In this document: one piece after another, positions 1 through 63,252 of the stretch | Layout: each line of letters opens with the position of its first letter | Numbering within the stretch: the stretch's first letter is position 1 | Source of the DNA: Burkholderiales bacterium | Lineage (GTDB): Bacteria > Pseudomonadota > Gammaproteobacteria > Burkholderiales > SG8-41 | Assembly: GCA_050250695.1 (NCBI GenBank) | Contig: JBFWOE010000005.1 | Location: 1-63,252, forward strand | Direction: 5' to 3' | DNA: 63,252 nt | Made by a program: the position numbers and the translations under genes | Notes under the pieces: generated by a model | The model's database searches: none | Seen by the model: only the letters and a program-made list of their open reading frames with translations | What the model was told of the DNA's origin: nothing

Positions 1-376
1 GTCGAACCTGTGCCGGCGGCGTTGCCGTTTTCGCCGGCGCGGTTACGGCCGGCTTTTCAACGGTTGCGGGCGTTATTTTTGCGGGAGGTGGGGCGAAGTC
101 CGGAGCTGCCGGCTGTTCGCTGATCAAGGGCGGGGTGGGCGAGGGTTCCGGCAGAGGTTCAACTGCCGCGGCGGCTGCTTCCTGCCGGACCCCGGCAGGG
201 AGTGATTCCGGAGTGGATGCGGACGCTGCCTGTTGCCCGGTGACGACAATTTCCGGTGCCGTTGCGGCCGGTTGCTGGCCGTGGGTGGCGCAGCCCGCGG
301 CCAGCAGCACGATCATCACGGGAATGCGCAACGCTCCAGACAAGCCGGAGCCCGTGAAATGCGGAAGGTTGATCAT
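1..376 (-). CDS. Pro/Ala-rich putative lipoprotein, truncated at the window edge
   Basis: Manual minus-strand translation MINLPHFTGSGLSGALRIPVMIVLLAAGCATHGQQP...; lipobox LAAGC; no stop before position 1; start uncertain. Confidence 0.6.
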   Translation of the reverse strand, partial: MINLPHFTGSGLSGALRIPVMIVLLAAGCATHGQQPAATAPEIVVTGQQAASASTPESLPAGVRQEAAAAAVEPLPEPSPTPPLISEQPAAPDFAPPPAKITPATVEKPAVTAPAKTATPPAQVR

Positions 377-452
377 GCGAATTCGAACGCGGCTTCCGTT
401 GTTGGTTCCCCGGTTCCAGTATCATGGCGTCCCGTCCATCGCAAGGGTTGTC

Positions 453-674
453 GTGGAAAACCGCGAATTTCAACTGAACGTCGAACACGTGCGGTTGTGT
501 GACCTGCTCAAACTTGCCGGCATTGCCGGCAGTGGCGGGCAGGGCAAACAACTGGTAGCCGCGGGCGAGGTGACGGTGGACGGCCGCCCGGAAAGCCGCA
601 AAACCGCGAAGATCCGCGGCGGGCAGACGGTGTCATGCCACGGCGTCAGCATTACCGTGCGCGCAAAATCCTGA
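453..674 (+). CDS. RNA-binding S4 domain protein (YbcJ/YaaA-like)
   Basis: LCDLLKLAGIAGSGGQGKQLVAAGEVTVDG...RKTAKIRGG S4 signature; GTG start at 453 inferred. Confidence 0.85.
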   Translation: MENREFQLNVEHVRLCDLLKLAGIAGSGGQGKQLVAAGEVTVDGRPESRKTAKIRGGQTVSCHGVSITVRAKS

Positions 675-690
675 GGGGACTGCAGCCGGC

Positions 691-891
691 ATGGAGTCGC
701 GTCTGTCCGAAATCGAGGTCAAGCTGAGTTTCAGCGAGGATCTGCTCGAAGAGCTGAATCGCACGGTGGCGCGCCAGCAGCAACAGATCGCCGCGCTCGA
801 GCAGCAGGTGCGCGACCTGCGCCTGCAATTGCAGCGCAGCCTTCCGGCCGATCCTTCGATGACTGGCGACGAGGTGCCGCCGCATTACTGA
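691..891 (+). CDS. slyX: SlyX family protein
   Basis: RLSEIEVKLSFSEDLLEELN coiled coil with C-terminal PPHY motif. Confidence 0.9.
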   Translation: MESRLSEIEVKLSFSEDLLEELNRTVARQQQQIAALEQQVRDLRLQLQRSLPADPSMTGDEVPPHY

Positions 892-999
892 TTTCCGGGA
901 TTGCCGGCGGTCAGGCCCCGGAATAACGGGGTTTCCGGGCCCGGAACGCAACTTGTTGATTATATTGATGGTTGGGTTGCGATTTGAGATAATGCCCAC

Positions 1000-1347
1000 A
1001 TGAACGATTCACAACCCCCAGCTCCGGCCCAATCGCCCCGCGCCCGCATGCAGGAACTGCTGGCAATCCCCGACCGCAATCGTACTGATGCGGAGTGGGA
1101 TGAACTCAACGAACTTGAGATCGCGCTGGCCTCCGGTAACCGTCCAGGTGCGCCCGAACCGCAATCGCGGCAGAATCACCAGCGCCAGAACATGGGCGGC
1201 GCTGGACGCATGCCGCAGCCCGGCGGCGGACGTCCGCAAAACAAGGGTCCCGGCGGGGGGGGCAAGAAATTCCACAAGCGTTCCGGCAAACGCCGCGGTG
1301 GCGGCGGCGGTGGTGGAAACGGTGCACCGCCTCAGCAACCGCAATAA
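1000..1347 (+). CDS. hypothetical protein with Gly/Gln/Lys-rich low-complexity tail
   Basis: ORF track; ordered N-terminus RMQELLAIPDRNRTDAEWDELNELEI followed by a disordered tail. Confidence 0.65.
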   Translation: MNDSQPPAPAQSPRARMQELLAIPDRNRTDAEWDELNELEIALASGNRPGAPEPQSRQNHQRQNMGGAGRMPQPGGGRPQNKGPGGGGKKFHKRSGKRRGGGGGGGNGAPPQQPQ

Positions 1348-1448
1348 GCGCAGTTTCCGGCCGGCAACTTTCCCGACGCGATAACCGCTGACGCAGCACG
1401 CGCGTCGCGCATGCTGCGCGACCGTACCCATTCCAGGAAAGCGATACC

Positions 1449-1721
1449 ATGGCTCTCACCCCTGCCGAGCTGCAGAAGCTCAATGCGATGAAACTCGTCA
1501 ACCAGATGAAAAATGCCGGCGCACACGGCCGTCCCGGCGGCACCGTCAAAACCGTGGACCGGCGCGAACAGCGACGGCTCGATCAGGCTGCCGGACTGAT
1601 GCCCTTCGCCGTCAAGCTGAATGGCGACCTGATCAAACGGATACACGCGCTGGCAGCGGACAGCAAAACAGGTATCAACGAAACCGTTGCCGAATTGCTG
1701 CAGAAAGCGCTGAAAAAATAA
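1449..1721 (+). CDS. hypothetical protein, possible C-terminal ribbon-helix-helix
   Basis: PFAVKLNGDLIKRIHALAA...INETVAELLQKAL resembles an RHH pattern; AGGA upstream. Confidence 0.7.
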   Translation: MALTPAELQKLNAMKLVNQMKNAGAHGRPGGTVKTVDRREQRRLDQAAGLMPFAVKLNGDLIKRIHALAADSKTGINETVAELLQKALKK

Positions 1722-1751
1722 CGCTGCGCGGCGCGTTTGCGCCGCCGGATT

Positions 1752-2174
1752 TCAGATCGCGTGATGGCCTGCGCCTGCCGGCAGCTCCGCCAGTTCGATC
1801 AGGCAGTTCTCCGTCGCCGAGGGATCCAGGAACGCGATGCGGCAGCCGGCGTGACCGATGCGCGGCACCTGGTCCAGCAGAGGGATGCCCTTGGCCTTCA
1901 GCTCGGCGAGCGCCTCGTCAATGTTCTCGACTTCGAGGCAGATGTGATTCAGGCCGCCCTTGCCTTCGGCGATCATTTTCGCCTGCTTGCTGTCGGGCGT
2001 GATGCCGGCGAGCAGTTCGACCATCGAATCGCCCACCGGATAGAGAGCGAGCCGCCGCGTCGCGTTTTCCTCGACGCCGCCGAGCCTGATGCCGAAACAG
2101 CCCTCCCAGAGTTTGCGGCTGGCTTCCACATCGCGAACCACGATGCCGACATGTTCGATCCGTTTGACTTTCAT
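1752..2174 (-). CDS. VOC family protein, methylmalonyl-CoA epimerase-like
   Basis: IEHVGIVV, VELL, GLNHICLEVENI and LIELAE metal-binding VOC motifs; GGAG RBS. Confidence 0.85.
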   Translation of the reverse strand: MKVKRIEHVGIVVRDVEASRKLWEGCFGIRLGGVEENATRRLALYPVGDSMVELLAGITPDSKQAKMIAEGKGGLNHICLEVENIDEALAELKAKGIPLLDQVPRIGHAGCRIAFLDPSATENCLIELAELPAGAGHHAI

Positions 2175-2290
2175 GCTGCGCTCCTCCGTCCGGGCTTGGC
2201 GCATGATGCCCGTAGCACGACATGGACTCAAGCCCGCCGGCGGGTGGTGCGCGGTGTAACATGGCCCGGTCCCGTTCCGGAATCAGCCCC

Positions 2291-2719
2291 ATGACCACCC
2301 TGACCAGCACGGCGACCGCATGCTGGCGGTCCACCGTTCCGCTCTACATCCACCTGGGTTTCGAACTCGATGCACTGGAAGACGGCCGGTCGCAGGTTCG
2401 GCTGAAATTCCAGCCACACCTCGGCAATTCCCGCGGCGAAGTGCACGGCGGCACGGTGGCGGCCATGGTCGATGCCGCGATGTCGCAGGCGGTGCGTTCG
2501 CTGGTCGACCGTGAAATGGGCGTCGCCACCATGACGATGAACCTCGCTTATCTTGCGCCGGCGCGGGGCGAAATCATCTGCCGGGGCAGTGTCATCAAAC
2601 GCGGACGCAGTGTAATGTTCACCGAAGCCGAGGTGATCGGCGAGGATGGCGTACTGGCCTGCCGCGCGGGCGCGAGTTACCGCATCCTGCCCAAAACAGT
2701 TTACGAAAAAACCCCCTAG
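2291..2719 (+). CDS. PaaI family thioesterase
   Basis: N..GEVHGGTVAAMVDAAM hot-dog motif. Confidence 0.9.
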   Translation: MTTLTSTATACWRSTVPLYIHLGFELDALEDGRSQVRLKFQPHLGNSRGEVHGGTVAAMVDAAMSQAVRSLVDREMGVATMTMNLAYLAPARGEIICRGSVIKRGRSVMFTEAEVIGEDGVLACRAGASYRILPKTVYEKTP

Positions 2720-2767
2720 CATCCATGTTCAACGGCGGCGTTCGCTGCCACAACCGGAGGAGTAACC

Positions 2768-3328
2768 ATGAGCAAACCACTGGGCAATGAAGACCTGTCT
2801 GAAAAGCCGGGCGAACGCGTCATCGACAAACCTGAGCTGCCCGCCGGCGGCATCACCAACGAGAACGACGTTTTCACCGAAGTGATCGCCGGCGAGATGC
2901 ACCTCAAGCGCGGCCGCATGGGCAAGTTCGAGGTGTTCACCGACGAGGCGCCGCGCCTCGGCGGTACGGACAAATACCCGTCGCCGATGACCTACCTGGC
3001 GATGGCGGTAGGGTTCTGACTGCTGACCCAGGTTGCGCGGTACGCGCACATGATGAAAATGAAGGTCAGCGGGGCGAACTGCCGCGTGGTGTTCCGCAAG
3101 CATCTTGGCGGATCGGTGCTCAAGGGCACGGTGTTCAACCGCTGGGAAGGTGTCGATACCTATCTCAAGCTGAACAGCGACGAGCCGGCGGACAAGCTTG
3201 CACACCTGATCAAAAACGCCAAGGCAGGCTGTTTTGCCGAGGGCCTGATCGTGCAACCGGTTCCCTTGCACAGTCATGTCGAGGTCAACGGCCAGCCGTT
3301 TCATATCGACGGAGTGACTGGGAAGTAA
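2768..3328 (+). CDS. OsmC-like peroxiredoxin, predicted selenoprotein (Sec84 encoded by TGA 3017-3019), 186 aa
   Basis: ORFs 2768-3019 and 3050-3328 are in one frame, joined by TGA CTG CTG ACC CAG GTT GCG CGG TAC GCG CAC. OsmC motif DEAPRLGGTDKYPSPMTYLAMAVGF-U-LLTQ puts the TGA at the catalytic Cys site; second Cys in GCFAE; SECIS-like hairpin follows. Confidence 0.88.
3032..3049 (+). promoter_or_regulatory. candidate bacterial SECIS hairpin (OsmC-like gene)
   Basis: GT(T)GCGCG-GTA-CGCGCAC: stem starts +13 after the TGA, has a bulged U, loop G at +21; resembles the E. coli fdhF SECIS upper stem. Confidence 0.75.
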
Positions 3329-3409
3329 TCAATAAAACAGATGGTTGTGTAAATCCACCGGAGCGCGGCCTGTGCCGCGCTCCGGAATCCAATGCATGGA
3401 GACAGGTTG

Positions 3410-4288
3410 ATGAGCGCATTCGACATCCACGCCGGCGGCAAGGAAACGCATTTGCCGGACGATTTTCGCTGGCCCGGCGGCAAGCGCATTGCGGTGTTTT
3501 TCCGCGTGTCCTTCGAGTGGTGGTCCGACGGCAAATGGCCTGGCATCGGGCCGATGGGCAATCCGCTGAAGGCGGGCGTGCCCGATCTCAACGCCGTGGG
3601 CTGGGCCGAATACGGACACCGCCGCGGCATCCACCGCATCCTCGACGTGCTGGCGCGGCAGAACACCAGGGCCACCATCAACGTCAGTGGCATCATGGCC
3701 GAACGTTACCCGGAGACGGTGCGCAAAATCGCCGAAGCGGGACATGAAATCGTCGCGCATTCGTACACCATGGACATGATCCCGTGTTACCTGTCCGAGG
3801 AAGAAGAGCGCGCCAACATCGTGCACACCACGGAGCTGATCGAACGTGCCACCGGCATCCGGCCTCGCGGCTGGATCAGTCCGCGCAGCACGCCGGGCCT
3901 GCGTTCGCCGCGGCTGCTCGCCGAAGCCGGTTACGAATGGCACGGCGACACGCTGAACGACGACCTGCCGTACCGTGTCGATTTCGGCGACCGCTCGATC
4001 ATTGCCTTTCCCAACAACACCGAGGTCAACGACCTGCCGCTGTACATGCGCCACGGCAACGCGCCGAAGGTCATGCTCGAGATCTTCGAACACTGGCTCG
4101 ACTGTGCGCGTCACCGCGAGACCGGGCCGGTGCGCATGGATCCGGCGATCCATACCCATGTTTTCGGCCGTTCGCCGGGCCTGTTCGTCTACGAGGACAT
4201 CATCAAGGCCGCGAAGGCCGCAGATGACGTGTGGATCGGAACGCGCTCGGAGGCGGTCGATCATTGCAGGCGTACCCTCGGCGGCTGA
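3410..4288 (+). CDS. polysaccharide deacetylase family protein (PuuE/allantoinase-like)
   Basis: WPGGKRIAV, EYGHRRGIHRIL, GHEIVAHSY, PRGWISP, DDLPY motifs; start could be 3392. Confidence 0.88.
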   Translation: MSAFDIHAGGKETHLPDDFRWPGGKRIAVFFRVSFEWWSDGKWPGIGPMGNPLKAGVPDLNAVGWAEYGHRRGIHRILDVLARQNTRATINVSGIMAERYPETVRKIAEAGHEIVAHSYTMDMIPCYLSEEEERANIVHTTELIERATGIRPRGWISPRSTPGLRSPRLLAEAGYEWHGDTLNDDLPYRVDFGDRSIIAFPNNTEVNDLPLYMRHGNAPKVMLEIFEHWLDCARHRETGPVRMDPAIHTHVFGRSPGLFVYEDIIKAAKAADDVWIGTRSEAVDHCRRTLGG

Positions 4289-4400
4289 ATTGCGGCACAA
4301 TCGGGGTTCCCGCGGCGGGGCCGCGGGGCGCAGCGATCAAACCGCCGCGCGTGACAACGAAATCCGCAGCAGCGGATGCCTACTCAGCACAGGAGGAGTC

Positions 4401-5375
4401 ATGAACAACATATTTTCCCGGGTCGCAGGCTTGTTGCTGGCGGCATTTGTTGCCGCAGGCGCCGTGCAGCATGCCGTCGCTGCTTATCCCGAGCGGCCGA
4501 TCCGCCTGATCGTGCCGTTTGCACCCCAGGGCCCGAATGACGTGCTTGCCCGGCTGGTCGGGGCCAGGCTGACCGACACCTGGGGACAGCAGGTTGTCGT
4601 CGACAACCGTCCCGGCGCGGGCACCATCATTGGCACCGAACTGCTGGTGCGTTCCCAGCCCGACGGTTACACGCTGCTGATGATTTCTGCGAGCACGGCG
4701 GTCAATCCGACGCTGAAGAAAAAGCTGCCCTACGACACGCTGAAGGAGATTGTGCCGCTGGTGCAGCTGGCATCCTCCCCGACCGTGCTGGTGGTGCACC
4801 CTTCGGTGCAGGCGACGAGCATTTCCGAGCTGGTGGCGCTGGCAAAGGCCAAGCCGGGTGGCCTGACCTTTGCATCCGGCGGCACCGGCACCACCACGCA
4901 CCTGGCCGGCGAGCTGTTCGCGAACACGGCGGGCATCAAGTGGACGCACGTTCCGTACAAGGGTACGGGGCCGGCGAACATCGACCTGCTCGGCGGCCGC
5001 GTCTCAGGCATGTTCGGCACCTTCCTGCCGGTGATCCCGCACATCAAGTCCGGTCGCATGCGCGCGATCGGCGTGACCTCGCTGAAACGCAGCCCGGCGC
5101 TGCCTGACGTGCCTGCGGTGGCCGAGTCGCTCCCGGGCTTCGAAGCGGTGTCGTTCTTCGGCATCGCCACGCCGGCGGGCGTACCGAAAGCCGTGCGCGA
5201 CATGCTCAACCGCGAAATCGCACGCATCATCACCGAACCGGCGATGCGCGAGAACCTGCGCAAGCAGGGCACCGACGCCGTCGGCAACAGCGAGGCCGAG
5301 TTCACCGCATTTTTCCGCGGTGAGATGAAAAAATGGGCCAAAGTGATCAAGGATGCCGGCATCAAGGCAAATTGA
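4401..5375 (+). CDS. tripartite tricarboxylate transporter substrate-binding protein (Bug/TctC)
   Basis: Signal peptide; YPERPIRLIVPF, VVVDNRPGAG, HVPYKG; AGGAGG RBS. Confidence 0.93.
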   Translation: MNNIFSRVAGLLLAAFVAAGAVQHAVAAYPERPIRLIVPFAPQGPNDVLARLVGARLTDTWGQQVVVDNRPGAGTIIGTELLVRSQPDGYTLLMISASTAVNPTLKKKLPYDTLKEIVPLVQLASSPTVLVVHPSVQATSISELVALAKAKPGGLTFASGGTGTTTHLAGELFANTAGIKWTHVPYKGTGPANIDLLGGRVSGMFGTFLPVIPHIKSGRMRAIGVTSLKRSPALPDVPAVAESLPGFEAVSFFGIATPAGVPKAVRDMLNREIARIITEPAMRENLRKQGTDAVGNSEAEFTAFFRGEMKKWAKVIKDAGIKAN

Positions 5376-5394
5376 TCCGGGCCCGCCCCCGGAC

Positions 5395-5997
5395 CTAAGT
5401 AAAGTCGAGGCGCGTGTCGCGCAGCACTCCGAACAGGCGGATCGGATCGCGGCGCGGAATGGCCAGCGCCGGCAGTTCCTCGGCTTCCAGCACGATGCCG
5501 CCCGCGGCATATGCGTCCATCACCGGTTTTGACAGCACCATTTCCCCGGCGCGCGCGCGGTGCAGCAGCCGCTCGGCAACGCTGACGCTGTCGCCGACGA
5601 TCAGCGGCTGCACCGGCAGAGCCGGGTCGGCGACGCCGACCACCACATCGCCGGCATGCAGCCCGATCGATACTGCCGCGCGGATGCCGTAGTCCTGCTG
5701 CCACGATTCCTCGATGGCCGTGAATTCGCGCTGGATGTCCTGCGCCGCCGCGACCGCCTGCCGGGCCCGGTCCGCACCGGTGAAGGATGCCATCAGGGTG
5801 TCGTTCAGGGCACTGCGCACCACTCCGCCGTGCGTTTCGACCGCGGTTCGCACCAGCGCGAAAAATTCCGCTGCGCGCGCCAGCACCACGTCCGGCTCGA
5901 GCATTGCCGAAGTACGGGTGAAACCGCTGGTCTCGGCAAACAGGATGACTGCAGCCACGCGTTCCGGTTTCGGCGCTGTTGATTTGGTTGCCGCCAT
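5395..5997 (-). CDS. stand-alone class III adenylate/guanylate cyclase-like domain protein, catalytic residues degenerate
   Basis: ILFAETSGFT, DTLMASF, IGLHAGDVVVG, GDSVSVAERL. Confidence 0.8.
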   Translation of the reverse strand: MAATKSTAPKPERVAAVILFAETSGFTRTSAMLEPDVVLARAAEFFALVRTAVETHGGVVRSALNDTLMASFTGADRARQAVAAAQDIQREFTAIEESWQQDYGIRAAVSIGLHAGDVVVGVADPALPVQPLIVGDSVSVAERLLHRARAGEMVLSKPVMDAYAAGGIVLEAEELPALAIPRRDPIRLFGVLRDTRLDFT

Positions 5998-6207
5998 GCT
6001 GATGAACCTCCCTTGTATCCGCCGGCAGAATACATATTCTAGTGGGGCCTGCGCACACCTGCGCGGTAATTGTGCCTCGAATTCAATGATCTAGCGACTG
6101 TCGGGCAGCAGAGACAGGGTACTGCCAGAGGGCTGATTTCCGGCCATCGCTTTTCCGGGATCATGTCCCTATGATGCGCAATCAATTCATCATGCCGGGG
6201 AGATCAC

Positions 6208-6525
6208 ATGAGGCACTGCGCTGCAATACTGCTCGCCCTGCTGTTCGCCGCTGCCATTCAGGGTTGCGGCCGGGAATCCGAACCCGGGGTGCAGCCCAAA
6301 CCGGTGCCGGCCCAGAAACAATCGCAGCCCCGGCAGACACTGATCGACATCAACCGCGCCAGCGTTGCGGAATTGATGACGCTGAAGGGAATCGGCGAGG
6401 CGCGCGCCAGGGCCATCATCCGCGGCCGTCCCTACGCACGCAAAGATGACCTGGTGCACAAGGGCATCATTTCCGAGTCTGTCTACGGCCACATCAAGGA
6501 CCAGATCATCGCCCGGCAGAAGTGA
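6208..6525 (+). CDS. helix-hairpin-helix (ComEA-like) lipoprotein
   Basis: Signal peptide with IQGC lipobox; IDINRASVAELMTLKGIGEARARAII. Confidence 0.85.
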   Translation: MRHCAAILLALLFAAAIQGCGRESEPGVQPKPVPAQKQSQPRQTLIDINRASVAELMTLKGIGEARARAIIRGRPYARKDDLVHKGIISESVYGHIKDQIIARQK

Positions 6526-6570
6526 CCTGCATGGCGGCGCCAGTCGCCATGTTTTCAGCACCAGACCCCA

Positions 6571-7191
6571 CTATTTTGCCAGCGGCGGCAGGGGCAGCGG
6601 CGTGCCTGCGGGCAGCGGCGTACGATCGACGTTCAGGCACATCGACACCAGCACGTAAAAGCCGTTGACCGTGATCAGGTCGACCACACCGCGTTCGCCG
6701 AAGCGCGCAACGGCACGCGCATACATCGCGTCGCTGACGCCCTGCGAGGACTGCAGTTCGGTCGAGAATTCGTAGACCAGGGTTTCGTCGGCATCCATGT
6801 TCGCCGGATGTCGGCCCTGCGCGATGTCTTCGGCGATTTTCGGATCGAGTCCGCCTTCCAGCGCGAGTTTGTGGTGCGCGACCCATTCGTACTGCGAGGT
6901 CCAGTTGCGCGCCGTGACCAGGATTGCCAGTTCATTGAGCTTGCCGGTCAGCGAACTGCGGAAACGGATTTCCTCGCCGAGTTTCTGCACCAGGTCGCCG
7001 ATCCCTGGGCTGCGCAGCCAGACGTTGAACGGTCCGCCCAACGGTCCCGGTTTCGACGCGCCGGAACTGGCGAGTTTCGAACGCGGACCGGATTTGATGG
7101 CGTCGGACAAGGCGCGCTGCTCGGGCGTGAGTTGCTCCAGCGGGATCAGCTTGAAGCGACGAGTATCGGCTGCGGCGTTGTCATTGCTCAT
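6571..7191 (-). CDS. carboxymuconolactone decarboxylase (CMD) family protein
   Basis: GPFNVWLRSP and ELAILVTARNWTSQYEWVAH motifs. Confidence 0.88.
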   Translation of the reverse strand: MSNDNAAADTRRFKLIPLEQLTPEQRALSDAIKSGPRSKLASSGASKPGPLGGPFNVWLRSPGIGDLVQKLGEEIRFRSSLTGKLNELAILVTARNWTSQYEWVAHHKLALEGGLDPKIAEDIAQGRHPANMDADETLVYEFSTELQSSQGVSDAMYARAVARFGERGVVDLITVNGFYVLVSMCLNVDRTPLPAGTPLPLPPLAK

Positions 7192-7250
7192 GGGATGCCT
7201 TATAAAATATTAAATAAAAACAAATATTTACGATCAAACACCGGTGTCTG

Positions 7251-8312
7251 TCAGTCGCGCAGCGTAAAACCCAGACCTGCTGCCGCAGGCACATGGAGTT
7301 TGCCGTCCCTGAACTGCGGTTCGGTCGCAAACCGTTCGCGCAGAGCGGCATGCGCGCCGTGCACTTCGAGCATGCCGCCGTGGGCGTGGCCGGCCATCAC
7401 CGGCAGGTTGGCTGCTTCGAAGCCGCCGGCGCCGGTCACCGGTATGCCGTGCACTTCGGCGAGCGCGAGCAGGCGCAGCATTGCAGTAATGCCGCCGCAG
7501 AACGCGGCGTTGGGCTGCAGGACGTCAAGCGCGCCGGCCACAAGCGCGTCGCGGAACCAGGTCGCAGACTGGATCATCTGTCCGGATGCCAGCGGGATAC
7601 TGATCGCGCGTCTCAGTTCAGCCAGCGCAGGGATGTCGTTGCCACGCAGCGGCTCCTCGAAAAACGCGATGTCGCATTCCGCGACCAGTGAGGCAAGGCG
7701 CTTGGCTTCGGCGACCGTGTAGGCGCAATTGGCATCGAGCATCAGCGGCGCATCGCCGATGGAGGCGCGCACCGCGCGGATGCGCTGCGCTTCTTCGGCG
7801 ATGCTGCGGCCGCCGGCGCCGACGAGGATTTTTGCGCCCTGATAGCCGGCTTTCAGCGCGGCCGTGCAGGCAGCAACGAGTTCTGCTTCGGAAAACGCGG
7901 GCAGCCCGACCGTGGCATAGGCCGGCACCGCGCTGCGTGCGCCGCCGATCAGCCGCGCCACCGGCAGGCTCAATGACTTGCCCTTGATGTCCCACAGTGC
8001 TAGGTCCAGTGCCGACATCGCCGATACAAACACGCCGGGGGACTGGCGCGGATTGAATTTTTTTGCGAGCTGCGCGGTGACGGCTTCGATGTCGAGCGCA
8101 TCCATTCCCCTGGCGGTGGCGGCAATGCCGCCGTTCAGCAGGTGCGCCACCTGGTCGGCAAGGAAGCGACCGGTGACGCCTTCCCCGGAAATGCCTTCAG
8201 ACGCGCTGACCTTGCAGCGCAGGAAAGTCAGGCTTTCCTGTCCTGCATAGGCGTCTGCCGCGCGTGCGGGCTTGATGTGTTCGACTGTTGCACGGATGTC
8301 GAGAATTTTCAT
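7251..8312 (-). CDS. mandelate racemase/muconate lactonizing enzyme family protein
   Basis: ALDLALWDIKGK, LMLDAN, FFEEP, LDVLQPN...GGIT. Confidence 0.9.
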   Translation of the reverse strand: MKILDIRATVEHIKPARAADAYAGQESLTFLRCKVSASEGISGEGVTGRFLADQVAHLLNGGIAATARGMDALDIEAVTAQLAKKFNPRQSPGVFVSAMSALDLALWDIKGKSLSLPVARLIGGARSAVPAYATVGLPAFSEAELVAACTAALKAGYQGAKILVGAGGRSIAEEAQRIRAVRASIGDAPLMLDANCAYTVAEAKRLASLVAECDIAFFEEPLRGNDIPALAELRRAISIPLASGQMIQSATWFRDALVAGALDVLQPNAAFCGGITAMLRLLALAEVHGIPVTGAGGFEAANLPVMAGHAHGGMLEVHGAHAALRERFATEPQFRDGKLHVPAAAGLGFTLRD

Positions 8313-8454
8313 GGGGTGAGTTCAGCCGGGAAATCCGAAGTTTACCGAGCCCCGGTTTTTTGTCATCAAAAAACGGGGAGGCCCGACGTATACTTGGCCT
8401 GCAACAAAAGGTCGTTGGCCCGATTCGCAACGATCAATCATTCAGGGTTCGCAA

Positions 8455-10703
8455 TTGCCGGATAACAAGAACGAAGCAGTGGCAGGGGGCTGGCGGCACG
8501 GAAGCTGGTTGCGCAACAGCACTGCCGATGCCTGGGGCGGTTTTACAGCAGCCCTCATTGCCATTCCGCATGCAATGGGTCTCGGACTGCTGGCGTTCGC
8601 TGCGCTGGGACCGGCGTATGCACCGGTTGGTGTGGCGGCGGGGCTGCTGTCGGTAGTGGTCGGCAACCTGGTCGGCGGGCTGTTGCCTTCGGCCCGATGC
8701 CAGCTGATGGGTGCACGTACCTCTGCGACCGTCGTGTTTGCAGGCATTATTGCCGCCCTGGCCGTGCATCCGGCATTACAGGCGGGCAGCGGTCCGGATG
8801 TGCCCAAAGTGCTGACGCTGGCGTTCATGTCGCTGTTCCTCGCGGGCGTGATCCAGATGCTTTTCGGCCTGATGGGCCTGGGCAGAATCATCAAGTTTGT
8901 GCCCTACCCGGTGATTGCCGGGTTCATGAACGGGATCGCAATACTGATGCTGGTATCACAGGTAGCGCCCGCGCTTGGGCTCGAGGCCGGCAAGACCGTG
9001 CAGGAGATATTCACGGGCTCGCAGGCGATCCGGCCGGCGAGCCTGCTGGTGACCGGCATCGTGGTTGCCGCGATCTACGCAGTGCCGCGCTTCACGCAGA
9101 AATTTCCGGCGCTGCTCTGCGGGCTTCTGCTGGGGGTGATCGTACATCATCTGCTGGCGTGGCTCGCCCCGGCTTCAGTTGGGCCCCTGGTCGGAGCGCT
9201 GCCAACCGCCGGATTTGCGCCGCGTGAACTGGTGGCGATGATACATCTGGCGGGCACGGAGCCGCTGGTCATCTGGCTGGTTTATCTGCTGCCCGGTACC
9301 GCGTTGCTGGCAGCTGTGGTAGCGCTGGACGGGTTGCTGGCCGCTGTGTGACCGATCCCCTGACACGCAGTCGGCATGACAGCAATCGACTGCTCAAGGC
9401 GCAGGGTGCGGCCAATGCGCTCGCTGCGGCCTTCGGGGCCCTCCCGTCGGCCGCGAGTGCCCATACGCGGGTGGCTGCGTACCTCGTGGGTGCGCGCACG
9501 CCAGCGGTCGCGTTGTTCCATGCCCTGTTCATGCTGTCCGCAATGTTCGTGCTGGCTCCGCTGATCGCGGTGATTCCGGTGTCGGCGCTGGCGGGCATCA
9601 TCATCTACATCGCGCTGACCCTGGTCGACCGCTGGACGCGCGATCTTCTGCGCCGTCTGGGCAATGACGGCGGCGACAAGACGGAAATCCTGCTCAACAT
9701 CGCCGTGGTGTGCGGAGTCACGCTGTCGCTGCTGATGTTCAACATCATCGTTGCGTTCGGCATCGGCATTGCGGCGGCAGTCGTGCTGTTGCTGGTCCGG
9801 TTGAGCGGCTCCCCTGTGCGTCGCGCCCTCGACGGCTCGATCCGGTCATCGCTCAAGGTGCGCAGCCCGGAGGAACGCGCGATGCTGCTGCCGAAATCAA
9901 GGTTGATCCGCATTCTCGAACTGGAAGGCACGCTTTTTTTCGGTACGACCGACCGGTTGCAGACCCTCGTCGAGAGCCTGCCCGAGGAAACCCGTTTCGT
10001 GATCCTTGATTTCCGCATGGTGACCGACATCGATGCCAGCGGTGCGCGGTCGCTGGAAACGATGGGACATATGGCCGCGCGCCGCGGCATGCGTATTCTT
10101 TTCAGCCATGTCCGCGAGCAAGACGCGCATGGACGTTATCTCCGCGCGCTGGGAATTGATGCCGTGGTTGGCAGTGCCCACTGGTTTGCCGACCTGGACC
10201 GGGCGCTGGAGTGGGCCGAGGACACGTTGCTGGATCGAGAGCGGTTTGAGGATGCGCCGGAAATCGACCCCCGGGACATGGCGCTGTTTTCGGGACTCGA
10301 TGCCGCTGAAATGACCACTGTCTGCGCCCTGCTGGAACGGCGGGAGTTTGCGGACCGGGAAGTCATTTTCAACGAAGGCGACGAGGATGACAGCGTTTAT
10401 CTGATTGCGCGCGGCTCGGTGAGCATCAAGATCCAGTTGGGCGATGACACCCGGGCGCGGCGGCTCGCGACCTTAATGCCGGGCGTTTTTTTCGGTGAAA
10501 TGGCGATGATCGAAGGGCAGCGGCGTTCGGCTGATGCCTTCGCGAACGGAGAGCAGGTTGTGCTGTATGCACTGCCCGGACGGGCACTTTCAGACCTGAT
10601 GCAGCGCTACCCGCAGCTCGCGCTCAAAATCTACCGTAACCTCAGCCGCGAACTGGCTGCAAGGCTGCGCTCCACCAGTTCGGCTTTGAGGGCGCTGGAA
10701 TAA
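8455..10703 (+). pseudogene. SulP family anion transporter with STAS and cNMP-binding domains, split by a frameshift near 9348 (pseudogene or sequence error)
   Basis: 5' part has the SulP motif GRIIKFVPYPVIAGFMNG; 3' part has LEGTLFFG (STAS) and FFGEMA..RSADA (cNMP). Junction GCT GTG TGA CCG is restored to A-V-V-T-D by adding one G. Confidence 0.8.
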
Positions 10704-10722
10704 GGCCGGTCGTTTTCCTGAT

Positions 10723-11385
10723 TCAGGTCAGGAGCATGGTTTTCAGCTTGGCCACCGCTGCGCCCGGCGAATTGAAGATCGGGATGCTGCTCACCGCCGC
10801 GACCGCAGGTACCGCGCGCGACAGCGTGAACTGGGCAAGGACGATGACGTCGCAGTCCCTGATCTCTTTTGCCTTTGCGGCAACCAGCGCGTCATGTTTC
10901 GCGGCATCGCCGCCAGCGAGTGCATCGAAGGCGTGGTCCACCACGTACGGCACCAGTTCGACTTTCTGCCCGCGCGCGGCGGCCATCTCGAGGATCTCCG
11001 CGGAGATCGACGGGATGGTCGGTCCCACGGTTGCCATCACCGCGATGCGTGAACCCGCGTCCAGCGCCTGCTCGATCATTGCGTCGTTGGGCTTGAGGAT
11101 CGGCAGGTCAAACTCGGCGATGCAGGTGTCGATGACTTCGCGGAATGCCGAGCAGGTGAAAAGGATGCCGTCGGCGCCGCGGGACTCGATGTAGCGCGTC
11201 AGCGTACGGAACACGTCGTACATTTCCGGCACCACGCCGCCGGCTTCGCGCACCCAGGCGAACAGGCCGTCGTCGAGCAGGTTGCTGATGCGCGCTTGCG
11301 GCCAGTCGGCGGCAAAGGCGCGCACGGCGGCTTCCAATGCGTCCTTGTGGACGCTGAACAGAACGATATTGGGGCATTGCGTCAT
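10723..11385 (-). CDS. Asp/Glu/hydantoin racemase family protein
   Basis: GADGILFTCSAF and DVIVLAQFTLS motifs. Confidence 0.8.
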   Translation of the reverse strand: MTQCPNIVLFSVHKDALEAAVRAFAADWPQARISNLLDDGLFAWVREAGGVVPEMYDVFRTLTRYIESRGADGILFTCSAFREVIDTCIAEFDLPILKPNDAMIEQALDAGSRIAVMATVGPTIPSISAEILEMAAARGQKVELVPYVVDHAFDALAGGDAAKHDALVAAKAKEIRDCDVIVLAQFTLSRAVPAVAAVSSIPIFNSPGAAVAKLKTMLLT

Positions 11386-11521
11386 GCGGTGCCGCGCCTT
11401 TCGTCATTTACCGGGAATCAGGGTCGGGTCCGGCACCCCGGATCCGGCATTGTCGCGAATCTGCCATAAATTCTTAACACAATGGAACCGGTTCCCAGAT
11501 TCGCCACAACCGGATTACATC

Positions 11522-12448
11522 ATGAATGACAGCAACGCCACCAATTCAGACCAAGTGTTCCGCCGCGCATACAGCGAAATGCTCGACAGCTTCGACGAAG
11601 AACTCGAAATGGAAATCGACGACGGCCGGCTGGACGGCATTTTATCCGACATTGCCGAACATCCTGACCGGCAGAGCCTGGACCGCCGGGCTTATTTCAG
11701 GGAACTCTTCCGCCTGCAGGGCGAGCTGGTCAAACTGCAGGACTGGGTGGTGCACCGGAAACTCAAGGTGGTGATCCTGTTCGAGGGGCGCGATGCGGCC
11801 GGGAAGGGCGGCGTGATCAAGCGCATTACCCAGCGGCTCAATCCGCGCATCTGCCGCGTTGTCGCCCTGCCGGCTCCGAACGACCGCGAGCGCACGCAGT
11901 GGTATTTCCAGCGCTACGTGCCCCACCTTCCGGCCGGCGGGGAGATCGTGCTGTTTGACCGCAGCTGGTACAACCGCGCAGGCGTCGAGAAAGTCATGGG
12001 TTTCTGCAGCGACGAGGAATACGAGGAGTTTTTCCGCACGGTGCCCGAGTTTGAACGCATGCTGCTTCGGTCGGGGATCATCCTGCTCAAATACTGGTTC
12101 TCGATCACCGACGAGGAACAGCATCTGCGATTCAAGATGCGCATCCATGACCCGCTCAAGCAATGGAAGCTGAGTCCCATGGATCTCGAATCGCGCCGGC
12201 GCTGGGAGATCTACACCAAAGCCAAGGAAACGATGCTGGAACGCACCAATTTCCCCGACGTGCGCTGGTGGCTGGTGGAAGCCGTGGACAAGAAACGGGC
12301 GCGGCTCAACTGCATGCACCACATCCTGTCGCAGATTCCGTATGACGAGGTTCCGCACAGGGAAATCGCGCTGCCCGAGCGCCAGCGCAACCCCGACTAC
12401 TCGCGGATGCCGATGCCGCAGGAACTGTACGTGCCCGCGATCTACTGA
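11522..12448 (+). CDS. ppk2: polyphosphate kinase 2
   Basis: FEGRDAAGKGG Walker A, FDRSWYNRAGVE, KQWKLSPMD. Confidence 0.95.
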   Translation: MNDSNATNSDQVFRRAYSEMLDSFDEELEMEIDDGRLDGILSDIAEHPDRQSLDRRAYFRELFRLQGELVKLQDWVVHRKLKVVILFEGRDAAGKGGVIKRITQRLNPRICRVVALPAPNDRERTQWYFQRYVPHLPAGGEIVLFDRSWYNRAGVEKVMGFCSDEEYEEFFRTVPEFERMLLRSGIILLKYWFSITDEEQHLRFKMRIHDPLKQWKLSPMDLESRRRWEIYTKAKETMLERTNFPDVRWWLVEAVDKKRARLNCMHHILSQIPYDEVPHREIALPERQRNPDYSRMPMPQELYVPAIY

Positions 12449-12531
12449 ATCGCAGGGCATTGACCCTGTGGCCCGCGCAGCCCGTACAATGGGCGGCGGC
12501 ATTCCTGCCATATCAATCCGTCACCAGGCCC

Positions 12532-12960
12532 ATGACCAAATCCTTCGCCCTGCGCATCGCCGCGATGAACGCGATGTACAAACTGCCAGCTAACGAAAAA
12601 CCCGTGCTGCCCGAGGACACCGTCGGGCGCCTGACCAAGTTCAAGGCTACGCTGCTCGACGAAGTGCACGAGATCGATGAAATCGTCGCTCTGGCGCAGC
12701 GCGGCACCCCCCGGATTGACATCCTGGTGGCGATGGCCGACCTGCTTGGCGACGTGATCGTCTACTGCCGCTCCGAGGCGCTGAAATACGGATTGCCGCT
12801 CGAAGAAGTGCTCGACATCATCATGGACAGCAACGAAAGCAAGCTGGGCGCCGACGGCAAGCCGATCTACGACGCCAACGGCAAATTTCTCAAGGGGCCG
12901 AATTACTGGAAACCCGAACCGAAGATCAAGGCGTTGCTGGAAGCTGCGGCGGGCCGATAA
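12532..12960 (+). CDS. MazG-like / PRA-PH nucleoside triphosphate pyrophosphohydrolase family protein
   Basis: DEVHE, ADLLGDVIVY, IMDSNESKLGADGKPIYDANGKFLKGPNY. Confidence 0.85.
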   Translation: MTKSFALRIAAMNAMYKLPANEKPVLPEDTVGRLTKFKATLLDEVHEIDEIVALAQRGTPRIDILVAMADLLGDVIVYCRSEALKYGLPLEEVLDIIMDSNESKLGADGKPIYDANGKFLKGPNYWKPEPKIKALLEAAAGR

Positions 12961-12963
12961 CCT

Positions 12964-12993
12964 GCGCCGTTCCGGTGCCCGCCGGAACGGCGC
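12964..12993. terminator. GC-rich hairpin between convergent genes
   Basis: GCGCCGTTCCGG-TGCCCG-CCGGAACGGCGC inverted repeat. Confidence 0.55.
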
Positions 12994-13017
12994 GGTTTCG
13001 GCCCCGGCCGCCGGCGA

Positions 13018-13989
13018 TCAGTCCAGCCGGATATTCGCCGCCTTGATGACCCTGGCCCATTTGGCGATCTCGCTGACCATGTATCGGCCCAGCTCCCCGG
13101 GCTTGCCGCCGTCCGGTTCGATGCCGGACTTGGTCAGGAAGGCGCGGATACCGGGGTCGCCCAGCACCTTGCGGAACTCCTCGTTGATCCTGGCGATAAC
13201 CGGCTGCGGCGTGCCCTTGGGCGCGACGATGCCGTACCAGACCCCCGAGTCGTAACCTGGCACGCCGGATTCCGCGACAGTGGGCACACCAGGCATGCTG
13301 TTGACCCGCTTGGTGGTGCTCACCGCGATGGCGCGGATGCGCCCGGCCTTGATGTGCGCGGCGGAAGCAATTGGCGTTGCGAACAGCAGCTGGGTCTGTC
13401 CCGAAATCGTATCCACCAGCGCCGGACCGCCGCCCTTGTACGGCACATGCACGAGCTTGATGCCGGTGATGGTTTTCAGCAGTTCGGTTGCCAGGTGCGC
13501 ACCGGAGCCGTTGCCGGAGGAGGCGTACAGAATCTCGTCGGGATGTTTTTTTGCGACGGCGATCACATCCTTCATGGTTTTCACCGGCAGCGACGGATGC
13601 GCAACCAGCAGATAGGCGCCGCTGCCGAGCAGGGTGACCGGTTCGAAGTCCTTCACCGGATCGTAGGGCAGTTTATTGTACAGGCTGACATTGACTGCGA
13701 GCTGGGCGGTCAGGCCCATGGCGATGGTGTAGCCGTCGGGAGCCGAACGCGCCGCGGCTTCCATGCCGATGCTGCCGCCCGCGCCGCCGCGGTTGTCGAC
13801 GACAACCTGGTGGCCGATGTTTTCGGACATCTTGCGGGCGACCGGCCGCGCAATGGTGTCACTGCCGCCGCCGGGTGGATAGGGCAATATGAAGCGGATC
13901 GATTTGGCGGGATAGGTCTGTGCCAGCACGGCGGGGGTGGCAACCAGCGCGACGAGCACCAGCAGCGACAGACCAGCGGTTTTATTCAT
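13018..13989 (-). CDS. Bug/TctC substrate-binding protein
   Basis: YPAKSIRFILPYPPGGGSD, HVPYKGGGPA. Confidence 0.93.
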   Translation of the reverse strand: MNKTAGLSLLVLVALVATPAVLAQTYPAKSIRFILPYPPGGGSDTIARPVARKMSENIGHQVVVDNRGGAGGSIGMEAAARSAPDGYTIAMGLTAQLAVNVSLYNKLPYDPVKDFEPVTLLGSGAYLLVAHPSLPVKTMKDVIAVAKKHPDEILYASSGNGSGAHLATELLKTITGIKLVHVPYKGGGPALVDTISGQTQLLFATPIASAAHIKAGRIRAIAVSTTKRVNSMPGVPTVAESGVPGYDSGVWYGIVAPKGTPQPVIARINEEFRKVLGDPGIRAFLTKSGIEPDGGKPGELGRYMVSEIAKWARVIKAANIRLD

Positions 13990-14031
13990 GATGCTTCCTC
14001 CTCGTTAGATTTTTGACGGGGCGGACCAGGA

Positions 14032-15186
14032 TCAGCCCCGGCCTTCGTGCGAGCTGATGGCGATCACGGCCCGCGAGTCCGTGCGGTTGCTCCAGGCGTG
14101 GCGTACGCCCTTGAGCAGCGCAACTTCGCCTGCCTTGAAGCCGACTTCCTCTTCGTCCAGCACCAGCACCAGTTCGCCCTCGAGCACGACACAATAGTCG
14201 AAAGTCTGCGTTTTCTGCAGGTAAGGGTGTTTGGCGGCGGCATGCCATGCTGAAGCCCGGGGTGAGCCCATGGCAGCAAAATGTTTCTCCACGTCCTGCC
14301 TGGTGATTTTGCCCGGCCAGCTCCGGTCCGGGGGCAATATGTCGACGCGGAAGATGGTGCCGCCGTTGCGCGGTTCCATTGTCCGCGGCAGGTGCAGTGT
14401 TTCGTAGACGATCTTCGCCGGACAGCTGTCGGTGACCCACATGCGCTGAGAGGCGTAGCCGGGCCGTGCCGGATCCAGCAGCACGTCAGGGCAGGGACCG
14501 TCGCTGACGATCACGCTTCTGCCGTCCGCAGGCCGGTCGATGGTGACGATGCGGCGGTTCAGCTTGATGGCGGGCGGCGGCGCGCCAGGCTTGAGCGGCG
14601 CATCGTTGCCGGTGGCGTTGCCATTGCCCCCGGGAAAATCCGCGCCGATCATGTCGAAGGCCATCTGTGCGTCGGTCGGATAGGCCCACTCATGCCAGGC
14701 ACCGACCTGGATCACGATGTCCCCCGGCTGCATCAGCACCGTGCCTTCATCGAGGCGCAGTTCGCGGTTGCCGTTCAGCATCATTCCGTAATCCACGGTC
14801 TGCGTTTTGTGCATCGACGAGGTGTAGAGGCTGTTGCCGCCGCGGTCCCAGGTGCCGGTGGTGCCGGGACGCAGCCTGGGCGGATGGTGGGGAATGACTT
14901 CGGGGTCTTGCGCGGGATCGTAGTCCGCAGGCCGGCCCACGCTCTGTACCACGCGCAGGTGGCCGCCGCGCGGTTCACCGGGAAAACGGTATTTGAGCAG
15001 GCTGTCGTCGCTGGTTCCGGAGAGCACCAGCGGCGAGTCGTTCCACACCCACAGATCGGTGTGGCCGCGTCCGGCGGACATCGACGAGGGGTGCGAGTTC
15101 GGCGCCGCTCCGTCGATCAGTACGGCAGAGCGGCCCGCGGCGTTGTTGCCGGCGACCAGCCGTCGTACCGGTTTCAGGGTGGACAT
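14032..15186 (-). CDS. tandem cupin domain protein
   Basis: Two repeats: RRLVAG..GRS / RRIVT..GRS; MHKTQTVDYG / LQKTQTFDYC; HEW / HAWSNR. Confidence 0.82.
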   Translation of the reverse strand: MSTLKPVRRLVAGNNAAGRSAVLIDGAAPNSHPSSMSAGRGHTDLWVWNDSPLVLSGTSDDSLLKYRFPGEPRGGHLRVVQSVGRPADYDPAQDPEVIPHHPPRLRPGTTGTWDRGGNSLYTSSMHKTQTVDYGMMLNGNRELRLDEGTVLMQPGDIVIQVGAWHEWAYPTDAQMAFDMIGADFPGGNGNATGNDAPLKPGAPPPAIKLNRRIVTIDRPADGRSVIVSDGPCPDVLLDPARPGYASQRMWVTDSCPAKIVYETLHLPRTMEPRNGGTIFRVDILPPDRSWPGKITRQDVEKHFAAMGSPRASAWHAAAKHPYLQKTQTFDYCVVLEGELVLVLDEEEVGFKAGEVALLKGVRHAWSNRTDSRAVIAISSHEGRG

Positions 15187-15448
15187 GAATGCGTGCTTTC
15201 GGAAGGAGTCAGAAAAGTTCCCTGATTAATCCGGGATCAGAGCAAACATCATATTCAATTTCTCTGAGACGGGCGACGCGGAGGCCAGACTCTGGAATTT
15301 TCGTGCCGCGGGCGTGCCGTACCGGCCAGAAGGTGGCGGCCGCCCGGATCACCCCTGAAACGGATCTGCATCCATGGCTTATGATGGGGGCGTCGCGGCA
15401 GCATGCTGCGCGATGCTCGCATCAATTGTTAGCCCGGAGGAGTCCACC

Positions 15449-15955
15449 ATGCCCATCACCATGTATGCCGCCAGTGCACCGCGTTTCGTACACATGCTGA
15501 ACAACCTGTCGGCGCTGCTCGACAAGGCGCAGGCCCACATCGACGCCAGGAAGCTCGACCCCGCTGCGCTGACCACGGCACGGTTGTTTCCCGACATGTT
15601 CAATTTCGCGCGCCAGATCCAGGTGTGCTGCGACGTGGCCAAGGGCGCGGTGGCGCGGCTGGGCGGCGTCGAAGTGCCGAAGCACGAGGATACCGAGCAG
15701 ACCATCGCCGAACTGAAGGGGCGCATCGCCAAGACCATCGCCTTCATCAACAGCGTGCCGCAGGCGGCGATCGACGCCAGCGCCGAACGCGACGTCACGC
15801 TGAAACTGGGTCGGGGCGAATACACCTTCAAGGGCATGCAATACCTGCTCAACTTCGCGCTGCCGAATTTCCATTTCCATGCCGCGACTGCCTACAACAT
15901 CCTGCGCCACAACGGCGTCGAGCTGATCAAGAAGGATTTCATCGGGAACTTCTGA
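15449..15955 (+). CDS. DUF1993 (DinB-like) protein
   Basis: ARLFPDMF..QIQ and LPNFHFHAATAYNILRHNGV motifs; GGAGG RBS. Confidence 0.9.
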   Translation: MPITMYAASAPRFVHMLNNLSALLDKAQAHIDARKLDPAALTTARLFPDMFNFARQIQVCCDVAKGAVARLGGVEVPKHEDTEQTIAELKGRIAKTIAFINSVPQAAIDASAERDVTLKLGRGEYTFKGMQYLLNFALPNFHFHAATAYNILRHNGVELIKKDFIGNF

Positions 15956-16154
15956 GCGGCACCTCGCAATCGTTGCGGTTCGGGCGGAGGGTCGGGGCGC
16001 GGACCGGGTGGCTGAGGCGCCGGCGGCTCGATGATCTCGGGCTGCTCAGGTGGTGTTCGCGGCGGCAGGATGATGATGTCCGGCGGTTCGCGATCCGGCG
16101 GCAGCGGCGGGATGTCGGACGGCGCGCCAGGCGGCGTATGTGCCCGCCGCAGCT

Positions 16155-16667
16155 TCAATAGCCTTTCTTGTAAATCGTGCCGCCGCATTGCAGGCAGGCT
16201 TCGATCAGGGTGGTTTTTTTCAGCTGCGTCTGCGCATTGCATTTCAGGCAGGTCAGCGTGCCGGCACTGGTGATTTCGCCGGCGCTGTAGACCAGTGCGT
16301 CGTTGGCCCTGTCGGACAGGTTGAGCAAACCTTTACCGAACAGCCTGAACGCTGCAGCCGTTGCCGCCAGTGCGCCCGCGCCCAGTCGCGCCGGGTGGAA
16401 GCGTTCCTTCGCTTCCTCGCCCAGCTGTTCCATGTCCTTCGAGGTCTGTGCCATGTCGCGTTTCAGGTATTCGCGGAACTGCTTGCCCTGCTCGGCGCTG
16501 ATTTCGCCCAATGCCACCAAATTGTCGTGGGCGATGGTCATCGAGGCTTCCAGCGCCTCGCGGCCCTTGGCCTGGCTCGCTTCCATTGCTTCGCGAAAAC
16601 GGTTGACGTAGCGGTCGTACTGCGACTCGGCGCGTTCATTCGCCTGTTTTCCCTGTGTTTTTTCCAT
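16155..16667 (-). CDS. zinc-ribbon-containing protein (DUF1451-like)
   Basis: YLKRD, YSAGEITSAGTLTCLKC...CLQCG; GAGGAG RBS. Confidence 0.8.
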   Translation of the reverse strand: MEKTQGKQANERAESQYDRYVNRFREAMEASQAKGREALEASMTIAHDNLVALGEISAEQGKQFREYLKRDMAQTSKDMEQLGEEAKERFHPARLGAGALAATAAAFRLFGKGLLNLSDRANDALVYSAGEITSAGTLTCLKCNAQTQLKKTTLIEACLQCGGTIYKKGY

Positions 16668-16753
16668 GATGTCCTCCTCTGTTGCCGGTTGCGTTTCATT
16701 AAGTGTGACCGCAACATCCGGTGATGGTTCGCGGATCCGGTAAGCTTGGGGGC

Positions 16754-18247
16754 ATGAATGCAAGCACCACGCCGGCCTACGCCGAACTCACCCGCGTCTA
16801 CACGCGGCTCTACCGCTACAGCCACCTGTCATCCATCGTCGGCTGGGACCGCAACGCGATGATGCCGCCCAAGGGCAACGAAGCGCGCGCCGCCGCCGAG
16901 GCCGAACTCTCGGCGCTGATCCACCGCACGCGCACCGATCCGCGGCTCAAAACATGGATGGATGCGGCGGAACAGGAACCGCTGGACGAACTGGCCCGCG
17001 CCAACCTGCGCGAAATCCGACGCGACTGGCGCGATGCCAACGCGCTGCCTGAATCGCTGGTCGAGGCGAAGACGCTGGCCGGTGCGCGCTGCGAACACGC
17101 CTGGCGCAGCCAGCGTCCCGCCAACGACTGGAAGGGCTTTCTCGAAAATTTCCGCGAAGTGGTGAAACTGTCGCGCCAGGAGGCGCAGCTGCTGGCCGAC
17201 GACAGCGGGCTCACGCGCTACGACGCGCTGATGGACCGTTACGAGCCCGGGGTGCGTGCGGTGGACATCGACCGCATCTTCGGCGACGTCAGGACCTGGC
17301 TGCCGGAGCTGATCACGAAGGCGCAGGCGAAGCAGGCGGGCGAAACCGTGATCGCCCCTGCGGGCCCTTTCCCGGTGGCGGCGCAGCGCGCGCTGAACCG
17401 CGAGGTAATGACGCTGCTGGGTTTCGATTTTGCGGCGGGTCGCCTCGACGAGAGTGCGCATCCGTTCAGCGGCGGCGTACCCGAGGACGTGCGCCTGACG
17501 ACGCGTTACAGCGAAAACGATTTCACACGCAGCCTGCTCGGCACCATCCACGAAACGGGGCATGCGCGCTACGAACAGAACCTGCCGCGCGACTGGCTGG
17601 GTCAGCCGGTCGCCGCCGCGCGCTCCTTCGGCATCCACGAAAGCCAGAGCCTGTCCTTCGAAATGCAGCTTGCACGCAGCCGCGCTTTCGCCGGGGTGCT
17701 GGCGCCGCTGCTGCGCAAACATTTCGGCGGCCAGCCGGCATTTGATCCCGACAACCTCCATCGCCTGTGGACACGCGTGAAGCCGGGACTGATCCGCGTC
17801 GACGCCGACGAGGTGACCTACCCGGCGCACGTGATCCTGCGCTACGAAATCGAGCGCGCGCTGGTCGAGGGCGAGATCGAGCCCGACGACATCCCTGCGC
17901 TGTGGGATGAAAAGATGAAAACCCTGCTGGGACTCGACACCCGCGGCAACTACAAGGACGGCTGCCTGCAGGACGTGCACTGGACCGAGGGCGCATTCGG
18001 CTATTTCCCGAGTTACACACTGGGCGCGATGTACGCCGCCCAGTGGTTTGCGGCGATGCTGCGCGTAACGCCGGATCTCGATGCGCGCATTGCAGCGGGC
18101 GATGTTGCGCCGGTGTTCGAATGGATGCGCGACCATGTCTGGTCGCAGGCGAGCCGCTGGCCGATGCCGGAACTGGTGCGCCGCGCCAGCGGCGAAGCGC
18201 TGAACCCCCGGCATTTCCGCCAGCATCTGGAATCGCGATACCTGTAG
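16754..18247 (+). CDS. carboxypeptidase Taq (peptidase M32)
   Basis: HPF, DVRLTTRY, HETGH, HESQS, IRVDADEVTY, QDVHW, GYFPSY. Confidence 0.95.
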   Translation: MNASTTPAYAELTRVYTRLYRYSHLSSIVGWDRNAMMPPKGNEARAAAEAELSALIHRTRTDPRLKTWMDAAEQEPLDELARANLREIRRDWRDANALPESLVEAKTLAGARCEHAWRSQRPANDWKGFLENFREVVKLSRQEAQLLADDSGLTRYDALMDRYEPGVRAVDIDRIFGDVRTWLPELITKAQAKQAGETVIAPAGPFPVAAQRALNREVMTLLGFDFAAGRLDESAHPFSGGVPEDVRLTTRYSENDFTRSLLGTIHETGHARYEQNLPRDWLGQPVAAARSFGIHESQSLSFEMQLARSRAFAGVLAPLLRKHFGGQPAFDPDNLHRLWTRVKPGLIRVDADEVTYPAHVILRYEIERALVEGEIEPDDIPALWDEKMKTLLGLDTRGNYKDGCLQDVHWTEGAFGYFPSYTLGAMYAAQWFAAMLRVTPDLDARIAAGDVAPVFEWMRDHVWSQASRWPMPELVRRASGEALNPRHFRQHLESRYL

Positions 18248-18311
18248 CCGGTCAGCAGAATAAAATGAATCCGGTTCCCATCCCGGGACGCGGCAGCGGA
18301 GGACGCAAGCC

Positions 18312-19988
18312 ATGGAAAAGCTGGAAGTCGTGAGCCCGGCAGGACTGGCAGCGGTGGCCGCGTCGGGTGCCGCCCCCAGGCTTGCCGATCTCGATGGCAA
18401 AACGGTCGGCGAGTTCTGGAACGGCGTATTCAAGGGCGACATTACTTTTCCCGTCATCCGCAGGCTGCTGCAGTCGCGGTATCCGCATCTGCGGATCATT
18501 CCCTATACCGAATTCCCGCACGCCCATGGCAGCGACAATCCGGCGGAGCAGCGCGAGCGGGCCAGGCGCCTCGCCGCGCTGGCGAAGGAGAAAGGCTGCG
18601 ATGCGGTGATCTCCGGCAACGGGGCCTGAGGGACCTGCGCCCCGGCCGCGGCGCGGCCGGCATTCGAGGCTGAAAAAACCGGCGTCCCTGCAGTCGTGGT
18701 GACGACCACGGGCTTTTCCCCGCTGGCGCGTTTCACCGGCAAGGCGGGCGGGGTCGAGGATCTGCGCATCGCGGAATATCCGGGCCCCCTGGGCATACAC
18801 GACAGCGACCTGATTGCCCGCAATATCGAAGGCACGCTGATCCCGCAGATCGTTGAAGGCCTTACCCGCGCCGGCGCAGGCCCTGCCACGGGCGCGGCGG
18901 CGTGCAATGCGCAGGACAGCGTGTTTGCGGGGACCGCGGACGAAATCAACCGCCATTTCATCGACCGTGAGTGGAGTGACGGACTGCCCGTGGTTCCGCC
19001 GACGCCGGCGCGGATCGAACAGTGTCTCGCCCGCACCCGTCATGCGCCCGACGAAGTGATCGCCGTGCTGCCCCCCGCCAACCTTCAGGCCACGCCGCGC
19101 AACATCGCGGCCAACCTGGTGATGGCCGGCGGCGCGCCGGAGCACATGCCGCTGATGATTGCGGCGGTGCAGGCGCTGGGCGACGAACGCTGCAGCCTCA
19201 ACAACCTCGGCAGTTCATCCGGGATCATCCCCTACGTGCTGGCCAGCGGTCCGATCGTGCGGCAACTCGGCATCCAGCACGGTCCGCAGATGATCTCCCG
19301 GCCGCCGAATCCCGCCATCGGGCGCGCGGTCGGCCTGATCGTGAGGAACATCGCGGGTTTCCGTCCCGGCGCGAGCTACATGGGCACTTTCGGTTATCCG
19401 CTGGCATTTGCGTTTGCCGAGAGTCCCGATACCCCGTGGGAACCGTTCCACGTGAGCCAGGGCCTGGCCGCGGAAAGCAGCGCGGTGACCATCGGCGTCA
19501 CCAACAACTGGGGTTCATCGCCTGCGCCGTACGACACGCCCGACAAGGACGGCGCGCAGGTGGCGCTGGAGCTGCTGTGCCGAGAAGTCGTCAAGAAGAC
19601 GCGGCTGTTCAACTTCCCGGCAATCGGGCCGGATGCCGAACACGTGATGGTGACCATGCTGCTGTCGCCGCCGGTTGCGAAATCGCTGGCTGACGCCGGT
19701 TATTCGAAGGCCGACGTGCAGCGTTACATCCATGAACATGCGCGCATGCCGCTGCGCGATTTCGAATGGGTGCTCAAGTACACCGCCATCCTCCGCACGA
19801 CCCTGCAGGCAGAGGTCGAAAAGGGGATATATCCGCGGGAATTCCTCGGCGCGCCGGACGACATGGTCCGCGTGCTCTCGAGCCCGGACGTCGTGCACCT
19901 CGTCGTCTGCGGCGATCCCCACCGCAACCGGGTCATGGTCATGGAAGGCGGGCATACCCGGCCGACGACCCGGGTGGTGACGGGCTGA
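18312..19988 (+). CDS. UGSC-family protein, predicted selenoprotein (U-G-T-C; Sec106 encoded by TGA 18627-18629), 558 aa
   Basis: ORFs 18312-18629 and 18696-19988 are in one frame, joined by TGA GGG ACC TGC GCC CCG..., giving CDAVISGNGA-U-GTCAPAAARPAFEAEKTGVPAVVV. C-terminal domain has WSDGLPVVPPT; perfect hairpin after the TGA. Confidence 0.88.
18642..18660 (+). promoter_or_regulatory. candidate bacterial SECIS hairpin (UGSC-family gene)
   Basis: CCGGCCGC-GGC-GCGGCCGG: 8-bp perfect stem starting +13 after the TGA, loop G at +21. Confidence 0.72.
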
Positions 19989-20127
19989 TCGATCCTGTTC
20001 CGGTCTGTCTTCAGGAAGGACAGGCGCACCTCGTGATGAGCGGAGCGGTCAATTTCTGGCCGTACCCGGCAATGCGCGCTAAGATGGTTGCCCGGGGCGG
20101 TTCTGCCCGGCCTGTTCAGGGGGGCGC

Positions 20128-20331
20128 ATGGAAACACTCTACAAATGGCGGGTGCAGGAAAAAGACAGGCGCGGACGCCTGCGCTGGCGCCTGGTCAAGA
20201 CGCCGATGACGGAGGAGACCGCACGTTTCTGGGCAGCCAACAACCAGCGCGTCATAGAACGCATAGATGCGCCGGCGGCGGCACAAGGCATCGTCGGCGT
20301 GCCTGTGCAGGAGCGGCGGACCACGCAGTAA
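20128..20331 (+). CDS. small hypothetical protein
   Basis: 67-aa ORF filling the intergenic gap, G-rich upstream; family not recognised. Confidence 0.45.
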   Translation: METLYKWRVQEKDRRGRLRWRLVKTPMTEETARFWAANNQRVIERIDAPAAAQGIVGVPVQERRTTQ

Positions 20332-20518
20332 GCGCGTGGCTTCCTTGCCCGTTTCCGCAAGTTTTACTGTGGGAACATTAATAATATAAATAAAAACAAC
20401 AACTTGCATTGCATGTGCGATGTCAACGCCATGTCCGTTGACGCCGCAACGCGTTGCCCCGATGCTGATGGCGCGGTTGCATCATCCACGCGCTTCACCC
20501 ACGCATGAGGCAGACATC

Positions 20519-21685
20519 GTGAACAGAATAATTCCGGCTGCCGTCACCGCGCTGTTGGCCACTGCCGCCGTTGCCGCCGCGCTCGACGAATTCCGCGCAC
20601 CGGCCAGGCAGCGCGATGTGCCGGCAAGTTACTGGGAAGAACCCTACGTCGGCGTCACAGGCAACGGCCGGGTGGTGCCCGGCCTGTTCAGGCTTGCGCA
20701 GACCGGCGTGTCGACCGCACCGGTGCAGCAGGCCGCCGCTGCGTTTCTTGCCAGCCTTGACGACACGCAGCGCAAAAAAACCCTGTTTCCGGTCACCGAT
20801 GACGAATGGCGGCGCTGGGACAACCGCCATTTCCCGACGCGTCAGGGCACGGGTTTTTTCGAGATGAACGTGGTGCAGCGCGCGCTGGCCATTGAACTGA
20901 TGCGCGCCAGCCTCAGCGCCAAGGGGCTGCAGCAGACCCGCGACGTGATGAACCTCAACGGCACGCTCGCCGAACTCACCGGCAGGTTTGATGAATACGG
21001 CGAATGGTTCTACTGGATCAGCATCATGGGCGAGCCGTCGGCGACGCAGCCCTGGGGCTGGCAGCTCGACGGCCACCACGCGATCATCAATTATTTCGTG
21101 CTCGGCGACCAGGTGGTGATGACGCCGGTGTTCATGGGCTCGGAGCCGGTGAAGGCCGGCAGCGGGCGTTTCAGGGGCACCGAAATCATGCAGGCCGAGC
21201 AGGACAGGGGCCTGGCGCTGATGCGGTCGCTCAACGCGGCCCAGCAATCGGCGGCGCGCATCCGCAACGACAAAAGCGGCAGCGACCTGCTCGCCGACGC
21301 CTACAAGGACAATCTGGTGCTCGACTACGCCGGCATCCGCGCCACGGCGCTGAACACCGCGCAGCAGGCGCAGTTGCTCGGCATCATCGCCGAATACGTC
21401 AACAACATGAAGGAAGGCCACGCCAGGGTGAAGATGGCGGAAGTGCGCAAACACCTGGACGACACGTACTTCGGCTGGATCGGCGGCACCGGACCCGATG
21501 CGGTTTTTTATTACCGAATCCACAGCCCGGTGATCCTCATCGAATTCGACCACCAGCGGCCGATTGCCCTGGAGCGTTCAGGAAAACCGACGCGCAACCA
21601 CATCCACACCGTGGTGCGCACGCCCAACGGCAATGACTACGGCAAGGACCTGCTGCGGCAGCACCACCTCAAACACCGGCACTGA
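20519..21685 (+). CDS. DUF3500 domain secreted protein
   Basis: Signal peptide; [41 protein letters not shown]. Confidence 0.88.
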
Positions 21686-21782
21686 GCTGAGCCGGCCACC
21701 GCGCAACGTGGCCCGGCCGTCGGCGCTAAGCCCTTGACACACCAGGCATTCGGCGCAGATAGTATGCCTGTATGACACTTGT

Positions 21783-22604
21783 GTGACGGCTGTGCGGCAC
21801 CGTGCCGCACGGGTTTTCTGGGCAGGAGGTTGCGCCACGAAACACCTGCTGTACGTCATCCTGATCGCCATTCCCGGGTTTGCGGGGGGGCAGCCGCTGC
21901 TGGATTTCCGCACCGACCTGGCCTTTGATGCGAACACGGTGGCAGCGGTGGCCGATCGAACCTACCGCGCGCGCCTGCAGGCACTGGCCGCGGACGGACG
22001 CCTGGACCGGGATCCGGCACTGCTCGCCCGCCTGCGCACCCTCGTCGAGAAACTGCAGCCGGCGATCCGCTACGAACGCCCGGATGTCGCCGCAATCGAT
22101 TGGGAAATCCATACCTGCCGGCGCTGCGGTGAGAATGCCTCGGCCATGGCCGGGGGCAAACTGCTGGTCGGCGAAGAATTCATCGCCGGACTGGCATTCA
22201 CCGATGACGAACTCGGATACGTGCTGGCGCACGAGGTGGCGCACGTGCTCGCCGAACACACGCGCGAATTTGCGACAGCCGCGCGGTTTTTCGTGGACCA
22301 CGGCCGCTACCGGCACTACGAAGACATCCAGAACGAACTCGACGAAAGTTTTGTCGTCAACCTGCGCATGGCACCGGTCTACGCGCTGCAGGAACTCGAA
22401 GCCGACTACATCGGATACATCCTCGGCGCGCGCAGCGGATTCCAGCCCGAGGCCATGTTGCGGATGATGCGCAAGATGCTTGCCGACGGACCCCAGGGGT
22501 TTTCGCGGCATCCGGACGCAGGCGAACGGATCAGGCGCCTGGAAGCGATGCTGCAGGCCGCTCATCGCATCCGCGACATGCATTTTCCTGCACGCGGACG
22601 CTGA
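21783..22604 (+). CDS. M48 family metallopeptidase
   Basis: NASAMAGG, LAHEVAH, ELEADYIG, HP...RI; start uncertain. Confidence 0.85.
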   Translation: MTAVRHRAARVFWAGGCATKHLLYVILIAIPGFAGGQPLLDFRTDLAFDANTVAAVADRTYRARLQALAADGRLDRDPALLARLRTLVEKLQPAIRYERPDVAAIDWEIHTCRRCGENASAMAGGKLLVGEEFIAGLAFTDDELGYVLAHEVAHVLAEHTREFATAARFFVDHGRYRHYEDIQNELDESFVVNLRMAPVYALQELEADYIGYILGARSGFQPEAMLRMMRKMLADGPQGFSRHPDAGERIRRLEAMLQAAHRIRDMHFPARGR

Positions 22605-22614
22605 ATCCGCTCCG

Positions 22615-23061
22615 TCAAGCCTTCGCCCGCGAACGCGCGAGCATGCACTGGGTATTGTGCACGTGCAGCAGGTGCGCGATCTTGCGCACGAAATGATCCT
22701 CGTAGGGATCGAGCGGATGGTGGGCGTAGGCGATGTGCCACAGGTGCTCGATCAGCGCCACGCGCTGCGCCATCGAAAAATCGCGCTTGATCACCGCCAC
22801 CTGCGCATAGTACGAGGTGAGCTGTCCGCCCTTGCCACGGGCTTCGTTGAGCAGAGCCGAACATTCCGCGGAGCCGAGTCCGCAGAGGTCGGCCAGCGCG
22901 CGTTCCGCCGCTGCATATTCCGCAGGGTGTGATTCGAGATCGACGCGCGTGGATTCGTGAAGCAGTGCGGCGATAGCGAGCTGCAGGTGGCGGCGTTCGA
23001 ATCCGGGTCTGGCATCCTCGCCGCCGGCATCGTCGAACAGGCGTTTCAGGGTTCTGAACAT
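22615..23061 (-). CDS. TerB family protein
   Basis: LQLAIAALL, LWHIAYA...YEDHFVRKIAHLL. Confidence 0.82.
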   Translation of the reverse strand: MFRTLKRLFDDAGGEDARPGFERRHLQLAIAALLHESTRVDLESHPAEYAAAERALADLCGLGSAECSALLNEARGKGGQLTSYYAQVAVIKRDFSMAQRVALIEHLWHIAYAHHPLDPYEDHFVRKIAHLLHVHNTQCMLARSRAKA

Positions 23062-23274
23062 GATGATCGAGCGTCATTGTAATCATTGATGAACCGGTCC
23101 GGCGCTGCAGGGCGCCGAAATTCCCGCAGGAGATTCATTTTTCCGTTCACGCGTCGTTCCTGTAACGAATGTTTACAAAATGCCGTGCAACGCGGCTGCA
23201 CCTGCCGCGTTCTCAGGAACAGGGCCGGCTTTTCCAGACGGACCCGCAACCGACAAACCTGACGGAGAGACCAA

Positions 23275-23793
23275 ATGAACAGACTGATACTGGGTACATT
23301 GATTGCAGCCGGAATCGCCGCTGCCGTGCCTTCGGCCATGGCGCAGCCGGCCGAACCGGCGCAGGGCCGCCAGGCGCAACGCCACGATCACGGCAAACAG
23401 GCGTTCCGCCTGCCCGGTGAGCGCGTCGAAGCGCGCCTGGCCTACATCAAGACGGCGCTGAAAATCACCGATGCGCAGCAGGCGCAATGGGACGCCTTCG
23501 CCGGTGTGATGCGCAGGCAGGCCGCCGAGGCCGATGCACGGATCAAGGCGCACCGCGAAAAAATGGCCGCGGGCGGCGAGCACAAGCGCCCGAACGCGAT
23601 TGAACGGCTGGAGCGCCGCCAGGCGTTCATGGCTACGGCGTCGAAGCGCATCGGTGAACGGCTTGCCGTGCAGAAACCGCTTTACGCGGCTCTGTCGCCC
23701 GAGCAGCAGCAGGTCGCCGACCGCCTGTTCGCGGGGCGCGGCGGCAAACACGGCGGCCGCGGCGGCCGTCATGGCGGGCAAGGCAGGGCTTAG
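23275..23793 (+). CDS. Spy/CpxP family (LTXXQ) periplasmic chaperone
   Basis: Signal peptide; LKITDAQQAQWDAFA; LYAALSPEQQQVADRL. Confidence 0.88.
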   Translation: MNRLILGTLIAAGIAAAVPSAMAQPAEPAQGRQAQRHDHGKQAFRLPGERVEARLAYIKTALKITDAQQAQWDAFAGVMRRQAAEADARIKAHREKMAAGGEHKRPNAIERLERRQAFMATASKRIGERLAVQKPLYAALSPEQQQVADRLFAGRGGKHGGRGGRHGGQGRA

Positions 23794-23811
23794 ATCTGCT
23801 GTCGTCTTAAG

Positions 23812-23841
23812 GCGGGGTCGGCGCAGGCCGGCCCCGTTTTT
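23812..23841 (+). terminator. intrinsic terminator
   Basis: CGGGGTCGGC-GCAG-GCCGGCCCCG followed by TTTTT. Confidence 0.7.
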
Positions 23842-23937
23842 CCGGCACTAACAAACTCTTACAAACAAACAGGAGACGCACGCCTCCCGCTGCATGTCCA
23901 ATAGGCAAAAGCAAACCATAGCAAGGAGGAAGCGATC

Positions 23938-24147
23938 ATGAACATCCCGCTCAAGGCAGCACTCGTCGCATCGGCGCTGGTGACGCTCGGCGGTTGCGTT
24001 GCGGTGCCGGCCCATCCGGTGCACTACGAACCGGCGCCGGTGTACTACGGTTATCCGGCGTATTACGGACCTTCCATCAGTCTCGGCATCCACGGCGGTC
24101 GCCACGGGCATTATCACGGCGGACGGCGCGGCCACCGGCACCGCTGA
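23938..24147 (+). CDS. small Tyr/Pro/His-rich lipoprotein
   Basis: Lipobox LGGC; AGGAGG RBS. Confidence 0.75.
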   Translation: MNIPLKAALVASALVTLGGCVAVPAHPVHYEPAPVYYGYPAYYGPSISLGIHGGRHGHYHGGRRGHRHR

Positions 24148-24193
24148 GCGCGGGCCACGAATGCGAGGCTGAACCTTGAAAGGAGCACGGACC

Positions 24194-25144
24194 ATGCGCT
24201 ATGCACTTATTGCATTGTCGCTGCTGTTCGGCACCGCGACACCGGCAGCTGCCGGCGTTGGCGTTTCGATCAGCGGCGTGAGCATCGGCATTCACGTGCC
24301 GGCATACCCGGTACTGGTGCCGGTGCCCGGCTACCCGGTGTATTACGCACCGCAGGTCCACGCCAACTATTTTTTCTACGACGGCTACTACTGGCTCTAC
24401 CACGATGACAGCTGGTACGTCAGCGACTGGTACAACGGCCCGTGGGATCGGGTCGGTCCGGACGATGTGCCGCTGTTCGTGCTGCGCGTGCCGGTGCGTT
24501 ACTATCCCGCGCCGCCGCTGTTCTTCCACGGCTGGTACCTGGATGCGCCGCCGCTGTGGCATGTCCACTGGGGCCATCGCTGGACGCGGCACTACCATGG
24601 CTGGGAGCGCTGGGATCCTCGCGTGGTGTACGCGCCCGCGCCGCTGCCGTATTACCAGCGCCACTATGCCGGCGCGCATTACCCGCGCGGCGAACACCGC
24701 CGGCTGATCCGTCGCGAGCATTACCGTTACCGTCCGCACGACATCGCGGTGCGCCGGCATGACCAGCAGCGCGCGCCGCAACCCGCGAGACGCGAACACG
24801 AAACTTTTTCCTCGCAGCCGCGGCAGCAGGTCGCTCCCCGTTACAACAGTCCGGCCGTGTCGCAGCAAAGGCTGCAGTCGCGGCAGGAAACGGAGCGTCG
24901 CAGCCAGGCGTTTTCGCAACCGCAACCACGAACGCAACCACGAACGCAACCGCAGCGTCAGCCACGGCCCCAGGTCGCCGCTGCGGTCCGGCCCCGGGGC
25001 GAAGCGATGCAGCGGCCGCCCGCGATGGACGGGCTGCGCAGCCATGTCCACACGGCTGCAGGCGCACTCAACGGCAATGATTACGACAGGGGACGGTTAC
25101 GGCAGCGACATGCTGGGCATGAGCGCGCAGGGAAGCGCCATTGA
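24194..25144 (+). CDS. secreted Tyr/Trp/Pro-rich protein with a low-complexity Gln/Arg tail
   Basis: Signal peptide; VPGYPVYYAP..YFFYDGYYW..YNGPW; AAGGAG RBS; 12-bp GCAACCACGAAC repeats near 24920-24950. Confidence 0.7.
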   Translation: MRYALIALSLLFGTATPAAAGVGVSISGVSIGIHVPAYPVLVPVPGYPVYYAPQVHANYFFYDGYYWLYHDDSWYVSDWYNGPWDRVGPDDVPLFVLRVPVRYYPAPPLFFHGWYLDAPPLWHVHWGHRWTRHYHGWERWDPRVVYAPAPLPYYQRHYAGAHYPRGEHRRLIRREHYRYRPHDIAVRRHDQQRAPQPARREHETFSSQPRQQVAPRYNSPAVSQQRLQSRQETERRSQAFSQPQPRTQPRTQPQRQPRPQVAAAVRPRGEAMQRPPAMDGLRSHVHTAAGALNGNDYDRGRLRQRHAGHERAGKRH

Positions 25145-25175
25145 TCTGCAGCGCATGCGGGCCTTGCGGGTTGAG

Positions 25176-26141
25176 TTATTGCGGGCTGATTTTTTCGTCG
25201 CGGATGACCTTGGTCCAGCGCGTGATTTCAGCGGCCACGAAGCGCTGGGCTTCATCCGGGGTGGAAGGCGTAACCTCCGCTCCAAGCTGGGTCAGCTTTC
25301 CGGAAACAGCGGGCTGTCGCAGGGCTGATGTCACCACGCCGTTCAGCCGCTTGACCATGCCGGCGCTCAAACCCTTGGGCGCGGCAACCGCATACCACCC
25401 GCGGACGTCAAAGCCGGGGATGGTCTCGGCTATGGTCGGGGTATCCGGCCAGAAGCTGGCGCGTTTTCCCGTCGTAATCGCCAGCACACGCATTTTGCCG
25501 CTGGCCAGATGGGGTGCCACGCCGGCAGGGGTATTGAAAATGACCGGAATTTCACCGGCGAGCAATGCCATCGGCGCCGAACTGCCCCCTTTGTAAGGGA
25601 TGTGGTTCAACTGGATGCCGGCACGGGACTGGAACAGCACCGATGCCAGGTGCATGCCGGTGCCGACGCCACCGGTGCCGTAGTTGATCGCTCCTGGCTT
25701 GTCCTTGCCCATGCGGATCAGATCCGCGACCGACCGCGCCTGAAATTGCGGTGCTGTGGCCATCACGAAAGGCGTGGCTGCGGCCATTGAAATGACCGTG
25801 AAGTCTTTTGCGGCGTCGTAGGGGAGCTTTTTGTAAAGGCCCACTGACGTGGCATGCCCGGAGGCCATCAGGAACAGGGTGTAACCATCCGGTTCGCCGC
25901 GGGCGACGATGGCGGCGCCCACCGTGCCGCCGGCACCGGGGCGCCCGTCAACGACGACCTGCTGACCCAGGGTCTCGGACATCGAACCCGCCAGCAGCCG
26001 GGCGGTGATGTCGACGGAACCTCCCGAGGTGAAACCATGCACCATGCGTATGGGTTTGACTGGCCAGGTCTGGGCATGCGCGCCGCTGATGGCTTCGGAA
26101 AGGAACAGCAGCGCCAGGATTGGGAATATTCCGGTTTTCAT
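25176..26141 (-). CDS. Bug/TctC substrate-binding protein
   Basis: WPVKPIRMV, RPGAGG, HIPYKG. Confidence 0.92.
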   Translation of the reverse strand: MKTGIFPILALLFLSEAISGAHAQTWPVKPIRMVHGFTSGGSVDITARLLAGSMSETLGQQVVVDGRPGAGGTVGAAIVARGEPDGYTLFLMASGHATSVGLYKKLPYDAAKDFTVISMAAATPFVMATAPQFQARSVADLIRMGKDKPGAINYGTGGVGTGMHLASVLFQSRAGIQLNHIPYKGGSSAPMALLAGEIPVIFNTPAGVAPHLASGKMRVLAITTGKRASFWPDTPTIAETIPGFDVRGWYAVAAPKGLSAGMVKRLNGVVTSALRQPAVSGKLTQLGAEVTPSTPDEAQRFVAAEITRWTKVIRDEKISPQ

Positions 26142-26184
26142 GCGGCAACCTCCTTGTGAATCCTTGGTTGAACTTTTACATGTT

Positions 26185-27594
26185 TCAGGCGCGCGGTCCC
26201 GGAGCGACAGGTTTGTACTGATAACTGGCATCGCGCATGATGCGCTGGCGTGAAGCCAGTAACGCCTGCTGCTGCTGCGCGAGTCTGTCCCCGGGGTAGA
26301 GCAGTTTCCCGTTGCGCTTTACCGGCTCACCGGCAATCATCACCGTGTCGATGTCGGCTGATTCCGCATACATGACCACCGCGTGAACCGGATCGCCGCC
26401 GGGCAGCACCGGATAGACATTCATGCTGCGGGCATTGATCATCACCAGATCGGCCTGCTTGCCGGGGGTGATCGAGCCGATCTTCTTGTCCATGCCGAGC
26501 ATGGCTGCGCCGCCCATGGTGGCCCACCTCAGAGCGTCGCGCGTCTGTGTTGCATGCTCGCTGTCCACGGCGGGCCAGCGCCCCAGGGCATGCAATGAAC
26601 GGTTGTCGATTTCGCGCTGGTGCTGGAAGGCATGGCGCATGACCCACATCATCGAGCCGTTGAAATAGGGGTCGCAATCGGAGCCCAGAGACGGCATGTG
26701 ACCCAGTTTCAGCAGGCGGCCCAGCATCGCGACACGTTCGCTGTTGAACATTTCCGTGAGGTTGGTGGCAGAGATCGTGCAGCCGGCATCCAGAACCATC
26801 TTGAGTTCGTCATCCTCCAGGCAGTTGCCGTGCGCGATGTTGTGATCGGGTCCGAGCAGTCCTTCCTTTGCCAGCCGCCACATGCCGTCTTCGAGTTTGC
26901 GCTGGCCCTTACGCGCCCAGGTGTGCGCGCTGTTGATCAGGCCGTATTCCCTTGCCAGCCTGATGTCCTGGACGCAGACATCGTAGGTGGCGTAGTCCGG
27001 TCCCAGAGTTGCCATGGCCAGGGTGACCAGCCGGTCGTCCGTGGCGAATTTTCCGGTTCGAAGGCGGTGAATTTCTTCGCGTGGGAACGGAATTTCGTAG
27101 TAAGGGGTCTGGCCTTCAACGACCGGAGGTTTGACGGTGCCACGGGCAAAAACCGCGCGGATGCCGGATTCTTCCAGCCCTTCGATGGCGGCATCGGTCA
27201 TTTCCGAATCGCGCACGATATGACACCAGTCAAAGATGGTGGTGGCCCCGTGATTGATCTGGTTCAGCGCGCCGAGCAGGTTGGCGACGCGTACATCTTC
27301 CGGTTTGTAGTGCATCGCCATTTTGCGATGCATGTTGCCGTGATAATCCCGTTTGCTGACCCAGTTGGCGCCGATGCCGCGCAGCGGAAATTCCCAGGTG
27401 TGGATATGGGCATTGACCAGCCCCGGAATGACGATCATGTTGCCTGCGTCGATGGTTTCCGCAGCGTCGGCATGGATGTTTTTCGCGACTTCAAGGATTT
27501 TCGCGCCTTCGATCAGTATGTCTCCGCCTTCCAGGTCACCGATTGCCGGATCGAGACTGATCACGGTGGCGTTTTTGATCAGCTTGCGTTTCAT
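26185..27594 (-). CDS. amidohydrolase family (AtzA/MtaD-like deaminase)
   Basis: PGLVNAHIHTWE, SLGSD, ATMGGA..LG..IGSITPGKQADLV. Confidence 0.9.
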   Translation of the reverse strand: MKRKLIKNATVISLDPAIGDLEGGDILIEGAKILEVAKNIHADAAETIDAGNMIVIPGLVNAHIHTWEFPLRGIGANWVSKRDYHGNMHRKMAMHYKPEDVRVANLLGALNQINHGATTIFDWCHIVRDSEMTDAAIEGLEESGIRAVFARGTVKPPVVEGQTPYYEIPFPREEIHRLRTGKFATDDRLVTLAMATLGPDYATYDVCVQDIRLAREYGLINSAHTWARKGQRKLEDGMWRLAKEGLLGPDHNIAHGNCLEDDELKMVLDAGCTISATNLTEMFNSERVAMLGRLLKLGHMPSLGSDCDPYFNGSMMWVMRHAFQHQREIDNRSLHALGRWPAVDSEHATQTRDALRWATMGGAAMLGMDKKIGSITPGKQADLVMINARSMNVYPVLPGGDPVHAVVMYAESADIDTVMIAGEPVKRNGKLLYPGDRLAQQQQALLASRQRIMRDASYQYKPVAPGPRA

Positions 27595-27731
27595 GTCTAT
27601 CCCCCTGATGTTCAATACGTCCGCCTGACAGATGGCGCCGCGCTCGTTGCCGATATGGCACGATCACATTTTCCGAAAGCAAAATAAATGCTAAATTAAT
27701 AAAATCAGTTTTTCCCGCGAAGAAATAATAA

Positions 27732-28643
27732 ATGGATCGCCTGCTGGCCATGAATGTGTTCCGCAAAGTGGTGGAGCTGCGGAGTTTTTCCTCGGCCGCA
27801 GGCCAGCTGGGCATGTCGAATGCCTCGGTCAGCAAGCACCTGGTTGCGCTGGAGAACCACCTTGGGACCCAGCTGCTGATGAGGACGACACGACGGATGA
27901 GCCTGACCGAGCAGGGGCGCAGCTATTACGAGCAATGCAGCCGCATCCTCGATGAAATCGACGATGCTGAAGCCGGTGCAGGTGAGTACCGCGCAGCACC
28001 CCGCGGGCTGCTGAAGGTACGCGCGCCGTTGTCCCTGGGGGCCGCCCATCTGGGGAAAATCGTTTCCACATTTCTGGGGCAGTATCCGGAAGTCAGCGTG
28101 GACGTGACCCTGAATGACCGGTTTACCGATCCTGTCGAGGAGGGTTACGATGTCGCGCTGCGCATTGCATCGGCCCTGCCGGATTCCAGCCTGGTTGCAC
28201 GACCGATTGCCAGGATGAAGCGCATCCTGTGCGCCGCCCCCGGCTACCTGCGGCGATCCGGAGAGCCCGCCATCCCTGCGGATCTGAAGCGTCACAACTG
28301 CCTCATCTATACCCGGGGCGACACCCCCGATGAGTGGAGGTTTGACGGGCCGGAAGGCAAACGGGTCGCCCGGGTCCGGGGCAATTACCGCTGCAATAAC
28401 GGCATCGTTCTGCGCGAAGCCCTGCTTGAAGGATCGGGAATCGGATTGTTGCCGGCATTTCTCGTGGCCTCCGACATTGCCGAGGGATTGTTGAAGCCCC
28501 TGATGCAGGACCATGTCGCCGAGCCGCGTGTGCTCTATGCCGTGTTCCAGCACAGGCGGCATCCATTGCTCAAGGTCAAGGTATTCGTGGATTTTCTCGA
28601 GCAGCAACTTGCTGCCGATCCCGAACGCTGGCTGGGCAGCTGA
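27732..28643 (+). CDS. LysR family transcriptional regulator (CrgA-like)
   Basis: SFSSAAGQLG..VSKHLVALE..LG.QLL.RTTR; divergent from the amidohydrolase. Confidence 0.95.
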   Translation: MDRLLAMNVFRKVVELRSFSSAAGQLGMSNASVSKHLVALENHLGTQLLMRTTRRMSLTEQGRSYYEQCSRILDEIDDAEAGAGEYRAAPRGLLKVRAPLSLGAAHLGKIVSTFLGQYPEVSVDVTLNDRFTDPVEEGYDVALRIASALPDSSLVARPIARMKRILCAAPGYLRRSGEPAIPADLKRHNCLIYTRGDTPDEWRFDGPEGKRVARVRGNYRCNNGIVLREALLEGSGIGLLPAFLVASDIAEGLLKPLMQDHVAEPRVLYAVFQHRRHPLLKVKVFVDFLEQQLAADPERWLGS

Positions 28644-28676
28644 TCAAGCGCCCGGATATCTGGGGAGGACAAACTT

Positions 28677-29402
28677 TTGAAACCGGTCAAGGCCTACCGC
28701 AATCCCAGGTTCATCAACGGACCTGACGCGCGCGAGCTGCGCATCCTCGCCGAATACCTCGAACCGAAAAGTCGCCTCGCGGCTGAGGGCGTCGAGGACA
28801 CCATCACCTTCTTCGGTTCGGCGCGGCTGAAGCCGGGCTCGCCGTGGTACGAGGCGGCGCGTGAACTGGCTTTCCGGCTGACCACCTGGTCGAAGGGGCT
28901 GGATCCCGAGATCCAGCGCCGCTTCGTGGTCTGCACCGGCGGCGGCCCGGGCATCATGGAGGCGGCGAACCGCGGCGCATCCGAGGCGCGCGGCCGCAAT
29001 GTCGGCCTGACCATCGCACTGCCGCACGAGGAGGCCGTCAACCCGCATGTCACCCGCGAGCTGGCCTTCCATTTCCACTACTTTTTCATGCGCAAGTTCT
29101 GGCTGGCGTACATGGCGAAGGCAATGGTGGTGTTCCCCGGCGGCTATGGCACGCTCGACGAACTGTTCGAAGTGCTGACGCTGGTGCAGACCCGGCGCAT
29201 GAGCAAGCCGATGCCGATCGTGCTGTTCGGCACGCAGTACTGGGGCGAGGTGATCAACTTCGACGCGCTGGTGCGCCACGGCACCATAGACGCCAAGGAC
29301 GTGGAGCTGGTGCACCGCACTGATTCGGTGGACGACGCCTTCGAGTGGCTGCAGCGTCATCTCACAGAAGAAGCTCTGGGAAAACCGGGACCAATGTTGT
29401 AA
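28677..29402 (+). CDS. LOG family protein (nucleotide monophosphate nucleosidase)
   Basis: FFGSAR, TGGGPGIMEAANRGA, FFMRK, PGGYGTLDE. Confidence 0.92.
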   Translation: MKPVKAYRNPRFINGPDARELRILAEYLEPKSRLAAEGVEDTITFFGSARLKPGSPWYEAARELAFRLTTWSKGLDPEIQRRFVVCTGGGPGIMEAANRGASEARGRNVGLTIALPHEEAVNPHVTRELAFHFHYFFMRKFWLAYMAKAMVVFPGGYGTLDELFEVLTLVQTRRMSKPMPIVLFGTQYWGEVINFDALVRHGTIDAKDVELVHRTDSVDDAFEWLQRHLTEEALGKPGPML

Positions 29403-29460
29403 CTTTGCGTCCGGTCACGCATCCTTCGCATAACCCGAACGAGAAAAAGGAAATCCCCGA

Positions 29461-30201
29461 ATGGCCCTGCTCGAACAGCATGTCACCGTCACCACCAAAT
29501 ACGGCAAGTGCCCGGCATTTGCCGCCTGCCCCGACGCGCCGGGCCGCTTTCCCGGCATCATTTTCTACATGGATGCGCCGGGGTTCCGCGAGGAGCTGTG
29601 CAACATGGCGCGACGCATCGCCAAACACGGCTACTTCTGCCTGCTGCCCGACATGTACTACCGGCTCGGCACCTGCCGCTTCGACATCCCGCGCCGCAAC
29701 GACGCGATGTCGGCGGTGATCAAGGCGGCGATGAACAGCCTCAGCAACGCCGACGTCACCGACGATACCGCGGCCTTCATCAACTGGCTCGATGCGCAGG
29801 ACAAGGTGTCGGAGGGCGCGGTCGGCAGCGTGGGCCACTGCATGAGTGGCCGCTACATCACCACCGCGGCGGCGCGGTTCCCCCGGATGAAGGCGGCGGC
29901 CTCGCTCTACGGCGTCGGCATCGTCACCGACAAGGAAGATTCGCCGCACAAGCTGCTTGGCCAGATCAAGGGCGAACTCTATTACGCCTTTGCCGAGAAA
30001 GACGCCTCGGTACCGGCGCAGGAAGTCATCGACCTTGCCGCGGCGCTGAAAAAGGCGGGCACGAGACACGCGCTCGAAACCCTGCCCGGCACCCAGCACG
30101 GTTTCTGTTTCGCCGAACGCGCGGTCTACCACCCGGTGGCTTCGGAGCACACCTGGGAGCGGATATTCGACCTGTGGGACCGGAACCTGAAACAGACCTG
30201 A
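29461..30201 (+). CDS. dienelactone hydrolase family protein
   Basis: GHCMSG nucleophile elbow; HGF. Confidence 0.9.
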   Translation: MALLEQHVTVTTKYGKCPAFAACPDAPGRFPGIIFYMDAPGFREELCNMARRIAKHGYFCLLPDMYYRLGTCRFDIPRRNDAMSAVIKAAMNSLSNADVTDDTAAFINWLDAQDKVSEGAVGSVGHCMSGRYITTAAARFPRMKAAASLYGVGIVTDKEDSPHKLLGQIKGELYYAFAEKDASVPAQEVIDLAAALKKAGTRHALETLPGTQHGFCFAERAVYHPVASEHTWERIFDLWDRNLKQT

Positions 30202-30222
30202 TCACCACCTGAAGGAGCCAAC

Positions 30223-30639
30223 ATGTACCAGCAATCCGCCGTCACCGGCAGCTGCCTGTGCGGGTCGGTGAAATTCGAGATCACGCCGCCGTCCACGGCG
30301 TTCCGTTATTGCCACTGTACGCGCTGCCGCAAGGCCACCGGCGCCGCGCATGCCGCCAACCTGTTCGTGCCGGCGGGCCAGTTCAAATGGCTGGCCGGCG
30401 AGTCGCTGCTGAATCAGTTCGACCTGCCGGGCGCCAAGCGCTTCGCGGTGAAATTCTGCACGCAGTGCGGCACCCGCATGCCGCACCAGGTCACCGGCAC
30501 CGAAAACATGCTGATTCCCGCCGGCGTGCTCGACGCCACGCCCGACCTCAGGCCCGACGGCAGCATCTTCTGGGGGTCGAAGGCAGGATGGTTCGTCGAG
30601 ACGACTGAACTGCCGAAACACGAGGAATACGGCAGGTAA
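30223..30639 (+). CDS. GFA family (glutathione-dependent formaldehyde-activating) protein
   Basis: GSCLCG, CHCTRCRK, FCTQCG. Confidence 0.93.
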   Translation: MYQQSAVTGSCLCGSVKFEITPPSTAFRYCHCTRCRKATGAAHAANLFVPAGQFKWLAGESLLNQFDLPGAKRFAVKFCTQCGTRMPHQVTGTENMLIPAGVLDATPDLRPDGSIFWGSKAGWFVETTELPKHEEYGR

Positions 30640-30663
30640 AAATCACGACGGGCAGCGGCCACG

Positions 30664-32286
30664 TTATTTTTTCGGGGACGACCTGGCTTCGTTCAGGATA
30701 TCCAGCTCTGCGCGATAGGTCGCGGACTGGATCTCGAAGAAGCCGAGCAGGGTGTGGAACATGTTGTTGTGGGAGTAGCGCTGCGCCGCCTTGTGCAGCA
30801 TGGCCTGCGGCGTCACCGCGTGAAAATTCGCGCCGAACCACATCACTGCGGGCACATGGAGCTGTGCGTCGGGCGCAATGGCCTTGGGCAGTCCGTGCAG
30901 GTAAAGCCCGTTTTCACCCAGCGATTCGCCGTGATCGCTGACATAGAACAGCGCGGTTTCGAAGCGGCTGTCGTTTTTCTCCAGCAGTTCGATGGCCTGC
31001 GCCAGGAAGTGGTCGGTATAGAGGATGGCGTTGTCGTAGGCATTGCCGATTTCCTCGCGGCTGCAGCGGCTCAAGTCGCTTTCACGGCATACCGGCGTGA
31101 ATTTCTCGAACGCCGGCGGATAGCGGCGGTGATAGGCCGGGCCGTGGTTGCCCATCTGGTGCAGCACGATGAGGATGTCGCCGGCCGGATGCGTGTCGAT
31201 GTACTGCTGCAGGCCGACCAGCATGCCTTCGTCGCGGCACTCGGTGTCGCAGACCGTGTTGACGGCGGCGGATTTGTAATCCTGGTATTCGACCCGGCTT
31301 GCCACGCCCTTGGAGTCCGAGTTGTTGTCGCGCCACAGCACGTTCACGCCGCTGCGCTGCAGGACATCGAGGAGATTTTCCTGGCGGGTGATGGCCGCTG
31401 CACCCTTGGCTTCGCCGTCGAGCAGGAACATGCACGGCACCGATACCGCTGTGGATGTGCCGCAGGCGCGGAAATTGGTCAGGCTGAGGACATTCTTCCC
31501 GCGCAGCCGCGGGTTGGTGTCCCGCGTATAACCGTTCAGTGAAAAGTGGTCGGCGCGCGCGGTTTCGCCGACGACCATGATGACCAGTTCCCGTTCCACA
31601 TCGCTGACGGGGATTGCGGCATCGGCACCGATCACTTCGACCGGCACCGCCCTGGTGGAACGGAACTGCTGGGCGGCAAATTTCGCCGCGGAATAGAGCG
31701 GGTAGACCGGGTTTGCGTGCTGGCGCAGTTCCTTGTGCACCCGGAAAAACGAAGCATAAAAACTGCCGAAACCCAGCACGGTCGCGATCACCAGCGCCAG
31801 CGCCGCGCCGGCGAGCTTCAGGCGCGACAGAATTTCCGCGCCCGGCGTCTGCCGGCGCAGACGCACCCTGGCCACCATCAGTGCCGGCAGCAAGCCCAGC
31901 AGCAGCAGGTAGGCGAACAGTTTGGGAGTGACCAGTTCCAGCGTTTCCGCGACATTGGTATGCACGACGTTGCGCAGCATGTCGTCGCTGATGATGATGC
32001 CGTAGGTGTCCATGAAGTACGCGGCGGCGGCCGACAGCAGCAGCACCCCGATCAGCACCGGCCGGGTCGCGCTGCGCAGGCACAGCGGCGCGGTCAGCAG
32101 CACGCTGATTCCGCCGAAAACCACCGCCAGGGACAGCACGGCAAGGAGGCTGCCGCTGCCGAAAGGATAGGTCTTCAGGACATTGGTGACGAAAGCGCCG
32201 TTGCCGAAAAGAACGACAAATCCGCTTACTGCGAGTATCAGCGCGTTGGTCGTGAGTCCGTCGCGGGGAATAAGGGGGATTTTCAT
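30664..32286 (-). CDS. eptA: lipid A phosphoethanolamine transferase (EptA/MCR family)
   Basis: N-terminal TM helices; VVGETARA, CGTSTAVSVPCMF, HQMGNHGP, YDN, SDHGESLGE. Confidence 0.9.
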   Translation of the reverse strand: MKIPLIPRDGLTTNALILAVSGFVVLFGNGAFVTNVLKTYPFGSGSLLAVLSLAVVFGGISVLLTAPLCLRSATRPVLIGVLLLSAAAAYFMDTYGIIISDDMLRNVVHTNVAETLELVTPKLFAYLLLLGLLPALMVARVRLRRQTPGAEILSRLKLAGAALALVIATVLGFGSFYASFFRVHKELRQHANPVYPLYSAAKFAAQQFRSTRAVPVEVIGADAAIPVSDVERELVIMVVGETARADHFSLNGYTRDTNPRLRGKNVLSLTNFRACGTSTAVSVPCMFLLDGEAKGAAAITRQENLLDVLQRSGVNVLWRDNNSDSKGVASRVEYQDYKSAAVNTVCDTECRDEGMLVGLQQYIDTHPAGDILIVLHQMGNHGPAYHRRYPPAFEKFTPVCRESDLSRCSREEIGNAYDNAILYTDHFLAQAIELLEKNDSRFETALFYVSDHGESLGENGLYLHGLPKAIAPDAQLHVPAVMWFGANFHAVTPQAMLHKAAQRYSHNNMFHTLLGFFEIQSATYRAELDILNEARSSPKK

Positions 32287-32451
32287 GAACCGGGGTTATG
32301 CCGCTGCGCGTTCACGACAGGGATTGCGCAGTGGTTGGCGGCAGGGGATGTGATGGACAGGGCTGGAAAAATATCAATAAAAACATATAGTTGTTTAATT
32401 CCTGGCGGTGCGTACGTTGGAACGTAACGACAGCACCATGGTTCCCGGCCT

Positions 32452-34011
32452 TCAGCGCCGTTTCTTTGTGCCGGCGATGATTTCCTGGCGCACGTCGGTG
32501 ATCGCGCGCGCGCGCGAGGCGTGTACCCCGGTGCAGTGCTCGGTGCGCGGGCAGTTGCTGCTGCGCGGGCAGATCACCCGCGCCGGGCGCGACAGCGCGT
32601 CTTCCACCCAGGCGATGTTGAGCACCCGTGACACCGCGCGGATCGCTTCGGCCGCGGCGCGCGGGATTTTTCCCTGGCCGCGCTGGCGCACGCATTCGTC
32701 GGTGATTTCCTCCACCAGGCTGTCGGCGTCCGCGGTGTGTGAGCGCAATGCCGGCACCAGGTCGATGCCCACCGACAGCACGTGCGGATTGCCCGCCATG
32801 TCGGCAGTGCGCCGCGAGTGGCAGCAATAGAGCAATGACCGGTTGCCGTCGCGCAGCACCGAGATCTGCGAGCCGCGGTCCGGGCCGCTCCTGGCGTCGA
32901 GCATGCGGAACACCGCCCAGTTGGGGCAGGGGTCGCTGACCTGCGCCATGTTGCCCCAGGGCAGAGGGATGCCGTTGCCGCGGTAGACCGCGCGCAGGAA
33001 GCCGGGCGGATAGGCGTCGAAGAAATGCCAGTACGGATAGGGCGAGACCTTGGTCATGCGCCGCATCACAGCCGCCGGCGTCAGGTCGATTTTTTCACCG
33101 GCCTCGACGCGGTACGACTCGCGGGTGAGGAAACGCCGGAACGGCACCTTGGGACAGAGCAGCGCGCCGGCAAAAAAACTGCACTCGAAATCACGCCAGG
33201 CATGGAGCACGTCCTGCGGGCTCATGCCGCCGCCGATGCTACCGTCGGGACTGCCGCCCATCTCGCCGCCGGTGGCGTGCGCGGCCTTCAGCCCGTCGCC
33301 ATCGTGCAGGATCCTGTGGCCGAGGTGCGAGGCGAGGTCGAACTTCAGTCGCGACGGGTCTGATTCCAGCGCGCGGTTGAGGTATATCGTGTCCGGCGCT
33401 TCGTAGAACGAGCGCACCATACTGCGCAGTTCGCGGTCGTTGTCGCGGGCCAGTACAGGCTTGCGATCGAACCATTGCAGCTTCAGGCCGTGGCGGCGGC
33501 ACAGGCCGAACAGGTCGTCGACATCGAGCGGGAATTTGCGCTGGCCGACATTTTCCGCGGCGCGCTCGAGGTCGGGGAAGTCATTGCGCGACATTTCCTG
33601 GTGGGAGCGGATCAGCAGGTGCGCGAACTGCCGCCCGGTGGTGCCGGTCTGCGCCAGCAGCTCGGGTATTGCCGCCTGCAGCAGCTCCTTCGAAAACAGG
33701 AAAGCCGGTTCCAGCGGCACCGCCGCCGCGCCGCCGCCGCGCTGTTCCGCGACCGCGGTTTCAGTTTCCGGATTGTTGTCGAGAAACCATTTTACCTCGC
33801 GCTGGAACAGCGCCGACAGCAGTTCGAGCACTTCCGGGGAGGGCACGCGTTTGCCGCTCTCGATCATGCTCAGGTACGACACCGAAGGCGCCCTGGCCGG
33901 ATCGTGCTGCACGCAGCGCGCGGAGAGTTCCTCCAGCGTTAGGCCGTTCCTTTTGCGCAGCGCGCGCAGCTTGGTGCCGAGGAAGTGGCTCTGGCGGATG
34001 TGATGGCTCAT
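32452..34011 (-). CDS. XRE-HTH regulator, DUF3612 / short-chain fatty acyl-CoA regulator (RamB/ScfR-like) family
   Basis: LGTKLRALRK..SVSYLSMIESGKR HTH; FPDLE; FFAGALLCP; HFFDAY; CPNWAVF. Confidence 0.85.
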   Translation of the reverse strand: MSHHIRQSHFLGTKLRALRKRNGLTLEELSARCVQHDPARAPSVSYLSMIESGKRVPSPEVLELLSALFQREVKWFLDNNPETETAVAEQRGGGAAAVPLEPAFLFSKELLQAAIPELLAQTGTTGRQFAHLLIRSHQEMSRNDFPDLERAAENVGQRKFPLDVDDLFGLCRRHGLKLQWFDRKPVLARDNDRELRSMVRSFYEAPDTIYLNRALESDPSRLKFDLASHLGHRILHDGDGLKAAHATGGEMGGSPDGSIGGGMSPQDVLHAWRDFECSFFAGALLCPKVPFRRFLTRESYRVEAGEKIDLTPAAVMRRMTKVSPYPYWHFFDAYPPGFLRAVYRGNGIPLPWGNMAQVSDPCPNWAVFRMLDARSGPDRGSQISVLRDGNRSLLYCCHSRRTADMAGNPHVLSVGIDLVPALRSHTADADSLVEEITDECVRQRGQGKIPRAAAEAIRAVSRVLNIAWVEDALSRPARVICPRSSNCPRTEHCTGVHASRARAITDVRQEIIAGTKKRR

Positions 34012-34035
34012 GGCGTCGACGGTATCCGGGGGCGG

Positions 34036-34114
34036 TGTGAAAAAAGGGCTGTGAAAGCGCCGGCAGCAGGCCGGATTTCTGTGAAATTAACATTGTGAAA
34101 TTTCTAATGTCAAA
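34036..34114. promoter_or_regulatory. 14-bp-periodic TGTGAAA operator array
   Basis: TGTGAAA at 34036, 34050, 34080 and 34094, TGTCAAA at 34108; lies between the divergent regulator and its neighbour. Confidence 0.7.
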
Positions 34115-34195
34115 TTTTTCAGAAATTTTGCCTATGATGCAAAACATCACGGTTCGCGGTCTGCCGTCATCCAGGTCATTACAGGGGAGGTTGCC

Positions 34196-35308
34196 ATGCA
34201 ATTCAGGGTCCTGATACTCGGGGCGTCGTACGGTTCGCTGCTCGGCAGCAAGCTGCTGATGGCGGGACATCGCGTGTCGCTGGTGTGCACGGCGCCCACC
34301 GCCCGCCTGATCAACCGCGAAGGCACCCGGGTGCGCTTTCCGCTGCGTGGCCGGATGCTGCCGCTGGAGATCGCTTCCCGCGACCTGCCCGGAGAACTGG
34401 CGGCGATGACGCCCGCCGAGGTCGATCCGCGGGGCTACGACCTGATCGTGCTCGGCATGCAGGAGGCACAGTACGGCGCGGATGGCGTGCGCGAGCTGAT
34501 GCGCCGCATCGCACGCGCGCGCAAACCCTGCCTCGCCATCATGAACATGCCGCCGCTGCCCTACCTGAGGCGCCTGCCGGGCTTGTTCGTCGACGCGCTC
34601 GAAACCTGCTACACCGATCCCGCGCTGTGGGACGGTTTCGACCCGGCGCTGATGACGCTGGCGAGCCCCGACCCGCAGGCCTTCCGCCCGCCGGAGTCGC
34701 AGAAGAACGTGCTGCAGGTTGGCCTGCCCACCAACTTCAAGGCGGCGCGCTTCGAATCGGAAGAACACAACGTGATCCTGCGCCGGCTTGAAGCCGACAT
34801 CGAGGCGGCGCGCCACACGGTCGACGGCGAGTTGCTGGAAATACCGGTGAAACTGAAAGTGCACGATTCGCTGTTCGTGCCGCTCGCCAAGTGGCCGATG
34901 CTGATCACCGGCAACTACCGCTGCGTGCGCCGCCACGACATGATCACCATCCGCGATGCGGTGCACGGTGACCTCGAACGTTCGCGCCGCATCTACGAAT
35001 GGGCGGCCGGCCTGTGCATGACGCTGGGCGCTGATGCCGGCGACCTGGTGCCGTTCGACAAATATGCAAAAGCGGCTGAAGGTCTCGTCAAACCCTCGTC
35101 CGCGGCGCGCGCGCTGTTCGGCGGCGCGCAGCACATTGAACGCGTTGACAGCCTGGTGCAGCGGATCGCCTGGCAGAAGGGCACCGAATGCGGCGTGCTG
35201 GAAGAGGTCGTCGGCCTGGTCGATGCCCGGCTCGAGAAAAACCGCGGCAGGCCGGTGGTGGAGGAAAAGCCGCCCTTCGCTTTCATGCCGGAATCTGCAC
35301 TGGCCTGA
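34196..35308 (+). CDS. Rossmann-fold protein, distantly ketopantoate reductase-like
   Basis: RVLILGASYGSLLG N-terminal dinucleotide-binding-like motif; GGAGG RBS. Confidence 0.7.
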   Translation: MQFRVLILGASYGSLLGSKLLMAGHRVSLVCTAPTARLINREGTRVRFPLRGRMLPLEIASRDLPGELAAMTPAEVDPRGYDLIVLGMQEAQYGADGVRELMRRIARARKPCLAIMNMPPLPYLRRLPGLFVDALETCYTDPALWDGFDPALMTLASPDPQAFRPPESQKNVLQVGLPTNFKAARFESEEHNVILRRLEADIEAARHTVDGELLEIPVKLKVHDSLFVPLAKWPMLITGNYRCVRRHDMITIRDAVHGDLERSRRIYEWAAGLCMTLGADAGDLVPFDKYAKAAEGLVKPSSAARALFGGAQHIERVDSLVQRIAWQKGTECGVLEEVVGLVDARLEKNRGRPVVEEKPPFAFMPESALA

Positions 35309-35331
35309 TTTTCGCGGGGGAAGGTTTGATG

Positions 35332-35358
35332 ACGGCGCCCGCGGGCGCCGTTTTTTTT
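35332..35358 (+). terminator. intrinsic terminator
   Basis: ACGGCGCCC/GGGCGCCGT hairpin followed by a T-tract. Confidence 0.8.
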
Positions 35359-35433
35359 CCGGCTGCGGCGCCGGAACCCCCGCCATGCCGTGCTACAGTT
35401 CCGCGGGTTTTTCCACCGCAGGCGGAGCGAACC

Positions 35434-36432
35434 GTGAAAATCATAGACATTCATGCCCACATCGTTCCCGACTCGATGTGGCGCGCCATCGAATCCGGGC
35501 AGGACTGGCACGGCTTCGAACACGAGCCCGGGGAGAACTTCGGCACCATGGTCGCCTGCGGCCAGCGCACCGAATTTTCCTCGCCCAAGGTGCGATACAC
35601 GGTGGCAGAGCGCATCCGCGACATGGATGCGCAGAAGGTGGACGTGCAGGTGCTGTCGATCCACACACCGTTCGTCGGTTACCACCTCGAGCCGCAGCAG
35701 GGTTTGGCGCTGGCGCGCGATTTCAACGACGAACTCGGCGCCACCGTGCGCCAGTCGAACGGTCGGCTCGCCGGGTTTGCGACGCTGCCGGTGCAGGACA
35801 CGGGGCTCGCGATCGCCGAACTCGAGCGAGCGGTGACCACGCTGGGCCTGAAGGGCGCGTCACTGGACACCAACGTCAACGGCGAACAGTGGGACGAGCC
35901 GCGGTTCCTGCCTTTTTTCAAGGCCGCCGAGCAGCTCGGCGCGGTGCTGTTCTACCATCCGCAGCCGCGCAACAACTTTCTCGTGCAGCGCATACCGCGC
36001 CACGGGTTGAGCAACACCCTCGGGGTGATCCTCGACGACGCGATCGTCACCGCGGCGCTGATCTGCGGCGGCGTGCTGGAAAAATGCCCCGACCTGAAAG
36101 TCTGCATCGCCCACGGCGGCGGGCCGGCCTGTTATGCGATGGGGCGCATCGACCGCAGCTGGCATGACCGTCCGGCGACGCGTACCACGCCGAAGCCGCC
36201 GGGCGAGTACATGAACAGGCTCTACTACGATACCGTCACCGGCGATGAGGCGGCGCTGCGTTTCCTGATCGACCGCGTCGGCGCCGACCGCGTGGTGCTG
36301 GGCAGCGACTGGCCGTTCGTGAAATGGCATCCCTCGCCGGTCACCTGGATCGAGGACAACGGCGCGCTGACGGCGGAAGAAAAGGAAAAAATCCTCTGGA
36401 AAAACCTCGCGCAGCTGCTCGACATCCGCTGA
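35434..36432 (+). CDS. amidohydrolase 2 family (ACMSD-like decarboxylase)
   Basis: IIDIHAH, FYHP, IAHGGG, LYYDTV, VLGSDWPF; GTG start. Confidence 0.9.
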   Translation: MKIIDIHAHIVPDSMWRAIESGQDWHGFEHEPGENFGTMVACGQRTEFSSPKVRYTVAERIRDMDAQKVDVQVLSIHTPFVGYHLEPQQGLALARDFNDELGATVRQSNGRLAGFATLPVQDTGLAIAELERAVTTLGLKGASLDTNVNGEQWDEPRFLPFFKAAEQLGAVLFYHPQPRNNFLVQRIPRHGLSNTLGVILDDAIVTAALICGGVLEKCPDLKVCIAHGGGPACYAMGRIDRSWHDRPATRTTPKPPGEYMNRLYYDTVTGDEAALRFLIDRVGADRVVLGSDWPFVKWHPSPVTWIEDNGALTAEEKEKILWKNLAQLLDIR

Positions 36433-36492
36433 AGGGGTGCCGGCACCGGCACCGATCGGTGTCATGCGCGATCGATGCCGGAGTGTGCGGCC

Positions 36493-37467
36493 TCAGCGGG
36501 TCTTGATACCCGCCTTCTGCACGATGTCGGTGTACTTGGTGATCTCGCCCTTGATCAGCTTGGTCAGTTCCTCGGGGCTGCTGCCCACGGGATCCAGCGC
36601 CTGCTGTTGGTAGAACTCGCGCACGGCCTTCGCGTCCAGGGCCTGTTTCACCTGCGCGTTGAGCGTGGTCACCACGTTCTTCGGCGTGCCCGCGGGCACG
36701 AACACCGCGTACCACTGGTCGGTCACGAAGCCGGGATAGAAGGTGTTCATCGTCGGCAGGGACGGGTTCCACGCGGTCGGTTTTTCGGTGGATACGGCGA
36801 TCGCGCGCACGCGTTTGGCGTTGATGTGCGTCATCAGCGCCGGCGGCGTGTTGAACAGCATGTCGGCTTCGCCTGTGGCGAGTCCCAGCCCCGACGGACC
36901 GCCGCCCTTGTACTGGATGATCACGCTCTTGGCCTTGGTGAACTGCTTGAACATTTCCGCGGAGAGGTGGCTGGTGGTGCCCACGCCGTTGGCGGCGATG
37001 TTCAGCCCGCTCGGCGCCTTCAGGGAAAGCGCAACCAGTTCTTTCACCGTCCTCGCAGGAACGCTGGGATGCACCGCCAGCACCAGAGCCGTGTTGCTGA
37101 CCCACGTTACCGGGTCGAGGTCCTTCAGCAGGTTGAAGCGGATGGACTTCTTCTGCAGCACCGCGTTCAGCGAAATCGAGGCCGAGGTCATCAGTACCGT
37201 GTAGCCGTCGGGCGCGGCCTTGGTGACGGCTTCGGCACCTATCAGTCCGCCGTTGCCGGTGCGGTTCTCGACAAGGAAGTTCTGCTTCAGGCCCGCGCGC
37301 AGCCTGTCCGCGAGCAGGCGACCCTGCAGGTCAGTGCCGCCGCCGGTGCTGAAGGGCACGATGAAGCGGACCGGTTTTTCGGGATAGGCAGCCGATGCGG
37401 AGCCAATGGTGCCGAAAACCATGAATGCCAATGCCAACATGTTCCTGCACAGTTCTGATTTGATCAT
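36493..37467 (-). CDS. Bug/TctC substrate-binding protein
   Basis: YPEKPVRFIVPFSTGGGTD; YKGGGP. Confidence 0.92.
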   Translation of the reverse strand: MIKSELCRNMLALAFMVFGTIGSASAAYPEKPVRFIVPFSTGGGTDLQGRLLADRLRAGLKQNFLVENRTGNGGLIGAEAVTKAAPDGYTVLMTSASISLNAVLQKKSIRFNLLKDLDPVTWVSNTALVLAVHPSVPARTVKELVALSLKAPSGLNIAANGVGTTSHLSAEMFKQFTKAKSVIIQYKGGGPSGLGLATGEADMLFNTPPALMTHINAKRVRAIAVSTEKPTAWNPSLPTMNTFYPGFVTDQWYAVFVPAGTPKNVVTTLNAQVKQALDAKAVREFYQQQALDPVGSSPEELTKLIKGEITKYTDIVQKAGIKTR

Positions 37468-37670
37468 GATTTCTCCTCGGTTATAGGGCGCGGCGTTGTT
37501 AACCCCTGTATCCGGGTCCCGTATGTGTTGCCGTGCTTGCGGAATATTAGACCTTTTCAGGTTGGGCGTCTCAGCTGAGCGGCAATGCCAGCCTGTTTGC
37601 GCTGGGTCAAACAGGTTGCCCGGGGTGTGGGTATGATGAAGCCGGTCCATCCACACGAGGTGCATTGATC

Positions 37671-37826
37671 ATGAAAAGAACCACGGATACCATCAAGGCT
37701 CCCGCAAAAAACAGCGCTACGGCTGGCCGTCAACAGGTTCGTCAGGAAACCCGTCGCACCCAGGTGCCGCGCCAGTCGCAGCGTCCGGGCGAACGCAGTA
37801 ACCAGAGGCGCAGCGGCAAGTCCTGA
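37671..37826 (+). CDS. candidate small basic protein (51 aa)
   Basis: Manual translation MKRTTDTIKAPAKNSATAGRQQVRQETRRTQVPRQSQRPGERSNQRRSGKS; GAGGTG upstream; shorter than the ORF-track cutoff. Confidence 0.4.
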   Translation: MKRTTDTIKAPAKNSATAGRQQVRQETRRTQVPRQSQRPGERSNQRRSGKS

Positions 37827-37869
37827 AACGAAACGGAATGGCCGGTGCGCGTCATAACGAGGATCGACC

Positions 37870-38472
37870 ATGCATTATTTCTTTTTCTGTCGCGACAATC
37901 CCGGTGTCGGTGCACTGCGCAAGCAGACCGAGCAGGCGCACTGGGCCTTCATGGACGGCTATGCGGCGGGATTTGTCGCGCGCGGCCCGACGCTGACCGC
38001 CGACGGCAGCGCACAGACCGGCAGCATGCACATCGTCGACCTGCCCGATGCCGCCGCGGTGCAGCGTTTCGCCTACGAAGAGCCGCGGCACAAGGCCGGG
38101 CTCTATGGCGAAGTGATCATCGGCCGCTGGCGCAACGAAAGTGGCCGCACGATGTGGGAGTACGCGGCACCGCTCGGCGATGAACAGCGTTTCCTGATCA
38201 TCGCGCGGGGCGATCCTGAAGCTGCAGACAAGGCCGAGGCGTTACTCGTAGCGCGGCGCGCGCATTTCGCCAGGCACGGGGCGGAAGAACGCGTCATCGT
38301 CACCGGCTCATTGCTGGATGACGACGGCAATGCCTGGGCCGGCACGGTGATGATGATCCAGATGCCCGACCGGGCGGCCTTCGATGCGCTGTGGCGCGAA
38401 GATCCGCTGGTGAAGGCGGGGGCTTACCGCTCGGTGGAAGTGCACCGCTGGATGTTCGGCGGGCGACGCTGA
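37870..38472 (+). CDS. tandem YciI domain protein
   Basis: Two YciI-like units: H..F..ARGPTL..TGSMHIV..EP and H...TGSLL..GTVMMI..DP. Confidence 0.85.
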   Translation: MHYFFFCRDNPGVGALRKQTEQAHWAFMDGYAAGFVARGPTLTADGSAQTGSMHIVDLPDAAAVQRFAYEEPRHKAGLYGEVIIGRWRNESGRTMWEYAAPLGDEQRFLIIARGDPEAADKAEALLVARRAHFARHGAEERVIVTGSLLDDDGNAWAGTVMMIQMPDRAAFDALWREDPLVKAGAYRSVEVHRWMFGGRR

Positions 38473-38519
38473 ATAAAAATCAATAAAAACAAAATATTAC
38501 ACAGATACTCCGGGCGACA

Positions 38520-39512
38520 TTACTGCATCCCGAAGGTATAGCGGCTGCCGACGTTGGAGTAGACCACCTTCTCGGGCATTTTCTGGCGCAGCATGTCGAT
38601 GAAACGTTCGCCGGTGCAGTGCATCGGCACGATCACGTCGGGATTGATCGCCTCGAGTTCCTTCAGCGTGTGCTGCAGGTATTCCACGTCCGCGGGCCCG
38701 AGGTGGAAGCCGCCCATCACCGCGTGCACGCGGTCGACGTTCGCGGCCTTCATTGCGCTGCGTACCGTGTTGATGATGCCGGTGTGGCCGCACGATGAAA
38801 TCACCACCAGGCCCTTGCCCTTGACGATGTAGCAGGTGGCGTGTTCGTCGGGGTGGGTGTCCTTGACCAGCTTGCCCGCGCGTTCGGCCGCGGTGAAATG
38901 GTCGTCCACCACCAGCGAGCCGCCGGAGACTTCCTCGAAGGACGTGCGCTCGATGTAACCCGAGGTGAAGGCGCCGTCCAGCGCCTGCGGCTGCGCGCAG
39001 CACACCGGCAGCACCTTTTGCGCCTCCAGCGCCGCGCGGTCGAGCGTGCACCAGGCCTGTGCTTCGCCGCCTTCCTTGATCCACTTGGTGCGGAAGATGG
39101 TTTCGCCGCCGACATAGAGCGCGAGATCGTCGCGCATCTCGCCGCGATGCTGCTTCACGAAACCCTGCAGGCCGCCGAAATGGTCGAGGTGGCCGTGGCT
39201 CAGGATCAGGCCGTTGATCTTCGACGGTTCGATGCCCAGCAGTTCGAAATTGCGGTTGATGATCTCCGGCGTGTAGCCGAAGTCGAGCACGTACTGCGCC
39301 CTTGCTCCGTCCTTCTCCGACGCAAGATGCAGCGACAAACCCCACTCGCAGGCCAGCGTCATGTCGGGCCGGCCATAGATGCGACCGACGTGCTCGATTT
39401 TCACATGCGGGTGCGCCATGCGCGGCAGGAAACGTTCGTAACGCGAATCGACCAGCACGCGCACGGTGAGGGCGTCTACGACAGGGGCTTTGAAGGGACT
39501 GGCGGCAGTCAT
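38520..39512 (-). CDS. metallo-beta-lactamase fold hydrolase
   Basis: EWGLS, LSHGHLDHFGG, SSCGHTG, GGFHL, PMHCTG. Confidence 0.9.
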   Translation of the reverse strand: MTAASPFKAPVVDALTVRVLVDSRYERFLPRMAHPHVKIEHVGRIYGRPDMTLACEWGLSLHLASEKDGARAQYVLDFGYTPEIINRNFELLGIEPSKINGLILSHGHLDHFGGLQGFVKQHRGEMRDDLALYVGGETIFRTKWIKEGGEAQAWCTLDRAALEAQKVLPVCCAQPQALDGAFTSGYIERTSFEEVSGGSLVVDDHFTAAERAGKLVKDTHPDEHATCYIVKGKGLVVISSCGHTGIINTVRSAMKAANVDRVHAVMGGFHLGPADVEYLQHTLKELEAINPDVIVPMHCTGERFIDMLRQKMPEKVVYSNVGSRYTFGMQ

Positions 39513-39717
39513 GGCGATTTTTCCTCTTGGATTGTCGGCAAATCAGTCATTGCTTATGAAAAGGAAAATAACACTGGTTGGGCAGGAAAAAATTAATGAC
39601 TCCAAAACAACAGCTTACCGGTTTGCATGGCGCTGAGGACGGCACGAACCAGTCAAATGAAACCGCGTCCGGAGGCCCGGGTTCCGGAGGCATCGCTCCC
39701 GGCCCCGGGGAAGCGCC

Positions 39718-40710
39718 TTATTTGGCCGGCGCCTTCGCCAGCCCGATGTCGGTCAGGATGGCCTTGATCTCGCCGAACTGCTTGTCCAGATGGCGCCTGG
39801 TTCGTGCGCGGTCCAGGGGTTCGTTGGGTATGTAATAGGACGCCAGCTCCTTGTCCCATTCCTCGGTCGCGGTCAGCTTTTTCAGCGCGTTGTCCCAATA
39901 GTCGGCCTGCACGTCGGTGATCCCTTTCGGCGCGATCGCCAGGCGCCAGTTTTCCGCGATCACCGGAATGCCGGCTTCCGTCAGCGTGGGAACCGTTGCA
40001 TAGATGCCGCCGATGCGCTTGGGCGCGGCAACCGCCAGCGGGCGGATCTGGCTGCCCTTGAAGGGGCCGGCCGTGGCGGACAATGAATTCACGAAAAGCC
40101 CGACGTGGCCGCCCAGCAGGCCGACCAATGCACTGTTCGTTCCCGAAAAAATCACGACCTTCATCTTGTTGATGTCCACGCCGGCGGCCTTGGCCAGGCG
40201 TCCGAGGGCAATGTGATTGGCGCCGCCGGCACTGCTCGAAACGCCGGCAACCACCGAACCCGGGTCCTCCTTAAGCAACTTGACGAGGTCGCCGACGGAT
40301 TTAATCGGCGAATCGGCGCGCACCGAATAGGCGATGTACTCGCTGGCCAGCAGCGAAACCGGCGTGAAGTCCGTATAGGTCAGCTTGCTCTTGCCGTTGA
40401 TGTAGTTGGCGACGATGTTGTAGGAGGTGATCAGCAGGAAGTGCGGATCGCCGCTGCGCTGGTTCAGGTATGCCCAGCTGATTGCGCCGCCGCCGCCCGG
40501 CTTGTTGGTCACGCTGACCGACACGTCCAGCATTTTTTTCTCGCGCCAGATCTGCTCCATCAGCCGCGCCACCCGGTCGGTACCGGTGCCGGCACTCGAT
40601 CCGACGACGATTTCGACGTTACGTTCCGGGCTCCATCCGCCTTGCGCGTGCGCATGGACGGTTACCGACATTGCAAGGATGGCCAATACCGAAATCAGGC
40701 TGCTGCGCAT
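39718..40710 (-). CDS. Bug/TctC substrate-binding protein
   Basis: WSPERNVEIVV, NKPGGGG, VPTLTEAG. Confidence 0.9.
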   Translation of the reverse strand: MRSSLISVLAILAMSVTVHAHAQGGWSPERNVEIVVGSSAGTGTDRVARLMEQIWREKKMLDVSVSVTNKPGGGGAISWAYLNQRSGDPHFLLITSYNIVANYINGKSKLTYTDFTPVSLLASEYIAYSVRADSPIKSVGDLVKLLKEDPGSVVAGVSSSAGGANHIALGRLAKAAGVDINKMKVVIFSGTNSALVGLLGGHVGLFVNSLSATAGPFKGSQIRPLAVAAPKRIGGIYATVPTLTEAGIPVIAENWRLAIAPKGITDVQADYWDNALKKLTATEEWDKELASYYIPNEPLDRARTRRHLDKQFGEIKAILTDIGLAKAPAK

Positions 40711-40915
40711 TTTCAATCTCCTCCAATATTGTGGAAACTGCGAAAAGCCCGACAAATCCACGCTACGCAGGCGTGGCTGCATCAACTGTGCAATCCGGAA
40801 ATTCCGGGACGCCGGTCCGCCCAAAGCCTAACTGATGTCGGAGGGTGAGTGCGCTGCCGCGCACAACATGTGGACATGCGGAGCCCGAAACGTCGCCGGC
40901 AGGCCGCACCCGGGT

Positions 40916-41662
40916 TCAGCGCGATGCCAGCAGACGACCCCAGCCGGTCACCGGAGGCGCGACGCCTGCGGCGATCAGCCGCCACACCGGCGCGATCGGA
41001 TTGGTAACCACCGGGATGCCGAAGTCCTCCTCGAGGATGGGCACGGCCGCGAGGCTGCGCCACGCGCCGCCCGCAAGCAGCAGCGCTTCGGCGGCGGGCG
41101 CGCGGCGCATGGCTTCGCGGCCGAGCTGGAAGGCGAGCTTCACGCCTTCCTCTATGCTCATCGAAAACGCCTGCTTAGCCCACTGCCCGACGCTGGTGAT
41201 CGCCAGCACCTCGATGCCGGCGTGGTCCAGGTAGGCGACCAGCAGTTCATTCAGTTCATCCGACCAGCGGCTGGCAATCGCGATGCGTTGCACTCCGAGG
41301 TGTTGCAGCGCCGCGACCGTGGCCTCCGCCTGCGAATCCGCGATGACCCCGGTCCGCGCCGCCGTTTCCTGCTGCAACTCAAGCAGGCGCGGGCGGCCCA
41401 GCTGCGAGGCGATCGGGAATCCCGCCAGCGTGATGCTCTGCGCGCCCCTGGCGGCGAGTTCGTCGACACAGCGCCAGTAACGGTCGCGGATCGCCGCGTT
41501 GACGCCGTCGGCCGTGTAATCGGAAATCTCGAGCGAACTGGAGACGCGCACCACCGACGGCGGCAGCAGCGGCTGCGGTTGCGACATGGGATGACGGTCC
41601 GGTCCCAGCGGGGTGATGGTGCCGGCGACAAAGCCGGTTTCAGCCTGGGCAAAGCTGTGCAT
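40916..41662 (-). CDS. maleate isomerase / arylmalonate decarboxylase-like protein
   Basis: ALQHLGVQRIAIAS, LEEDFGIPVVTN; canonical Cys residues apparently absent; start uncertain. Confidence 0.75.
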   Translation of the reverse strand: MHSFAQAETGFVAGTITPLGPDRHPMSQPQPLLPPSVVRVSSSLEISDYTADGVNAAIRDRYWRCVDELAARGAQSITLAGFPIASQLGRPRLLELQQETAARTGVIADSQAEATVAALQHLGVQRIAIASRWSDELNELLVAYLDHAGIEVLAITSVGQWAKQAFSMSIEEGVKLAFQLGREAMRRAPAAEALLLAGGAWRSLAAVPILEEDFGIPVVTNPIAPVWRLIAAGVAPPVTGWGRLLASR

Positions 41663-41876
41663 GGCAAATGATTTCCGGATGCTGCGGTTCCGCATCACGG
41701 ACAGCCGGCCCGGTCCGTAATCCGCATCCGCAATTGTTTTGAGACAACCTTTGCCGACACTATACAACCGATCAGGTGACCCGCAGCCAGCCGCATGCTT
41801 TTATTGAGTAGTATACGGGCACGTCATCGGCACGCCACAACAAGCGGGGCGCGTGTCAGCGCAATGAGGATACACA

Positions 41877-43088
41877 GTGAGCAGACTATCAGCCGTTTCG
41901 CGCGACCAGCTGCCTGCGCAGCAACGCCGTTTTTATGACGCGGTGCAGGCGATACGCCGCCGCCCGGTCAGTGGCCCGTTCATCGTGTTGATGAACAGCA
42001 GCCCCGACCTGGCCGCACGGTTCGCCCATCTCGGCCACTACTTCCATTCACGCGGCCAGGCGGACGAATCCATCCTGCCGCTGCGGGTCCGCGCGTTTGT
42101 TTCTCTGGCCGGGTCGCGCGCGCTGGATGCGCCTTACGAATGGGCTGCGTGGATCAACTGGGCGCTGGACGCCGGCGTGGCCGCGGAAACCGCGGATGCC
42201 ATCCGCGAAGGCAGGGTGCCCCCGCAGCTGACCGCGGAAGAAAAACTGATCATGGCGTTGTGCACCCGGCTGGTGTCGGGCGATCACCGGGTCGATCCGG
42301 CCACTTTCAGCGCCGCGCTGGAGCATTTTGGCACCCGGGGTCTCGTCGAACTGGTGGTGACGCTCGGTTATTTCGCGATGATTGCGCTGCCGCTGAACGC
42401 CTTCGAGATGGAAATGTCGACCGAACAGAAAAGCCTGCGCAAGCCCTACACCCCGTTGCGGGTGGAGGGCAGGCCCTGCGCCGATGCAGCGGATCCGCAA
42501 CGCAGATTGCCGCCGCTGTCCGCGGGCGTCGGCATGCTGCCGCGCGTGCCGCTGCTGTCCGGGCATGACGACCTGGCGCCGGCGGACCAGCATTTCTTCG
42601 ATCGCATCGTGCTCAGGCGGGGCAGGATTCCCGCACTGTTCCAGGTACTCCTGCACACGCCCGATGTCGCAGAACGCGTGGCCAGCATCGGCGCATTCTT
42701 CCTGTATGAAACGCTGCTGCCGCCTGAGGTCAGCGCACTGGTCTGGCTGCTCGGTGCGCGCGAACTTGACTGCGCCTACACCTGGCGCGCAGCTGCCGCC
42801 GCGGCGCGGGCCGCCGGCGTCGAGCCGGCGCTGGTCGAGTGCCTCGAACACGGCCGCCCGCTGACCGCCGGCGGAGCGGATGCCGCAATGCTCGCCGGTT
42901 TCTGCCGGCAGCTGCTGCGCGGCAACCACCACGTCGACGACCAAACCCACGACGCCGTCGTCGCGCGCTTCGGCGTTCCCGCCGCGGTGCAGATCGCGGC
43001 GACGCTGGGCTACATCGTCATGATGAGCCTGCTCGCCAATGCCTTCGAACTTGCGCCGGAGGAGGACGCTGCCGGTCCGGCACTGTAG
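41877..43088 (+). CDS. tandem CMD family protein
   Basis: Two repeats: GPF..SPD..YEW..ELVVTLGYF..LNAFE and LF..HTPD..YTW..TLGYI..ANAFE. Confidence 0.85.
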   Translation: MSRLSAVSRDQLPAQQRRFYDAVQAIRRRPVSGPFIVLMNSSPDLAARFAHLGHYFHSRGQADESILPLRVRAFVSLAGSRALDAPYEWAAWINWALDAGVAAETADAIREGRVPPQLTAEEKLIMALCTRLVSGDHRVDPATFSAALEHFGTRGLVELVVTLGYFAMIALPLNAFEMEMSTEQKSLRKPYTPLRVEGRPCADAADPQRRLPPLSAGVGMLPRVPLLSGHDDLAPADQHFFDRIVLRRGRIPALFQVLLHTPDVAERVASIGAFFLYETLLPPEVSALVWLLGARELDCAYTWRAAAAAARAAGVEPALVECLEHGRPLTAGGADAAMLAGFCRQLLRGNHHVDDQTHDAVVARFGVPAAVQIAATLGYIVMMSLLANAFELAPEEDAAGPAL

Positions 43089-43253
43089 TTCCGCTCAGCA
43101 GTCAGCAGAATCGTGCAGCCGCAGGCGTGCAGGAAACATGCCGGCAAAACAAGGCGTACCGGCCGGCATCACCGCTCACCCGGTTCCCGGGCCCGCGCAT
43201 CTCGGTTATGATTTCCCTGCTGTCCCCAAAAAAACGCACCTGAGGAGAAAGTC

Positions 43254-44231
43254 ATGTTGAGGACCACCTTGCGCGCTGCGCTCGTTTGCGCCGCGGCCGT
43301 ATCCGCACTTGCCGCAGGCCCGCTGGCGGCGCAGCAGTTTCCGACCAAGATACTGCGCGTCGTGAATCCCAACAATCCTGGCGGCAACAGCGACGTGCTG
43401 TTCCGGCTGCTCGCGCCGAAGATGGGCGAAGTGCTCGGCCATCAGCTCGTCATCGACTACCGGCCCGGCGCCGGCGGCAACATCGGCGCGGAAATGGTGT
43501 CGCGCGCCGCGCCCGACGGCTACACCACGCTGATCGCGGCGGCGAGCATCCTGATCAACCCGGCGATGCTGAAAACCCTGCCCTTTGACGTGGAGAAGGA
43601 CTTTACGCCGCTGGGCGTCATCGTCGACATCCCGGCCGGCCTGGTCGTGCATCCCTCGCTGCCGGTGAAAAGCGTGAGCGACCTCGTCGCGCTCGCCAAG
43701 AAGCGGCCGGGCGAACTGAACTTCTCGAGCTCCGGCCGCGGCGCACTGGGCCACCTCGCGGGCGCGCTGCTCAATGCCTCGACCGGCATCAAGACCGTGC
43801 ACATTCCCTACAAGGGCGCGGGTCCGTCGATCGTCGATCTTGTTGCGGGCCAGGTGGAGTTTTCCTTCGTCAGCCTCCCGGCGATTTCCGGCCATCTGCA
43901 GAGCGGGCGGCTGCGCATGATCGCGCAGTGCGGCGAGAAACGTTTCGTCTCCTTCCCCGACATTCCCACCATGGTCGAGGCGGGCGTGAAGGACTTCGTC
44001 GTCACCAGCCCCTTCAGCTACCTCGGCCCCGCGCGCATGCCGCAGCAGGTCGCGGCAAAACTCAACGGCGCGCTGCGCGCCTCGCTGCACGATCCGAAGA
44101 ACAAGAAAATCCTCATCGACCGCGGCGCGCTGCCGGTCGGCAACACCTCTGCGGAACACGCGGCGCTGATCAAGTCCGAGATCGCGAAGTGGAAGAAGGT
44201 GGCGCGTTCGGCGGGGCTCAAGCCGCAGTAA
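43254..44231 (+). CDS. Bug/TctC substrate-binding protein
   Basis: RPGAGGNIG, HIPYKGAGP. Confidence 0.92.
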   Translation: MLRTTLRAALVCAAAVSALAAGPLAAQQFPTKILRVVNPNNPGGNSDVLFRLLAPKMGEVLGHQLVIDYRPGAGGNIGAEMVSRAAPDGYTTLIAAASILINPAMLKTLPFDVEKDFTPLGVIVDIPAGLVVHPSLPVKSVSDLVALAKKRPGELNFSSSGRGALGHLAGALLNASTGIKTVHIPYKGAGPSIVDLVAGQVEFSFVSLPAISGHLQSGRLRMIAQCGEKRFVSFPDIPTMVEAGVKDFVVTSPFSYLGPARMPQQVAAKLNGALRASLHDPKNKKILIDRGALPVGNTSAEHAALIKSEIAKWKKVARSAGLKPQ

Positions 44232-44273
44232 GCCGCGGCGGGTGATCCCGCCGTTTGCTGTAACGACATCGTC

Positions 44274-44307
44274 AAAGCGCGAGGGCAGACCTGCCCTCGC
44301 GCTTTTT
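44274..44307. terminator. probable bidirectional terminator
   Basis: AAAGCGCGAGGGCAG/CTGCCCTCGCGCTTT inverted repeat between convergent genes. Confidence 0.75.
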
Positions 44308-44346
44308 ATTTCCAGCCTGCAGCTGCGGCCGGGCTGATGATGACGA

Positions 44347-46317
44347 TCAGTTCAGCGGCCACGGCAGCTCCACCAGGTACTGCAGCAGCCCCGTCGGGTA
44401 TTCCAGCACGAACAGATGCCCGAACAGGCTCATGACCGCGACCGCGGCCAGGGCGCCGGCGACGGCGCGGCTCCAGCGCAAGCCGGCCATCAGCCGCAGG
44501 AAAGCCGTGATGTAGATGAATATCCCGAGGATGAAACCGAACAGGGCGATCGCTGCGAGCAGTGCCAGTATCCAGCCCTGGAAATACAGATCGCCGTGGA
44601 CGGGCCGGTCTTCGCCGCTCCATTCGCGCTCGCTGTCGAAAAACACGTAATCGGGCCGCTGGCGGCTGAACAGCGCTACTGCGGCGACCAGCAGGGCGAG
44701 GGTGATCAGCCCCACCGATACCGGAAACACCTTGCCCAGGAAGTTCAGATCCCAGGTGTCGTAGAGGGCATACAGGCAGGCGGCGACGAGCAGCCCCAGG
44801 AAAACCGCCTGCGGCGCCTTGTTGACCGGCGCATGCGGCCCGGCGGCCGTGAGCGCTTCGCGCTGCGGTTTCATGCGCACCGCGAGGAAAACGGACACCG
44901 CGATCAGCGCCAGCATGAACTGCACGCCGCCGCGTTCGAGGAAAGTGGTGCCGTAGACCTGTATCGACTGGTAGACGGCGGCATCGAGCCGCATCGACAG
45001 CACGAAGCCGATCAGGAAGGCAGGCCGCGACCAGCCGAAGCGTTTCATGTACACGCCGACCACGCCGAGCACGAACAGCGTGATCAGGTCCTCCCACGCG
45101 CGCGTGGCCTGGAAGGCCGCGAAGTAGACGATGACGATCATGAACGGCGCCACCCGCACGAAGGGCACCAGCGTCACGCGCGCAATCGGTTTTGCCAGGA
45201 ACAGGCAGATGCCGGCGCCGATCACGTTGGCGATGGCGAGCGACCAGATGATGATGAAGGTGAGGTCGAGGTGGCGTTCCATCATGCCGATCCCCGGCTC
45301 GATCCCGATCAGGATCAGCGCGCCGAGGAACAGCGCCATGCTGCCGGAACCCGGGATGCCGAACATCAGCGTCGGGATCAGCGCGCCGCCGTTGTCCGCA
45401 TTGTTGGAAGCTTCCGGGCCGATGACCCCGCGGATGTCGCCCTTGCCGAACTGGGAGCGGTCCTTTGCCGACTGCATCGAATGGCCGTAGGCGACCCAGT
45501 TGGTGACCGAACCGCCCAGCCCCGGCAGCGCGCCGATCAGCACGCCGAGCGCGGAGCAGCGCAGCACCAGCCACTTGTGCCGCAGCGTTTCGCGGAATCC
45601 CTTCAGCGTGCCGGCGCCGAGTTCGGGGATCGAGGAGATGGTCGTGCGCTTGCGCAGCACTTCCACCATCTCGGGGATCGCGAACATGGCGAGGCCGACG
45701 ATCACCAGCGGCAGGCCTTCACTGAGATAAAGCGTGCCGAAGGTCAGGCGTTCTTCGGCGGTGGCGGGCGCCGAGCCTATGCTGCCCACGAGCAGGCCCA
45801 TGCCGCACATGATGAGCCCCTTGACCGCGCTGGTCCCCGTCAGCATGCCGATCATCGTCAGCGCCAGTACCACCAGCATCAGCTGTTCGCCGAAACCCAC
45901 GGCGAGGATCAGCGGCCGCGCGAACTGGATTGCCAGCGTCAGCATCAGAGCACCGAAAAGGCCGCCGAGCAGCGACGCCGAAAACGCGGCGCCAAGCGCG
46001 CGCGCAGCCTCGCCGCGCCGGGCGAGCGGATAACCGTCCATGATGGTGGCCTGCGCGCTCGAAGTGCCTGGGATGCCCACCAGCACCGCCGGGAAGGTAT
46101 CCGACGTGTTGGTGACGGCGAGCAGGCCGATCATCATCGGCAGCACCAGCGTGGGGTCGCCGCCGTAGACAAACGGCAGCAGCAGCGACAGCGCGGCGAT
46201 GCCGCCCAGCCCCGGCAGGATGCCGACGACCAGGCCGAGCAGCACGCCGCCCAGCAGGAAGAGCAGGTGCTGCACGCTGGCGAGCGTGGACAGCGCCTGC
46301 AGGAGATCCGCTTGCAT
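44347..46317 (-). CDS. tctA: tripartite tricarboxylate transporter permease TctA with fused TctB-like C-terminus
   Basis: GILPGLG, GIPGT, GPEASNNA, PTLMFGIPGS; about 150 extra C-terminal residues with several TM segments. Confidence 0.88.
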   Translation of the reverse strand: MQADLLQALSTLASVQHLLFLLGGVLLGLVVGILPGLGGIAALSLLLPFVYGGDPTLVLPMMIGLLAVTNTSDTFPAVLVGIPGTSSAQATIMDGYPLARRGEAARALGAAFSASLLGGLFGALMLTLAIQFARPLILAVGFGEQLMLVVLALTMIGMLTGTSAVKGLIMCGMGLLVGSIGSAPATAEERLTFGTLYLSEGLPLVIVGLAMFAIPEMVEVLRKRTTISSIPELGAGTLKGFRETLRHKWLVLRCSALGVLIGALPGLGGSVTNWVAYGHSMQSAKDRSQFGKGDIRGVIGPEASNNADNGGALIPTLMFGIPGSGSMALFLGALILIGIEPGIGMMERHLDLTFIIIWSLAIANVIGAGICLFLAKPIARVTLVPFVRVAPFMIVIVYFAAFQATRAWEDLITLFVLGVVGVYMKRFGWSRPAFLIGFVLSMRLDAAVYQSIQVYGTTFLERGGVQFMLALIAVSVFLAVRMKPQREALTAAGPHAPVNKAPQAVFLGLLVAACLYALYDTWDLNFLGKVFPVSVGLITLALLVAAVALFSRQRPDYVFFDSEREWSGEDRPVHGDLYFQGWILALLAAIALFGFILGIFIYITAFLRLMAGLRWSRAVAGALAAVAVMSLFGHLFVLEYPTGLLQYLVELPWPLN

Positions 46318-46358
46318 TTATTATGCGATCAAGATGCCCTGTGGCGTTGTTGCCGGTA

Positions 46359-47456
46359 TTACTCGATCGTGACCTTGTGCTCCGTCTTGTAGTAGTTCTT
46401 CAGCCAGGCCCAGGCTTGCGGCTTGAAGTTGGTGGCGTCCTTGATGATGGGCTTGGCATCCTCGCCGATGAACTGCGGGTAACCCTCGACGATCTTGCCG
46501 GCTTCCTTCTCGAAATCCGGATCCTTGAGGGTGTTGGCGATGGCCGTGCGCCACGCGGCGAGCACCGGCTTCGGGGTGCCCGCGGGCAGGAAGATGCCCT
46601 TGTTGACCATGGTCATCATCTTGTTGACCGACTGCCATGCGTCGTAGCCGGGGCCCGAGGGCTTCTTGCCGGTCATCATCTCGTAGGCTTCCCCGAAGTG
46701 CGGCAGGTCGGGCATGTTCGGATCGCGCACCAGCGTGCCCTTGCTGTCGGTGATGCCCATCGAATACAGCGGCACCGCCTTGCCGGCCTTGACCAGCTTC
46801 GACGCGGCCCCTTGATAGCCGGGCATTGAATCGTAGTTGATGTTCAGCTCGTTGCGTTCGAAGGCGAGGCGCACCGGCCCCCGGTTCATGCCCCAGACAT
46901 TGTTCACCTTGAGGCCGAGCAGCGCGAAGGTCATGACGGTCCGCGCCTCGCCGCCGGTCGCGCTCTGCCCGCCGAACACCAGCGGCTTGCCCTTGAGCTT
47001 GGCGAGGTCCCTGGTTCCGCCCACGCCGAGCGCGGGCGTGGTGTAGACGACCGCGCCCTGCGGCGAGAGCACCACCGGCTCCCACTTGTCGAGGTCATAT
47101 TTGACCCGCGAGCGCGAGAACACGAAGCTGCCGACCGTGGTGGCCGAAACGACGGCCACGTGGGTGCCATCGGTGGTCGCGCGTTCCTGGAAACGGTTGG
47201 CGCCGGGAATCGAGCGCGAGCCCGGGACGTTGAGCACGATGATGGTCGGATTGCCCGGCAGGTGTTTCTCGAGGAAAGGCTGCAGCGCGCGGATGTAGAC
47301 GTCGGAACCGCCGCCGGGCGCGAAGGGGACGGTCACCAGGATGCGCTTGCCGGTGAAATCGACTTTCTGCGCGGCGGCCTGGGTCGCCGGCAGCAGGGCG
47401 GCGCAGGCGACGACGCCCAGCGACACGATGTGTTTCATCGAAAGATGCGGATTCAT
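46359..47456 (-). CDS. TctC-like substrate-binding protein cognate to the adjacent TctA
   Basis: VPFAPGGGSD, LPGNPTIIV.NVPG; directly upstream of tctA. Confidence 0.88.
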   Translation of the reverse strand: MNPHLSMKHIVSLGVVACAALLPATQAAAQKVDFTGKRILVTVPFAPGGGSDVYIRALQPFLEKHLPGNPTIIVLNVPGSRSIPGANRFQERATTDGTHVAVVSATTVGSFVFSRSRVKYDLDKWEPVVLSPQGAVVYTTPALGVGGTRDLAKLKGKPLVFGGQSATGGEARTVMTFALLGLKVNNVWGMNRGPVRLAFERNELNINYDSMPGYQGAASKLVKAGKAVPLYSMGITDSKGTLVRDPNMPDLPHFGEAYEMMTGKKPSGPGYDAWQSVNKMMTMVNKGIFLPAGTPKPVLAAWRTAIANTLKDPDFEKEAGKIVEGYPQFIGEDAKPIIKDATNFKPQAWAWLKNYYKTEHKVTIE

Positions 47457-47662
47457 GGACTTCTCCTCGCTACGTAAGTGACGGATGGGATCAGCCGCGA
47501 TCATGCCGGGCTGTCCGGCGGTCTGTGCCGCCTGCATGGTCTGTTCGGTGTGTGCCGGGACTCACTCTAGCCCGTGTGGCCAATATGGTCAATTACACGC
47601 GGCGGCTCGGCAGGGGATTCCGCAGGGCACACCGGATTCACGGCTGCAGACTTCGAGGTGTG

Positions 47663-48787
47663 TCAATCGACCGCGAGGTCGAGTATTCCGGCCTTGGGCG
47701 TAAATCCCAGTCCGGGCGTCGTCGGCAGCGTCAGCGTGCCGTTCACCGGCCCCGGCGCGTTGTCGAACAACTGCTCGACGCACTTCCAGCCCTGCCAGTG
47801 GAATTCCACGCGCCCGCCGTTCGGCACGCCGCCGTGCAGGTGCATGTTCATGTGCGGATAGTTGCCGCCCATCGCCAGCGGCACGTTGAAGGCCTGCGCC
47901 ATCGCCGCCGCCTTCGCCGCCTGCGTGAATCCGCCGATGTCGCGCACATTGGGCTGCAGGTAATCCACGGCCTCGCGCAGCAGGTATTCGCGCAGGAACA
48001 TCAGGTCCGAGGTGGCGGTGCTGCCCGCCGCGATCGGGATCGTCGTCTGCGTGCGCAGCTTCGCCATCAGGCGCGGATCGCCCTGCAGCACCGGATCCTC
48101 GAACCAGGCGAGGTTGTACGGCTCGCACAGTTTGGCGAGTTTCAGCGCCTGCGCGTAGGTGGCACCCTTGTTGGCATCCATCATCAGTTCGATGTCGGGG
48201 CCGACCGCCTCGCGCAGCGCGGCGACGCGTTTTGCGTCCTGCAGGATGTCGGCGTCGGTGGGCTCGCCGAGGATTTCGTCGTAGGGGTTGGTCCCTTTCG
48301 CCACCACCATCTTCAGGCTGCGCTGGCCGTCCCTGATCAGCATGCGCGCGACCTCGATCAGCTCGTCGATCGAATAACGCGGCAGGCCGAAGGTGATGTA
48401 GGCGGGCACCTGCGCATGCGCGCCGCCCAGCAGTTTCCAGATGGGCTGCCCGAGCGCCTTGCCCTTGACGTCCCACAGCGCGACGTCGATCAGGCTCATT
48501 GCGCAGTTCCAGGCGCCGTGGAAGTACTTGCGCGCGGTGGCCCAGAACACCTTGTTGCGGATTTCCTCGGGCCGCAGCGCATCCATGCCCTGCACCACCG
48601 GCGCGGCCTCGCGGTTGATGTACTCGCGCACGCCGAAACGCATCGGGTAGGTCGACATCGCGTGGCCCTTGATGCCGTCGTCGGTCTCGATCTCGACGAA
48701 GTTCGCCATCGCGTGCTGCTCTTCCCTGACCAGCGGGAAATGGAAGGGGATGCGCAGCACCCAGCACTGCACTCGCCGGATTTTCAT
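47663..48787 (-). CDS. mandelate racemase/muconate lactonizing enzyme family protein
   Basis: IDVALWDVKGK, LMMDAN, WFEDP, YLQPN. Confidence 0.92.
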   Translation of the reverse strand: MKIRRVQCWVLRIPFHFPLVREEQHAMANFVEIETDDGIKGHAMSTYPMRFGVREYINREAAPVVQGMDALRPEEIRNKVFWATARKYFHGAWNCAMSLIDVALWDVKGKALGQPIWKLLGGAHAQVPAYITFGLPRYSIDELIEVARMLIRDGQRSLKMVVAKGTNPYDEILGEPTDADILQDAKRVAALREAVGPDIELMMDANKGATYAQALKLAKLCEPYNLAWFEDPVLQGDPRLMAKLRTQTTIPIAAGSTATSDLMFLREYLLREAVDYLQPNVRDIGGFTQAAKAAAMAQAFNVPLAMGGNYPHMNMHLHGGVPNGGRVEFHWQGWKCVEQLFDNAPGPVNGTLTLPTTPGLGFTPKAGILDLAVD

Positions 48788-48871
48788 GATTGCTCCTCCG
48801 GTTGCCTGTGGCGGCGATTATTTTTTCGGGCACTCAGGATAGCAGACCCCGGCGGCGCGGCTTCAGCCGGA

Positions 48872-49195
48872 TCAGGCGATACCGGCAAACACCGCGAGCG
48901 AGCGGTTGACCTTGAGCATCGTGGCATCGTCGAGGCGGCCGATCATGCCGCCCACCCGCTCGCGCGGCACCGACAGGATCTTGTCGATCTGTATCTGCGA
49001 GATGTTTTGCAGCCCGTTGTCCGGCCCCGGGTCCACCGTGATGCGGAAGATGGGGGCGTTGCGCAGCTCGCTGGTCACCAGGCACAGGGCAACGCTGGGC
49101 AACTCGTCAAACAGATCCGACTGGATCACCAGCGCCGGGCGTGGTTTGCCGTAATCGCCGGGCGCCGCAACGGTAACGAAGTCACCGCGACGCAT
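48872..49195 (-). CDS. type II toxin, PemK/MazF family
   Basis: MRRGD...GDYGKPRPALVIQSD...NGL...QIDK. Confidence 0.92.
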   Translation of the reverse strand: MRRGDFVTVAAPGDYGKPRPALVIQSDLFDELPSVALCLVTSELRNAPIFRITVDPGPDNGLQNISQIQIDKILSVPRERVGGMIGRLDDATMLKVNRSLAVFAGIA

Positions 49196-49394
49196 CGTCT
49201 TTCCACGCCGCGACCTCGCCGATGAATGTCAGGGCTTCGGTTTCAGCCGGGTCGCCGCGCAGCAGCGCGGACTGGCGGCGGCATTCCGCGGCGAACACCG
49301 GCGAGCGCGTGTCGGGCACCCAGAGCTGCACCAGCCGCAAGCCTGCGGCGCGCTGCCGCACGCGGTAATTTTTCATGCGTTCGTTGACTTCCAT
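49182..49394 (-). CDS. antitoxin, MazE-like (DUF3018)
   Basis: RQRAAGLRLVQLWVPDTRSP.F..ECRRQS; overlaps the toxin start. Confidence 0.88.
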   Translation of the reverse strand: MEVNERMKNYRVRQRAAGLRLVQLWVPDTRSPVFAAECRRQSALLRGDPAETEALTFIGEVAAWKDDASR

Positions 49395-49403
49395 GGCGCC
49401 TCC

Positions 49404-49425
49404 GTAACATGTTACATGGCCATGT
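49404..49425. promoter_or_regulatory. palindromic operator upstream of the MazEF-like operon
   Basis: GTAACATGTTAC (49404-49415) overlapping ACATGGCCATGT (49414-49425). Confidence 0.55.
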
Positions 49426-49592
49426 TATGGCAGCGCGGTGGCGGAAGCAAGCGGAGATCTGATGACACCCAAAAATGTTTATAATTATTTGTTTTTATTC
49501 ATATTATTGTTTAAATAGTGAGTGTACACTACAGTGCCGCGGCCGATGTGGCTAGGTCTTGGTTGATCGCTCCAATCACGCTGATCGCCATC

Positions 49593-49610
49593 AATAGTAC
49601 TATTTATAAT
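49593..49610 (+). promoter_or_regulatory. palindrome next to a -10 box upstream of the Phd/RelE-like operon
   Basis: AATAGTACTATT immediately followed by TATAAT. Confidence 0.55.
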
Positions 49611-49672
49611 GTTGTTTTAAATGCGTTAAGCAGTATCATGAACAGGCAGATCACGGATACCAAGGAATCGAC

Positions 49673-49933
49673 ATGAACTCCATTTCAGCCAACGACCTGA
49701 AAACCAAGGGCGTCAGCGCCATCGAACGTGCGCTGGAGGATCAGCCCGAGGCATCACTGACCGTGCGCGGCCAGGCCAAATACGTGGTGATGAGCCGCGA
49801 GCAGTACGCGCACTTGCGCGAGTGCGAACTGGAAGCCGCGCTGGCCGAATCGAAGGCGGATCTGGATGCCGGCCGCTTCGTGAAGGAATCGGTCGAGCAG
49901 CACATCAAACGCCTGGCCAGCGTGGTTGCCTGA
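49673..49933 (+). CDS. type II antitoxin, Phd/YefM family
   Basis: ISANDLKTKG..TVRG..KYVVM. Confidence 0.85.
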   Translation: MNSISANDLKTKGVSAIERALEDQPEASLTVRGQAKYVVMSREQYAHLRECELEAALAESKADLDAGRFVKESVEQHIKRLASVVA

Positions 49934-50209
49934 ATGGCGTGGCAGCTCGTATTCACCGAGCAGTACAACCGCCGCGCCGCGCGGTTCCTCAAGCGTCATC
50001 CTGACGCTGCCACGCAATACACCAAGACCCTCAAGCTGCTGGAAGCCAATCCGCATCACCCGTCATTGCGGTTGCATGCGCTGAAAGGCAGGCTGTCCGG
50101 GCTGCACAGCGTTTCCATCAACCTCAGTTACCGTATCACCTTGGTGATGGTCGTCACCGAATCCGAAATCGTGCCGATCCATGTCGGCAGCCATGATGAA
50201 GTGTATTGA
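49934..50209 (+). CDS. type II toxin, RelE/ParE (YafQ-like) superfamily
   Basis: HPSLRLHALKG.L..HSVSINLSYRI..VGSHDEVY. Confidence 0.88.
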   Translation: MAWQLVFTEQYNRRAARFLKRHPDAATQYTKTLKLLEANPHHPSLRLHALKGRLSGLHSVSINLSYRITLVMVVTESEIVPIHVGSHDEVY

Positions 50210-50242
50210 TGCTGTTGCAGGATTACTGCAACCCTGATTGTT

Positions 50243-50405
50243 TCAGCCCGGCACGCCGTATTCTTTCCGGCAGACCTCCGCCAGCGTCGCCACGCCTTGG
50301 TTGATTTCCTCGTGGCTGAGGTTGGCGAAGCACAGCTGCAGGCGGACGAGCCGATATGAATGACGTCGCCGCGTTTGCTGATCGCGTGCGGGTGTTCGCC
50401 AGGTT
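50243..50405 (-). pseudogene. deleted remnant of a PLP-dependent aminotransferase, paralogous to 52804-54018
   Basis: 50347-50243 translates VRLQLCFANLSHEEINQGVATLAEVCRKEYGVPG* (intact gene: RLRLCFANLSHEEISQGVATLAEVCRKEYGVSG*); abuts HAISKRGDVIHIGS (intact: HAMSDRSDVIYIGS). Confidence 0.85.
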
Positions 50406-50589
50406 TCATTGCGTCTCTAAAATAATGCTGACCCCGACCCTTGGCGTTCACCTGCGGTTTCGGCGCTAGACGTAACTGATTGATTGTACAAGTTGATTCG
50501 TGGGGGAACCTCAGTGCATGGTCCTTTCAATTCAGTTTTTTGTGGCTGACCCTGGCGAGTATCGCGATGCCGGTGCCCTGTCCGCCGAT

Positions 50590-51063
50590 CTAATCGGCAT
50601 GTTCCGCCGAGGTGTCTGCTGCCAGCTTTAAGCGAAATTCACGCAGTCCCTGCACGGCGGACTGCAATTGTGCGGCATTCAATCCTGTGGCAAGTCGTGC
50701 CGCCTCCATTTCGATGCGTTGATCCAGCCGGGTGAGGGCAGTGCGACCCTTGCGCGTGAGCTGCATCAACATGGATTTAGCATGCGCCGGATTTTCGATG
50801 AATTCGATCATGCCTTCCGCTGCCATCTGATCGGCCAGCTTCTGCATATGCTGACGTGATACGGGCCGTGCCCGCGCAGCTTGAGGCACCGTTTGGGGGC
50901 CTTCGTGCCCAAGACTGCGCAGCAGACCCCAGTTGCCCGCACCAGCGGCAGTGACTGCCCCGATTCGCTTGCCCGCAGCGCGCAACAGATGAAATGTCTT
51001 GATGGTTTCCGACATCAGCGCCAGTACCAGCTGCACGCTGTCGTCCCCGGATTTTCCGGCCAT
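50590..51063 (-). CDS. MarR family transcriptional regulator
   Basis: GPQTVPQAARARPVSRQHMQ...NPAHAKS..LT..G winged helix. Confidence 0.88.
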   Translation of the reverse strand: MAGKSGDDSVQLVLALMSETIKTFHLLRAAGKRIGAVTAAGAGNWGLLRSLGHEGPQTVPQAARARPVSRQHMQKLADQMAAEGMIEFIENPAHAKSMLMQLTRKGRTALTRLDQRIEMEAARLATGLNAAQLQSAVQGLREFRLKLAADTSAEHAD

Positions 51064-51120
51064 TGCATCCCTTTCGTTTCAGTGGTTTTCCCGGGCCCGC
51101 CCCGGAACTATTGTGGCACT

Positions 51121-51171
51121 TGACAACTTTGTTGTCATTAACAATAATCCTGTTTGACAACTTGGTTGTCA
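51121..51171. promoter_or_regulatory. two TGACAAC-N3-GTTGTCA palindromes (probable MarR operators)
   Basis: Perfect arms at 51121-51137 and 51155-51171, each overlapping a TTGACA. Confidence 0.8.
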
Positions 51172-51206
51172 TATTGATCTGCACCATCATTGTGGAGAGA
51201 CAAGCC

Positions 51207-51656
51207 ATGCACGCATCAATCAAGAAATCGCTGTCGGCAGCGCTGATCTCATGCGCGGCCCTGATTCTCAAAGCAGCCCCGCTGCAGGCTGCAAGCGTTC
51301 CTGGATTCGCCCTGGACCAGGTGGCCGCCGAACTCAGTCTGTCCGCGGAACAGCGCGAAAGGGTGGAGCATTTTCTGACGCGATGGATGCAGCAGCGAAG
51401 ACACTCAACCCATTCTGGCCTGCGCGAAGAATTCATGCACCAATTCACCAGCGAGCGCTTGGACATCGAAGCGCTGGAGCAGAAAACCCGGGAGAGCCTG
51501 CGCGAATGGGAGGCGGCCCTGCCAGCGTTGCTTGCTGAACTTGCCGTACTTCATCAAGCGCTTACTGCCGGGCAGCGGGCGCAGCTCGCGCAGTGGATGA
51601 AAGAGCGGGGCGGGCAACAACGGCGGCGCGCTGGCTATTGGCGCGGTGAGCGATGA
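51207..51656 (+). CDS. Spy/CpxP-like periplasmic protein
   Basis: Signal peptide; LSLSAEQ and LTAGQRAQL (LTXXQ-like). Confidence 0.7.
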   Translation: MHASIKKSLSAALISCAALILKAAPLQAASVPGFALDQVAAELSLSAEQRERVEHFLTRWMQQRRHSTHSGLREEFMHQFTSERLDIEALEQKTRESLREWEAALPALLAELAVLHQALTAGQRAQLAQWMKERGGQQRRRAGYWRGER

Positions 51657-52267
51657 GCTACGTGGTGTCCCAGTTCGGCAATCCGCGCGGCCTCATGGGC
51701 TGGCTGGTCGGATGGGCCATGGCCCACAAGAACCGCGAGCGCAATGTCTGGACGTTGCAAGCGCTGGATGTCGGCCCTGCAGATCATGTGCTGGAAATCG
51801 GGTGCGGGCCGGGTGTGGCGCTGGCAGCGGTGGCAGAAACTGTGAAGTCGGGATACGCAGTGGGCATCGACCGCTCGGTCCTGATGGTGCGTCAGGCCAG
51901 TCGCCGTAACCAGTCAGCCATCCATGCCGGCAGGGCGCACATCATGTCGAGCAACAGCGAGCACTTGCCATTCCCTGCTGGCTATTTTGATAAGGCGTTT
52001 GCCAGCAATGTATCCATGTTCTGGAGTGATCCGCAGCAGCATCTTGCCGAAATCAGACGCGTATTGAAGCCCGGAGGATTGCTGGTGCTGAGCCTGCAGC
52101 CGCGCTGGGCGAAGAGGGAATCCGAAGTCCAGGCCATCGGCCATGCGCTGAAGAACGAAGTTAAACGCGCCGGGTTCGGCGATCTGCATCTCGATTTCCA
52201 TTCGATGGCACCGGTGACAGCGCTGCGCGTACGTGGTCGCAAGGCGTTGTCCGGCAACGGTGTGTGA
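51653..52267 (+). CDS. class I SAM-dependent methyltransferase
   Basis: VLEIGCGPG, GIDRS, LPF...FD, RVLKPGG. Confidence 0.92.
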   Translation: MSYVVSQFGNPRGLMGWLVGWAMAHKNRERNVWTLQALDVGPADHVLEIGCGPGVALAAVAETVKSGYAVGIDRSVLMVRQASRRNQSAIHAGRAHIMSSNSEHLPFPAGYFDKAFASNVSMFWSDPQQHLAEIRRVLKPGGLLVLSLQPRWAKRESEVQAIGHALKNEVKRAGFGDLHLDFHSMAPVTALRVRGRKALSGNGV

Positions 52268-52310
52268 TCAGTGTCAGTCACTTAATCTACTTAAAGCAAA
52301 GGAGATCGGG

Positions 52311-52772
52311 ATGTCTAACCTCACGAAAGCAAGAACCGGGGCCGTGCTGTTCATGCTCTGGGGGCTGCTGCATGTCGTTGGCGGTGCCGTAATTCTCGCG
52401 GCACTGACGGATGGCGCCGAAAGTGCCTATGCCTTGTATCAGAACGGTATCGGGGTTTATCCGGCAATCGCCGGTTTCGTGCTGGGATACTTGGCCTACT
52501 GCCTGATCTGCATGGGCATAGTGGTAGCAGCCGTCGGGGCGATGGCGAACTGGCGAAATTCCGCGAACGGACTGGCCCTCAATACGATCATAGTCGGGTT
52601 GACGGAAATCGGACTCGTCGGATTTCTGATTGTCCCGGGATATGTGTCCTGGACAGAGGCGGTGCCTGGTATGCTGCTGTTCATGGCTGCCGTAACATTG
52701 GGCGGCATTGCCTGCAGGAACTGTCATCCTGTCGCTTACAGTGGCGACGACTTGCGGGCAAGTCCTGACTGA
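52311..52772 (+). CDS. hypothetical membrane protein (about 4 TM)
   Basis: Hydrophobic segments; WGLLH; AAGGAG RBS. Confidence 0.7.
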   Translation: MSNLTKARTGAVLFMLWGLLHVVGGAVILAALTDGAESAYALYQNGIGVYPAIAGFVLGYLAYCLICMGIVVAAVGAMANWRNSANGLALNTIIVGLTEIGLVGFLIVPGYVSWTEAVPGMLLFMAAVTLGGIACRNCHPVAYSGDDLRASPD

Positions 52773-52803
52773 AATGCCCGGCAAGAAACCCCGGTAGCTG
52801 CTT

Positions 52804-54018
52804 TCAACCCGACACGCCGTATTCTTTCCGGCAGACCTCCGCCAGCGTCGCTACGCCCTGGCTGATTTCCTCGTGGCTCAGGTTGGCGAAACACAGCCGC
52901 AGGCGGCTGTGGGCGTGGGCCTTGTTCACCGACCACTCGGGCCCCGGATTGATCGCCACGCCCGCGGCCTGCGCCAGCGGAAAAAGTTTCAGCGCATCCA
53001 CGCCGTCCGGCAGCTTCACCCACAAAAAAATGCCGCCCTGCGGTTCGTCGAATTGCGCCGCCGCGCCGAAATGTTCGCGCAGTGCTTCCATCAGCGTCAC
53101 CAGCTTCGCGCGCAGGCTCTTCCTCAGTTGCGGCACGTGTTTCGTGAAATTCGCCGTGCAGTACTCCGCCAGCACCATCTGTTCCAGCGCGCCGGAACCG
53201 GCATCGGTCTTCAGCGCCAGCATGCGCGACATGATGGCCCACGGCGCGACGATGTAGCCCACGCGCAGCGCGGGCGCAACGGTTTTGGAGAACGAGCCGA
53301 TGTAGATGACGTCGCTGCGATCACTCATCGCGTGGAGCGCGGGCGGGCGTTCGCCCGACCAGATCAGGTCGGCATAACAGTCGTCCTCGAATACCGGCAC
53401 GCCGTAGTCGGCCGCGAGTTTGAGCAGGGCCCTGCGCCGTTCCAGCGGCAGGATGGTCGCCGTCGGGTTTTGCACCGTGGGGATGGTGTAGATGTACTTG
53501 GAACGAACGCCTTTCTTCCTTAAATCGGCCAGCGCGTTTTCCAGCGCGTCGATGCGCAGGCCCTCGCGGTCGAGCGGTATGCCCACGGGTGTGACGCCCA
53601 GCCGCAGCAGGCGGTTGATCGAGCCCTGGTAACAATCCTCTTCGATCAGCACGGTGTCGCCGCGCGTGAGCAGGGTGTGGTTGACGAGATCCAGCGCCTG
53701 CAGCGAGCCCGAAGTGAGCAGGATGTCGTCGGCACTGCAATTGATGCCGGCGTCGCGCTTCAGTTTGCCGACCAGAAAATCACGCAGCGCGCGGTAACCC
53801 TGCGGTCCGCTGTTCAAGCCATAGGTTGACAGCGTGCGCCCTTCGCGCCGCAGCACCGCATCGGCCGCCGCGACCAGGCCCTCGAGCGGCAGCGCGTCCG
53901 GATCATTGTTGCCGCCGGTGAAATCGTATTTGCCGCGGCCGGTCCAGCGGGTCGCTGCGGGCGGCAGGCCCGCGGGCAGGAGTGGAGTGAAATCAAAGGG
54001 GACGGTGGTCATGGGCAT
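52804..54018 (-). CDS. PLP-dependent aminotransferase class I/II (2-aminoadipate transaminase-like)
   Basis: YTIPTVQNPT, EDDCY, GSFSKTVAPALRVG. Confidence 0.93.
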   Translation of the reverse strand: MPMTTVPFDFTPLLPAGLPPAATRWTGRGKYDFTGGNNDPDALPLEGLVAAADAVLRREGRTLSTYGLNSGPQGYRALRDFLVGKLKRDAGINCSADDILLTSGSLQALDLVNHTLLTRGDTVLIEEDCYQGSINRLLRLGVTPVGIPLDREGLRIDALENALADLRKKGVRSKYIYTIPTVQNPTATILPLERRRALLKLAADYGVPVFEDDCYADLIWSGERPPALHAMSDRSDVIYIGSFSKTVAPALRVGYIVAPWAIMSRMLALKTDAGSGALEQMVLAEYCTANFTKHVPQLRKSLRAKLVTLMEALREHFGAAAQFDEPQGGIFLWVKLPDGVDALKLFPLAQAAGVAINPGPEWSVNKAHAHSRLRLCFANLSHEEISQGVATLAEVCRKEYGVSG

Positions 54019-54247
54019 CCTGCTGCGGGATTGTTGTTATCGGGATGGAAGCACTGAGGTGTCTGCCCCATTCAATTGCTTTCGGGAGTCAAGGCGGTGT
54101 TCCTGATCGCGCAGGAAAAACACGCCTCCCGATGGTCAGCCGGGGTATGGGGCATCGGTAGCACCGCAGGATAGCAGCTATAATCGTCGCAAACCATTAA
54201 GCAAGCCGCCGCGGGTCGAACATCCGGCGCGGTCGTGAGGAGACAGC

Positions 54248-55006
54248 GTGGGCGAATTGAGTCCGGCCGCCGCCGCCCTGGTCGGTGTAGTCGTGTTTTT
54301 TGCATTTTTTGTGCGCGGTGTTTCCGGTTTCGGGTCGGCCACGATCGCGATCCCTCTGATGGCGCATGTGGTGCCGCTCAAGCTCGCCGTGCCGCTGCTG
54401 CTCGTGCTCGATTTTCTGGCGACGCTTGCCACGATCCGCATCGATCGCCAGCACGTCAACAAGACCGAGGTCAAACGCCTGATTCCCTGGGCGATGATTG
54501 GCGTCATCACCGGGGCGCTGCTGCTGGTGCGGTTGCCGCCCGAAATTCTGCTCACCGGACTGGGCGTGCTGGTGGTGATCTTCGGCATCCGCACGCTGCT
54601 CAAGCCCGTTGGCGACAAACCGGTATCGACCTGGTGGTCCGTGCCGGCAGGCTTTACGGGGGGATTCTTCGGTGGCATGTTCGGTAGCGGCGCGGCCACG
54701 CCCTACATGATCTACCTGACCCGCCGCCTGGGTGACAAGCGCAACGTCCGCGCGACGTTCTCGGGCTTCGCCTTCTTCGATTACGGTTTCCGGCTGATCA
54801 CCTTCCTGTTCACCGGCCTGCTGCTGCAGTGGGCATTGGGAATCGTGCTCGCCATCAGCGTGCCCGCCATGGCCGCCGGCCTGTACCTCGGCAACCGCAT
54901 CCATCACCGCATTTCCAACGAACGGGCCTTGCAGGTGATCGGCGTGATGCTCGTGCTGAGCGGACTGTCGCTGGTGATCAAGGTGTTGTGGACGGGGCTG
55001 CGGTAG
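54248..55006 (+). CDS. TauE/SafE (TSUP) family exporter
   Basis: VRGVSGFG, GFFGGMFG; about 8 TM segments. Confidence 0.88.
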   Translation: MGELSPAAAALVGVVVFFAFFVRGVSGFGSATIAIPLMAHVVPLKLAVPLLLVLDFLATLATIRIDRQHVNKTEVKRLIPWAMIGVITGALLLVRLPPEILLTGLGVLVVIFGIRTLLKPVGDKPVSTWWSVPAGFTGGFFGGMFGSGAATPYMIYLTRRLGDKRNVRATFSGFAFFDYGFRLITFLFTGLLLQWALGIVLAISVPAMAAGLYLGNRIHHRISNERALQVIGVMLVLSGLSLVIKVLWTGLR

Positions 55007-55027
55007 TCCTTCAGGGAGTGCAAGGCT

Positions 55028-55777
55028 ATGAAGCTGTGCGTGGCAATGCTCAATATGGAACAGGACCACAAGCGCTGGGAACAGCGGCGCGAACTGATCA
55101 TCAGCGAACTGGTCGCGATCGACCCGGACCTGTTCGCGATGAACGAGGTGTGCATTCCGCTGCAGACCGCGCGCTGGATCCAGCAGGTCATGCGCGAGCG
55201 CCACGGGCGTGAATACGCGCTGGTGCAGCAGACGCGGGTGAACGGCCTCTCGGCGGTGGAAGGCGAGGCGCTGCTCACCCGGCTGCCAGTCGTCGAGACC
55301 GGTAACCTCGACTACCGTACCCGCGACATGGTGGCGCTGGTGGCCCGCGTGCGGGCCGGCGGCAAGACAGTCGACGTTTACGTCACCCACCAGTACATGT
55401 CCCGCGGCGACGACTCGCTGCGGCTGTTCCAGGCCCAGCAACTGCTTGCCTGGATCGAGTCGCGCTCCGAGGCCGACGCCCGCATCGTCTGCGGCGATTT
55501 CAACGCCACGCTGCAGGCGCCCTCGGCGGCCCTGATCGCCTCGAAACTGCGGCCGACCCAGACCGCCAACACCGCGTTCACTCCGCTTGCAAGTGCCGAC
55601 GGCAAGGTTTCGCATCCCTACTGGCCGCGCATGGACCGCTGCATCGACTACATCTGGATAGACGACGCGCTGTCGGTAGCCGACAGCCGCGTGTGCTTCG
55701 ACCGGGGCGACCCCGCGGACCCCGCGCTCTATCCGTCCGATCACGCCGGCGTGCGCGCCGATCTGCTGCTGAAGTGA
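55028..55777 (+). CDS. endonuclease/exonuclease/phosphatase family protein
   Basis: NEV, TH, CGDFNA, IDYIW, SDH. Confidence 0.9.
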   Translation: MKLCVAMLNMEQDHKRWEQRRELIISELVAIDPDLFAMNEVCIPLQTARWIQQVMRERHGREYALVQQTRVNGLSAVEGEALLTRLPVVETGNLDYRTRDMVALVARVRAGGKTVDVYVTHQYMSRGDDSLRLFQAQQLLAWIESRSEADARIVCGDFNATLQAPSAALIASKLRPTQTANTAFTPLASADGKVSHPYWPRMDRCIDYIWIDDALSVADSRVCFDRGDPADPALYPSDHAGVRADLLLK

Positions 55778-55830
55778 CGGCAATGCCGGCATCCCGCTGT
55801 GGGATAGACGCTTCAAGTTGTCTGAAAATC

Positions 55831-57155
55831 ATCTGGCTGGCCTCCCACTGCCTGGGTAGGCAGTGGGGTTAGAGTGAGTTTGCGAACTTTCTTTAACCAC
55901 AGGAGGCCGAGATGAAATATAGCGCAATTGATCTGCACTCGAACAACAGCGTGTTGGTGGTGACGGACGAGGCGGATCGGGTGTTGATCGAGCGGCGGCT
56001 GCCCAATGAGTTGCCGTGCATCTGGCCAACACGGGGGCGATCAAGACCTACGACGGGCTCAAGCACGGGGATGACCGCAGCGATGCGCGGCATCTGGCAC
56101 ACCTGCTGCGGCTGCAACTGGCGAGGAGCCGCACCATGCACATTCTGGCGGTGGAGAATCAGTTCACGCGGCAGACCGGGGGGCGCATGCACAGCAACGA
56201 GGTGAAGCGGCTGACCGCGCAGGCGGTGGCTGCGCTGGAGCTGCCTGCGGACGTGAGCCGCGGGATTGCGGCCAATGTGGCGGTGATCCAGACGCTGAAC
56301 GCCGAGATCGGCAAACTGGAGGCACGGCTGCTCGAAGCGGTGCGCGCAGACGATCAATGGGCGCTGCTCAAGAGTGTGCCCGGCATCGGCCAGGCGCTGG
56401 CGCTGGTGATCTTGCTGGAAACGGGCACGATCAGCCGCTTTCCTGGCGTGGGTGCCTTTGCTTCCTATGCGCGCTGCGTGGACAGTGTGCGGCTGAGCAA
56501 TGGCAGAAAGAAAGGCGCGGGCAACAGCAAGAACGGCAATAAATACCTGTCGTGGGCGTTTATCGAGGCGGCGCACTTTGCCGCGCGCTTCAGCCCGCAG
56601 GCGAAGCGCTTCTACGAGCGCAAGCGCGCGAAGACCAACGCGGCGGTGGCGGCCAAGGCGCTTGCGCACAAGCTCGCGCGCGCCTGCTACCACATCCTGA
56701 AGAGCGGGCAGCCCTTTGATGCCGGGCGCTGCTTTGCGTAACACGGTTCAAGGCCGGCGCTGCGCGAGCCCGAAATGGGGTCTGGCGCAAAGCCACATGT
56801 CTGGATGGACGCGCAGCACCTGCCGCCCTTGCAAGTTTCCGCATCGCCCGCGCGTCGAGCCCGCAGGGGGACTGGAGTCCGCCTTGGCGGACAGCCACAC
56901 CATCTGTACGCAACACACTTTGGACGAAGCGCGGTACCGACATTCTTCTGGGGTGGAGTAGCTCCACCAGGGCGGCTGCAGCCTCATCGCAGAACCGCTT
57001 GATCCTGATGGGTGACTGGCGCGATACGGATTCGCAGCCAATGGTATGGAAGTAACGGGCGCGACGGTGGAGCTTGAAGGCTGGAAGTGCGGCAAGTTCC
57101 AGATCGCATCAACAGCGAGAACTCTTATCGCTCAATTGACACCGGCCAGCTAATG
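55831..57155 (+). mobile_element. IS110-family insertion sequence, internally deleted; ends approximate
   Basis: Transposase remnant, about 410 nt 3' non-coding region, short GCTGGCC inverted match near both ends, TTGACA at 57136. Confidence 0.7.
55912..56741 (+). pseudogene. IS110 transposase with internal deletions and a frameshift
   Basis: N-terminus MKYSAIDLHSNNS; frame change near 56015 to HLAN..KHGDDRSDARHLAHLLRL; intact C-terminus SVPGIG, SNG..NKYLSWAFIEAA, ALAHKLARACY. The segment carrying the DEDD Glu appears to be missing. Confidence 0.85.
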
Positions 57156-57258
57156 GTTGACCCCATTAATCCATTGTCGCTGAATGCAGGGGCGGGTCAT
57201 TTTTTGCCCACAATAGTACACTAGGCCATTCGCGGTCCCGTTGAAATGGAAATCGCCC

Positions 57259-57867
57259 ATGAGCAATATTGAAGTCAAGCCGGTGAAACTGGTCAAACCC
57301 GGTGAAGCTCCGCCCGAGGTCGAGCAGATCTATGACGAAATCTGCAGGGTCAAGGATCCGCGCTGGCTCGGGCCGCTGTTCGGGTTTTTTGCGGTGGTGC
57401 CGCCGCTGCTCAAGGCCTGGTGGGAGCTGCAGAAGCAGCTCGAGCTGCTCAAGGGCCATGTGCCGCGCGAACTGATGAACCGGATTGCGATGGTCTGCGC
57501 GGTGGCGACCGACTGCCCGCGCTGCATCAATTTCCACAAATCCGATCTCATCGATCGCCTGCAGTTGAGCCCTGCCGAGATCGAAAAACTGCATGATTTC
57601 GAAAACTCGGACCTCCCCGAGGCCGAAAAGGCGGTATTCCGGGTGGCGCGCAAACTCACGCTGAACGAGGCCATGACCGATGCCGAGTTCAACGCGCTGC
57701 GCGCAGCCGGCCATGACGACGCCGCCATCGTCGAAATTGTCTCCGTGGCGCTGATGGAAGGTGGGTTTGCCCGCCACGCCAGCGTTTTTGCGCGATTCGA
57801 GGATGGCGTGAACTGGCCCGCCCAGCACACGCCGTCCCCCGAGTACCGCAAGGTCGTCAACCGTTAA
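57259..57867 (+). CDS. AhpD/CMD family protein with a CxxC motif
   Basis: IAMVCAVATDCPRCINFH. Confidence 0.85.
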   Translation: MSNIEVKPVKLVKPGEAPPEVEQIYDEICRVKDPRWLGPLFGFFAVVPPLLKAWWELQKQLELLKGHVPRELMNRIAMVCAVATDCPRCINFHKSDLIDRLQLSPAEIEKLHDFENSDLPEAEKAVFRVARKLTLNEAMTDAEFNALRAAGHDDAAIVEIVSVALMEGGFARHASVFARFEDGVNWPAQHTPSPEYRKVVNR

Positions 57868-57894
57868 TGCACTGCAGACAGGGGTGAAATCGCA

Positions 57895-58605
57895 ATGAAT
57901 GCCGACAGGGTCCGGACCGGAACAGGTACGATGGTTGCGCTCAACGCGCGCCCGCAGGAAGTCGAAATCGACATCCAGCGCACGGCCATCGTGGTGGTGG
58001 ACATGCAGAATGCCTACGCCAGCAAGGGCGGCATGCTTGACCTGGGCACCGGCATCGATGAAGCCCGTATCGGCCCGGTCATCGCGGCCAACCAGCGCCT
58101 GCTGCCCGCGGCCCGGGCCGCGGGCGTCAAGGTGATCTACCTGCAGTTCGGCTACAAGCCCGACCTCAGCGACGCCGGCGGTCCGCAATCCCCCAACATC
58201 CGCAAGCAGATGGCGTTCCGCATGATCCGCGAGCGCCCGGCCGACCGCGACAAGCTGATCGTCCAGGGCACCTGGGGCTGGGAGATCATCGATGCCCTCA
58301 AGCCCGAGCCCGGCGACCTGGTGGTGCAGAAATCCCGCTACAGCGGCTTTGCCGGCACCACGCTGGAGAACCAGCTCAACGGCCTCGACATCCGCCACCT
58401 GCTGTTCACCGGCGTGGCGACCAACGTGTGCGTGGAGAGCACGGCACGCGAAGCCTACTTCCGGGAGTTCTGGCCCATCCTCATCGAGGATGCGATGGAC
58501 CACACCGGCCCTGACTTCGTGCGCCAGGCCACGCTCTACAACTTCGAGTCGAAGATGGGCTGGGTCACAAAGACGGACGACGTGCTGCGCATCCTGAAGG
58601 GTTGA
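57895..58605 (+). CDS. isochorismatase/cysteine hydrolase (RutB-like)
   Basis: VVDMQNAYASKGG, KSRYSGF, GVATNVCVEST. Confidence 0.9.
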   Translation: MNADRVRTGTGTMVALNARPQEVEIDIQRTAIVVVDMQNAYASKGGMLDLGTGIDEARIGPVIAANQRLLPAARAAGVKVIYLQFGYKPDLSDAGGPQSPNIRKQMAFRMIRERPADRDKLIVQGTWGWEIIDALKPEPGDLVVQKSRYSGFAGTTLENQLNGLDIRHLLFTGVATNVCVESTAREAYFREFWPILIEDAMDHTGPDFVRQATLYNFESKMGWVTKTDDVLRILKG

Positions 58606-58712
58606 GTAACACCCGCATCCCGGCGCGGTCGCGACACGCAGCCACGCCGGCGGGGATGATGCCGGGTCATGCCCGCCCGATCTGACGGCTGCACGCCACC
58701 GAGGCACACCGC

Positions 58713-59264
58713 ATGAGCTGGAAACTGCCCGAGAACTCCCTGTTCGCCATCCTGATGCGCAAGGACTGGTGGGTGAGCGCGCTGTGTGCGGTTGCCACCT
58801 ACGCGCTGGTGCAGAACTTCATGCCCTGGGGTTATGCGCTGTTCGCCACCACGCCCTTCACCATCATCACACTGATGGTGATCTGGAAACGGATCCGTGT
58901 GCCCAGCGGCGCGCGGCTGGAGCGCATGCTGGAAAAAATCCGCACCCTGTCGTGGGAGGAATTCGCATCGAAGCTGGAGGCCGCGTTCAGGGCCGAGGGT
59001 TTCAACGTGAAGCAGATCAAGGGCGCGGCGGATTTCGAGCTGGAGAACCTGGGTTACGTGACGCTGGTCAGTGCGCGGCGCTGGAAAGTGGTGCGCACGG
59101 GTGTCGAGCCGATCAAAGAACTGGTGGAGTACGGCGAAAAGCGCGACGCGCGGCAATGCCGCTACGTGGTGGCGGGCGAACTGACCGGGCAGGCGCGGAC
59201 GTACGCGAAGGAGCAGGGCGTGATGCTGGTGGAGGGCGCTGAATTGGTGAAACTGATTCGTTAA
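58713..59264 (+). CDS. membrane-anchored Mrr-like restriction endonuclease domain protein
   Basis: NSLFAILMR..WW, two TM segments, LSWEEF..AF..EGF, ADF, ARRWK. Confidence 0.75.
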   Translation: MSWKLPENSLFAILMRKDWWVSALCAVATYALVQNFMPWGYALFATTPFTIITLMVIWKRIRVPSGARLERMLEKIRTLSWEEFASKLEAAFRAEGFNVKQIKGAADFELENLGYVTLVSARRWKVVRTGVEPIKELVEYGEKRDARQCRYVVAGELTGQARTYAKEQGVMLVEGAELVKLIR

Positions 59265-59349
59265 TGTTAATTTATCCAGCAGCAAATCTGCGTGGGCAGC
59301 CTGTCGGCATTGCCGAGTCGACCAATTGAAAATGGTTTTCTGAATCCCG

Positions 59350-60294
59350 ATGAACACGGCACATAAAATCGGCAGGGGCCATTTCAATGTGGCTCGTGAA
59401 CAGGCCGATATTCCGTTTTCAACATTCTGCGAGCGATATTTCGATACGGAAACACCGGTTGTCATCGAAAAAGCCGGGGCAGACTGGCCAGCCGGGAAAG
59501 TATGGACCGAAAAATACGTGCACGACCAGCTGTCAAGGGATCCCTCGGCCAAATCGGCTTCGCTGTGGTACTGGATTGAAAAAGGAACGCTGGAAAAAGA
59601 CTACGAAACACCCCGGGTGGTGAGCGGGTTTGCCGGGCGCCCGGATATTTTTCCGCGCAACGAACTGATGCGGATATGGATACACAGGAGGGGCAACGTA
59701 TCCAGCTGGCACTATGACGCCAACATGGTGAATGTCCTGACCGTCCAGGTCATCGGGCAAAAGGAATGGTTTTTGGTGTCTCCGGAAACCCCGCTGGACT
59801 GCTATCCGTTCACGAATTTTGCGATTCTCGACGGCAACGATGAAAAGATATTCCGCCGGAGCATTTATACGAAGGTAATCCTCAACGCAGGCGACCTGCT
59901 GTATGTTCCCCCGCTCTGGTTCCACAAGGTTTATTCCCTCGGCGAGGAAAACATCAACCTCGACTGGATCTTCACAAAAAGGGAAACCGCGGTGTGCACC
60001 CGGACCCTGACCCGGGAACTGGAAAGATATTCGATCGAGGACTATTTTTCCCGGCACCGTTTCCGGTTTGTGCGCAATGCCTTCCAATTCATCAATTCAA
60101 GAATCCCGGGATATCTGCGCTGGAAGTGGCGTTATCCGGAAATGATCCGGACGCCGCTCACCCCCCGGCGCCTTGGCGGAGTCCGGCGGACTCTCAGTGA
60201 AATGGCCGTGCTGGGGAAGGTGTTGTGGCACGCCCAAAAAATTCGCCCCTATATCCGCAACCTGCGGCCGCCCAGGAGGCTGGAGGGCAGATAA
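59350..60294 (+). CDS. JmjC/cupin-like 2-oxoglutarate Fe(II) oxygenase
   Basis: PVVI...WPA, WHYD, QVIGQKEWFL, LNAGDLLYVPPLWFHKV. Confidence 0.85.
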   Translation: MNTAHKIGRGHFNVAREQADIPFSTFCERYFDTETPVVIEKAGADWPAGKVWTEKYVHDQLSRDPSAKSASLWYWIEKGTLEKDYETPRVVSGFAGRPDIFPRNELMRIWIHRRGNVSSWHYDANMVNVLTVQVIGQKEWFLVSPETPLDCYPFTNFAILDGNDEKIFRRSIYTKVILNAGDLLYVPPLWFHKVYSLGEENINLDWIFTKRETAVCTRTLTRELERYSIEDYFSRHRFRFVRNAFQFINSRIPGYLRWKWRYPEMIRTPLTPRRLGGVRRTLSEMAVLGKVLWHAQKIRPYIRNLRPPRRLEGR

Positions 60295-60776
60295 CAGTTT
60301 CGCGGCATGGCCCGCCGGCACGGACAGGCACGCAGCGGATGTTTTCGACGTGCAGGCCGGATTCACATGATCCAGAGAAAAGCCGCGACACCGAGTGATA
60401 TGAAAAACACGCAAAGGTGGAGCAAGGTCAGCAACCGGTAGCGCCGCGCCGGTCGCCTTGTCGTTGACCCAGAACGGCGCAACGCGCTTCCGGGCATCCG
60501 CCCGCGGTACAGCGTCATTGCCAGCTTCAGCTTTGGCGGCACCCTTGAATTTGCAGTAGGCAATGCCGCAAGACGGACATTGCCACGCCGGCGCCGTATC
60601 AGCGGCAGTGCGTGCGTGGCCGCACTTGGGGCGGACCGTGGGTGATGCAGCGTTCATCGGCGCCGGAATATGACCATAAAAAAGGGGATAACCAGGAGTT
60701 CGTTCCAGGTGGATGGAGAACTGGAGAACGTGGTCAGTCCCCTGTGGCGACGCGTTCCCGCGGCCGGTGCGCGTGA

Positions 60777-61370
60777 TCAGCGTTTGTGCTTGCCGACCGA
60801 CCAGCCGTGTTGCGTGATGTGCTTTTCGGCTTTCTCGACGGGATGATCTTCCAGCGGGGTCGCCATGGTGTCGTTCCAGCGGTTCATGAAACCGAAGTAC
60901 GATATCAGCGCGGTAATCTCGACGATCTGGCCTTCGTTCCAGTGTTTCTTCATTTGCTCAAACAGTTCGTCGCTGACGTCATTGGGTTGCGACGCCGCGG
61001 CAATGGAAAACTCCAGAGCGACACGTTCCGCATCGCTGAACAGCGGGCTGGTGCGGAATTCCCATACTTTTTCGAGTTTTTCCGCCGGTATGCCTTGCTG
61101 GAGAGACCCCCCAGCGTTGTGCGCCATTCAGTAATGGCAGCCGTGCGTGCGCGCCACCACATAGGCGAGCAGGCGTTTCAGGCCCAGCGACACTTCACCT
61201 TCGGCATCGAACACGGCGGCGGACAGGCCGCGCAACGCCATCACCAGCTTGGGCTTGCGCTGCATGATGAGCTGGCTGTTGGCAACATAATGATTGGCAG
61301 CGAGCTGCTTTTCGAACATCTCTTTCAGTTCCGGTGCTGCGCCGATGGGCAGCGGTTCAAGTCGGGCCAT
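60777..61370 (-). CDS. AhpD/CMD family peroxidase-like protein, predicted selenoprotein (C78-H-Y-U81; TGA 61130-61128), 197 aa
   Basis: ORFs 61370-61128 and 61127-60777 abut in frame: TGC CAT TAC TGA ATG GCG CAC = C-H-Y-U-M-A-H, matching the AhpD CxxCxxH motif; hairpin follows. Confidence 0.9.
61097..61115 (-). promoter_or_regulatory. candidate bacterial SECIS hairpin (AhpD-like gene)
   Basis: GCTGGGGG-GTC-TCTCCAGC: stem with two G-U pairs starting +13 after the TGA, loop G at +21. Confidence 0.72.
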
Positions 61371-61697
61371 TACAATCCTTTGATCGGTGGGGTTGAAACA
61401 GTGTGGTATGAGTCATTGGCCAGCATACAACAGAACGTTTAGGCAATGTGAAGGGGGACGAATGGCCAGGGATGAAAGCGACGACGCGGCCATAATACTG
61501 ATCGAGGGAAACCTCGAAATTTCCAGGGTCGAATTGTTGCGTAAAAATCGATCCCGGTGACTATTGAACGGACATGTCTCGCTGCCGCGCGGCATTGCGG
61601 TCGAAATCAACGGCGAGTTTGAACTGATCTGAAGCAGCGAATCAGGAAAAGCCAGTGTTCAAAAACAGGGGCTGGCCCCCTGCTTTTGTTTCCGCAG

Positions 61698-62666
61698 TTA
61701 ACGCTTGATATTCGCGTCCTTGATCAACTGCGTCCATTTGGCGATTTCGCTGGCCACTTCAGCCTGCAGAGCTTCCGGCGTGCTGCCGGCGACGTCGATG
61801 CCCAGGCTTTCGAGCTTTGCGCGCACGTCAGGCAGTTGCAGCACCGGAATCACTTCCCGGTTCAGCGTGGCGACGATGGGCTTCGGAGTGGCGGCGGGCG
61901 CGTAGAGCGCATAGTCCGTATACGACTCGAAGCCCTTCAACCCGGCCTCGCTCATCGTCGGCACCTGGGGCAACTGTGCCGAGCGATTTCGGCGCGCCAC
62001 ACCGAGCGCGCGCAGCCGCCCGGCCTTGATATGGGGCAGATGCGCCGGCAGGCTGTCGATGGCCAGCGATACCCGGCCGTCGATCAGGTCGGGCAGCAAT
62101 TGTGACGAGCCCTTGTAGGGCACATGCAGGATATTGATGCCGGCCATCTGTTTGAACATCTCGCCGGTGAGATGGATGAGTCCGCCGATACCGGATGACG
62201 CGAAACTCAACTGGCCGGGTTTGGCTTTTGCGAGCGCGACCAGTTCCTGCACCGAACTCACGCCGAGGCTGGGGGGCACTACCATCACGACCGTCCCGAA
62301 ACCAATCTTGCTGATCGGCGCCAGATCACGGCGCATGTCGTAGTTGAGCTTCGGGTAATAGGCGTGGGCGATGGCGAGGCCGATGACGGGTGCGGTCAGC
62401 AGCGTGTAACCATCGGGTGTGCTTTTCGCGGCAATCGAGGTGCCGAGCGTCGCGCCGGCGCCGGGGCGGTTGTCCACGACCATGGTCTGCCCCAGCCGGG
62501 CGCCGAGCTTTTCGCCGACGGTTCGTCCGACGATGTCGACACCGCCGCCCGCCGGGAAGGGCACGATCAGGCGTATGGGTTTGGTCGGATACTTCTGCTG
62601 GGCGTGTGCGCCGCCTGTGACAAGCAGCAGTCCAAGCACTGCGGAAATCAGCCAGTAAGCTCGCAT
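61698..62666 (-). CDS. Bug/TctC substrate-binding protein
   Basis: YPTKPIRLIVPFPAGGGVD, HVPYKG. Confidence 0.93.
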   Translation of the reverse strand: MRAYWLISAVLGLLLVTGGAHAQQKYPTKPIRLIVPFPAGGGVDIVGRTVGEKLGARLGQTMVVDNRPGAGATLGTSIAAKSTPDGYTLLTAPVIGLAIAHAYYPKLNYDMRRDLAPISKIGFGTVVMVVPPSLGVSSVQELVALAKAKPGQLSFASSGIGGLIHLTGEMFKQMAGINILHVPYKGSSQLLPDLIDGRVSLAIDSLPAHLPHIKAGRLRALGVARRNRSAQLPQVPTMSEAGLKGFESYTDYALYAPAATPKPIVATLNREVIPVLQLPDVRAKLESLGIDVAGSTPEALQAEVASEIAKWTQLIKDANIKR

Positions 62667-62817
62667 TGCATTCCCCCCCGGTTTGCATTTATTTTCTGAC
62701 GTTATTGGCCGGGAAGGTCGATTAACCCCTGCACCAGCCACGCTGCACCATCATAACCCGTTCATCGCGGCACCCGAAGCACTTCTACCGGCACAGACCT
62801 GACAGCGCGTATCCAGG

Positions 62818-63252
62818 TCATTTTTTCCCGGATTTTCCTGACTTTTTGTTCTTGGTTTTAGCCGGACCGACGGTATCCAGTTTCCCGGTGACCTTGACCT
62901 GCACATCGGTGACCACGCGGCGCAGCCAGTCGTGGTACAGGGTCATATCGGTTCCGGCAATGCCGCTGTCTATCCATTGAAGCTTGACGACGACTTGGGT
63001 GCCGGGCGATTTAAGGTCGTGATTCGGATACGCACATTTGATCTCGAACATGTTCTCCGGGGTGTTGTGGTGTAGAACCTGAGCCTCGATCTCGACTTTG
63101 CCGCGCATTTTCGGGAAATAGAATTCCACTGCGCGGACATGGGCCTCGGATTCTTCAATCGTGTGCCCTGTCGACTTGAAGACCACTTAGTCTCCGACAT
63201 GGAAACCGATGTAGGGAGGGACCCCGGGAAATTGCGGAAACTCGTTCTTCGC
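62818..63252 (-). CDS. hypothetical protein running off the window edge, with an in-frame TAA at 63189-63187
   Basis: Frame reads ...PPYIGFHVGD*VVFKSTGH...; Lys-rich tail; family not recognised. Confidence 0.45.

Follow-up and report, generated by a model that had tools for sequence, protein, structure and literature searches.

Probable selenoprotein genes of the OsmC-like, UGSC and AhpD-like families in an uncultured Burkholderiales genome

The window analyzed here, a stretch of 63,252 nucleotides, carries three genes of the OsmC-like, UGSC and AhpD/CMD families, each with a single in-frame TGA; both the TGA positions and the family assignments of an earlier note, which had been made from the letters alone, were confirmed, the latter by profile searches. 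As that note had anticipated for standard annotation, an open reading frame call under table 11 records the genes as six fragments, namely 2768-3019 and 3050-3328 for gene 1 and 18312-18629 and 18696-19988 for gene 2, all on the plus strand, and 61370-61128 and 61127-60777 on the minus strand for gene 3. Such fragments are also held in public protein sets (P0020, P0007, P0008, P0011, and P0013). Neighboring genes encode a thioesterase, a polysaccharide deacetylase, TctC receptors, an M32 peptidase, a DUF3500 protein and an M48 peptidase, and no functional link between the three genes and these neighbors was found. ARAGORN detected no tRNA in the window. Three other window TGAs with coding-like sequence on both sides (28641, 30199, and 49931) were attributed to adjacent genes, and a "CFYU" string at 41796, considered as a fourth window gene, stands 147 nt before the start of a Cys-type double-CMD gene (41943-43088) and was taken as a chance occurrence.

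Gene 1 (2768-3328, plus strand) encodes a putative OsmC-related selenoprotein of 186 residues, with selenocysteine (Sec) predicted at residue 84 (TGA 3017-3019) in the motif U-L-L-T (context GF-U-LLT) and a second Cys at residue 154. In an NCBIfam profile search the product scored 165.5 bits against NF041052, "OsmC-related (seleno)protein", above the curated cut-off of 95, and its motif is the published one, worded as "OsmC-like protein, UxxT" in PMC2398784 and PMC13188914; no difference between gene 1 and this family was found. Among seven full-length homologues, the TGA column holds Cys in four, Ser in two and Trp in one, while fragment homologues stop or start at the TGA. The OsmC-like selenoprotein family is rare, being present in 5 of 151 sampled genomes of the order and in 20 of 40 genomes of the genus.

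Gene 2 (18312-19988, plus strand) encodes a putative 558-residue fusion protein that joins a UGSC domain, with Sec predicted at residue 106 (TGA 18627-18629), to a conserved domain of about 360 residues at the C-terminus. The Pfam UGSC family PF24696 matches residues 5-185 with 91.1 bits (gathering cut-off 25), and the predicted Sec falls within the U-x-x-C motif of this family. Gene 2 differs from other UGSC selenoproteins in reading U-G-T-C (context GNGA-U-GTC) rather than U-G-S-C, in its fused form, and in scoring below the curated cut-off of the UGSC_fam equivalog NF041046 (59.8 bits against 125), for which five stand-alone UGSC paralogues score 118.8-151.4 bits and three of them exceed 125. 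The TGA column is Cys in all three full-length homologues (P0022, P0027, and P0028, reading GNGA-C-GTC), and the remaining 117 of the best 120 public matches are shortened calls of 378-456 residues that begin after the TGA.

Gene 3 (61370-60777, minus strand) encodes a putative AhpD/CMD-like selenoprotein of 197 residues with Sec predicted at residue 81 (TGA 61130-61128) in the motif C-H-Y-U (context GC-HY-U-MAH). The product passes the cut-off of Pfam CMD (PF02627; 34.1 bits against 23), and shares with the AhpD-like selenoproteins of this fold family the placement of Sec at the second Cys of C-x-x-C-x-x-H. Its TGA column is Cys in 117 of 120 homologues, which read C-x-Y-C-M-A-H. The gene falls under the cut-offs of the named NCBIfam models (TIGR01926 and NF053654; 84.4 bits against a curated 310 for the NF053654 "YciW-related (seleno)protein" equivalog, and 49.3 against 81.8), and therefore belongs to the wider AhpD-like family, listed among selenoprotein families in PMC2398784 and PMC13188914, rather than to those equivalogs. 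The proposal that each TGA stands where its family has a redox Cys is borne out for all three genes, the Ser- and Trp-containing homologues of the OsmC-like gene speaking against it. Sec forms of all three families are listed in both publications, as the earlier note had stated, so the window genes are new members of known families, and their RNA signal too is of a described type.

All four components of the Sec machinery for which a search had been suggested are present in the genome. A single contig, C98, carries selB (4966-6846; 421.5 bits, cut-off 242), selA (6876-8219; 574.7 bits, cut-off 268) and selC, the tRNA-Sec gene (1493-1587; 75.9 bits in Rfam against 47, with anticodon TCA according to ARAGORN). 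The Sec-type selD is split across two contig ends and has a single in-frame TGA itself, in the motif GGG-U-GCK.

The six fragments could be the true products if the TGAs were nonsense mutations, signs of pseudogenes or assembly errors, and the table-11 call, the fragments in public protein sets and the state of the genome, a fragmented MAG of 274 contigs, are in keeping with this. Such an explanation is nonetheless hardly credible, as the reading frame is open and coding-like on both sides of each TGA, the Sec machinery is complete, and the TGAs are conserved. In genus matches, gene 1 has TGA at the same codon in all 20, with two further TGA-carrying orthologues elsewhere in the order; gene 3 has it in 45 of 58, at 53-99% identity, the 13 matches without it being 44-49% identical. 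For UGSC, 147 of 150 Pfam matches contain one TGA, among the matches listed. The TGAs are also carried by contigs from other studies: four independent contigs (X3 record 9, covering 2500-4903; X3 record 16; X7 record 23; and X8 record 31) differ from the window by 4, 2, 1, and 0 letters, respectively, with none at 3017 or 18627 among the differences listed (one of the two for X3 record 16), and the gene 2 TGA (18627) is seen in contigs from three other studies. Since independent contigs cover the sites, assembly errors there are very improbable.

Decoding of TGA as Trp, Gly or Cys instead of Sec, whether by suppressor tRNA or by a changed code, has equally little to commend it. The OsmC homologue P0006 has Trp at the TGA column, which could come from TGG or from gene calling in the style of code 4. 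However, only 263 of 37,202 in-frame TGAs flanked by open codons have coding-like sequence on each side, most of these marking adjacent genes, and the recoded sites coincide with Cys positions of redox motifs and are accompanied by SECIS-like hairpins, in a genome that has selA, selB and a Sec-type tRNA.

These hairpins are numbered here with the first base after the TGA as +1. In gene 1 (3034-3048, plus strand), a 6-bp stem pairs +15 to +20 with +24 to +29 and the loop GUA begins at +21; in gene 2 (18642-18660, plus strand), an 8-bp stem starts at +13 and is capped by GGC at +21. In gene 3 (61097-61115, minus strand), the stem likewise starts at +13, with the loop GUC at +21 when a G.U closing pair is admitted and otherwise a 7-bp stem with the loop GGUCU from +20. 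The earlier note had ascribed to all three a stem at +13 and a loop G at +21: the loop G at +21 is present throughout, in the AhpD gene only with the G.U pair, but the stem position holds for the UGSC and AhpD genes and not for the OsmC-like gene. The geometry at the window TGAs exceeds chance, because the strict +13/+21 rule is obeyed by only 64 of the 94,054 TGA trinucleotides in the genome, two of them being window sites.

Comparison with relatives shows the hairpins to be conserved. The gene 1 hairpin and its 3′ flank (+12 to +39) are identical in 22 of 22 orthologue sequences, with synonymous variation in the codons before the hairpin and from +40 on. For gene 2, a G-C pair of the stem has become U-A in a paralogue group of about 50% identity, a double change that leaves the stem intact. 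Across 23 distinct sequences of the gene 3 hairpin, 95.1% of cells are paired; shuffled sequences give 87.1%, with none of 500 shuffles as high as the real set, sliding the partners gives at most 58.7% pairing, and changes on both sides occur in two of the eight pairs. These covariation data come from related sequences of two or three clades within coding sequence and comprise few independent events.

A textbook case of the bacterial SECIS element is that of E. coli fdhF. The general bacterial SECIS model described in PMC13188914 has 16-37 nt between UGA and loop, a G within the first two bases of a loop of 3-9 nt, and a folding energy of -7.5 kcal/mol or lower. Genes 1, 2 and 3 all conform in spacing and loop G: each hairpin lies just 3′ of the UGA inside coding sequence, at 20 nt from UGA to loop, with a G opening the short apical loop and a folding energy, computed over 55 nt, between -14.8 and -21.3 kcal/mol, and no lineage-specific feature was found. 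A search of the whole window against Rfam at the gathering threshold gave no match, and hence no SECIS family.

It had also been suggested that the lineage uses a fixed register, with the stem at +13 and the loop G at +21, distinct from that of other bacteria and able by itself to mine the selenoproteome. This mining idea was tested by explicit hairpin rules and did not hold up, the strict rule recovering only 3 of 20 Sec sites of the genome among its 64 hits. The position +21 is common to three unrelated families in the window and is the commonest loop start (7 of 20 sites), and a looser rule (stem of at least 6 bp, loop start at +19 to +23) recovers 14 of 20 sites, but among 3,417 hits. Loop starts spread from +17 to +27, every site lies inside the general bacterial model, and the hairpin common to a family's members reflects its location in conserved coding sequence, which further counts against a lineage register; we regard such a rule as very unlikely.

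The machinery, the Cys-containing homologues and the conservation of the TGAs support the proposal that these are Sec codons of redox proteins. We place the probability that all three encode true bacterial selenoproteins at roughly 0.93, a reading drawn from sequence evidence, in which Sec insertion and peroxidase or reductase chemistry are predicted; a look-up of RNA records carrying the UGSC stretch listed none. On reaching the in-frame UGA, the ribosome would meet SelB with Sec-tRNA(Sec), anchored some 20 nt downstream by the hairpin whose apical loop opens with G, so that Sec would be inserted and termination avoided. Translation would then run to full length and place Sec within the redox motif each time, giving an OsmC-like protein of 186 residues with U-x-x-T, a 558-residue fusion whose UGSC domain has U-G-T-C, and an AhpD-like protein of 197 residues with C-x-x-U.

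A genome scan identified approximately 21 selenoprotein genes: eight UGSC, five AhpD-like, two Grx-DinB, and one each of OsmC, PrdB-like (C14:26883-28127), ResA-like, Prx-like, DUF411 and SelD. A family match extends across the Sec position in 20 of these, the DUF411 gene being probable. No Sec formate dehydrogenase was found in the genome, where TIGR01553 (alpha) gave neither a match over the cut-off nor an internal stop. Other candidates were rejected as adjacent genes (C133:5082, C10:41366, C254:183, C238:292, where PhaC is followed by PhaB, and those on C257, C44, C226, C99, and C164), as antisense shadow frames (C2, C10:16795, C12, C13, C192, C213, and C221), or, at C127:1075, for a Rid family match found only after the TGA. 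The MFS-like frame C79:53, which lies where a contig begins, is a further possible candidate.

PMC5029168 terms organisms with at least six selenoprotein genes selenoprotein-rich, a threshold well exceeded here. As the TGAs are kept in genus orthologues and seen in contigs of independent studies, the description of the organism as an unusually selenoprotein-rich betaproteobacterium is supported, the genome belonging to an uncultured Burkholderiales/Betaproteobacteria MAG lineage. As part of the same best explanation, a selenoproteome of about 21 thiol-oxidoreductase-like genes is very probably common to this uncultured genus. The uncultured Burkholderiales concerned come from water, sludge and landfill samples. 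A literature search returned no paper naming selenoprotein-rich Burkholderiales; the groundwater-MAG study cited in PMC13188914 (ref. 66) may cover them.

Of particular interest is the C-terminal domain of gene 2, as all eight UGSC genes of the genome are fused to, or adjoin, the same conserved ~360-residue domain, and the module is found in many copies across the genus. According to PMC2398784 (2008, ocean metagenomes), which gives the first description of UGSC-containing selenoproteins and reports the family as commoner in non-marine samples, a UGSC protein is fused to a conserved domain named "Unknown_1", which we infer to be the C-terminal domain of gene 2. The domain has no Pfam family and no clear match among solved structures. 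An AlphaFold2 model of the Cys-containing fusion homologue P0022 (pLDDT 71.5, pTM 0.68) gave no Foldseek match in the PDB at E ≤ 0.001, and in a wide VIA structure search, which barely covered the C-terminal domain, the matches were confined to residues 23-189, which hit numerous unrelated domains of the three-layer alpha/beta type (best Z 10.4). Residues 195-563 of P0022, queried against a protein atlas, matched unnamed "hypothetical" clusters of about 370 residues and nothing else.

The Sec region of gene 2 weakly matches the NCBIfam models of PrdB (E 6e-4) and GrdH (E 2e-3), and the U-x-x-C motif is shared with GrdB/PrdB, the selenoprotein B of glycine and proline reductases, although the scores of gene 2 lie far under the cut-offs and its neighborhood shows neither Grd nor Prd partners. 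This likeness may serve as a lead on mechanism only. We tentatively suggest, as a possibility with the odds against it, that the UGSC and ~360-residue domains form an obligate two-part selenoenzyme, in one chain or as two neighboring genes, possibly a family of substrate-specific reductases acting like GrdB/PrdB at the core of a selenoproteome free of formate dehydrogenase.

Ordinary gene callers split or shorten genes of this kind, and the selenoproteome is hidden, as the earlier note put it, only from annotation that does not model Sec; NCBI has "(seleno)protein" models for these families. Reviews place the richest selenoproteomes in anaerobes of the Thermodesulfobacteriota, Clostridia and Synergistota (PMC13188914, PMC5029168), in contrast to the Burkholderiales genus described here, with its approximately 21 selenoprotein genes. 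UGSC is among the commonest selenoprotein families that are still uncharacterized, and its constant pairing with the ~360-residue domain provides a lead to its function.

Each of three genes in the window (contig C5 of its genome; 63,252 nt, 63% G+C) is interrupted by one in-frame TGA, as an earlier note had claimed; the genome comprises 274 contigs, totals 3.42 Mb and is rated 98.65% complete. Gene 1 (2768-3328, + strand) encodes an OsmC-like protein of 186 aa with the TGA at 3017 in the context GF-U-LLT, and scores 165.5 bits against NF041052 'OsmC-related (seleno)protein', above the cut-off of 95, and 39.9 bits against Pfam OsmC. Gene 2 (18312-19988, + strand) encodes 558 aa with the TGA at 18627 in GNGA-U-GTC; residues 5-185 match Pfam UGSC at 91.1 bits, the score against the NCBIfam UGSC equivalog (59.8 bits) lies below the cut-off of 125, and the remainder (~370 residues) matched no Pfam or NCBIfam family. 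Gene 3 (61370-60777, - strand; 197 aa, TGA at 61130 in GC-HY-U-MAH) matches Pfam CMD at 34.1 bits and falls below the cut-offs of 'YciW-related (seleno)protein' (84.4 bits, cut-off 310) and 'peroxidase-related enzyme' (49.3 bits, cut-off 81.8). Read with table 11, the three genes yield six ORFs, the fragmentation that had been predicted. The TGA is codon 84 in gene 1, 106 in gene 2 and 81 in gene 3.

Homologues were compared at each TGA column, where a redox Cys was expected. Cys occupies the column in 117 of the best 120 gene 3 homologues (Ser in two, Thr in one), within the motif C-x-Y-C-M-A-H. Among the best 120 of 872 homologues found for gene 2, three are full length, all reading GNGA-C-GTC, and 117 are proteins of 378-456 aa that start 3' of the TGA; such truncated entries are the expected gene-caller product of a Sec form. 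For gene 1, 19 homologues were found, seven of them full length or nearly so, with Cys in four (P0001, P0002, P0003 and P0005) but Ser in two (P0004, P0009) and Trp in one (P0006). Fragments also occur in this family: P0013 terminates exactly at GF, and P0007, P0008 and P0011 begin just past the TGA.

The absence of selA, selB or selC had been named as grounds for rejecting selenocysteine (Sec) insertion; all three were found and the selenoprotein reading stands. The selA (574.7 bits) and selB (421.5 bits) genes are neighbors on contig C98, which carries on the same strand a tRNA identified as tRNA-Sec by Rfam (75.9 bits) and as tRNA-SeC with anticodon TCA by ARAGORN. The selD gene is divided between two contig ends and has its own in-frame TGA in GGG-U-GCK.

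The three window genes were also said to share one SECIS geometry, with a stem starting at +13 and an apical-loop G at +21, counting the first base after the TGA as +1. The loop G is at +21 in all three, but the stem start does not hold for gene 1, in which the loop is GUA and an uninterrupted 6-bp stem starts at +15. In gene 2, an 8-bp stem starting at +13 carries the loop GGC. The gene 3 hairpin starts at +13 with the loop GUC given that a G.U closing pair is counted, and otherwise has a 7-bp stem and the loop GGUCU. Only 64 of the 94,054 TGA trinucleotides genome-wide fit this strict rule, so the fit of two of the three window sites is not chance. In the AhpD-type 8-bp stem of gene 3, 95.1% of cells pair across 23 distinct sequences, compared with 87.1% in shuffles, none of 500 of which attained the observed value, and at most 58.7% with slid partners. 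Both sides change in two of its eight pairs (C-G 12 vs. U-A 10; C-G 13 vs. G-U/G-C 7), although these represent few independent events because the sequences are related and coding. In the OsmC orthologues, positions +12 to +39, which contain the hairpin, are identical in 22 of 22, although synonymous changes occur in the Leu codon preceding the hairpin and in the Lys codons following it. A UGSC-fusion paralogue group preserves its stem even though a G-C pair has become U-A by a double change.

The TGA codons are conserved among relatives. The closest SelA matches (93, 85 and 83% identity) are from MAGs named Burkholderiales or Betaproteobacteria bacterium. Gene 1 was matched in 20 of 40 genus genomes, its own included, with TGA in all 20, and in five of 151 sampled genomes of the order, where three orthologues have the TGA and two 32%-identical matches do not. 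Among the 58 gene 3 matches listed, 45 (53-99% identity) have the TGA, whereas the 13 without it are Cys paralogues of 44-49% identity. Pfam UGSC occurs in 3-12 copies per genome in all 24 other genus genomes. Two of the 16 genomes belonging to other families in the order have it as well, with 19 copies in one case, and none of 14 control genomes does; 147 of the 150 matches listed contain one TGA. Three other studies yielded runs whose contigs cover the TGA sites of genes 1 and 2: X3 record 9 covers 2500-4903 with four differences, every one listed lying away from the TGA site, and 18627 is spanned by X8 record 31 (zero differences), X7 record 23 (one, at 18165) and X3 record 16 (two, one of them among those listed). 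Separately, contigs of all four runs compared have an extra C behind window position 9347, at the junction of ORFs 8575-9351 and 9348-10703; the window may differ or be wrong by one base at this point, altering how the two ORFs relate.

The suggestion of an unusually rich selenoproteome proved right and extends to ~21 genes common to the genus. In-frame TGAs with open codons on either side were scored for codon usage on both sides, and 263 of 37,202 sites passed. Searching 18 inspected candidates against NCBIfam gave 15 with a family match across the Sec position, to which the three window genes, a DUF411 gene, a second Grx-DinB gene and selD are added; since the genome is fragmented, ~21 is a lower bound within reach of the filters used. 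By family these are eight UGSC, five AhpD-like, two Grx-DinB, and one each of OsmC, PrdB-like, ResA/TlpA-like, Prx-like, DUF411 and SelD; a search of the genome for a formate dehydrogenase alpha gene containing an internal stop was negative. The DUF411 family has a C-x-C-C metal-binding motif; the gene here (C148:5012-5452, -) reads T-U-GCC, followed by a 12-bp hairpin with the loop GAU at +22, and its Pfam match leaves the Sec position uncovered. DUF411 was not found in the accessible portions of published selenoprotein family lists. A hairpin screen found one of the Grx-DinB fusion genes next to selA (C98:8414-9181, -; locus L009:3039-3806; G-U-SSC, Sec residue 15). It lies on the selA-selB strand, ~195 nt upstream of that gene pair, and tRNA-Sec follows further down C98; its paralogue (C129:7504-8271) lies directly before a UGSC fusion gene. 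Contig C14 carries two back-to-back selenoprotein genes (26270-28127), AhpD-like (C-HY-U) and PrdB/GrdB-like (TPV-U-PNC), with a Cys-type AhpD paralogue 5 kb upstream (21094-21681), and this arrangement recurs in several genus genomes. At the start of a contig (C79:2-307), an MFS-transporter-like frame contains an in-frame TGA, and a strong hairpin (-32 kcal/mol) follows; the sole family match of this frame is weak (E 2.7e-4), and the TGA may be Sec or an error, or the frame a pseudogene.

The proposal that the +13/+21 register is a lineage-specific SECIS rule was wrong. The position at which the apical loop opens varies over 20 Sec sites: +17 (1), +19 (1), +20 (5), +21 (7), +22 (2), +24 (1), +25 (2) and +27 (1). 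One of the +25 sites can also fold so that its loop is at +18. The strict rule recovers three of the 20 sites among its 64 genome matches, a stem of at least 6 bp with a loop at +19 to +23 recovers 14 among 3,417, and a loose rule 19 among 25,186; mining by register yields nothing without coding and homology filters. As outlined in a 2026 review (PMC13188914), the general bacterial model calls for a loop of 3-9 nt, a stem of 4-16 bp, a G among the first two bases of the loop and 16-37 nt spacing, and all of these sites fit it. Since loop starts vary within this model, the shared register is the usual SelB-ribosome spacing and not a lineage trait.

All eight UGSC genes of the genome are tied to a copy of the gene 2 C-terminal domain in tblastn searches with that part as query. 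The domain is fused to UGSC on C5, C144 and C129 (the last cut by the contig end), immediately downstream of the UGSC gene on C166, C168 and C219, and immediately upstream on C135 and C64; on C166, for example, a stand-alone UGSC gene at 169-705 has its neighbor at 768-1763. That two parts are fused in some copies and adjacent in others is a classic sign that they work together. Across the other genomes of the genus, coordinate comparison identified at least 11 more such neighboring pairs. A 2008 ocean-metagenome paper (PMC2398784) had already mentioned UGSC fused to a conserved domain named 'Unknown_1'. A model of a Cys homologue gave no clear structural relative, and weak matches of the gene 2 Sec region to PrdB and GrdH at most hint at reductase-like chemistry.

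Elsewhere in the window, 59265-60776 and 50210-52803 contain no ORF past the coding-score filter. The former, which borders the gene of an Mrr-type restriction endonuclease (58713-59264) and contains an open frame of ~250 aa, may be foreign DNA. Genes for TctC, the tripartite tricarboxylate transporter receptor, lie beside the gene 1 neighborhood (4401-5375) and adjoining gene 3 (61698-62666); this family is very numerous in Burkholderiales.

The earlier observation is essentially right. OsmC-like (UxxT), UGSC-containing (UxxC) and AhpD-like (CxxU) proteins are already listed as prokaryotic selenoprotein families in PMC2398784 and PMC13188914, and NCBI models exist for all three, so genes 1-3 add members to known families. 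No literature naming a selenoprotein-rich Burkholderiales was found in a search whose scope lay outside the large groundwater-MAG survey cited in PMC13188914. The summary figures of BSepDB give 57,630 selenoproteins in 16,621 species, or ~3.5 per species, and according to reviews, selenoproteomes are richest in anaerobic phyla. The less expected part is the host organism, not the protein families.

Follow-up and report, generated by a model that had tools for sequence, protein, structure and literature searches.

A gene for an OsmC-type selenoprotein of a curated family, with an fdhF-like hairpin downstream of its in-frame UGA, in an uncultured Burkholderiales lineage

The window (the whole 63,252-nt stretch of DNA analysed here) carries at positions 2768–3328 of the forward strand a real and ordinary gene for an OsmC-type antioxidant selenoprotein, a member of an already described and curated family (NCBIfam NF041052). 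We consider it very probable that the gene encodes one intact 186-residue protein of OsmC fold, that selenocysteine (Sec) is inserted at UGA codon 84 under the direction of a downstream hairpin, and that the product has a general role in redox chemistry or peroxide defence. The assignment draws on the sequence and its open reading frame, on Pfam and NCBIfam profiles and on an AlphaFold2 model.

The reading frame begins at ATG 2768, five nucleotides after a Shine-Dalgarno-like GGAGGAG that can be read directly from the sequence (2756–2762, forward strand), contains one in-frame TGA (3017–3019) and ends at TAA 3326–3328. With TGA translated as U the product is 186 residues long. Codon 84 falls in ...YLAMAVGF-U-LLTQVARYAHMMK... 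and a second cysteine, in ...NAKAGCFAE..., is residue 155 (codon 3230–3232, forward strand). The first-pass annotation had pointed to GF-TGA-LLTQ with the frame open to 3328, and to a second Cys in GCFAE; the sequence agrees with it on both.

Against the NCBIfam model NF041052, "OsmC-related (seleno)protein", whose curated cut-off is 95 bits, the readthrough product scores 165.5 bits (E = 6.7e-49), with residues 37–175 aligned to profile positions 6–144 of 144; in a six-frame search the score was 157.2 bits. Membership of the wider superfamily is indicated by the Pfam OsmC profile (PF02566), which scores 39.9 bits against a gathering threshold of 27.5 over residues 66–166. The closest solved structure by sequence is the OsmC-like protein 3cje (E = 2.9e-7, or 5.6e-12 with the family profile). 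The alignment sets codon 84 against the first Cys of 3cje (GCVMTQ) and Cys155 against the second (KKGCFLE), so that U84 and C155 occupy the places of the two redox cysteines typical of the OsmC/Ohr superfamily. Within the OsmC/COG1765 domain the residues U84-L-L-T87 form the UxxT motif of OsmC-like selenoproteins. In 148 distinct sequences Cys155, the presumed resolving cysteine, is 100% conserved, with both Cys codons in use (H = 0.98).

An AlphaFold2 model made from a 21-sequence alignment has a mean pLDDT of 84.6, and places residue 84 within a long helix (73–95) and residue 155 between helices 141–154 and 156–160. Searching the PDB with this model by Foldseek gave 64 matches at E ≤ 0.001, of which the top ones are all OsmC/Ohr proteins with identities of 12–21%. 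Family scores, a single frame and the Cys alignment together bear out the earlier reading of a single Sec-containing OsmC-like protein.

Ahead of the OsmC domain, and beyond the curated domain model, lies an N-terminal extension, PGERVIDKPELP (residues 1–36, positions 2768–2875). It is conserved, with P22, L24 and P25 nearly invariant; model confidence here is just 74–77.

One set of relatives came from a draw of 61 genomes, 24 of them from other families of the order. A family match over the cut-off is present in 17 of the 61, all in the genus of the window (17 of 37 genus genomes, the source genome counted), and each match contains exactly one TGA; no match above the cut-off was found in the 24 genomes from other families. 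In an 18th genus genome (G032) the gene is cut by a contig end and the same TGA is visible. The motif GF-TGA-LLTQVARYAHMMKMKV is found at 18 of 18 same-genus loci.

Two wider scans gave the same result. A species-level scan (one genome per species) produced 235 pattern matches and 196 relatives, and all of the best 80 loci kept from these relatives have TGA at codon 84; the search pattern lay downstream of codon 84 and is therefore without bias towards TGA. Metagenome contigs were scanned with an aligned set of Cys forms as query, which yielded 383 matches and 245 relatives. Despite the Cys-form query, TGA is found in 82 of 82 motif instances in the best 80 of these loci. Over the three samples (18, 80 and 82) the Sec form accounts for 180 of 180 motif instances. 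The protein database adds 19 hits, among them four full-length proteins (P0002, P0003, P0004 and P0006) in which Cys stands opposite codon 84 of the readthrough product; this alignment with homologues had been proposed as a check in the first-pass annotation, and its outcome is as expected of a Sec codon. The retention of TGA, the Cys in these four homologues and the 3cje alignment all point to UGA 3017–3019 (forward strand) as the codon for Sec84.

The same database contains material for a different reading, namely that the TGA is a true stop and the locus either a pseudogene or a split OsmC of 83 aa and 92 aa, the latter starting at ATG 3050. Translation table 11 does divide the gene into ORFs 2768–3019 (83 aa) and 3050–3328 (92 aa), and halves are present in public protein sets (P0008, P0009, P0011–P0015), several of the hits being N halves that end in ...GF or C halves that begin with MMK... 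Speaking against a true stop, all 180 motif instances have the TGA in frame precisely where homologues have Cys. Moreover, a 152-codon stretch compared across 148 distinct sequences has no stop besides codon 84, and constraint at the protein level extends over both halves: 3' of the TGA the protein is conserved while synonymous sites vary freely. ATG 3050, situated just 3' of the conserved hairpin, has no Shine-Dalgarno-like motif ahead of it, the predicted helix 73–95 would bridge the break, and the genome has the full Sec machinery (below). On this evidence a true stop is exceedingly improbable. Homologues existing as two separate proteins had been named at the outset as the case that would speak against a selenoprotein; such halves exist in the databases, but at each locus whose DNA was inspected there is a single frame containing TGA. 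The split proteins are therefore best taken as artefacts of gene callers at an unrecognised Sec codon, and not as a refutation.

The database entries P0005 and P0007–P0018 comprise halves, one protein in which the Sec codon is read as W, and a number of chimeric calls that enter from another frame, a pattern of systematic mis-annotation of the Sec-OsmC family. Some relatives carry more than one copy of the gene. A 1756-nt metagenome contig (L154) has two in tandem (125–580 and 1014–1469), both with TGA and 57–66% identical to the window protein, and six MAGs have, according to record names, two copies on different contigs (L061/L068, L065/L071, L083/L094, L038/L103, L086/L095 and L077/L102).

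The core of the candidate SECIS is the hairpin GGTTGCGCGGTACGCGCAC at 3031–3049 (forward strand). Counting from the U of UGA, G16–C33 and U17–A32 are paired, U18 is bulged, and five G–C pairs run from G19–C31 to G23–C27 (3035–3039 with 3043–3047). The apical loop is GUA (G24 U25 A26; 3040–3042), 24–26 nt from the U of UGA. It has the anatomy of an fdhF-type SECIS, in which the stem-loop begins about 11 nt 3' of UGA, the apical loop is small and contains G(U), and a U in the upper stem is unpaired. The sequence GGTTGCGCGGTACGCGCAC has its sole exact copy here in the 3.42-Mb genome. Allowing up to three substitutions there are eight near copies in the genome; a TGA comes before just one of them (contig C17), which was rejected because the two are not in the same frame.

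Among 65 distinct sequences pairing in the core helix reaches 99.8%, and five of the seven pairs show no variation at all, which makes the stem too invariant for covariation. Changes are few and preserve pairing: C33 is replaced by U in L136, L137, L140 and L155, giving a G16–U33 pairing, and one of the L154 copies has G for U18, U for C31 and C for A32, all three together (by reading of the printed sequences). In 148 distinct genes codon entropy is 0–0.30 bits at Q88, V89, A90, R91, Y92, A93 and H94, compared with 0.9–1.8 bits at equally invariant residues elsewhere (for example, G115, V117, T121, G154, C155 and E158). The freeze of synonymous sites at codons 88–94 means that the nucleotides themselves are selected, exactly at the hairpin, and beyond what the protein demands.

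A possible, weakly supported lower stem, 3020–3028 with 3064–3072, surrounds the core hairpin in the MFE and centroid folds (3020–3072, forward strand). In the 65 sequences 78.1% of its cells are paired and two of nine pairs show changes on both sides, while at five of the nine pairs 17–38 of the sequences are unpaired. The folding energy of 3005–3075 is not unusual (z = −1.02; 34 of 200 shuffles are at least as stable), and because it is not significant we relied upon the comparative evidence. An Rfam scan of 2600–3500 at E ≤ 10 returned no SECIS family; the three matches in this interval (IMPDH RNA, istR and a human lncRNA) are at chance level. Conserved pairing, frozen synonymous sites and an offset from UGA like that of fdhF argue strongly that the hairpin at 3031–3049 acts as a bacterial SECIS.

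The genome of the window has the components needed to decode such a signal. ARAGORN detected one tRNA-SeC(tca) at C98:1493–1587. Adjoining it on contig C98 are selB (421.5 bits) and selA (574.7 bits), both over their cut-offs, and selD, also over its cut-off, is split across two contig ends (C177 and C151; 298.5 and 206.2 bits). tRNA-Sec, SelA, SelB and SelD, the set that marks the Sec-decoding trait, thus occur in one genome. selB passes the cut-off in 15 of the 18 genus genomes in which the Sec-OsmC gene occurs; it was not found in G012, G022 and G025, which are fragmented assemblies (84, 81 and 92% complete, respectively). In the source genome selD, too, encodes a selenoprotein (GGG-UGA-GCK; G000:C177, about position 5095, locus L005), and a GUU triloop lies at nt 24–26 after its UGA, the same distance as in the Sec-OsmC gene. 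A second selenoprotein was sought as formate dehydrogenase: the 17 molybdopterin-enzyme matches have no internal stop and none is over the cut-off.

These components also bear on a further alternative, in which the protein is free of selenium: a near-cognate tRNA would place Cys or Trp at UGA84, or a reassigned code would give the codon an ordinary meaning. Low-level read-through of UGA occurs in bacteria, and one of the 19 database hits (P0007) has Trp at the Sec position. A reassigned code is countered by the window itself, in which TGA is the commonest stop, terminating 18 of 33 long non-overlapping ORFs, so that the code is standard. Reading as Cys or Trp would in addition leave without a role both a frozen hairpin at the position and distance of a SECIS and a set comprising tRNA-Sec, selA, selB and selD. 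We regard a selenium-free protein as very improbable.

The first-pass annotation had placed the gene in a co-oriented, closely spaced run with a PaaI thioesterase, a PuuE-like deacetylase and a Bug receptor, and had suggested that the Sec/Cys pair may serve a catabolic pathway. The arrangement is as described. Directly upstream, at 2222–2719 (forward strand), is a hotdog-fold (4HBT) thioesterase gene of uncertain start codon; downstream follow a polysaccharide-deacetylase-family gene (3410–4288, forward strand, start 3392 or 3410) and a gene for a TctC/Bug periplasmic receptor (4401–5375, forward strand, ATG 4401). All three were assigned from profile matches, and the gaps are of about 50–110 nt. 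A divergent gene of VOC/glyoxalase fold (1752–2231, reverse strand), resembling methylmalonyl-CoA epimerase at a score below cut-off, precedes the thioesterase gene and serves, through profile matches and synteny, as the marker of a syntenic block.

The more specific names for two of these neighbours hold at the level of superfamily and fail at that of curated models. The upstream gene scores 26.9 bits against 118.9 for PaaI thioesterase (TIGR02286) and passes only the general hotdog-domain model TIGR00369 (54.4 against 36.6); the downstream gene scores 97.3 against 424.6 bits for allantoinase PuuE (TIGR03212) and passes Pfam Polysacc_deac_1 (56.3 against 23.1).

Between the stop of the selenoprotein gene and the next gene, at 3358–3385 (forward strand), the RNA is predicted to fold into a perfect 12-bp GC-rich hairpin with arms CCGGAGCGCGGC and GCCGCGCUCCGG, a loop of CUGU and no U tract; the interval 3329–3412 folds at −33.7 kcal/mol. 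A terminator scan did not call this hairpin, and Rfam gave only chance-level overlaps on it (E = 1.2 and 2.4). Just downstream of the gene run are a stand-alone adenylate/guanylate-cyclase catalytic-domain protein of 200 aa (5395–5997, reverse strand), syntenic in several genus loci, and a gene of the mandelate racemase/muconate-lactonising-enzyme superfamily (7251–8312, reverse strand).

The question is whether the Sec/Cys protein belongs, as a dedicated component, to a catabolic module that also includes the thioesterase, the deacetylase and the Bug receptor, acting for example upon a pathway-specific oxidant or thiol adduct. Co-orientation and short gaps are what such a module would show, and in the genus the thioesterase lies directly upstream at 16 of 18 loci, being missing from L010 and L017. 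The deacetylase is less constant: at the 16 genus loci that extend downstream it follows the gene in just eight, the TctC gene following directly in the other eight. Moreover, a strong hairpin lies between the selenoprotein and deacetylase genes. Related genomes are also non-independent samples. In the species-level set (the best 80 of 196) the thioesterase occurs at 14 of the 74 loci that reach far enough upstream and the deacetylase at 8 of the 70 that reach far enough downstream, and both are confined to 19 loci that keep the VOC gene and form one syntenic block of close relatives. In the remaining loci of this set neither was found (0 of 61).

TctC is the only recurrent neighbour outside the block, adjacent in 25 of the 61 non-syntenic loci as against a rough chance expectation of about 14%. 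This expectation derives from at least 146 TctC matches in the 3.42-Mb genome (150 of 159 candidates scored), seven of them in the window (4548–5360, 13033–13854, 25197–26003, 36508–37320, 39742–40539, 43401–44216 and 61710–62528). So high a density makes proximity to a Bug receptor a weak argument. Nor do the TctC neighbours outside the block form a single orthologous group: at ≥60% identity the largest groups have two or three members.

The neighbourhood, then, is conserved only in one block of 19 close relatives. Because the neighbours are restricted to syntenic relatives we do not accept a pathway-specific role for the Sec/Cys pair, and consider a dedicated module unlikely; the block has the appearance of a gene order passed down within one genus. 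A narrower version of the idea is that in this genus an acyl-CoA-type module (VOC, thioesterase, Sec-OsmC and sometimes deacetylase and Bug receptor) has taken up the Sec-OsmC protein, which would there act on a pathway-specific oxidised thiol or peroxide, with the N-terminal PGERVIDKPELP as a possible docking site for a partner; this we hold to be decidedly unlikely. We read the product as a general redox or peroxide-defence protein and not as a dedicated companion of the thioesterase and deacetylase genes.

How such a protein might be made and work can be outlined from its anatomy, from the machinery in the genome and from its family. SelB loaded with Sec-tRNA(Sec) would bind the GU-containing apical loop and the bulged U of the hairpin when the ribosome arrives at UGA84, and selenocysteine would be delivered in place of termination. 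OsmC/Ohr proteins employ a peroxidatic and a resolving cysteine (Cys59 and Cys125 in E. coli OsmC). Sec84, in the long central helix, would stand in for the first, peroxidatic Cys and, on attacking a hydroperoxide or other oxidised substrate, become a selenenic acid, which Cys155 would resolve to a selenenylsulfide, itself then open to reduction by a thiol reductant of lipoyl or thioredoxin type. Peroxidase activity is, by this analogy, what we infer for the Sec-OsmC protein. One departure concerns the segment of Pro-Glu-Glu-Leu type that presumably lies some 10 residues before the first Cys of Ohr/OsmC: here it reads P-M-T-Y, and the catalytic Glu of these enzymes may consequently be missing from the window protein.

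Beyond correct annotation the finding matters little. Gene callers split the gene at UGA, and as a result the selenoproteomes of uncultured Burkholderiales are undercounted. The near-constant Sec form, together with an almost invariant SECIS core, makes the gene an easy metagenome marker of selenium use. In the literature searched we know of no experimental study of any member of the Sec-OsmC family, which is a convenient candidate for a first biochemical test of Sec-OsmC function.

Comparison with known systems begins with the hairpin. In the first-pass annotation it had been likened to the SECIS of E. coli fdhF, and the likeness is borne out by the fdhF sequence of NC_000913.3: in both, GGUUGC occupies nt 15–20 from the U of UGA (UGA140 in fdhF), a U of the 5' strand is left unpaired, GGU sits at the loop, and the 3' strand ends in GCAC. 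They differ in that the upper stem of the window hairpin, with its five G–C pairs, is two base pairs longer, and in the loop, which here is GUA (GGUAC if the closing G–C pair opens) and has its GU at 24–25 nt from UGA as against 23–24 in fdhF.

The protein shares the fold of the thiol-dependent organic hydroperoxide reductases of the OsmC/Ohr group (PDB 1lql, 1vla, 1n2f and 6ebg), with Foldseek E values of 2e-9 to 1e-6 and TM scores on the target of 0.6–0.8, and, on the 3cje alignment, it has the same two conserved redox residues at first-helix and second-helix positions. It differs from them in its low identity (12–21% only) and in having Sec in place of the first Cys. With respect to the NF041052 model, which covers residues 37–175, the window protein adds the conserved N-terminal extension of about 36 residues, PGERVIDKPELP.

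Selenoproteins of this kind are already known and curated. An OsmC-like selenoprotein family was described in 2005 from three Sargasso sequences, with COG1765, a UxxT motif and a predicted bacterial SECIS (Zhang, Fomenko and Gladyshev 2005, PMC1088965, Table 3), and the entry is repeated in tables of the reviews PMC9312934 and PMC13188914. These members came from marine plankton, whereas the window copy belongs, going by record titles, to an uncultured Burkholderiales lineage of freshwater or soil type. As far as the 2005 table characterises the family, the window gene shares with it the OsmC domain (COG1765/PF02566), Sec in UxxT (here U-L-L-T) and, just 3' of the UGA, a SECIS of bacterial type whose small apical loop contains G, and differs from it in no respect of kind.

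Follow-up and report, generated by a model that had tools for sequence, protein, structure and literature searches.

The fusion of a UGSC domain to a second domain has been described before. Zhang and Gladyshev (2008) named it 'UGSC/Unknown_1', and the UGSC reads in Dataset S1 of their paper (PMC2398784) run on into W[ST]DGLP[IV]VPPT...NGVMAGCRPEYMP. A 2026 review assigns no function to UGSC proteins (PMC13188914).

We analyzed a gene from a Burkholderiales bacterium that lies at positions 18312-19988 of a 63,252-nucleotide stretch of DNA (the window). Judging by its sequence, this open reading frame is a selenocysteine gene, in which a small redox module with selenocysteine (Sec) is joined in frame to a second domain, conserved and enzyme-like. 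It shares its architecture and its motifs with the reads in Dataset S1. The published examples that we compared are of the UGSCTPAVLRA type with cysteine in the sequence MAGC, while our gene has UGTCAPAAARPA and a glycine instead of that cysteine. A fused paralogue from the same genome (L006) is exactly the published type.

A selenocysteine codon within the UGSC domain

The gene has 558 codons and ends with a TGA stop codon at 19986-19988. (The gene and the features that we locate in it are on the forward strand.) A Shine-Dalgarno-like GGAGG, which we read from the sequence, lies at 18298-18302, 9 nucleotides upstream of the ATG at 18312. The frame has a single in-frame TGA, at codon 106 (18627-18629), and is otherwise open, so readthrough gives a protein of 558 residues. 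The context of this codon is ...ISGNGA-U-GTC-APAAARPA: the selenocysteine (U106) begins a U-G-T-C motif, and in the structural model, it falls between a strand (residues 98-104) and a helix (residues 109-122). Its partner in the UxxC motif is Cys109 (18636-18638), and of the 53 rows that are not gapped in the corresponding alignment column, 41 have cysteine. Automatic gene callers cut the frame into open reading frames of 105 and 430 amino acids (P0002 is an example of the latter). A preliminary description of this DNA, made from the sequence alone, had pointed out the NGA-TGA-GTC context, a perfect 8-bp hairpin, and an in-frame domain with WSDGLPVVPPT, and we found all of these again in the sequence.

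Comparative evidence gives good support for reading the TGA at 18627-18629 as selenocysteine. When the readthrough protein was compared to HMMs, as the preliminary description had proposed, the Pfam model for UGSC (PF24696) matched residues 5-185, straight across the TGA, at 91.1 bits (the gathering threshold is 25 bits), and the match covers positions 1-171 of the model's 172. Scored separately, the parts of the domain on either side of the TGA reach 29.4 and 14.2 bits. We surveyed 80 related loci, of which 70 could be anchored at the Sec codon: codon 106 is TGA at 53 of these and TGC or TGT at the other 17. The full-length cysteine homologues P0004, P0009, and P0010 have GNGA-C-GTC, and they are collinear with 99% of our protein. 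The genome also has Sec machinery, with selA (574.7 bits), selB (421.5 bits), and tRNA-Sec (75.9 bits) on another contig (C98), while selD is present as two pieces at contig ends, one of them with an in-frame TGA. (A tRNA scan of the window found no tRNA.) The earlier claim that this is a Sec-containing gene is thus backed by the model match, by the TGA and cysteine homologues, and by the machinery. One finding that would have refuted it, according to the preliminary description, was homologues without Sec or Cys at this site; homologues do carry one or the other there.

The gene is nearly identical in contigs from four sequencing runs of four studies, with the codons for U106 and Gly274 (discussed below) unchanged; the same TGA is found, with zero differences, in contigs from runs of other studies (X7, X8). 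DNA of the window is present in metagenomes from landfill, sludge, freshwater, groundwater, and the rhizosphere, and no RNA data set is listed among those that contain it.

The bacterial SECIS element is a stem-loop shortly downstream of the UGA. Here, a SECIS-like hairpin at 18642-18660 starts 12 nucleotides after the TGA, and its arms, CCGGCCGC (18642-18649) and GCGGCCGG (18653-18660), form 8 perfect pairs around a GGC loop. By itself, the hairpin could have arisen by chance in such GC-rich DNA: 67 of 500 shuffled sequences fold equally well (z = -1.0), and a separate test gave z = +0.98. A search of Rfam around the hairpin found no match at E <= 1. The hairpin is supported instead by its conserved position and by compensatory changes in relatives. 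The best hairpin begins 10-13 nucleotides past the TGA in 41 of 53 TGA-bearing relatives, and compensatory changes give CCGGCCTC/GAGGCCGG in L034. Folding downstream of the codon is stronger at TGA loci than at Cys loci (mean z of -0.89 vs. +0.26, P = 2.4e-4, Mann-Whitney test on sequences that are not independent). A scan of 16500-20600 for promoters and terminators found nothing above the expectation from shuffled sequences.

The two domains

The UGSC domain, as delimited by Pfam, comprises residues 5-185 (18324-18866). The Pfam score is above threshold, which agrees with the family assignment in the preliminary description. The NCBIfam equivalog model for the family (NF041046, UGSC_fam) gives our protein 59.8 bits, below its cut-off of 125; in the same genome, the scores are 52.1 bits for L006 and 48.7 bits for L008, which are both fused, and 118.7-151.4 bits for the stand-alone paralogues. 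The threonine in U-G-T-C, which had been singled out as a variant, is trivial because the x of U/C-G-x-C varies widely: full-length relatives have S, G, T, A, L, V, I, or N there. UGTC itself occurs in the close betaproteobacterial relatives L031, L032, and L034 and in the more distant L047, and L033 has UGNC. Since some full-length relatives have no CxxC pair at all, the C-terminal domain can, by their sequences, exist without the redox loop.

In the AlphaFold2 (AF2) model of the whole chain (pTM 0.94), the N-terminal domain consists of five beta-alpha units in succession and has no beta hairpin, and its best structural matches are Rossmann- or flavodoxin-like. A thioredoxin-like fold has been guessed for UGSC in the literature, and the preliminary description suggested looking for one by structure prediction, but our model does not bear it out. 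There was no match to a thioredoxin model in Pfam, and the matches listed by VIA and Foldseek are Rossmann- or flavodoxin-like, although absence from such a list does not exclude a fold. With the whole model as query, Foldseek gave only partial Rossmann-like matches, with TM scores of at most 0.19. Single-sequence and profile searches of the PDB found nothing significant, the best match being a designed P-loop protein to the N-terminal domain (E = 0.0087).

The C-terminal domain corresponds to 'Unknown_1' in Zhang and Gladyshev (2008) and spans about 355 amino acids (residues ~203-558, 18918-19985). It includes the motif W221-S-D-G-L-P-V-V-P-P-T231 (18972-19004), whose W, D, G, and PPT are nearly invariant in the alignment. 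The domain matched no model in Pfam or NCBIfam. The best match from Foldseek for the domain alone was a class I fumarate hydratase (E = 1e-3, TM 0.24), which is not a usable relative. We found no solved structural relative for this domain, which is not proof of a new fold. A feature-based search of the Protein Atlas gave only unannotated, stand-alone clusters of ~350-370 amino acids (score 0.96, with a recognition of 2150, below the mark of 2300). In longer relatives, Pfam finds Cu_amine_oxidN1 domains in two Cys forms, and these give no clue to function.

Pairing and predicted packing of the domains

The frame, the Pfam match, and the C-terminal domain confirm the earlier claim that two domains share one reading frame. 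That the fusion is special did not hold up, as it was named in 2008 and is found at 72 of 80 loci. This count comes from a survey of fused and split homologues, which the preliminary description had recommended: we found 79 single-frame proteins with both domains across the 72 loci, and the split forms occur in either gene order. UGSC genes are fused or adjacent to a gene for the C-terminal domain in 8 of 8 cases in the source genome and in 4 of 4 cases in three other genomes. In the loci checked, the pairing is obligate, with the same partner domain in 12 of 12, and the two parts are best investigated together. More broadly, fusion to the C-terminal domain seems, from these sequences, to be the rule for the abundant and uncharacterized UGSC family.

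Sequence and profile searches of the PDB found no solved complex of this kind, and what we say about domain packing comes from structure prediction, for the whole chain (pTM 0.94) and for a split pair of the Cys form (L126). The two proteins of the split pair are predicted to dock with an ipSAE of 0.77, vs. 0.01 for the best control; 116 of 157 solved complexes reach that mark, as do 2 of 215 mismatched pairs. At least 91% of contacts are shared between runs, and the partner's pLDDT is at least 89. The predicted interface includes residues 90-92 and 94-96 of the partner, which is the loop equivalent to the Sec loop. On the other side, the equivalents of the W, the PPT, and the next residue of the WSDGLPVVPPT motif (residues 13 and 21-24 of chain 1) touch the UGSC subunit, and the equivalents of the motif's D and G are absent from the contact list. 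The C-G-S-C redox loop is also touched by the equivalent of a conserved loop, N297-N-L-G-S-S-S303 (19200-19220), which we mapped to our protein by BLASTP alignment. These interface residues are transferred from a relative whose C-terminal domain shares 32% identity with ours. Overall, the redox loop is predicted to lie in the interface between the UGSC and C-terminal parts.

Genomic neighborhoods and hosts

In the window, the immediate neighbors of the gene encode an M32 carboxypeptidase and a DUF3500 protein, and these are not conserved partners. Across 81 loci (including the window), no operon partner is universal; the most frequent neighbor families are TctC receptors (24 loci), SDR (12), and Pyr_redox_2 (10). 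Pyr_redox_2 genes are found at 3 of the 4 split loci. Other neighbors include genes for MmgE/PrpD, CoA-transferase, and isocitrate-lyase-like (ICL-like) proteins, and an SDF symporter is directly upstream of the L126 pair. By the titles of their records, the hosts are Betaproteobacteria, Alphaproteobacteria, Actinomycetota, and Chloroflexota, and isolates with the system include Nocardioides sediminis, Vineibacter terrae, and a Robertmurraya sp.

Proposed mechanism and alternatives

On balance, we favor the explanation that this is a recoded selenoprotein with its redox loop at a domain interface and with substrate bound by the C-terminal domain. UGA-106 would be read as selenocysteine, as directed by the hairpin just downstream, to give one selenoprotein of 558 residues. 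The N-terminal UGSC part would be a Rossmann- or flavodoxin-like module with the U-G-T-C loop at the start of a helix. The C-terminal domain most likely binds the substrate, and with the module packed against it, the selenol and the thiol would sit at the interface, beside the N-N-L-G-S-S-S loop. As this gene has glycine at 274 in place of the usual cysteine of the C-terminal domain, its function must rest on Sec106 and Cys109 alone. We infer a cycle in which Sec106 attacks or reduces the substrate held by the C-terminal domain; a selenenylsulfide between Sec106 and Cys109 would form; and a pyridine-nucleotide disulfide oxidoreductase or a thioredoxin-type system would reduce it again. The preliminary description proposed a redox enzyme, and a redox role is plausible. 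Its genomic context is given by the Pyr_redox_2 neighbors and by the thioredoxin-fold C-E-T-C modules of the split C-domain proteins at L123 and L126. The recoding context, the domain architecture, the obligate pairing, and the predicted docking were read or computed here, while the chemistry, the source of electrons, and a small substrate of the carboxylate type are inferred. Weighing against this reading are the hairpin, which alone is within chance; the absence of a universal neighbor; the fold of the C-terminal domain, which offered no lead on function; the glycine at its most conserved cysteine position; and the full-length relatives that do without a CxxC pair.

A bolder proposal, which we regard as possible but doubtful, is that UGSC is never free-standing and is the selenium part of a widespread two-part enzyme, in which the Sec loop completes an active site at the interface. 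The enzyme would be a cousin of Stickland selenoprotein B in the aerobic world, would carry out the reductive cleavage of a small carboxylate, and would sometimes be encoded in a selA-selB-selD cluster.

Taken on its own, the idea that UGSC is a distant relative of the Sec part of Stickland "selenoprotein B" (GrdB/GrdF/GrdH/PrdB), acting as a non-Stickland reductase in aerobes, seems unlikely to us. The Sec would reductively cleave a C-N or C-X bond in a substrate bound to the partner, either a small carboxylate or an amino acid, leaving a Se-S bond. This idea arises from hmmscan hits that are weak but recur in one region of the models, that around the Sec site. Residues 80-143 of our protein match PrdB 123-183 (E = 6e-4) and GrdH 320-385 (E = 2e-3); the paralogues L005 and L008 match GrdB 325-420 (E = 4e-4) and PrdB (E = 4e-3), respectively; and a fused gene on the L085 contig matches positions 321-420 of TIGR01918 (E = 1.5e-4). 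But these scores are far below the cut-offs (14.0 vs. 65.45 bits for TIGR01918 and 19.3 vs. 300 for PrdB), and Pfam did not detect a pyruvoyl-type partner (GrdE/PrdA) in the C-terminal domain. The alignment of Sec to Sec with GrdB and PrdB uses what we take to be the positions of Sec in those proteins. No GrdB or PrdB sequences for a profile comparison were found in five genomes (a class-level search covered three), so the claim of homology stays at the level of weak hmmscan hits. The neighbors, including TctC (24 of 81 loci), the SDF symporter, and the MmgE/PrpD, CoA-transferase, and ICL-like genes, lean towards organic acids, but TctC genes are so numerous in Burkholderiales that adjacency may be due to chance. 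Both families use UxxC, according to a table in PMC2398784.

Another possibility, which we consider improbable, is that this gene is a degenerating or functionally shifted paralogue, and that a change from Cys to Gly at position 274 disabled the ancestral activity of the C-terminal domain. Gly274 (codon GGC, 19131-19133) lies in N-x-V-M-A-G-G-x-P and replaces the most conserved cysteine of the domain, which could mean that this paralogue is altered or inactive. Of 134 aligned sequences, 120 have Cys at this position, 12 have Ala, 1 has Ile, and ours alone has Gly; a motif scan across the 80 loci gave 93 matches, with 80 Cys, 13 Ala, and no Gly. In alignment A1, the sequences closest to our protein (57-77% identity) retain the cysteine, and the 8 paralogous systems in the genome leave room for drift. 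On the other hand, all 558 codons are intact, the Sec codon, the hairpin, and the remaining near-invariant residues are retained, and the near-identity of the gene across the four studies also argues against decay. Furthermore, alanine in 12 of the 134 sequences, and glycine at the corresponding position of the paralogue L008, imply that the cysteine is not strictly required. Cases in which the CxxC pair or Cys274 has been lost are too few to show an association between the two losses.

It is quite improbable, in our view, that the pair serves selenium metabolism, such as the reduction of a selenium compound or its delivery to SelD. At L123 (in genome G209), the pair is within a Sec-machinery operon: selA and selB are followed by a thioredoxin-like module fused to the C-terminal domain, by UGSC, and by a Pyr_redox_2 + AIRS fusion of the Ndh-SelD type. 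Also, a rhodanese-domain gene is near the L125 pair, and 4 of the 81 loci have a rhodanese-repeat gene. However, just 1 of the 4 split loci has this Sec-operon context, the Sec genes of our bacterium are on a different contig from the window, and 17 of the 70 anchored loci have Cys forms. Where a genome has few selenoproteins, its Sec machinery is often found clustered with a selenoprotein gene, and the clustering may only mark UGSC as a main client of that machinery.

Finally, it is scarcely credible that there is no recoding, with a stop at 18629 and an independent protein of 430 amino acids from GTG 18696, even though automatic gene calls match this exactly (P0002) and separate genes for the two domains occur at other loci, because the stop would halve the UGSC domain, conservation with Cys homologues continues in frame through the 22 codons from the TGA to the GTG, natural split forms break after a complete UGSC domain rather than at the Sec codon, and the genome has Sec machinery.

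Natural split pairs of the Cys form occur, as do isolates with the system, and these could be expressed without Sec machinery. Together, the pairing, the interface loop, and these Cys-form pairs make the function of UGSC directly testable.

Comparison with known systems

The N-terminal domain of our protein matches the PF24696 family from end to end and has U/C-G-x-C in the same place, and in this family, Sec forms far outnumber Cys forms. It differs in having the motif UGTC and in scoring below the cut-off of NF041046.

Selenoproteins of the thioredoxin-, peroxiredoxin-, or DsbA-like types also have a UxxC or CxxC motif, with the two redox residues separated by two others where a helix begins, and probably share a selenenylsulfide cycle with our protein. 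Unlike them, the UGSC domain is modeled as five beta-alpha units with no beta hairpin, and its matches are Rossmann- or flavodoxin-like. Where thioredoxin-fold modules do occur in these systems, they are separate from UGSC: the split C-domain proteins at L123 and L126 are fused to an N-terminal thioredoxin-fold module with C-E-T-C.

GrdB/GrdF/GrdH/PrdB (TIGR01918) share UxxC with UGSC proteins, and four different UGSC family members have weak similarity to them at the Sec site. In both cases, a selenoprotein subunit works with a second polypeptide that binds the substrate, which for UGSC would be the C-terminal domain. The hosts of the Grd and Prd proteins are amino-acid-fermenting clostridia, while UGSC hosts and habitats are of other kinds. 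Overall, our gene belongs to a kind of system that has already been described; the new leads are the pairing, the predicted docking, a C-terminal domain for which no solved structural relative was found, and Gly274.

The in-frame TGA and its hairpin

The gene lies on the + strand, with an ATG at 18312 that is preceded by GGAGG (18298-18302), a sole internal in-frame TGA at 18627-18629, and an end-of-frame TGA at 19986-19988. The read-through product has 558 residues, with the motif ...ISGNGA-U-GTC-APAAARPA, and WSDGLPVVPPT at residues 221-231. A perfect hairpin (CCGGCCGC-GGC-GCGGCCGG) occupies 18642-18660, its start lying 12 nt downstream of the TGA. The TGA, the hairpin, the frame, and WSDGLPVVPPT are all where the preliminary description placed them. 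The gene lies between an M32 carboxypeptidase gene (16721-18247, same strand) and a DUF3500 gene (20420-21685), and comparison with related loci showed that neither is a conserved neighbor. (Only one locus, L033, also has the M32 gene, and it is not adjacent there.) Elsewhere in the window are genes for a PPK2 polyphosphate kinase and for two TctC (Bug-type) solute receptors (11282-12448, 13018-13989, and 25176-26231), which are in keeping with a Burkholderiales-like host.

We are close to certain that the TGA is read as selenocysteine. In the proposed HMM search of the read-through protein, Pfam's UGSC model (PF24696) matched residues 5-185, across the TGA, with 91.1 bits, while the segment up to the TGA scored 29.4 bits and the one beyond it 14.2. 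Because the match spans the TGA, a stop there would divide a single domain. We found 871 relatives by a word-indexed search across 5.8 billion proteins. Among the best 120 of these, most are proteins of 420-450 amino acids that start just past the Sec position, and three full-length proteins (P0004, P0009, and P0010) have GNGA-C-GTC at the aligned site. We also surveyed the codon in 80 related loci from species-representative genomes, of which 70 could be anchored (8 were unanchorable and 2 were mis-anchored). The codon is TGA in 53 of the 70 and TGC or TGT in the other 17, so homologs that lack both Sec and Cys, which would have argued against a selenoprotein, did not appear among the anchored loci.

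The genome also encodes the Sec machinery: selA, selB, and tRNA-Sec are on one contig (C98), and selD is on others. The preliminary call of a selenoprotein is sound. The selD gene is in two pieces at contig ends (C177:5065-5694 and C151:7090-7605; L019 and L020); the first of these contains an in-frame TGA, so this SelD is probably a selenoprotein as well. In the contigs of four sequencing studies, two of which are not possible sources of the present assembly, our gene varies at just two positions (18577 C>A in run X6 and 19799 G>A in runs X6, X7, and X8), and the TGA is unaffected. The gene is near-identical across landfill, sludge, and other metagenomes. In Geodermatophilaceae, the Sec of UGSC-motif selenoproteins is reported to be encoded by TAG, which a tRNA-Sec bearing the CUA anticodon decodes (PMC5330540).

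By itself, the hairpin is ordinary for a stretch with 80% GC (z = -1.0; 67 of 500 shuffles fold equally well), and a second folding test gave z = +0.98. The support for it is comparative. In 41 of the 53 relatives with TGA, the best hairpin begins 10-13 nt past the TGA. Three subfamilies have three distinct stem sequences, with compensatory changes within each; for example, L034, from the same subfamily as our gene, has the stem CCGGCCTC/GAGGCCGG. Downstream folding is stronger in TGA loci than in Cys loci (P = 2.4e-4, which is overstated, as the sequences are related).

A known fusion, and a pairing rule

The "UGSC-containing proteins" are a recognized selenoprotein family with no function assigned, and 255 Sec and 21 Cys genes were counted in the GOS data (Zhang & Gladyshev 2008, PMC2398784). 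That paper describes a "UGSC/Unknown_1" fusion, and UGSC reads in its Dataset S1 run on into W[ST]DGLP[IV]VPPT...NGVMAGCRPEYMP, which is the C-domain of our gene. The fusion, which had seemed to be new, was therefore already published, and our gene is a further member of a known family. A 2026 review still describes the family as uncharacterized (PMC13188914), and by title and abstract, the selenoprotein literature found by a whole-word search for "UGSC" consists of bioinformatic surveys and reviews, and passages from several of these report no functional test.

The threonine of UGTC is not a notable variant either. Among 134 aligned relatives, the third position of U/C-G-x-C varies widely (S, G, T, A, L, V, I, or N in rows that cover the site). 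UGTC occurs in close betaproteobacterial relatives (L031, L032, and L034) and in the more distant L047, while L033 has UGNC. Six long Cys-form relatives (P0126, P0162, P0124, P0135, P0160, and P0179) have C-G-L/I-C motifs and N-terminal extensions; two of them contain Cu_amine_oxidN1 domains, a hint that extracytoplasmic versions exist. Loci from animal-gut metagenome-assembled genomes also include C-G-L/I-C forms of a similar kind.

The proposed survey of fused and split homologs, using HMMs that we built for both domains, found that fusion dominates: 79 ORFs in 72 of the 80 loci have both domains in a single frame. Split forms are real, with both gene orders, and several loci have an extra C-domain gene. 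For instance, L065, L072, L073, L076, L078, and L080 have a second, stand-alone C-domain gene about 200-300 nt downstream of the fused one (about 590 nt in L073). In L065 a Pyr_redox_2 ORF is directly next, and the same neighbor family is represented in L072, L073, and L076. The system is in two or three tandem copies in L041, L043, and L053.

Our gene's own genome has eight UGSC genes. Every one of them contains a single in-frame TGA and is either fused to a C-domain or located next to a C-domain gene. Three are fused (our gene, L006 on C129, and L008 on C144) and five are split (L001 on C135, L002 on C219, L003 on C168, L004 on C166, and L005 on C64), three as N-then-C and two as C-then-N. 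NF041046, an NCBIfam equivalog that is stricter than Pfam's model (cut-off 125), excludes the fused proteins (59.8 for ours, 52.1 for L006, and 48.7 for L008) and gives the stand-alone paralogs 118.7-151.4. NF041046-type genes are present in 3 of 300 sampled other genomes of the phylum, and a C-domain gene adjoins the UGSC gene at all 4 of their UGSC loci. With the five split genes, 9 of 9 "stand-alone" UGSC genes are thus actually paired. This pairing rule is a new lead on an abundant and long-uncharacterized selenoprotein family.

Predicted structure and interface

Further new leads come from the predicted fold and interface. AlphaFold2 modeled the whole chain with high confidence from the 134-row alignment (pLDDT 95.5, pTM 0.94). 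A thioredoxin-like fold was guessed for UGSC proteins (PMC2398784) and was also put forward for testing in the preliminary description, but the predicted fold does not appear to be thioredoxin-like. Near-invariant residues of the C-domain are W221, D223, G224, P229-P230-T231, N268, M271-A272-G273, P276, N333, R338, N346, G361, E370, W376, and G384.

For L126, a natural split pair of the Cys form, complex prediction scored 0.77, versus 0.01 for the best control, and passed a mark that solved complexes attained in 116 of 157 cases and mismatched pairs in 2 of 215. No like complex is solved, so this pass does not reflect a memorized structure. Contacts agree by at least 91% between runs, and partner pLDDT is at least 89. 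The docking is a model only. The predicted interface includes the Sec-equivalent loop (partner residues 90-92 and 94-96) and, from the N-terminal strand, the invariant Pro. When mapped to our protein by BLASTP, the predicted contacts are the N297-S303 loop, W221, P229-T231, N268, M271, L342, and N346, so much of the conserved C-domain surface would form the contact with the redox module or border it.

Residue 274, in N-x-V-M-A-G-C-x-P, is Cys in 120 of the 134 rows, Ala in 12, Ile in 1, and Gly in our protein alone. (Scanning the 80 loci for the motif returned Cys 80 times, Ala 13 times, and Gly never.) Paralog L008 also has Gly at this position, and the GGC codon for Gly274 is the same in contigs of four runs. 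Our paralog may be inactivated or shifted in function. Its Sec codon and hairpin are kept, so its Sec/Cys109 pair probably acts alone and is not a mere recycler of Cys274.

Possible functions

The best-supported reading, on circumstantial evidence, is a two-part thiol/selenol oxidoreductase, whose U-x-x-C loop would work at the domain interface, pass through a selenenylsulfide, and be re-reduced by a flavoprotein disulfide reductase or a thioredoxin-type system. Pyr_redox_2 genes neighbor the system at 10 of 81 loci, a set that includes the window, and at 3 of the 4 split loci. In the split pairs L123 and L126, the C-domain protein has its own N-terminal thioredoxin-fold C-E-T-C module, which matches AhpC-TSA in L123 (27.5 bits, above the cut-off of 26) and Thioredoxin in L126 (19.6 bits, below the cut-off of 23.5). 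A small carboxylate substrate is weakly suggested by neighbors such as an SDF symporter, TctC receptors, MmgE/PrpD, and CoA-transferases. At L126 (3491-8781 in genome G235), a GntR/FCD regulator, a thioredoxin-reductase-like gene, and an SDF (sodium:dicarboxylate family) symporter adjoin the split system.

A role for the pair in selenium handling fits L123 (2909-10841 in genome G209), whose apparent operon is selA, selB, the thioredoxin-fold C-E-T-C plus C-domain gene, the UGSC selenoprotein, and a Pyr_redox_2 plus AIRS fusion of the Ndh-SelD type, but this placement also fits UGSC being a main selenoprotein of that genome.

Four family members have weak but recurrent hmmscan matches to GrdB, GrdF, GrdH, or PrdB, around what we take to be the Sec region of those subunits. 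The scores are far below the family cut-offs, but UGSC proteins may be distantly akin to the selenoprotein-B subunits of Stickland reductases and may share their reductive bond-cleavage chemistry.
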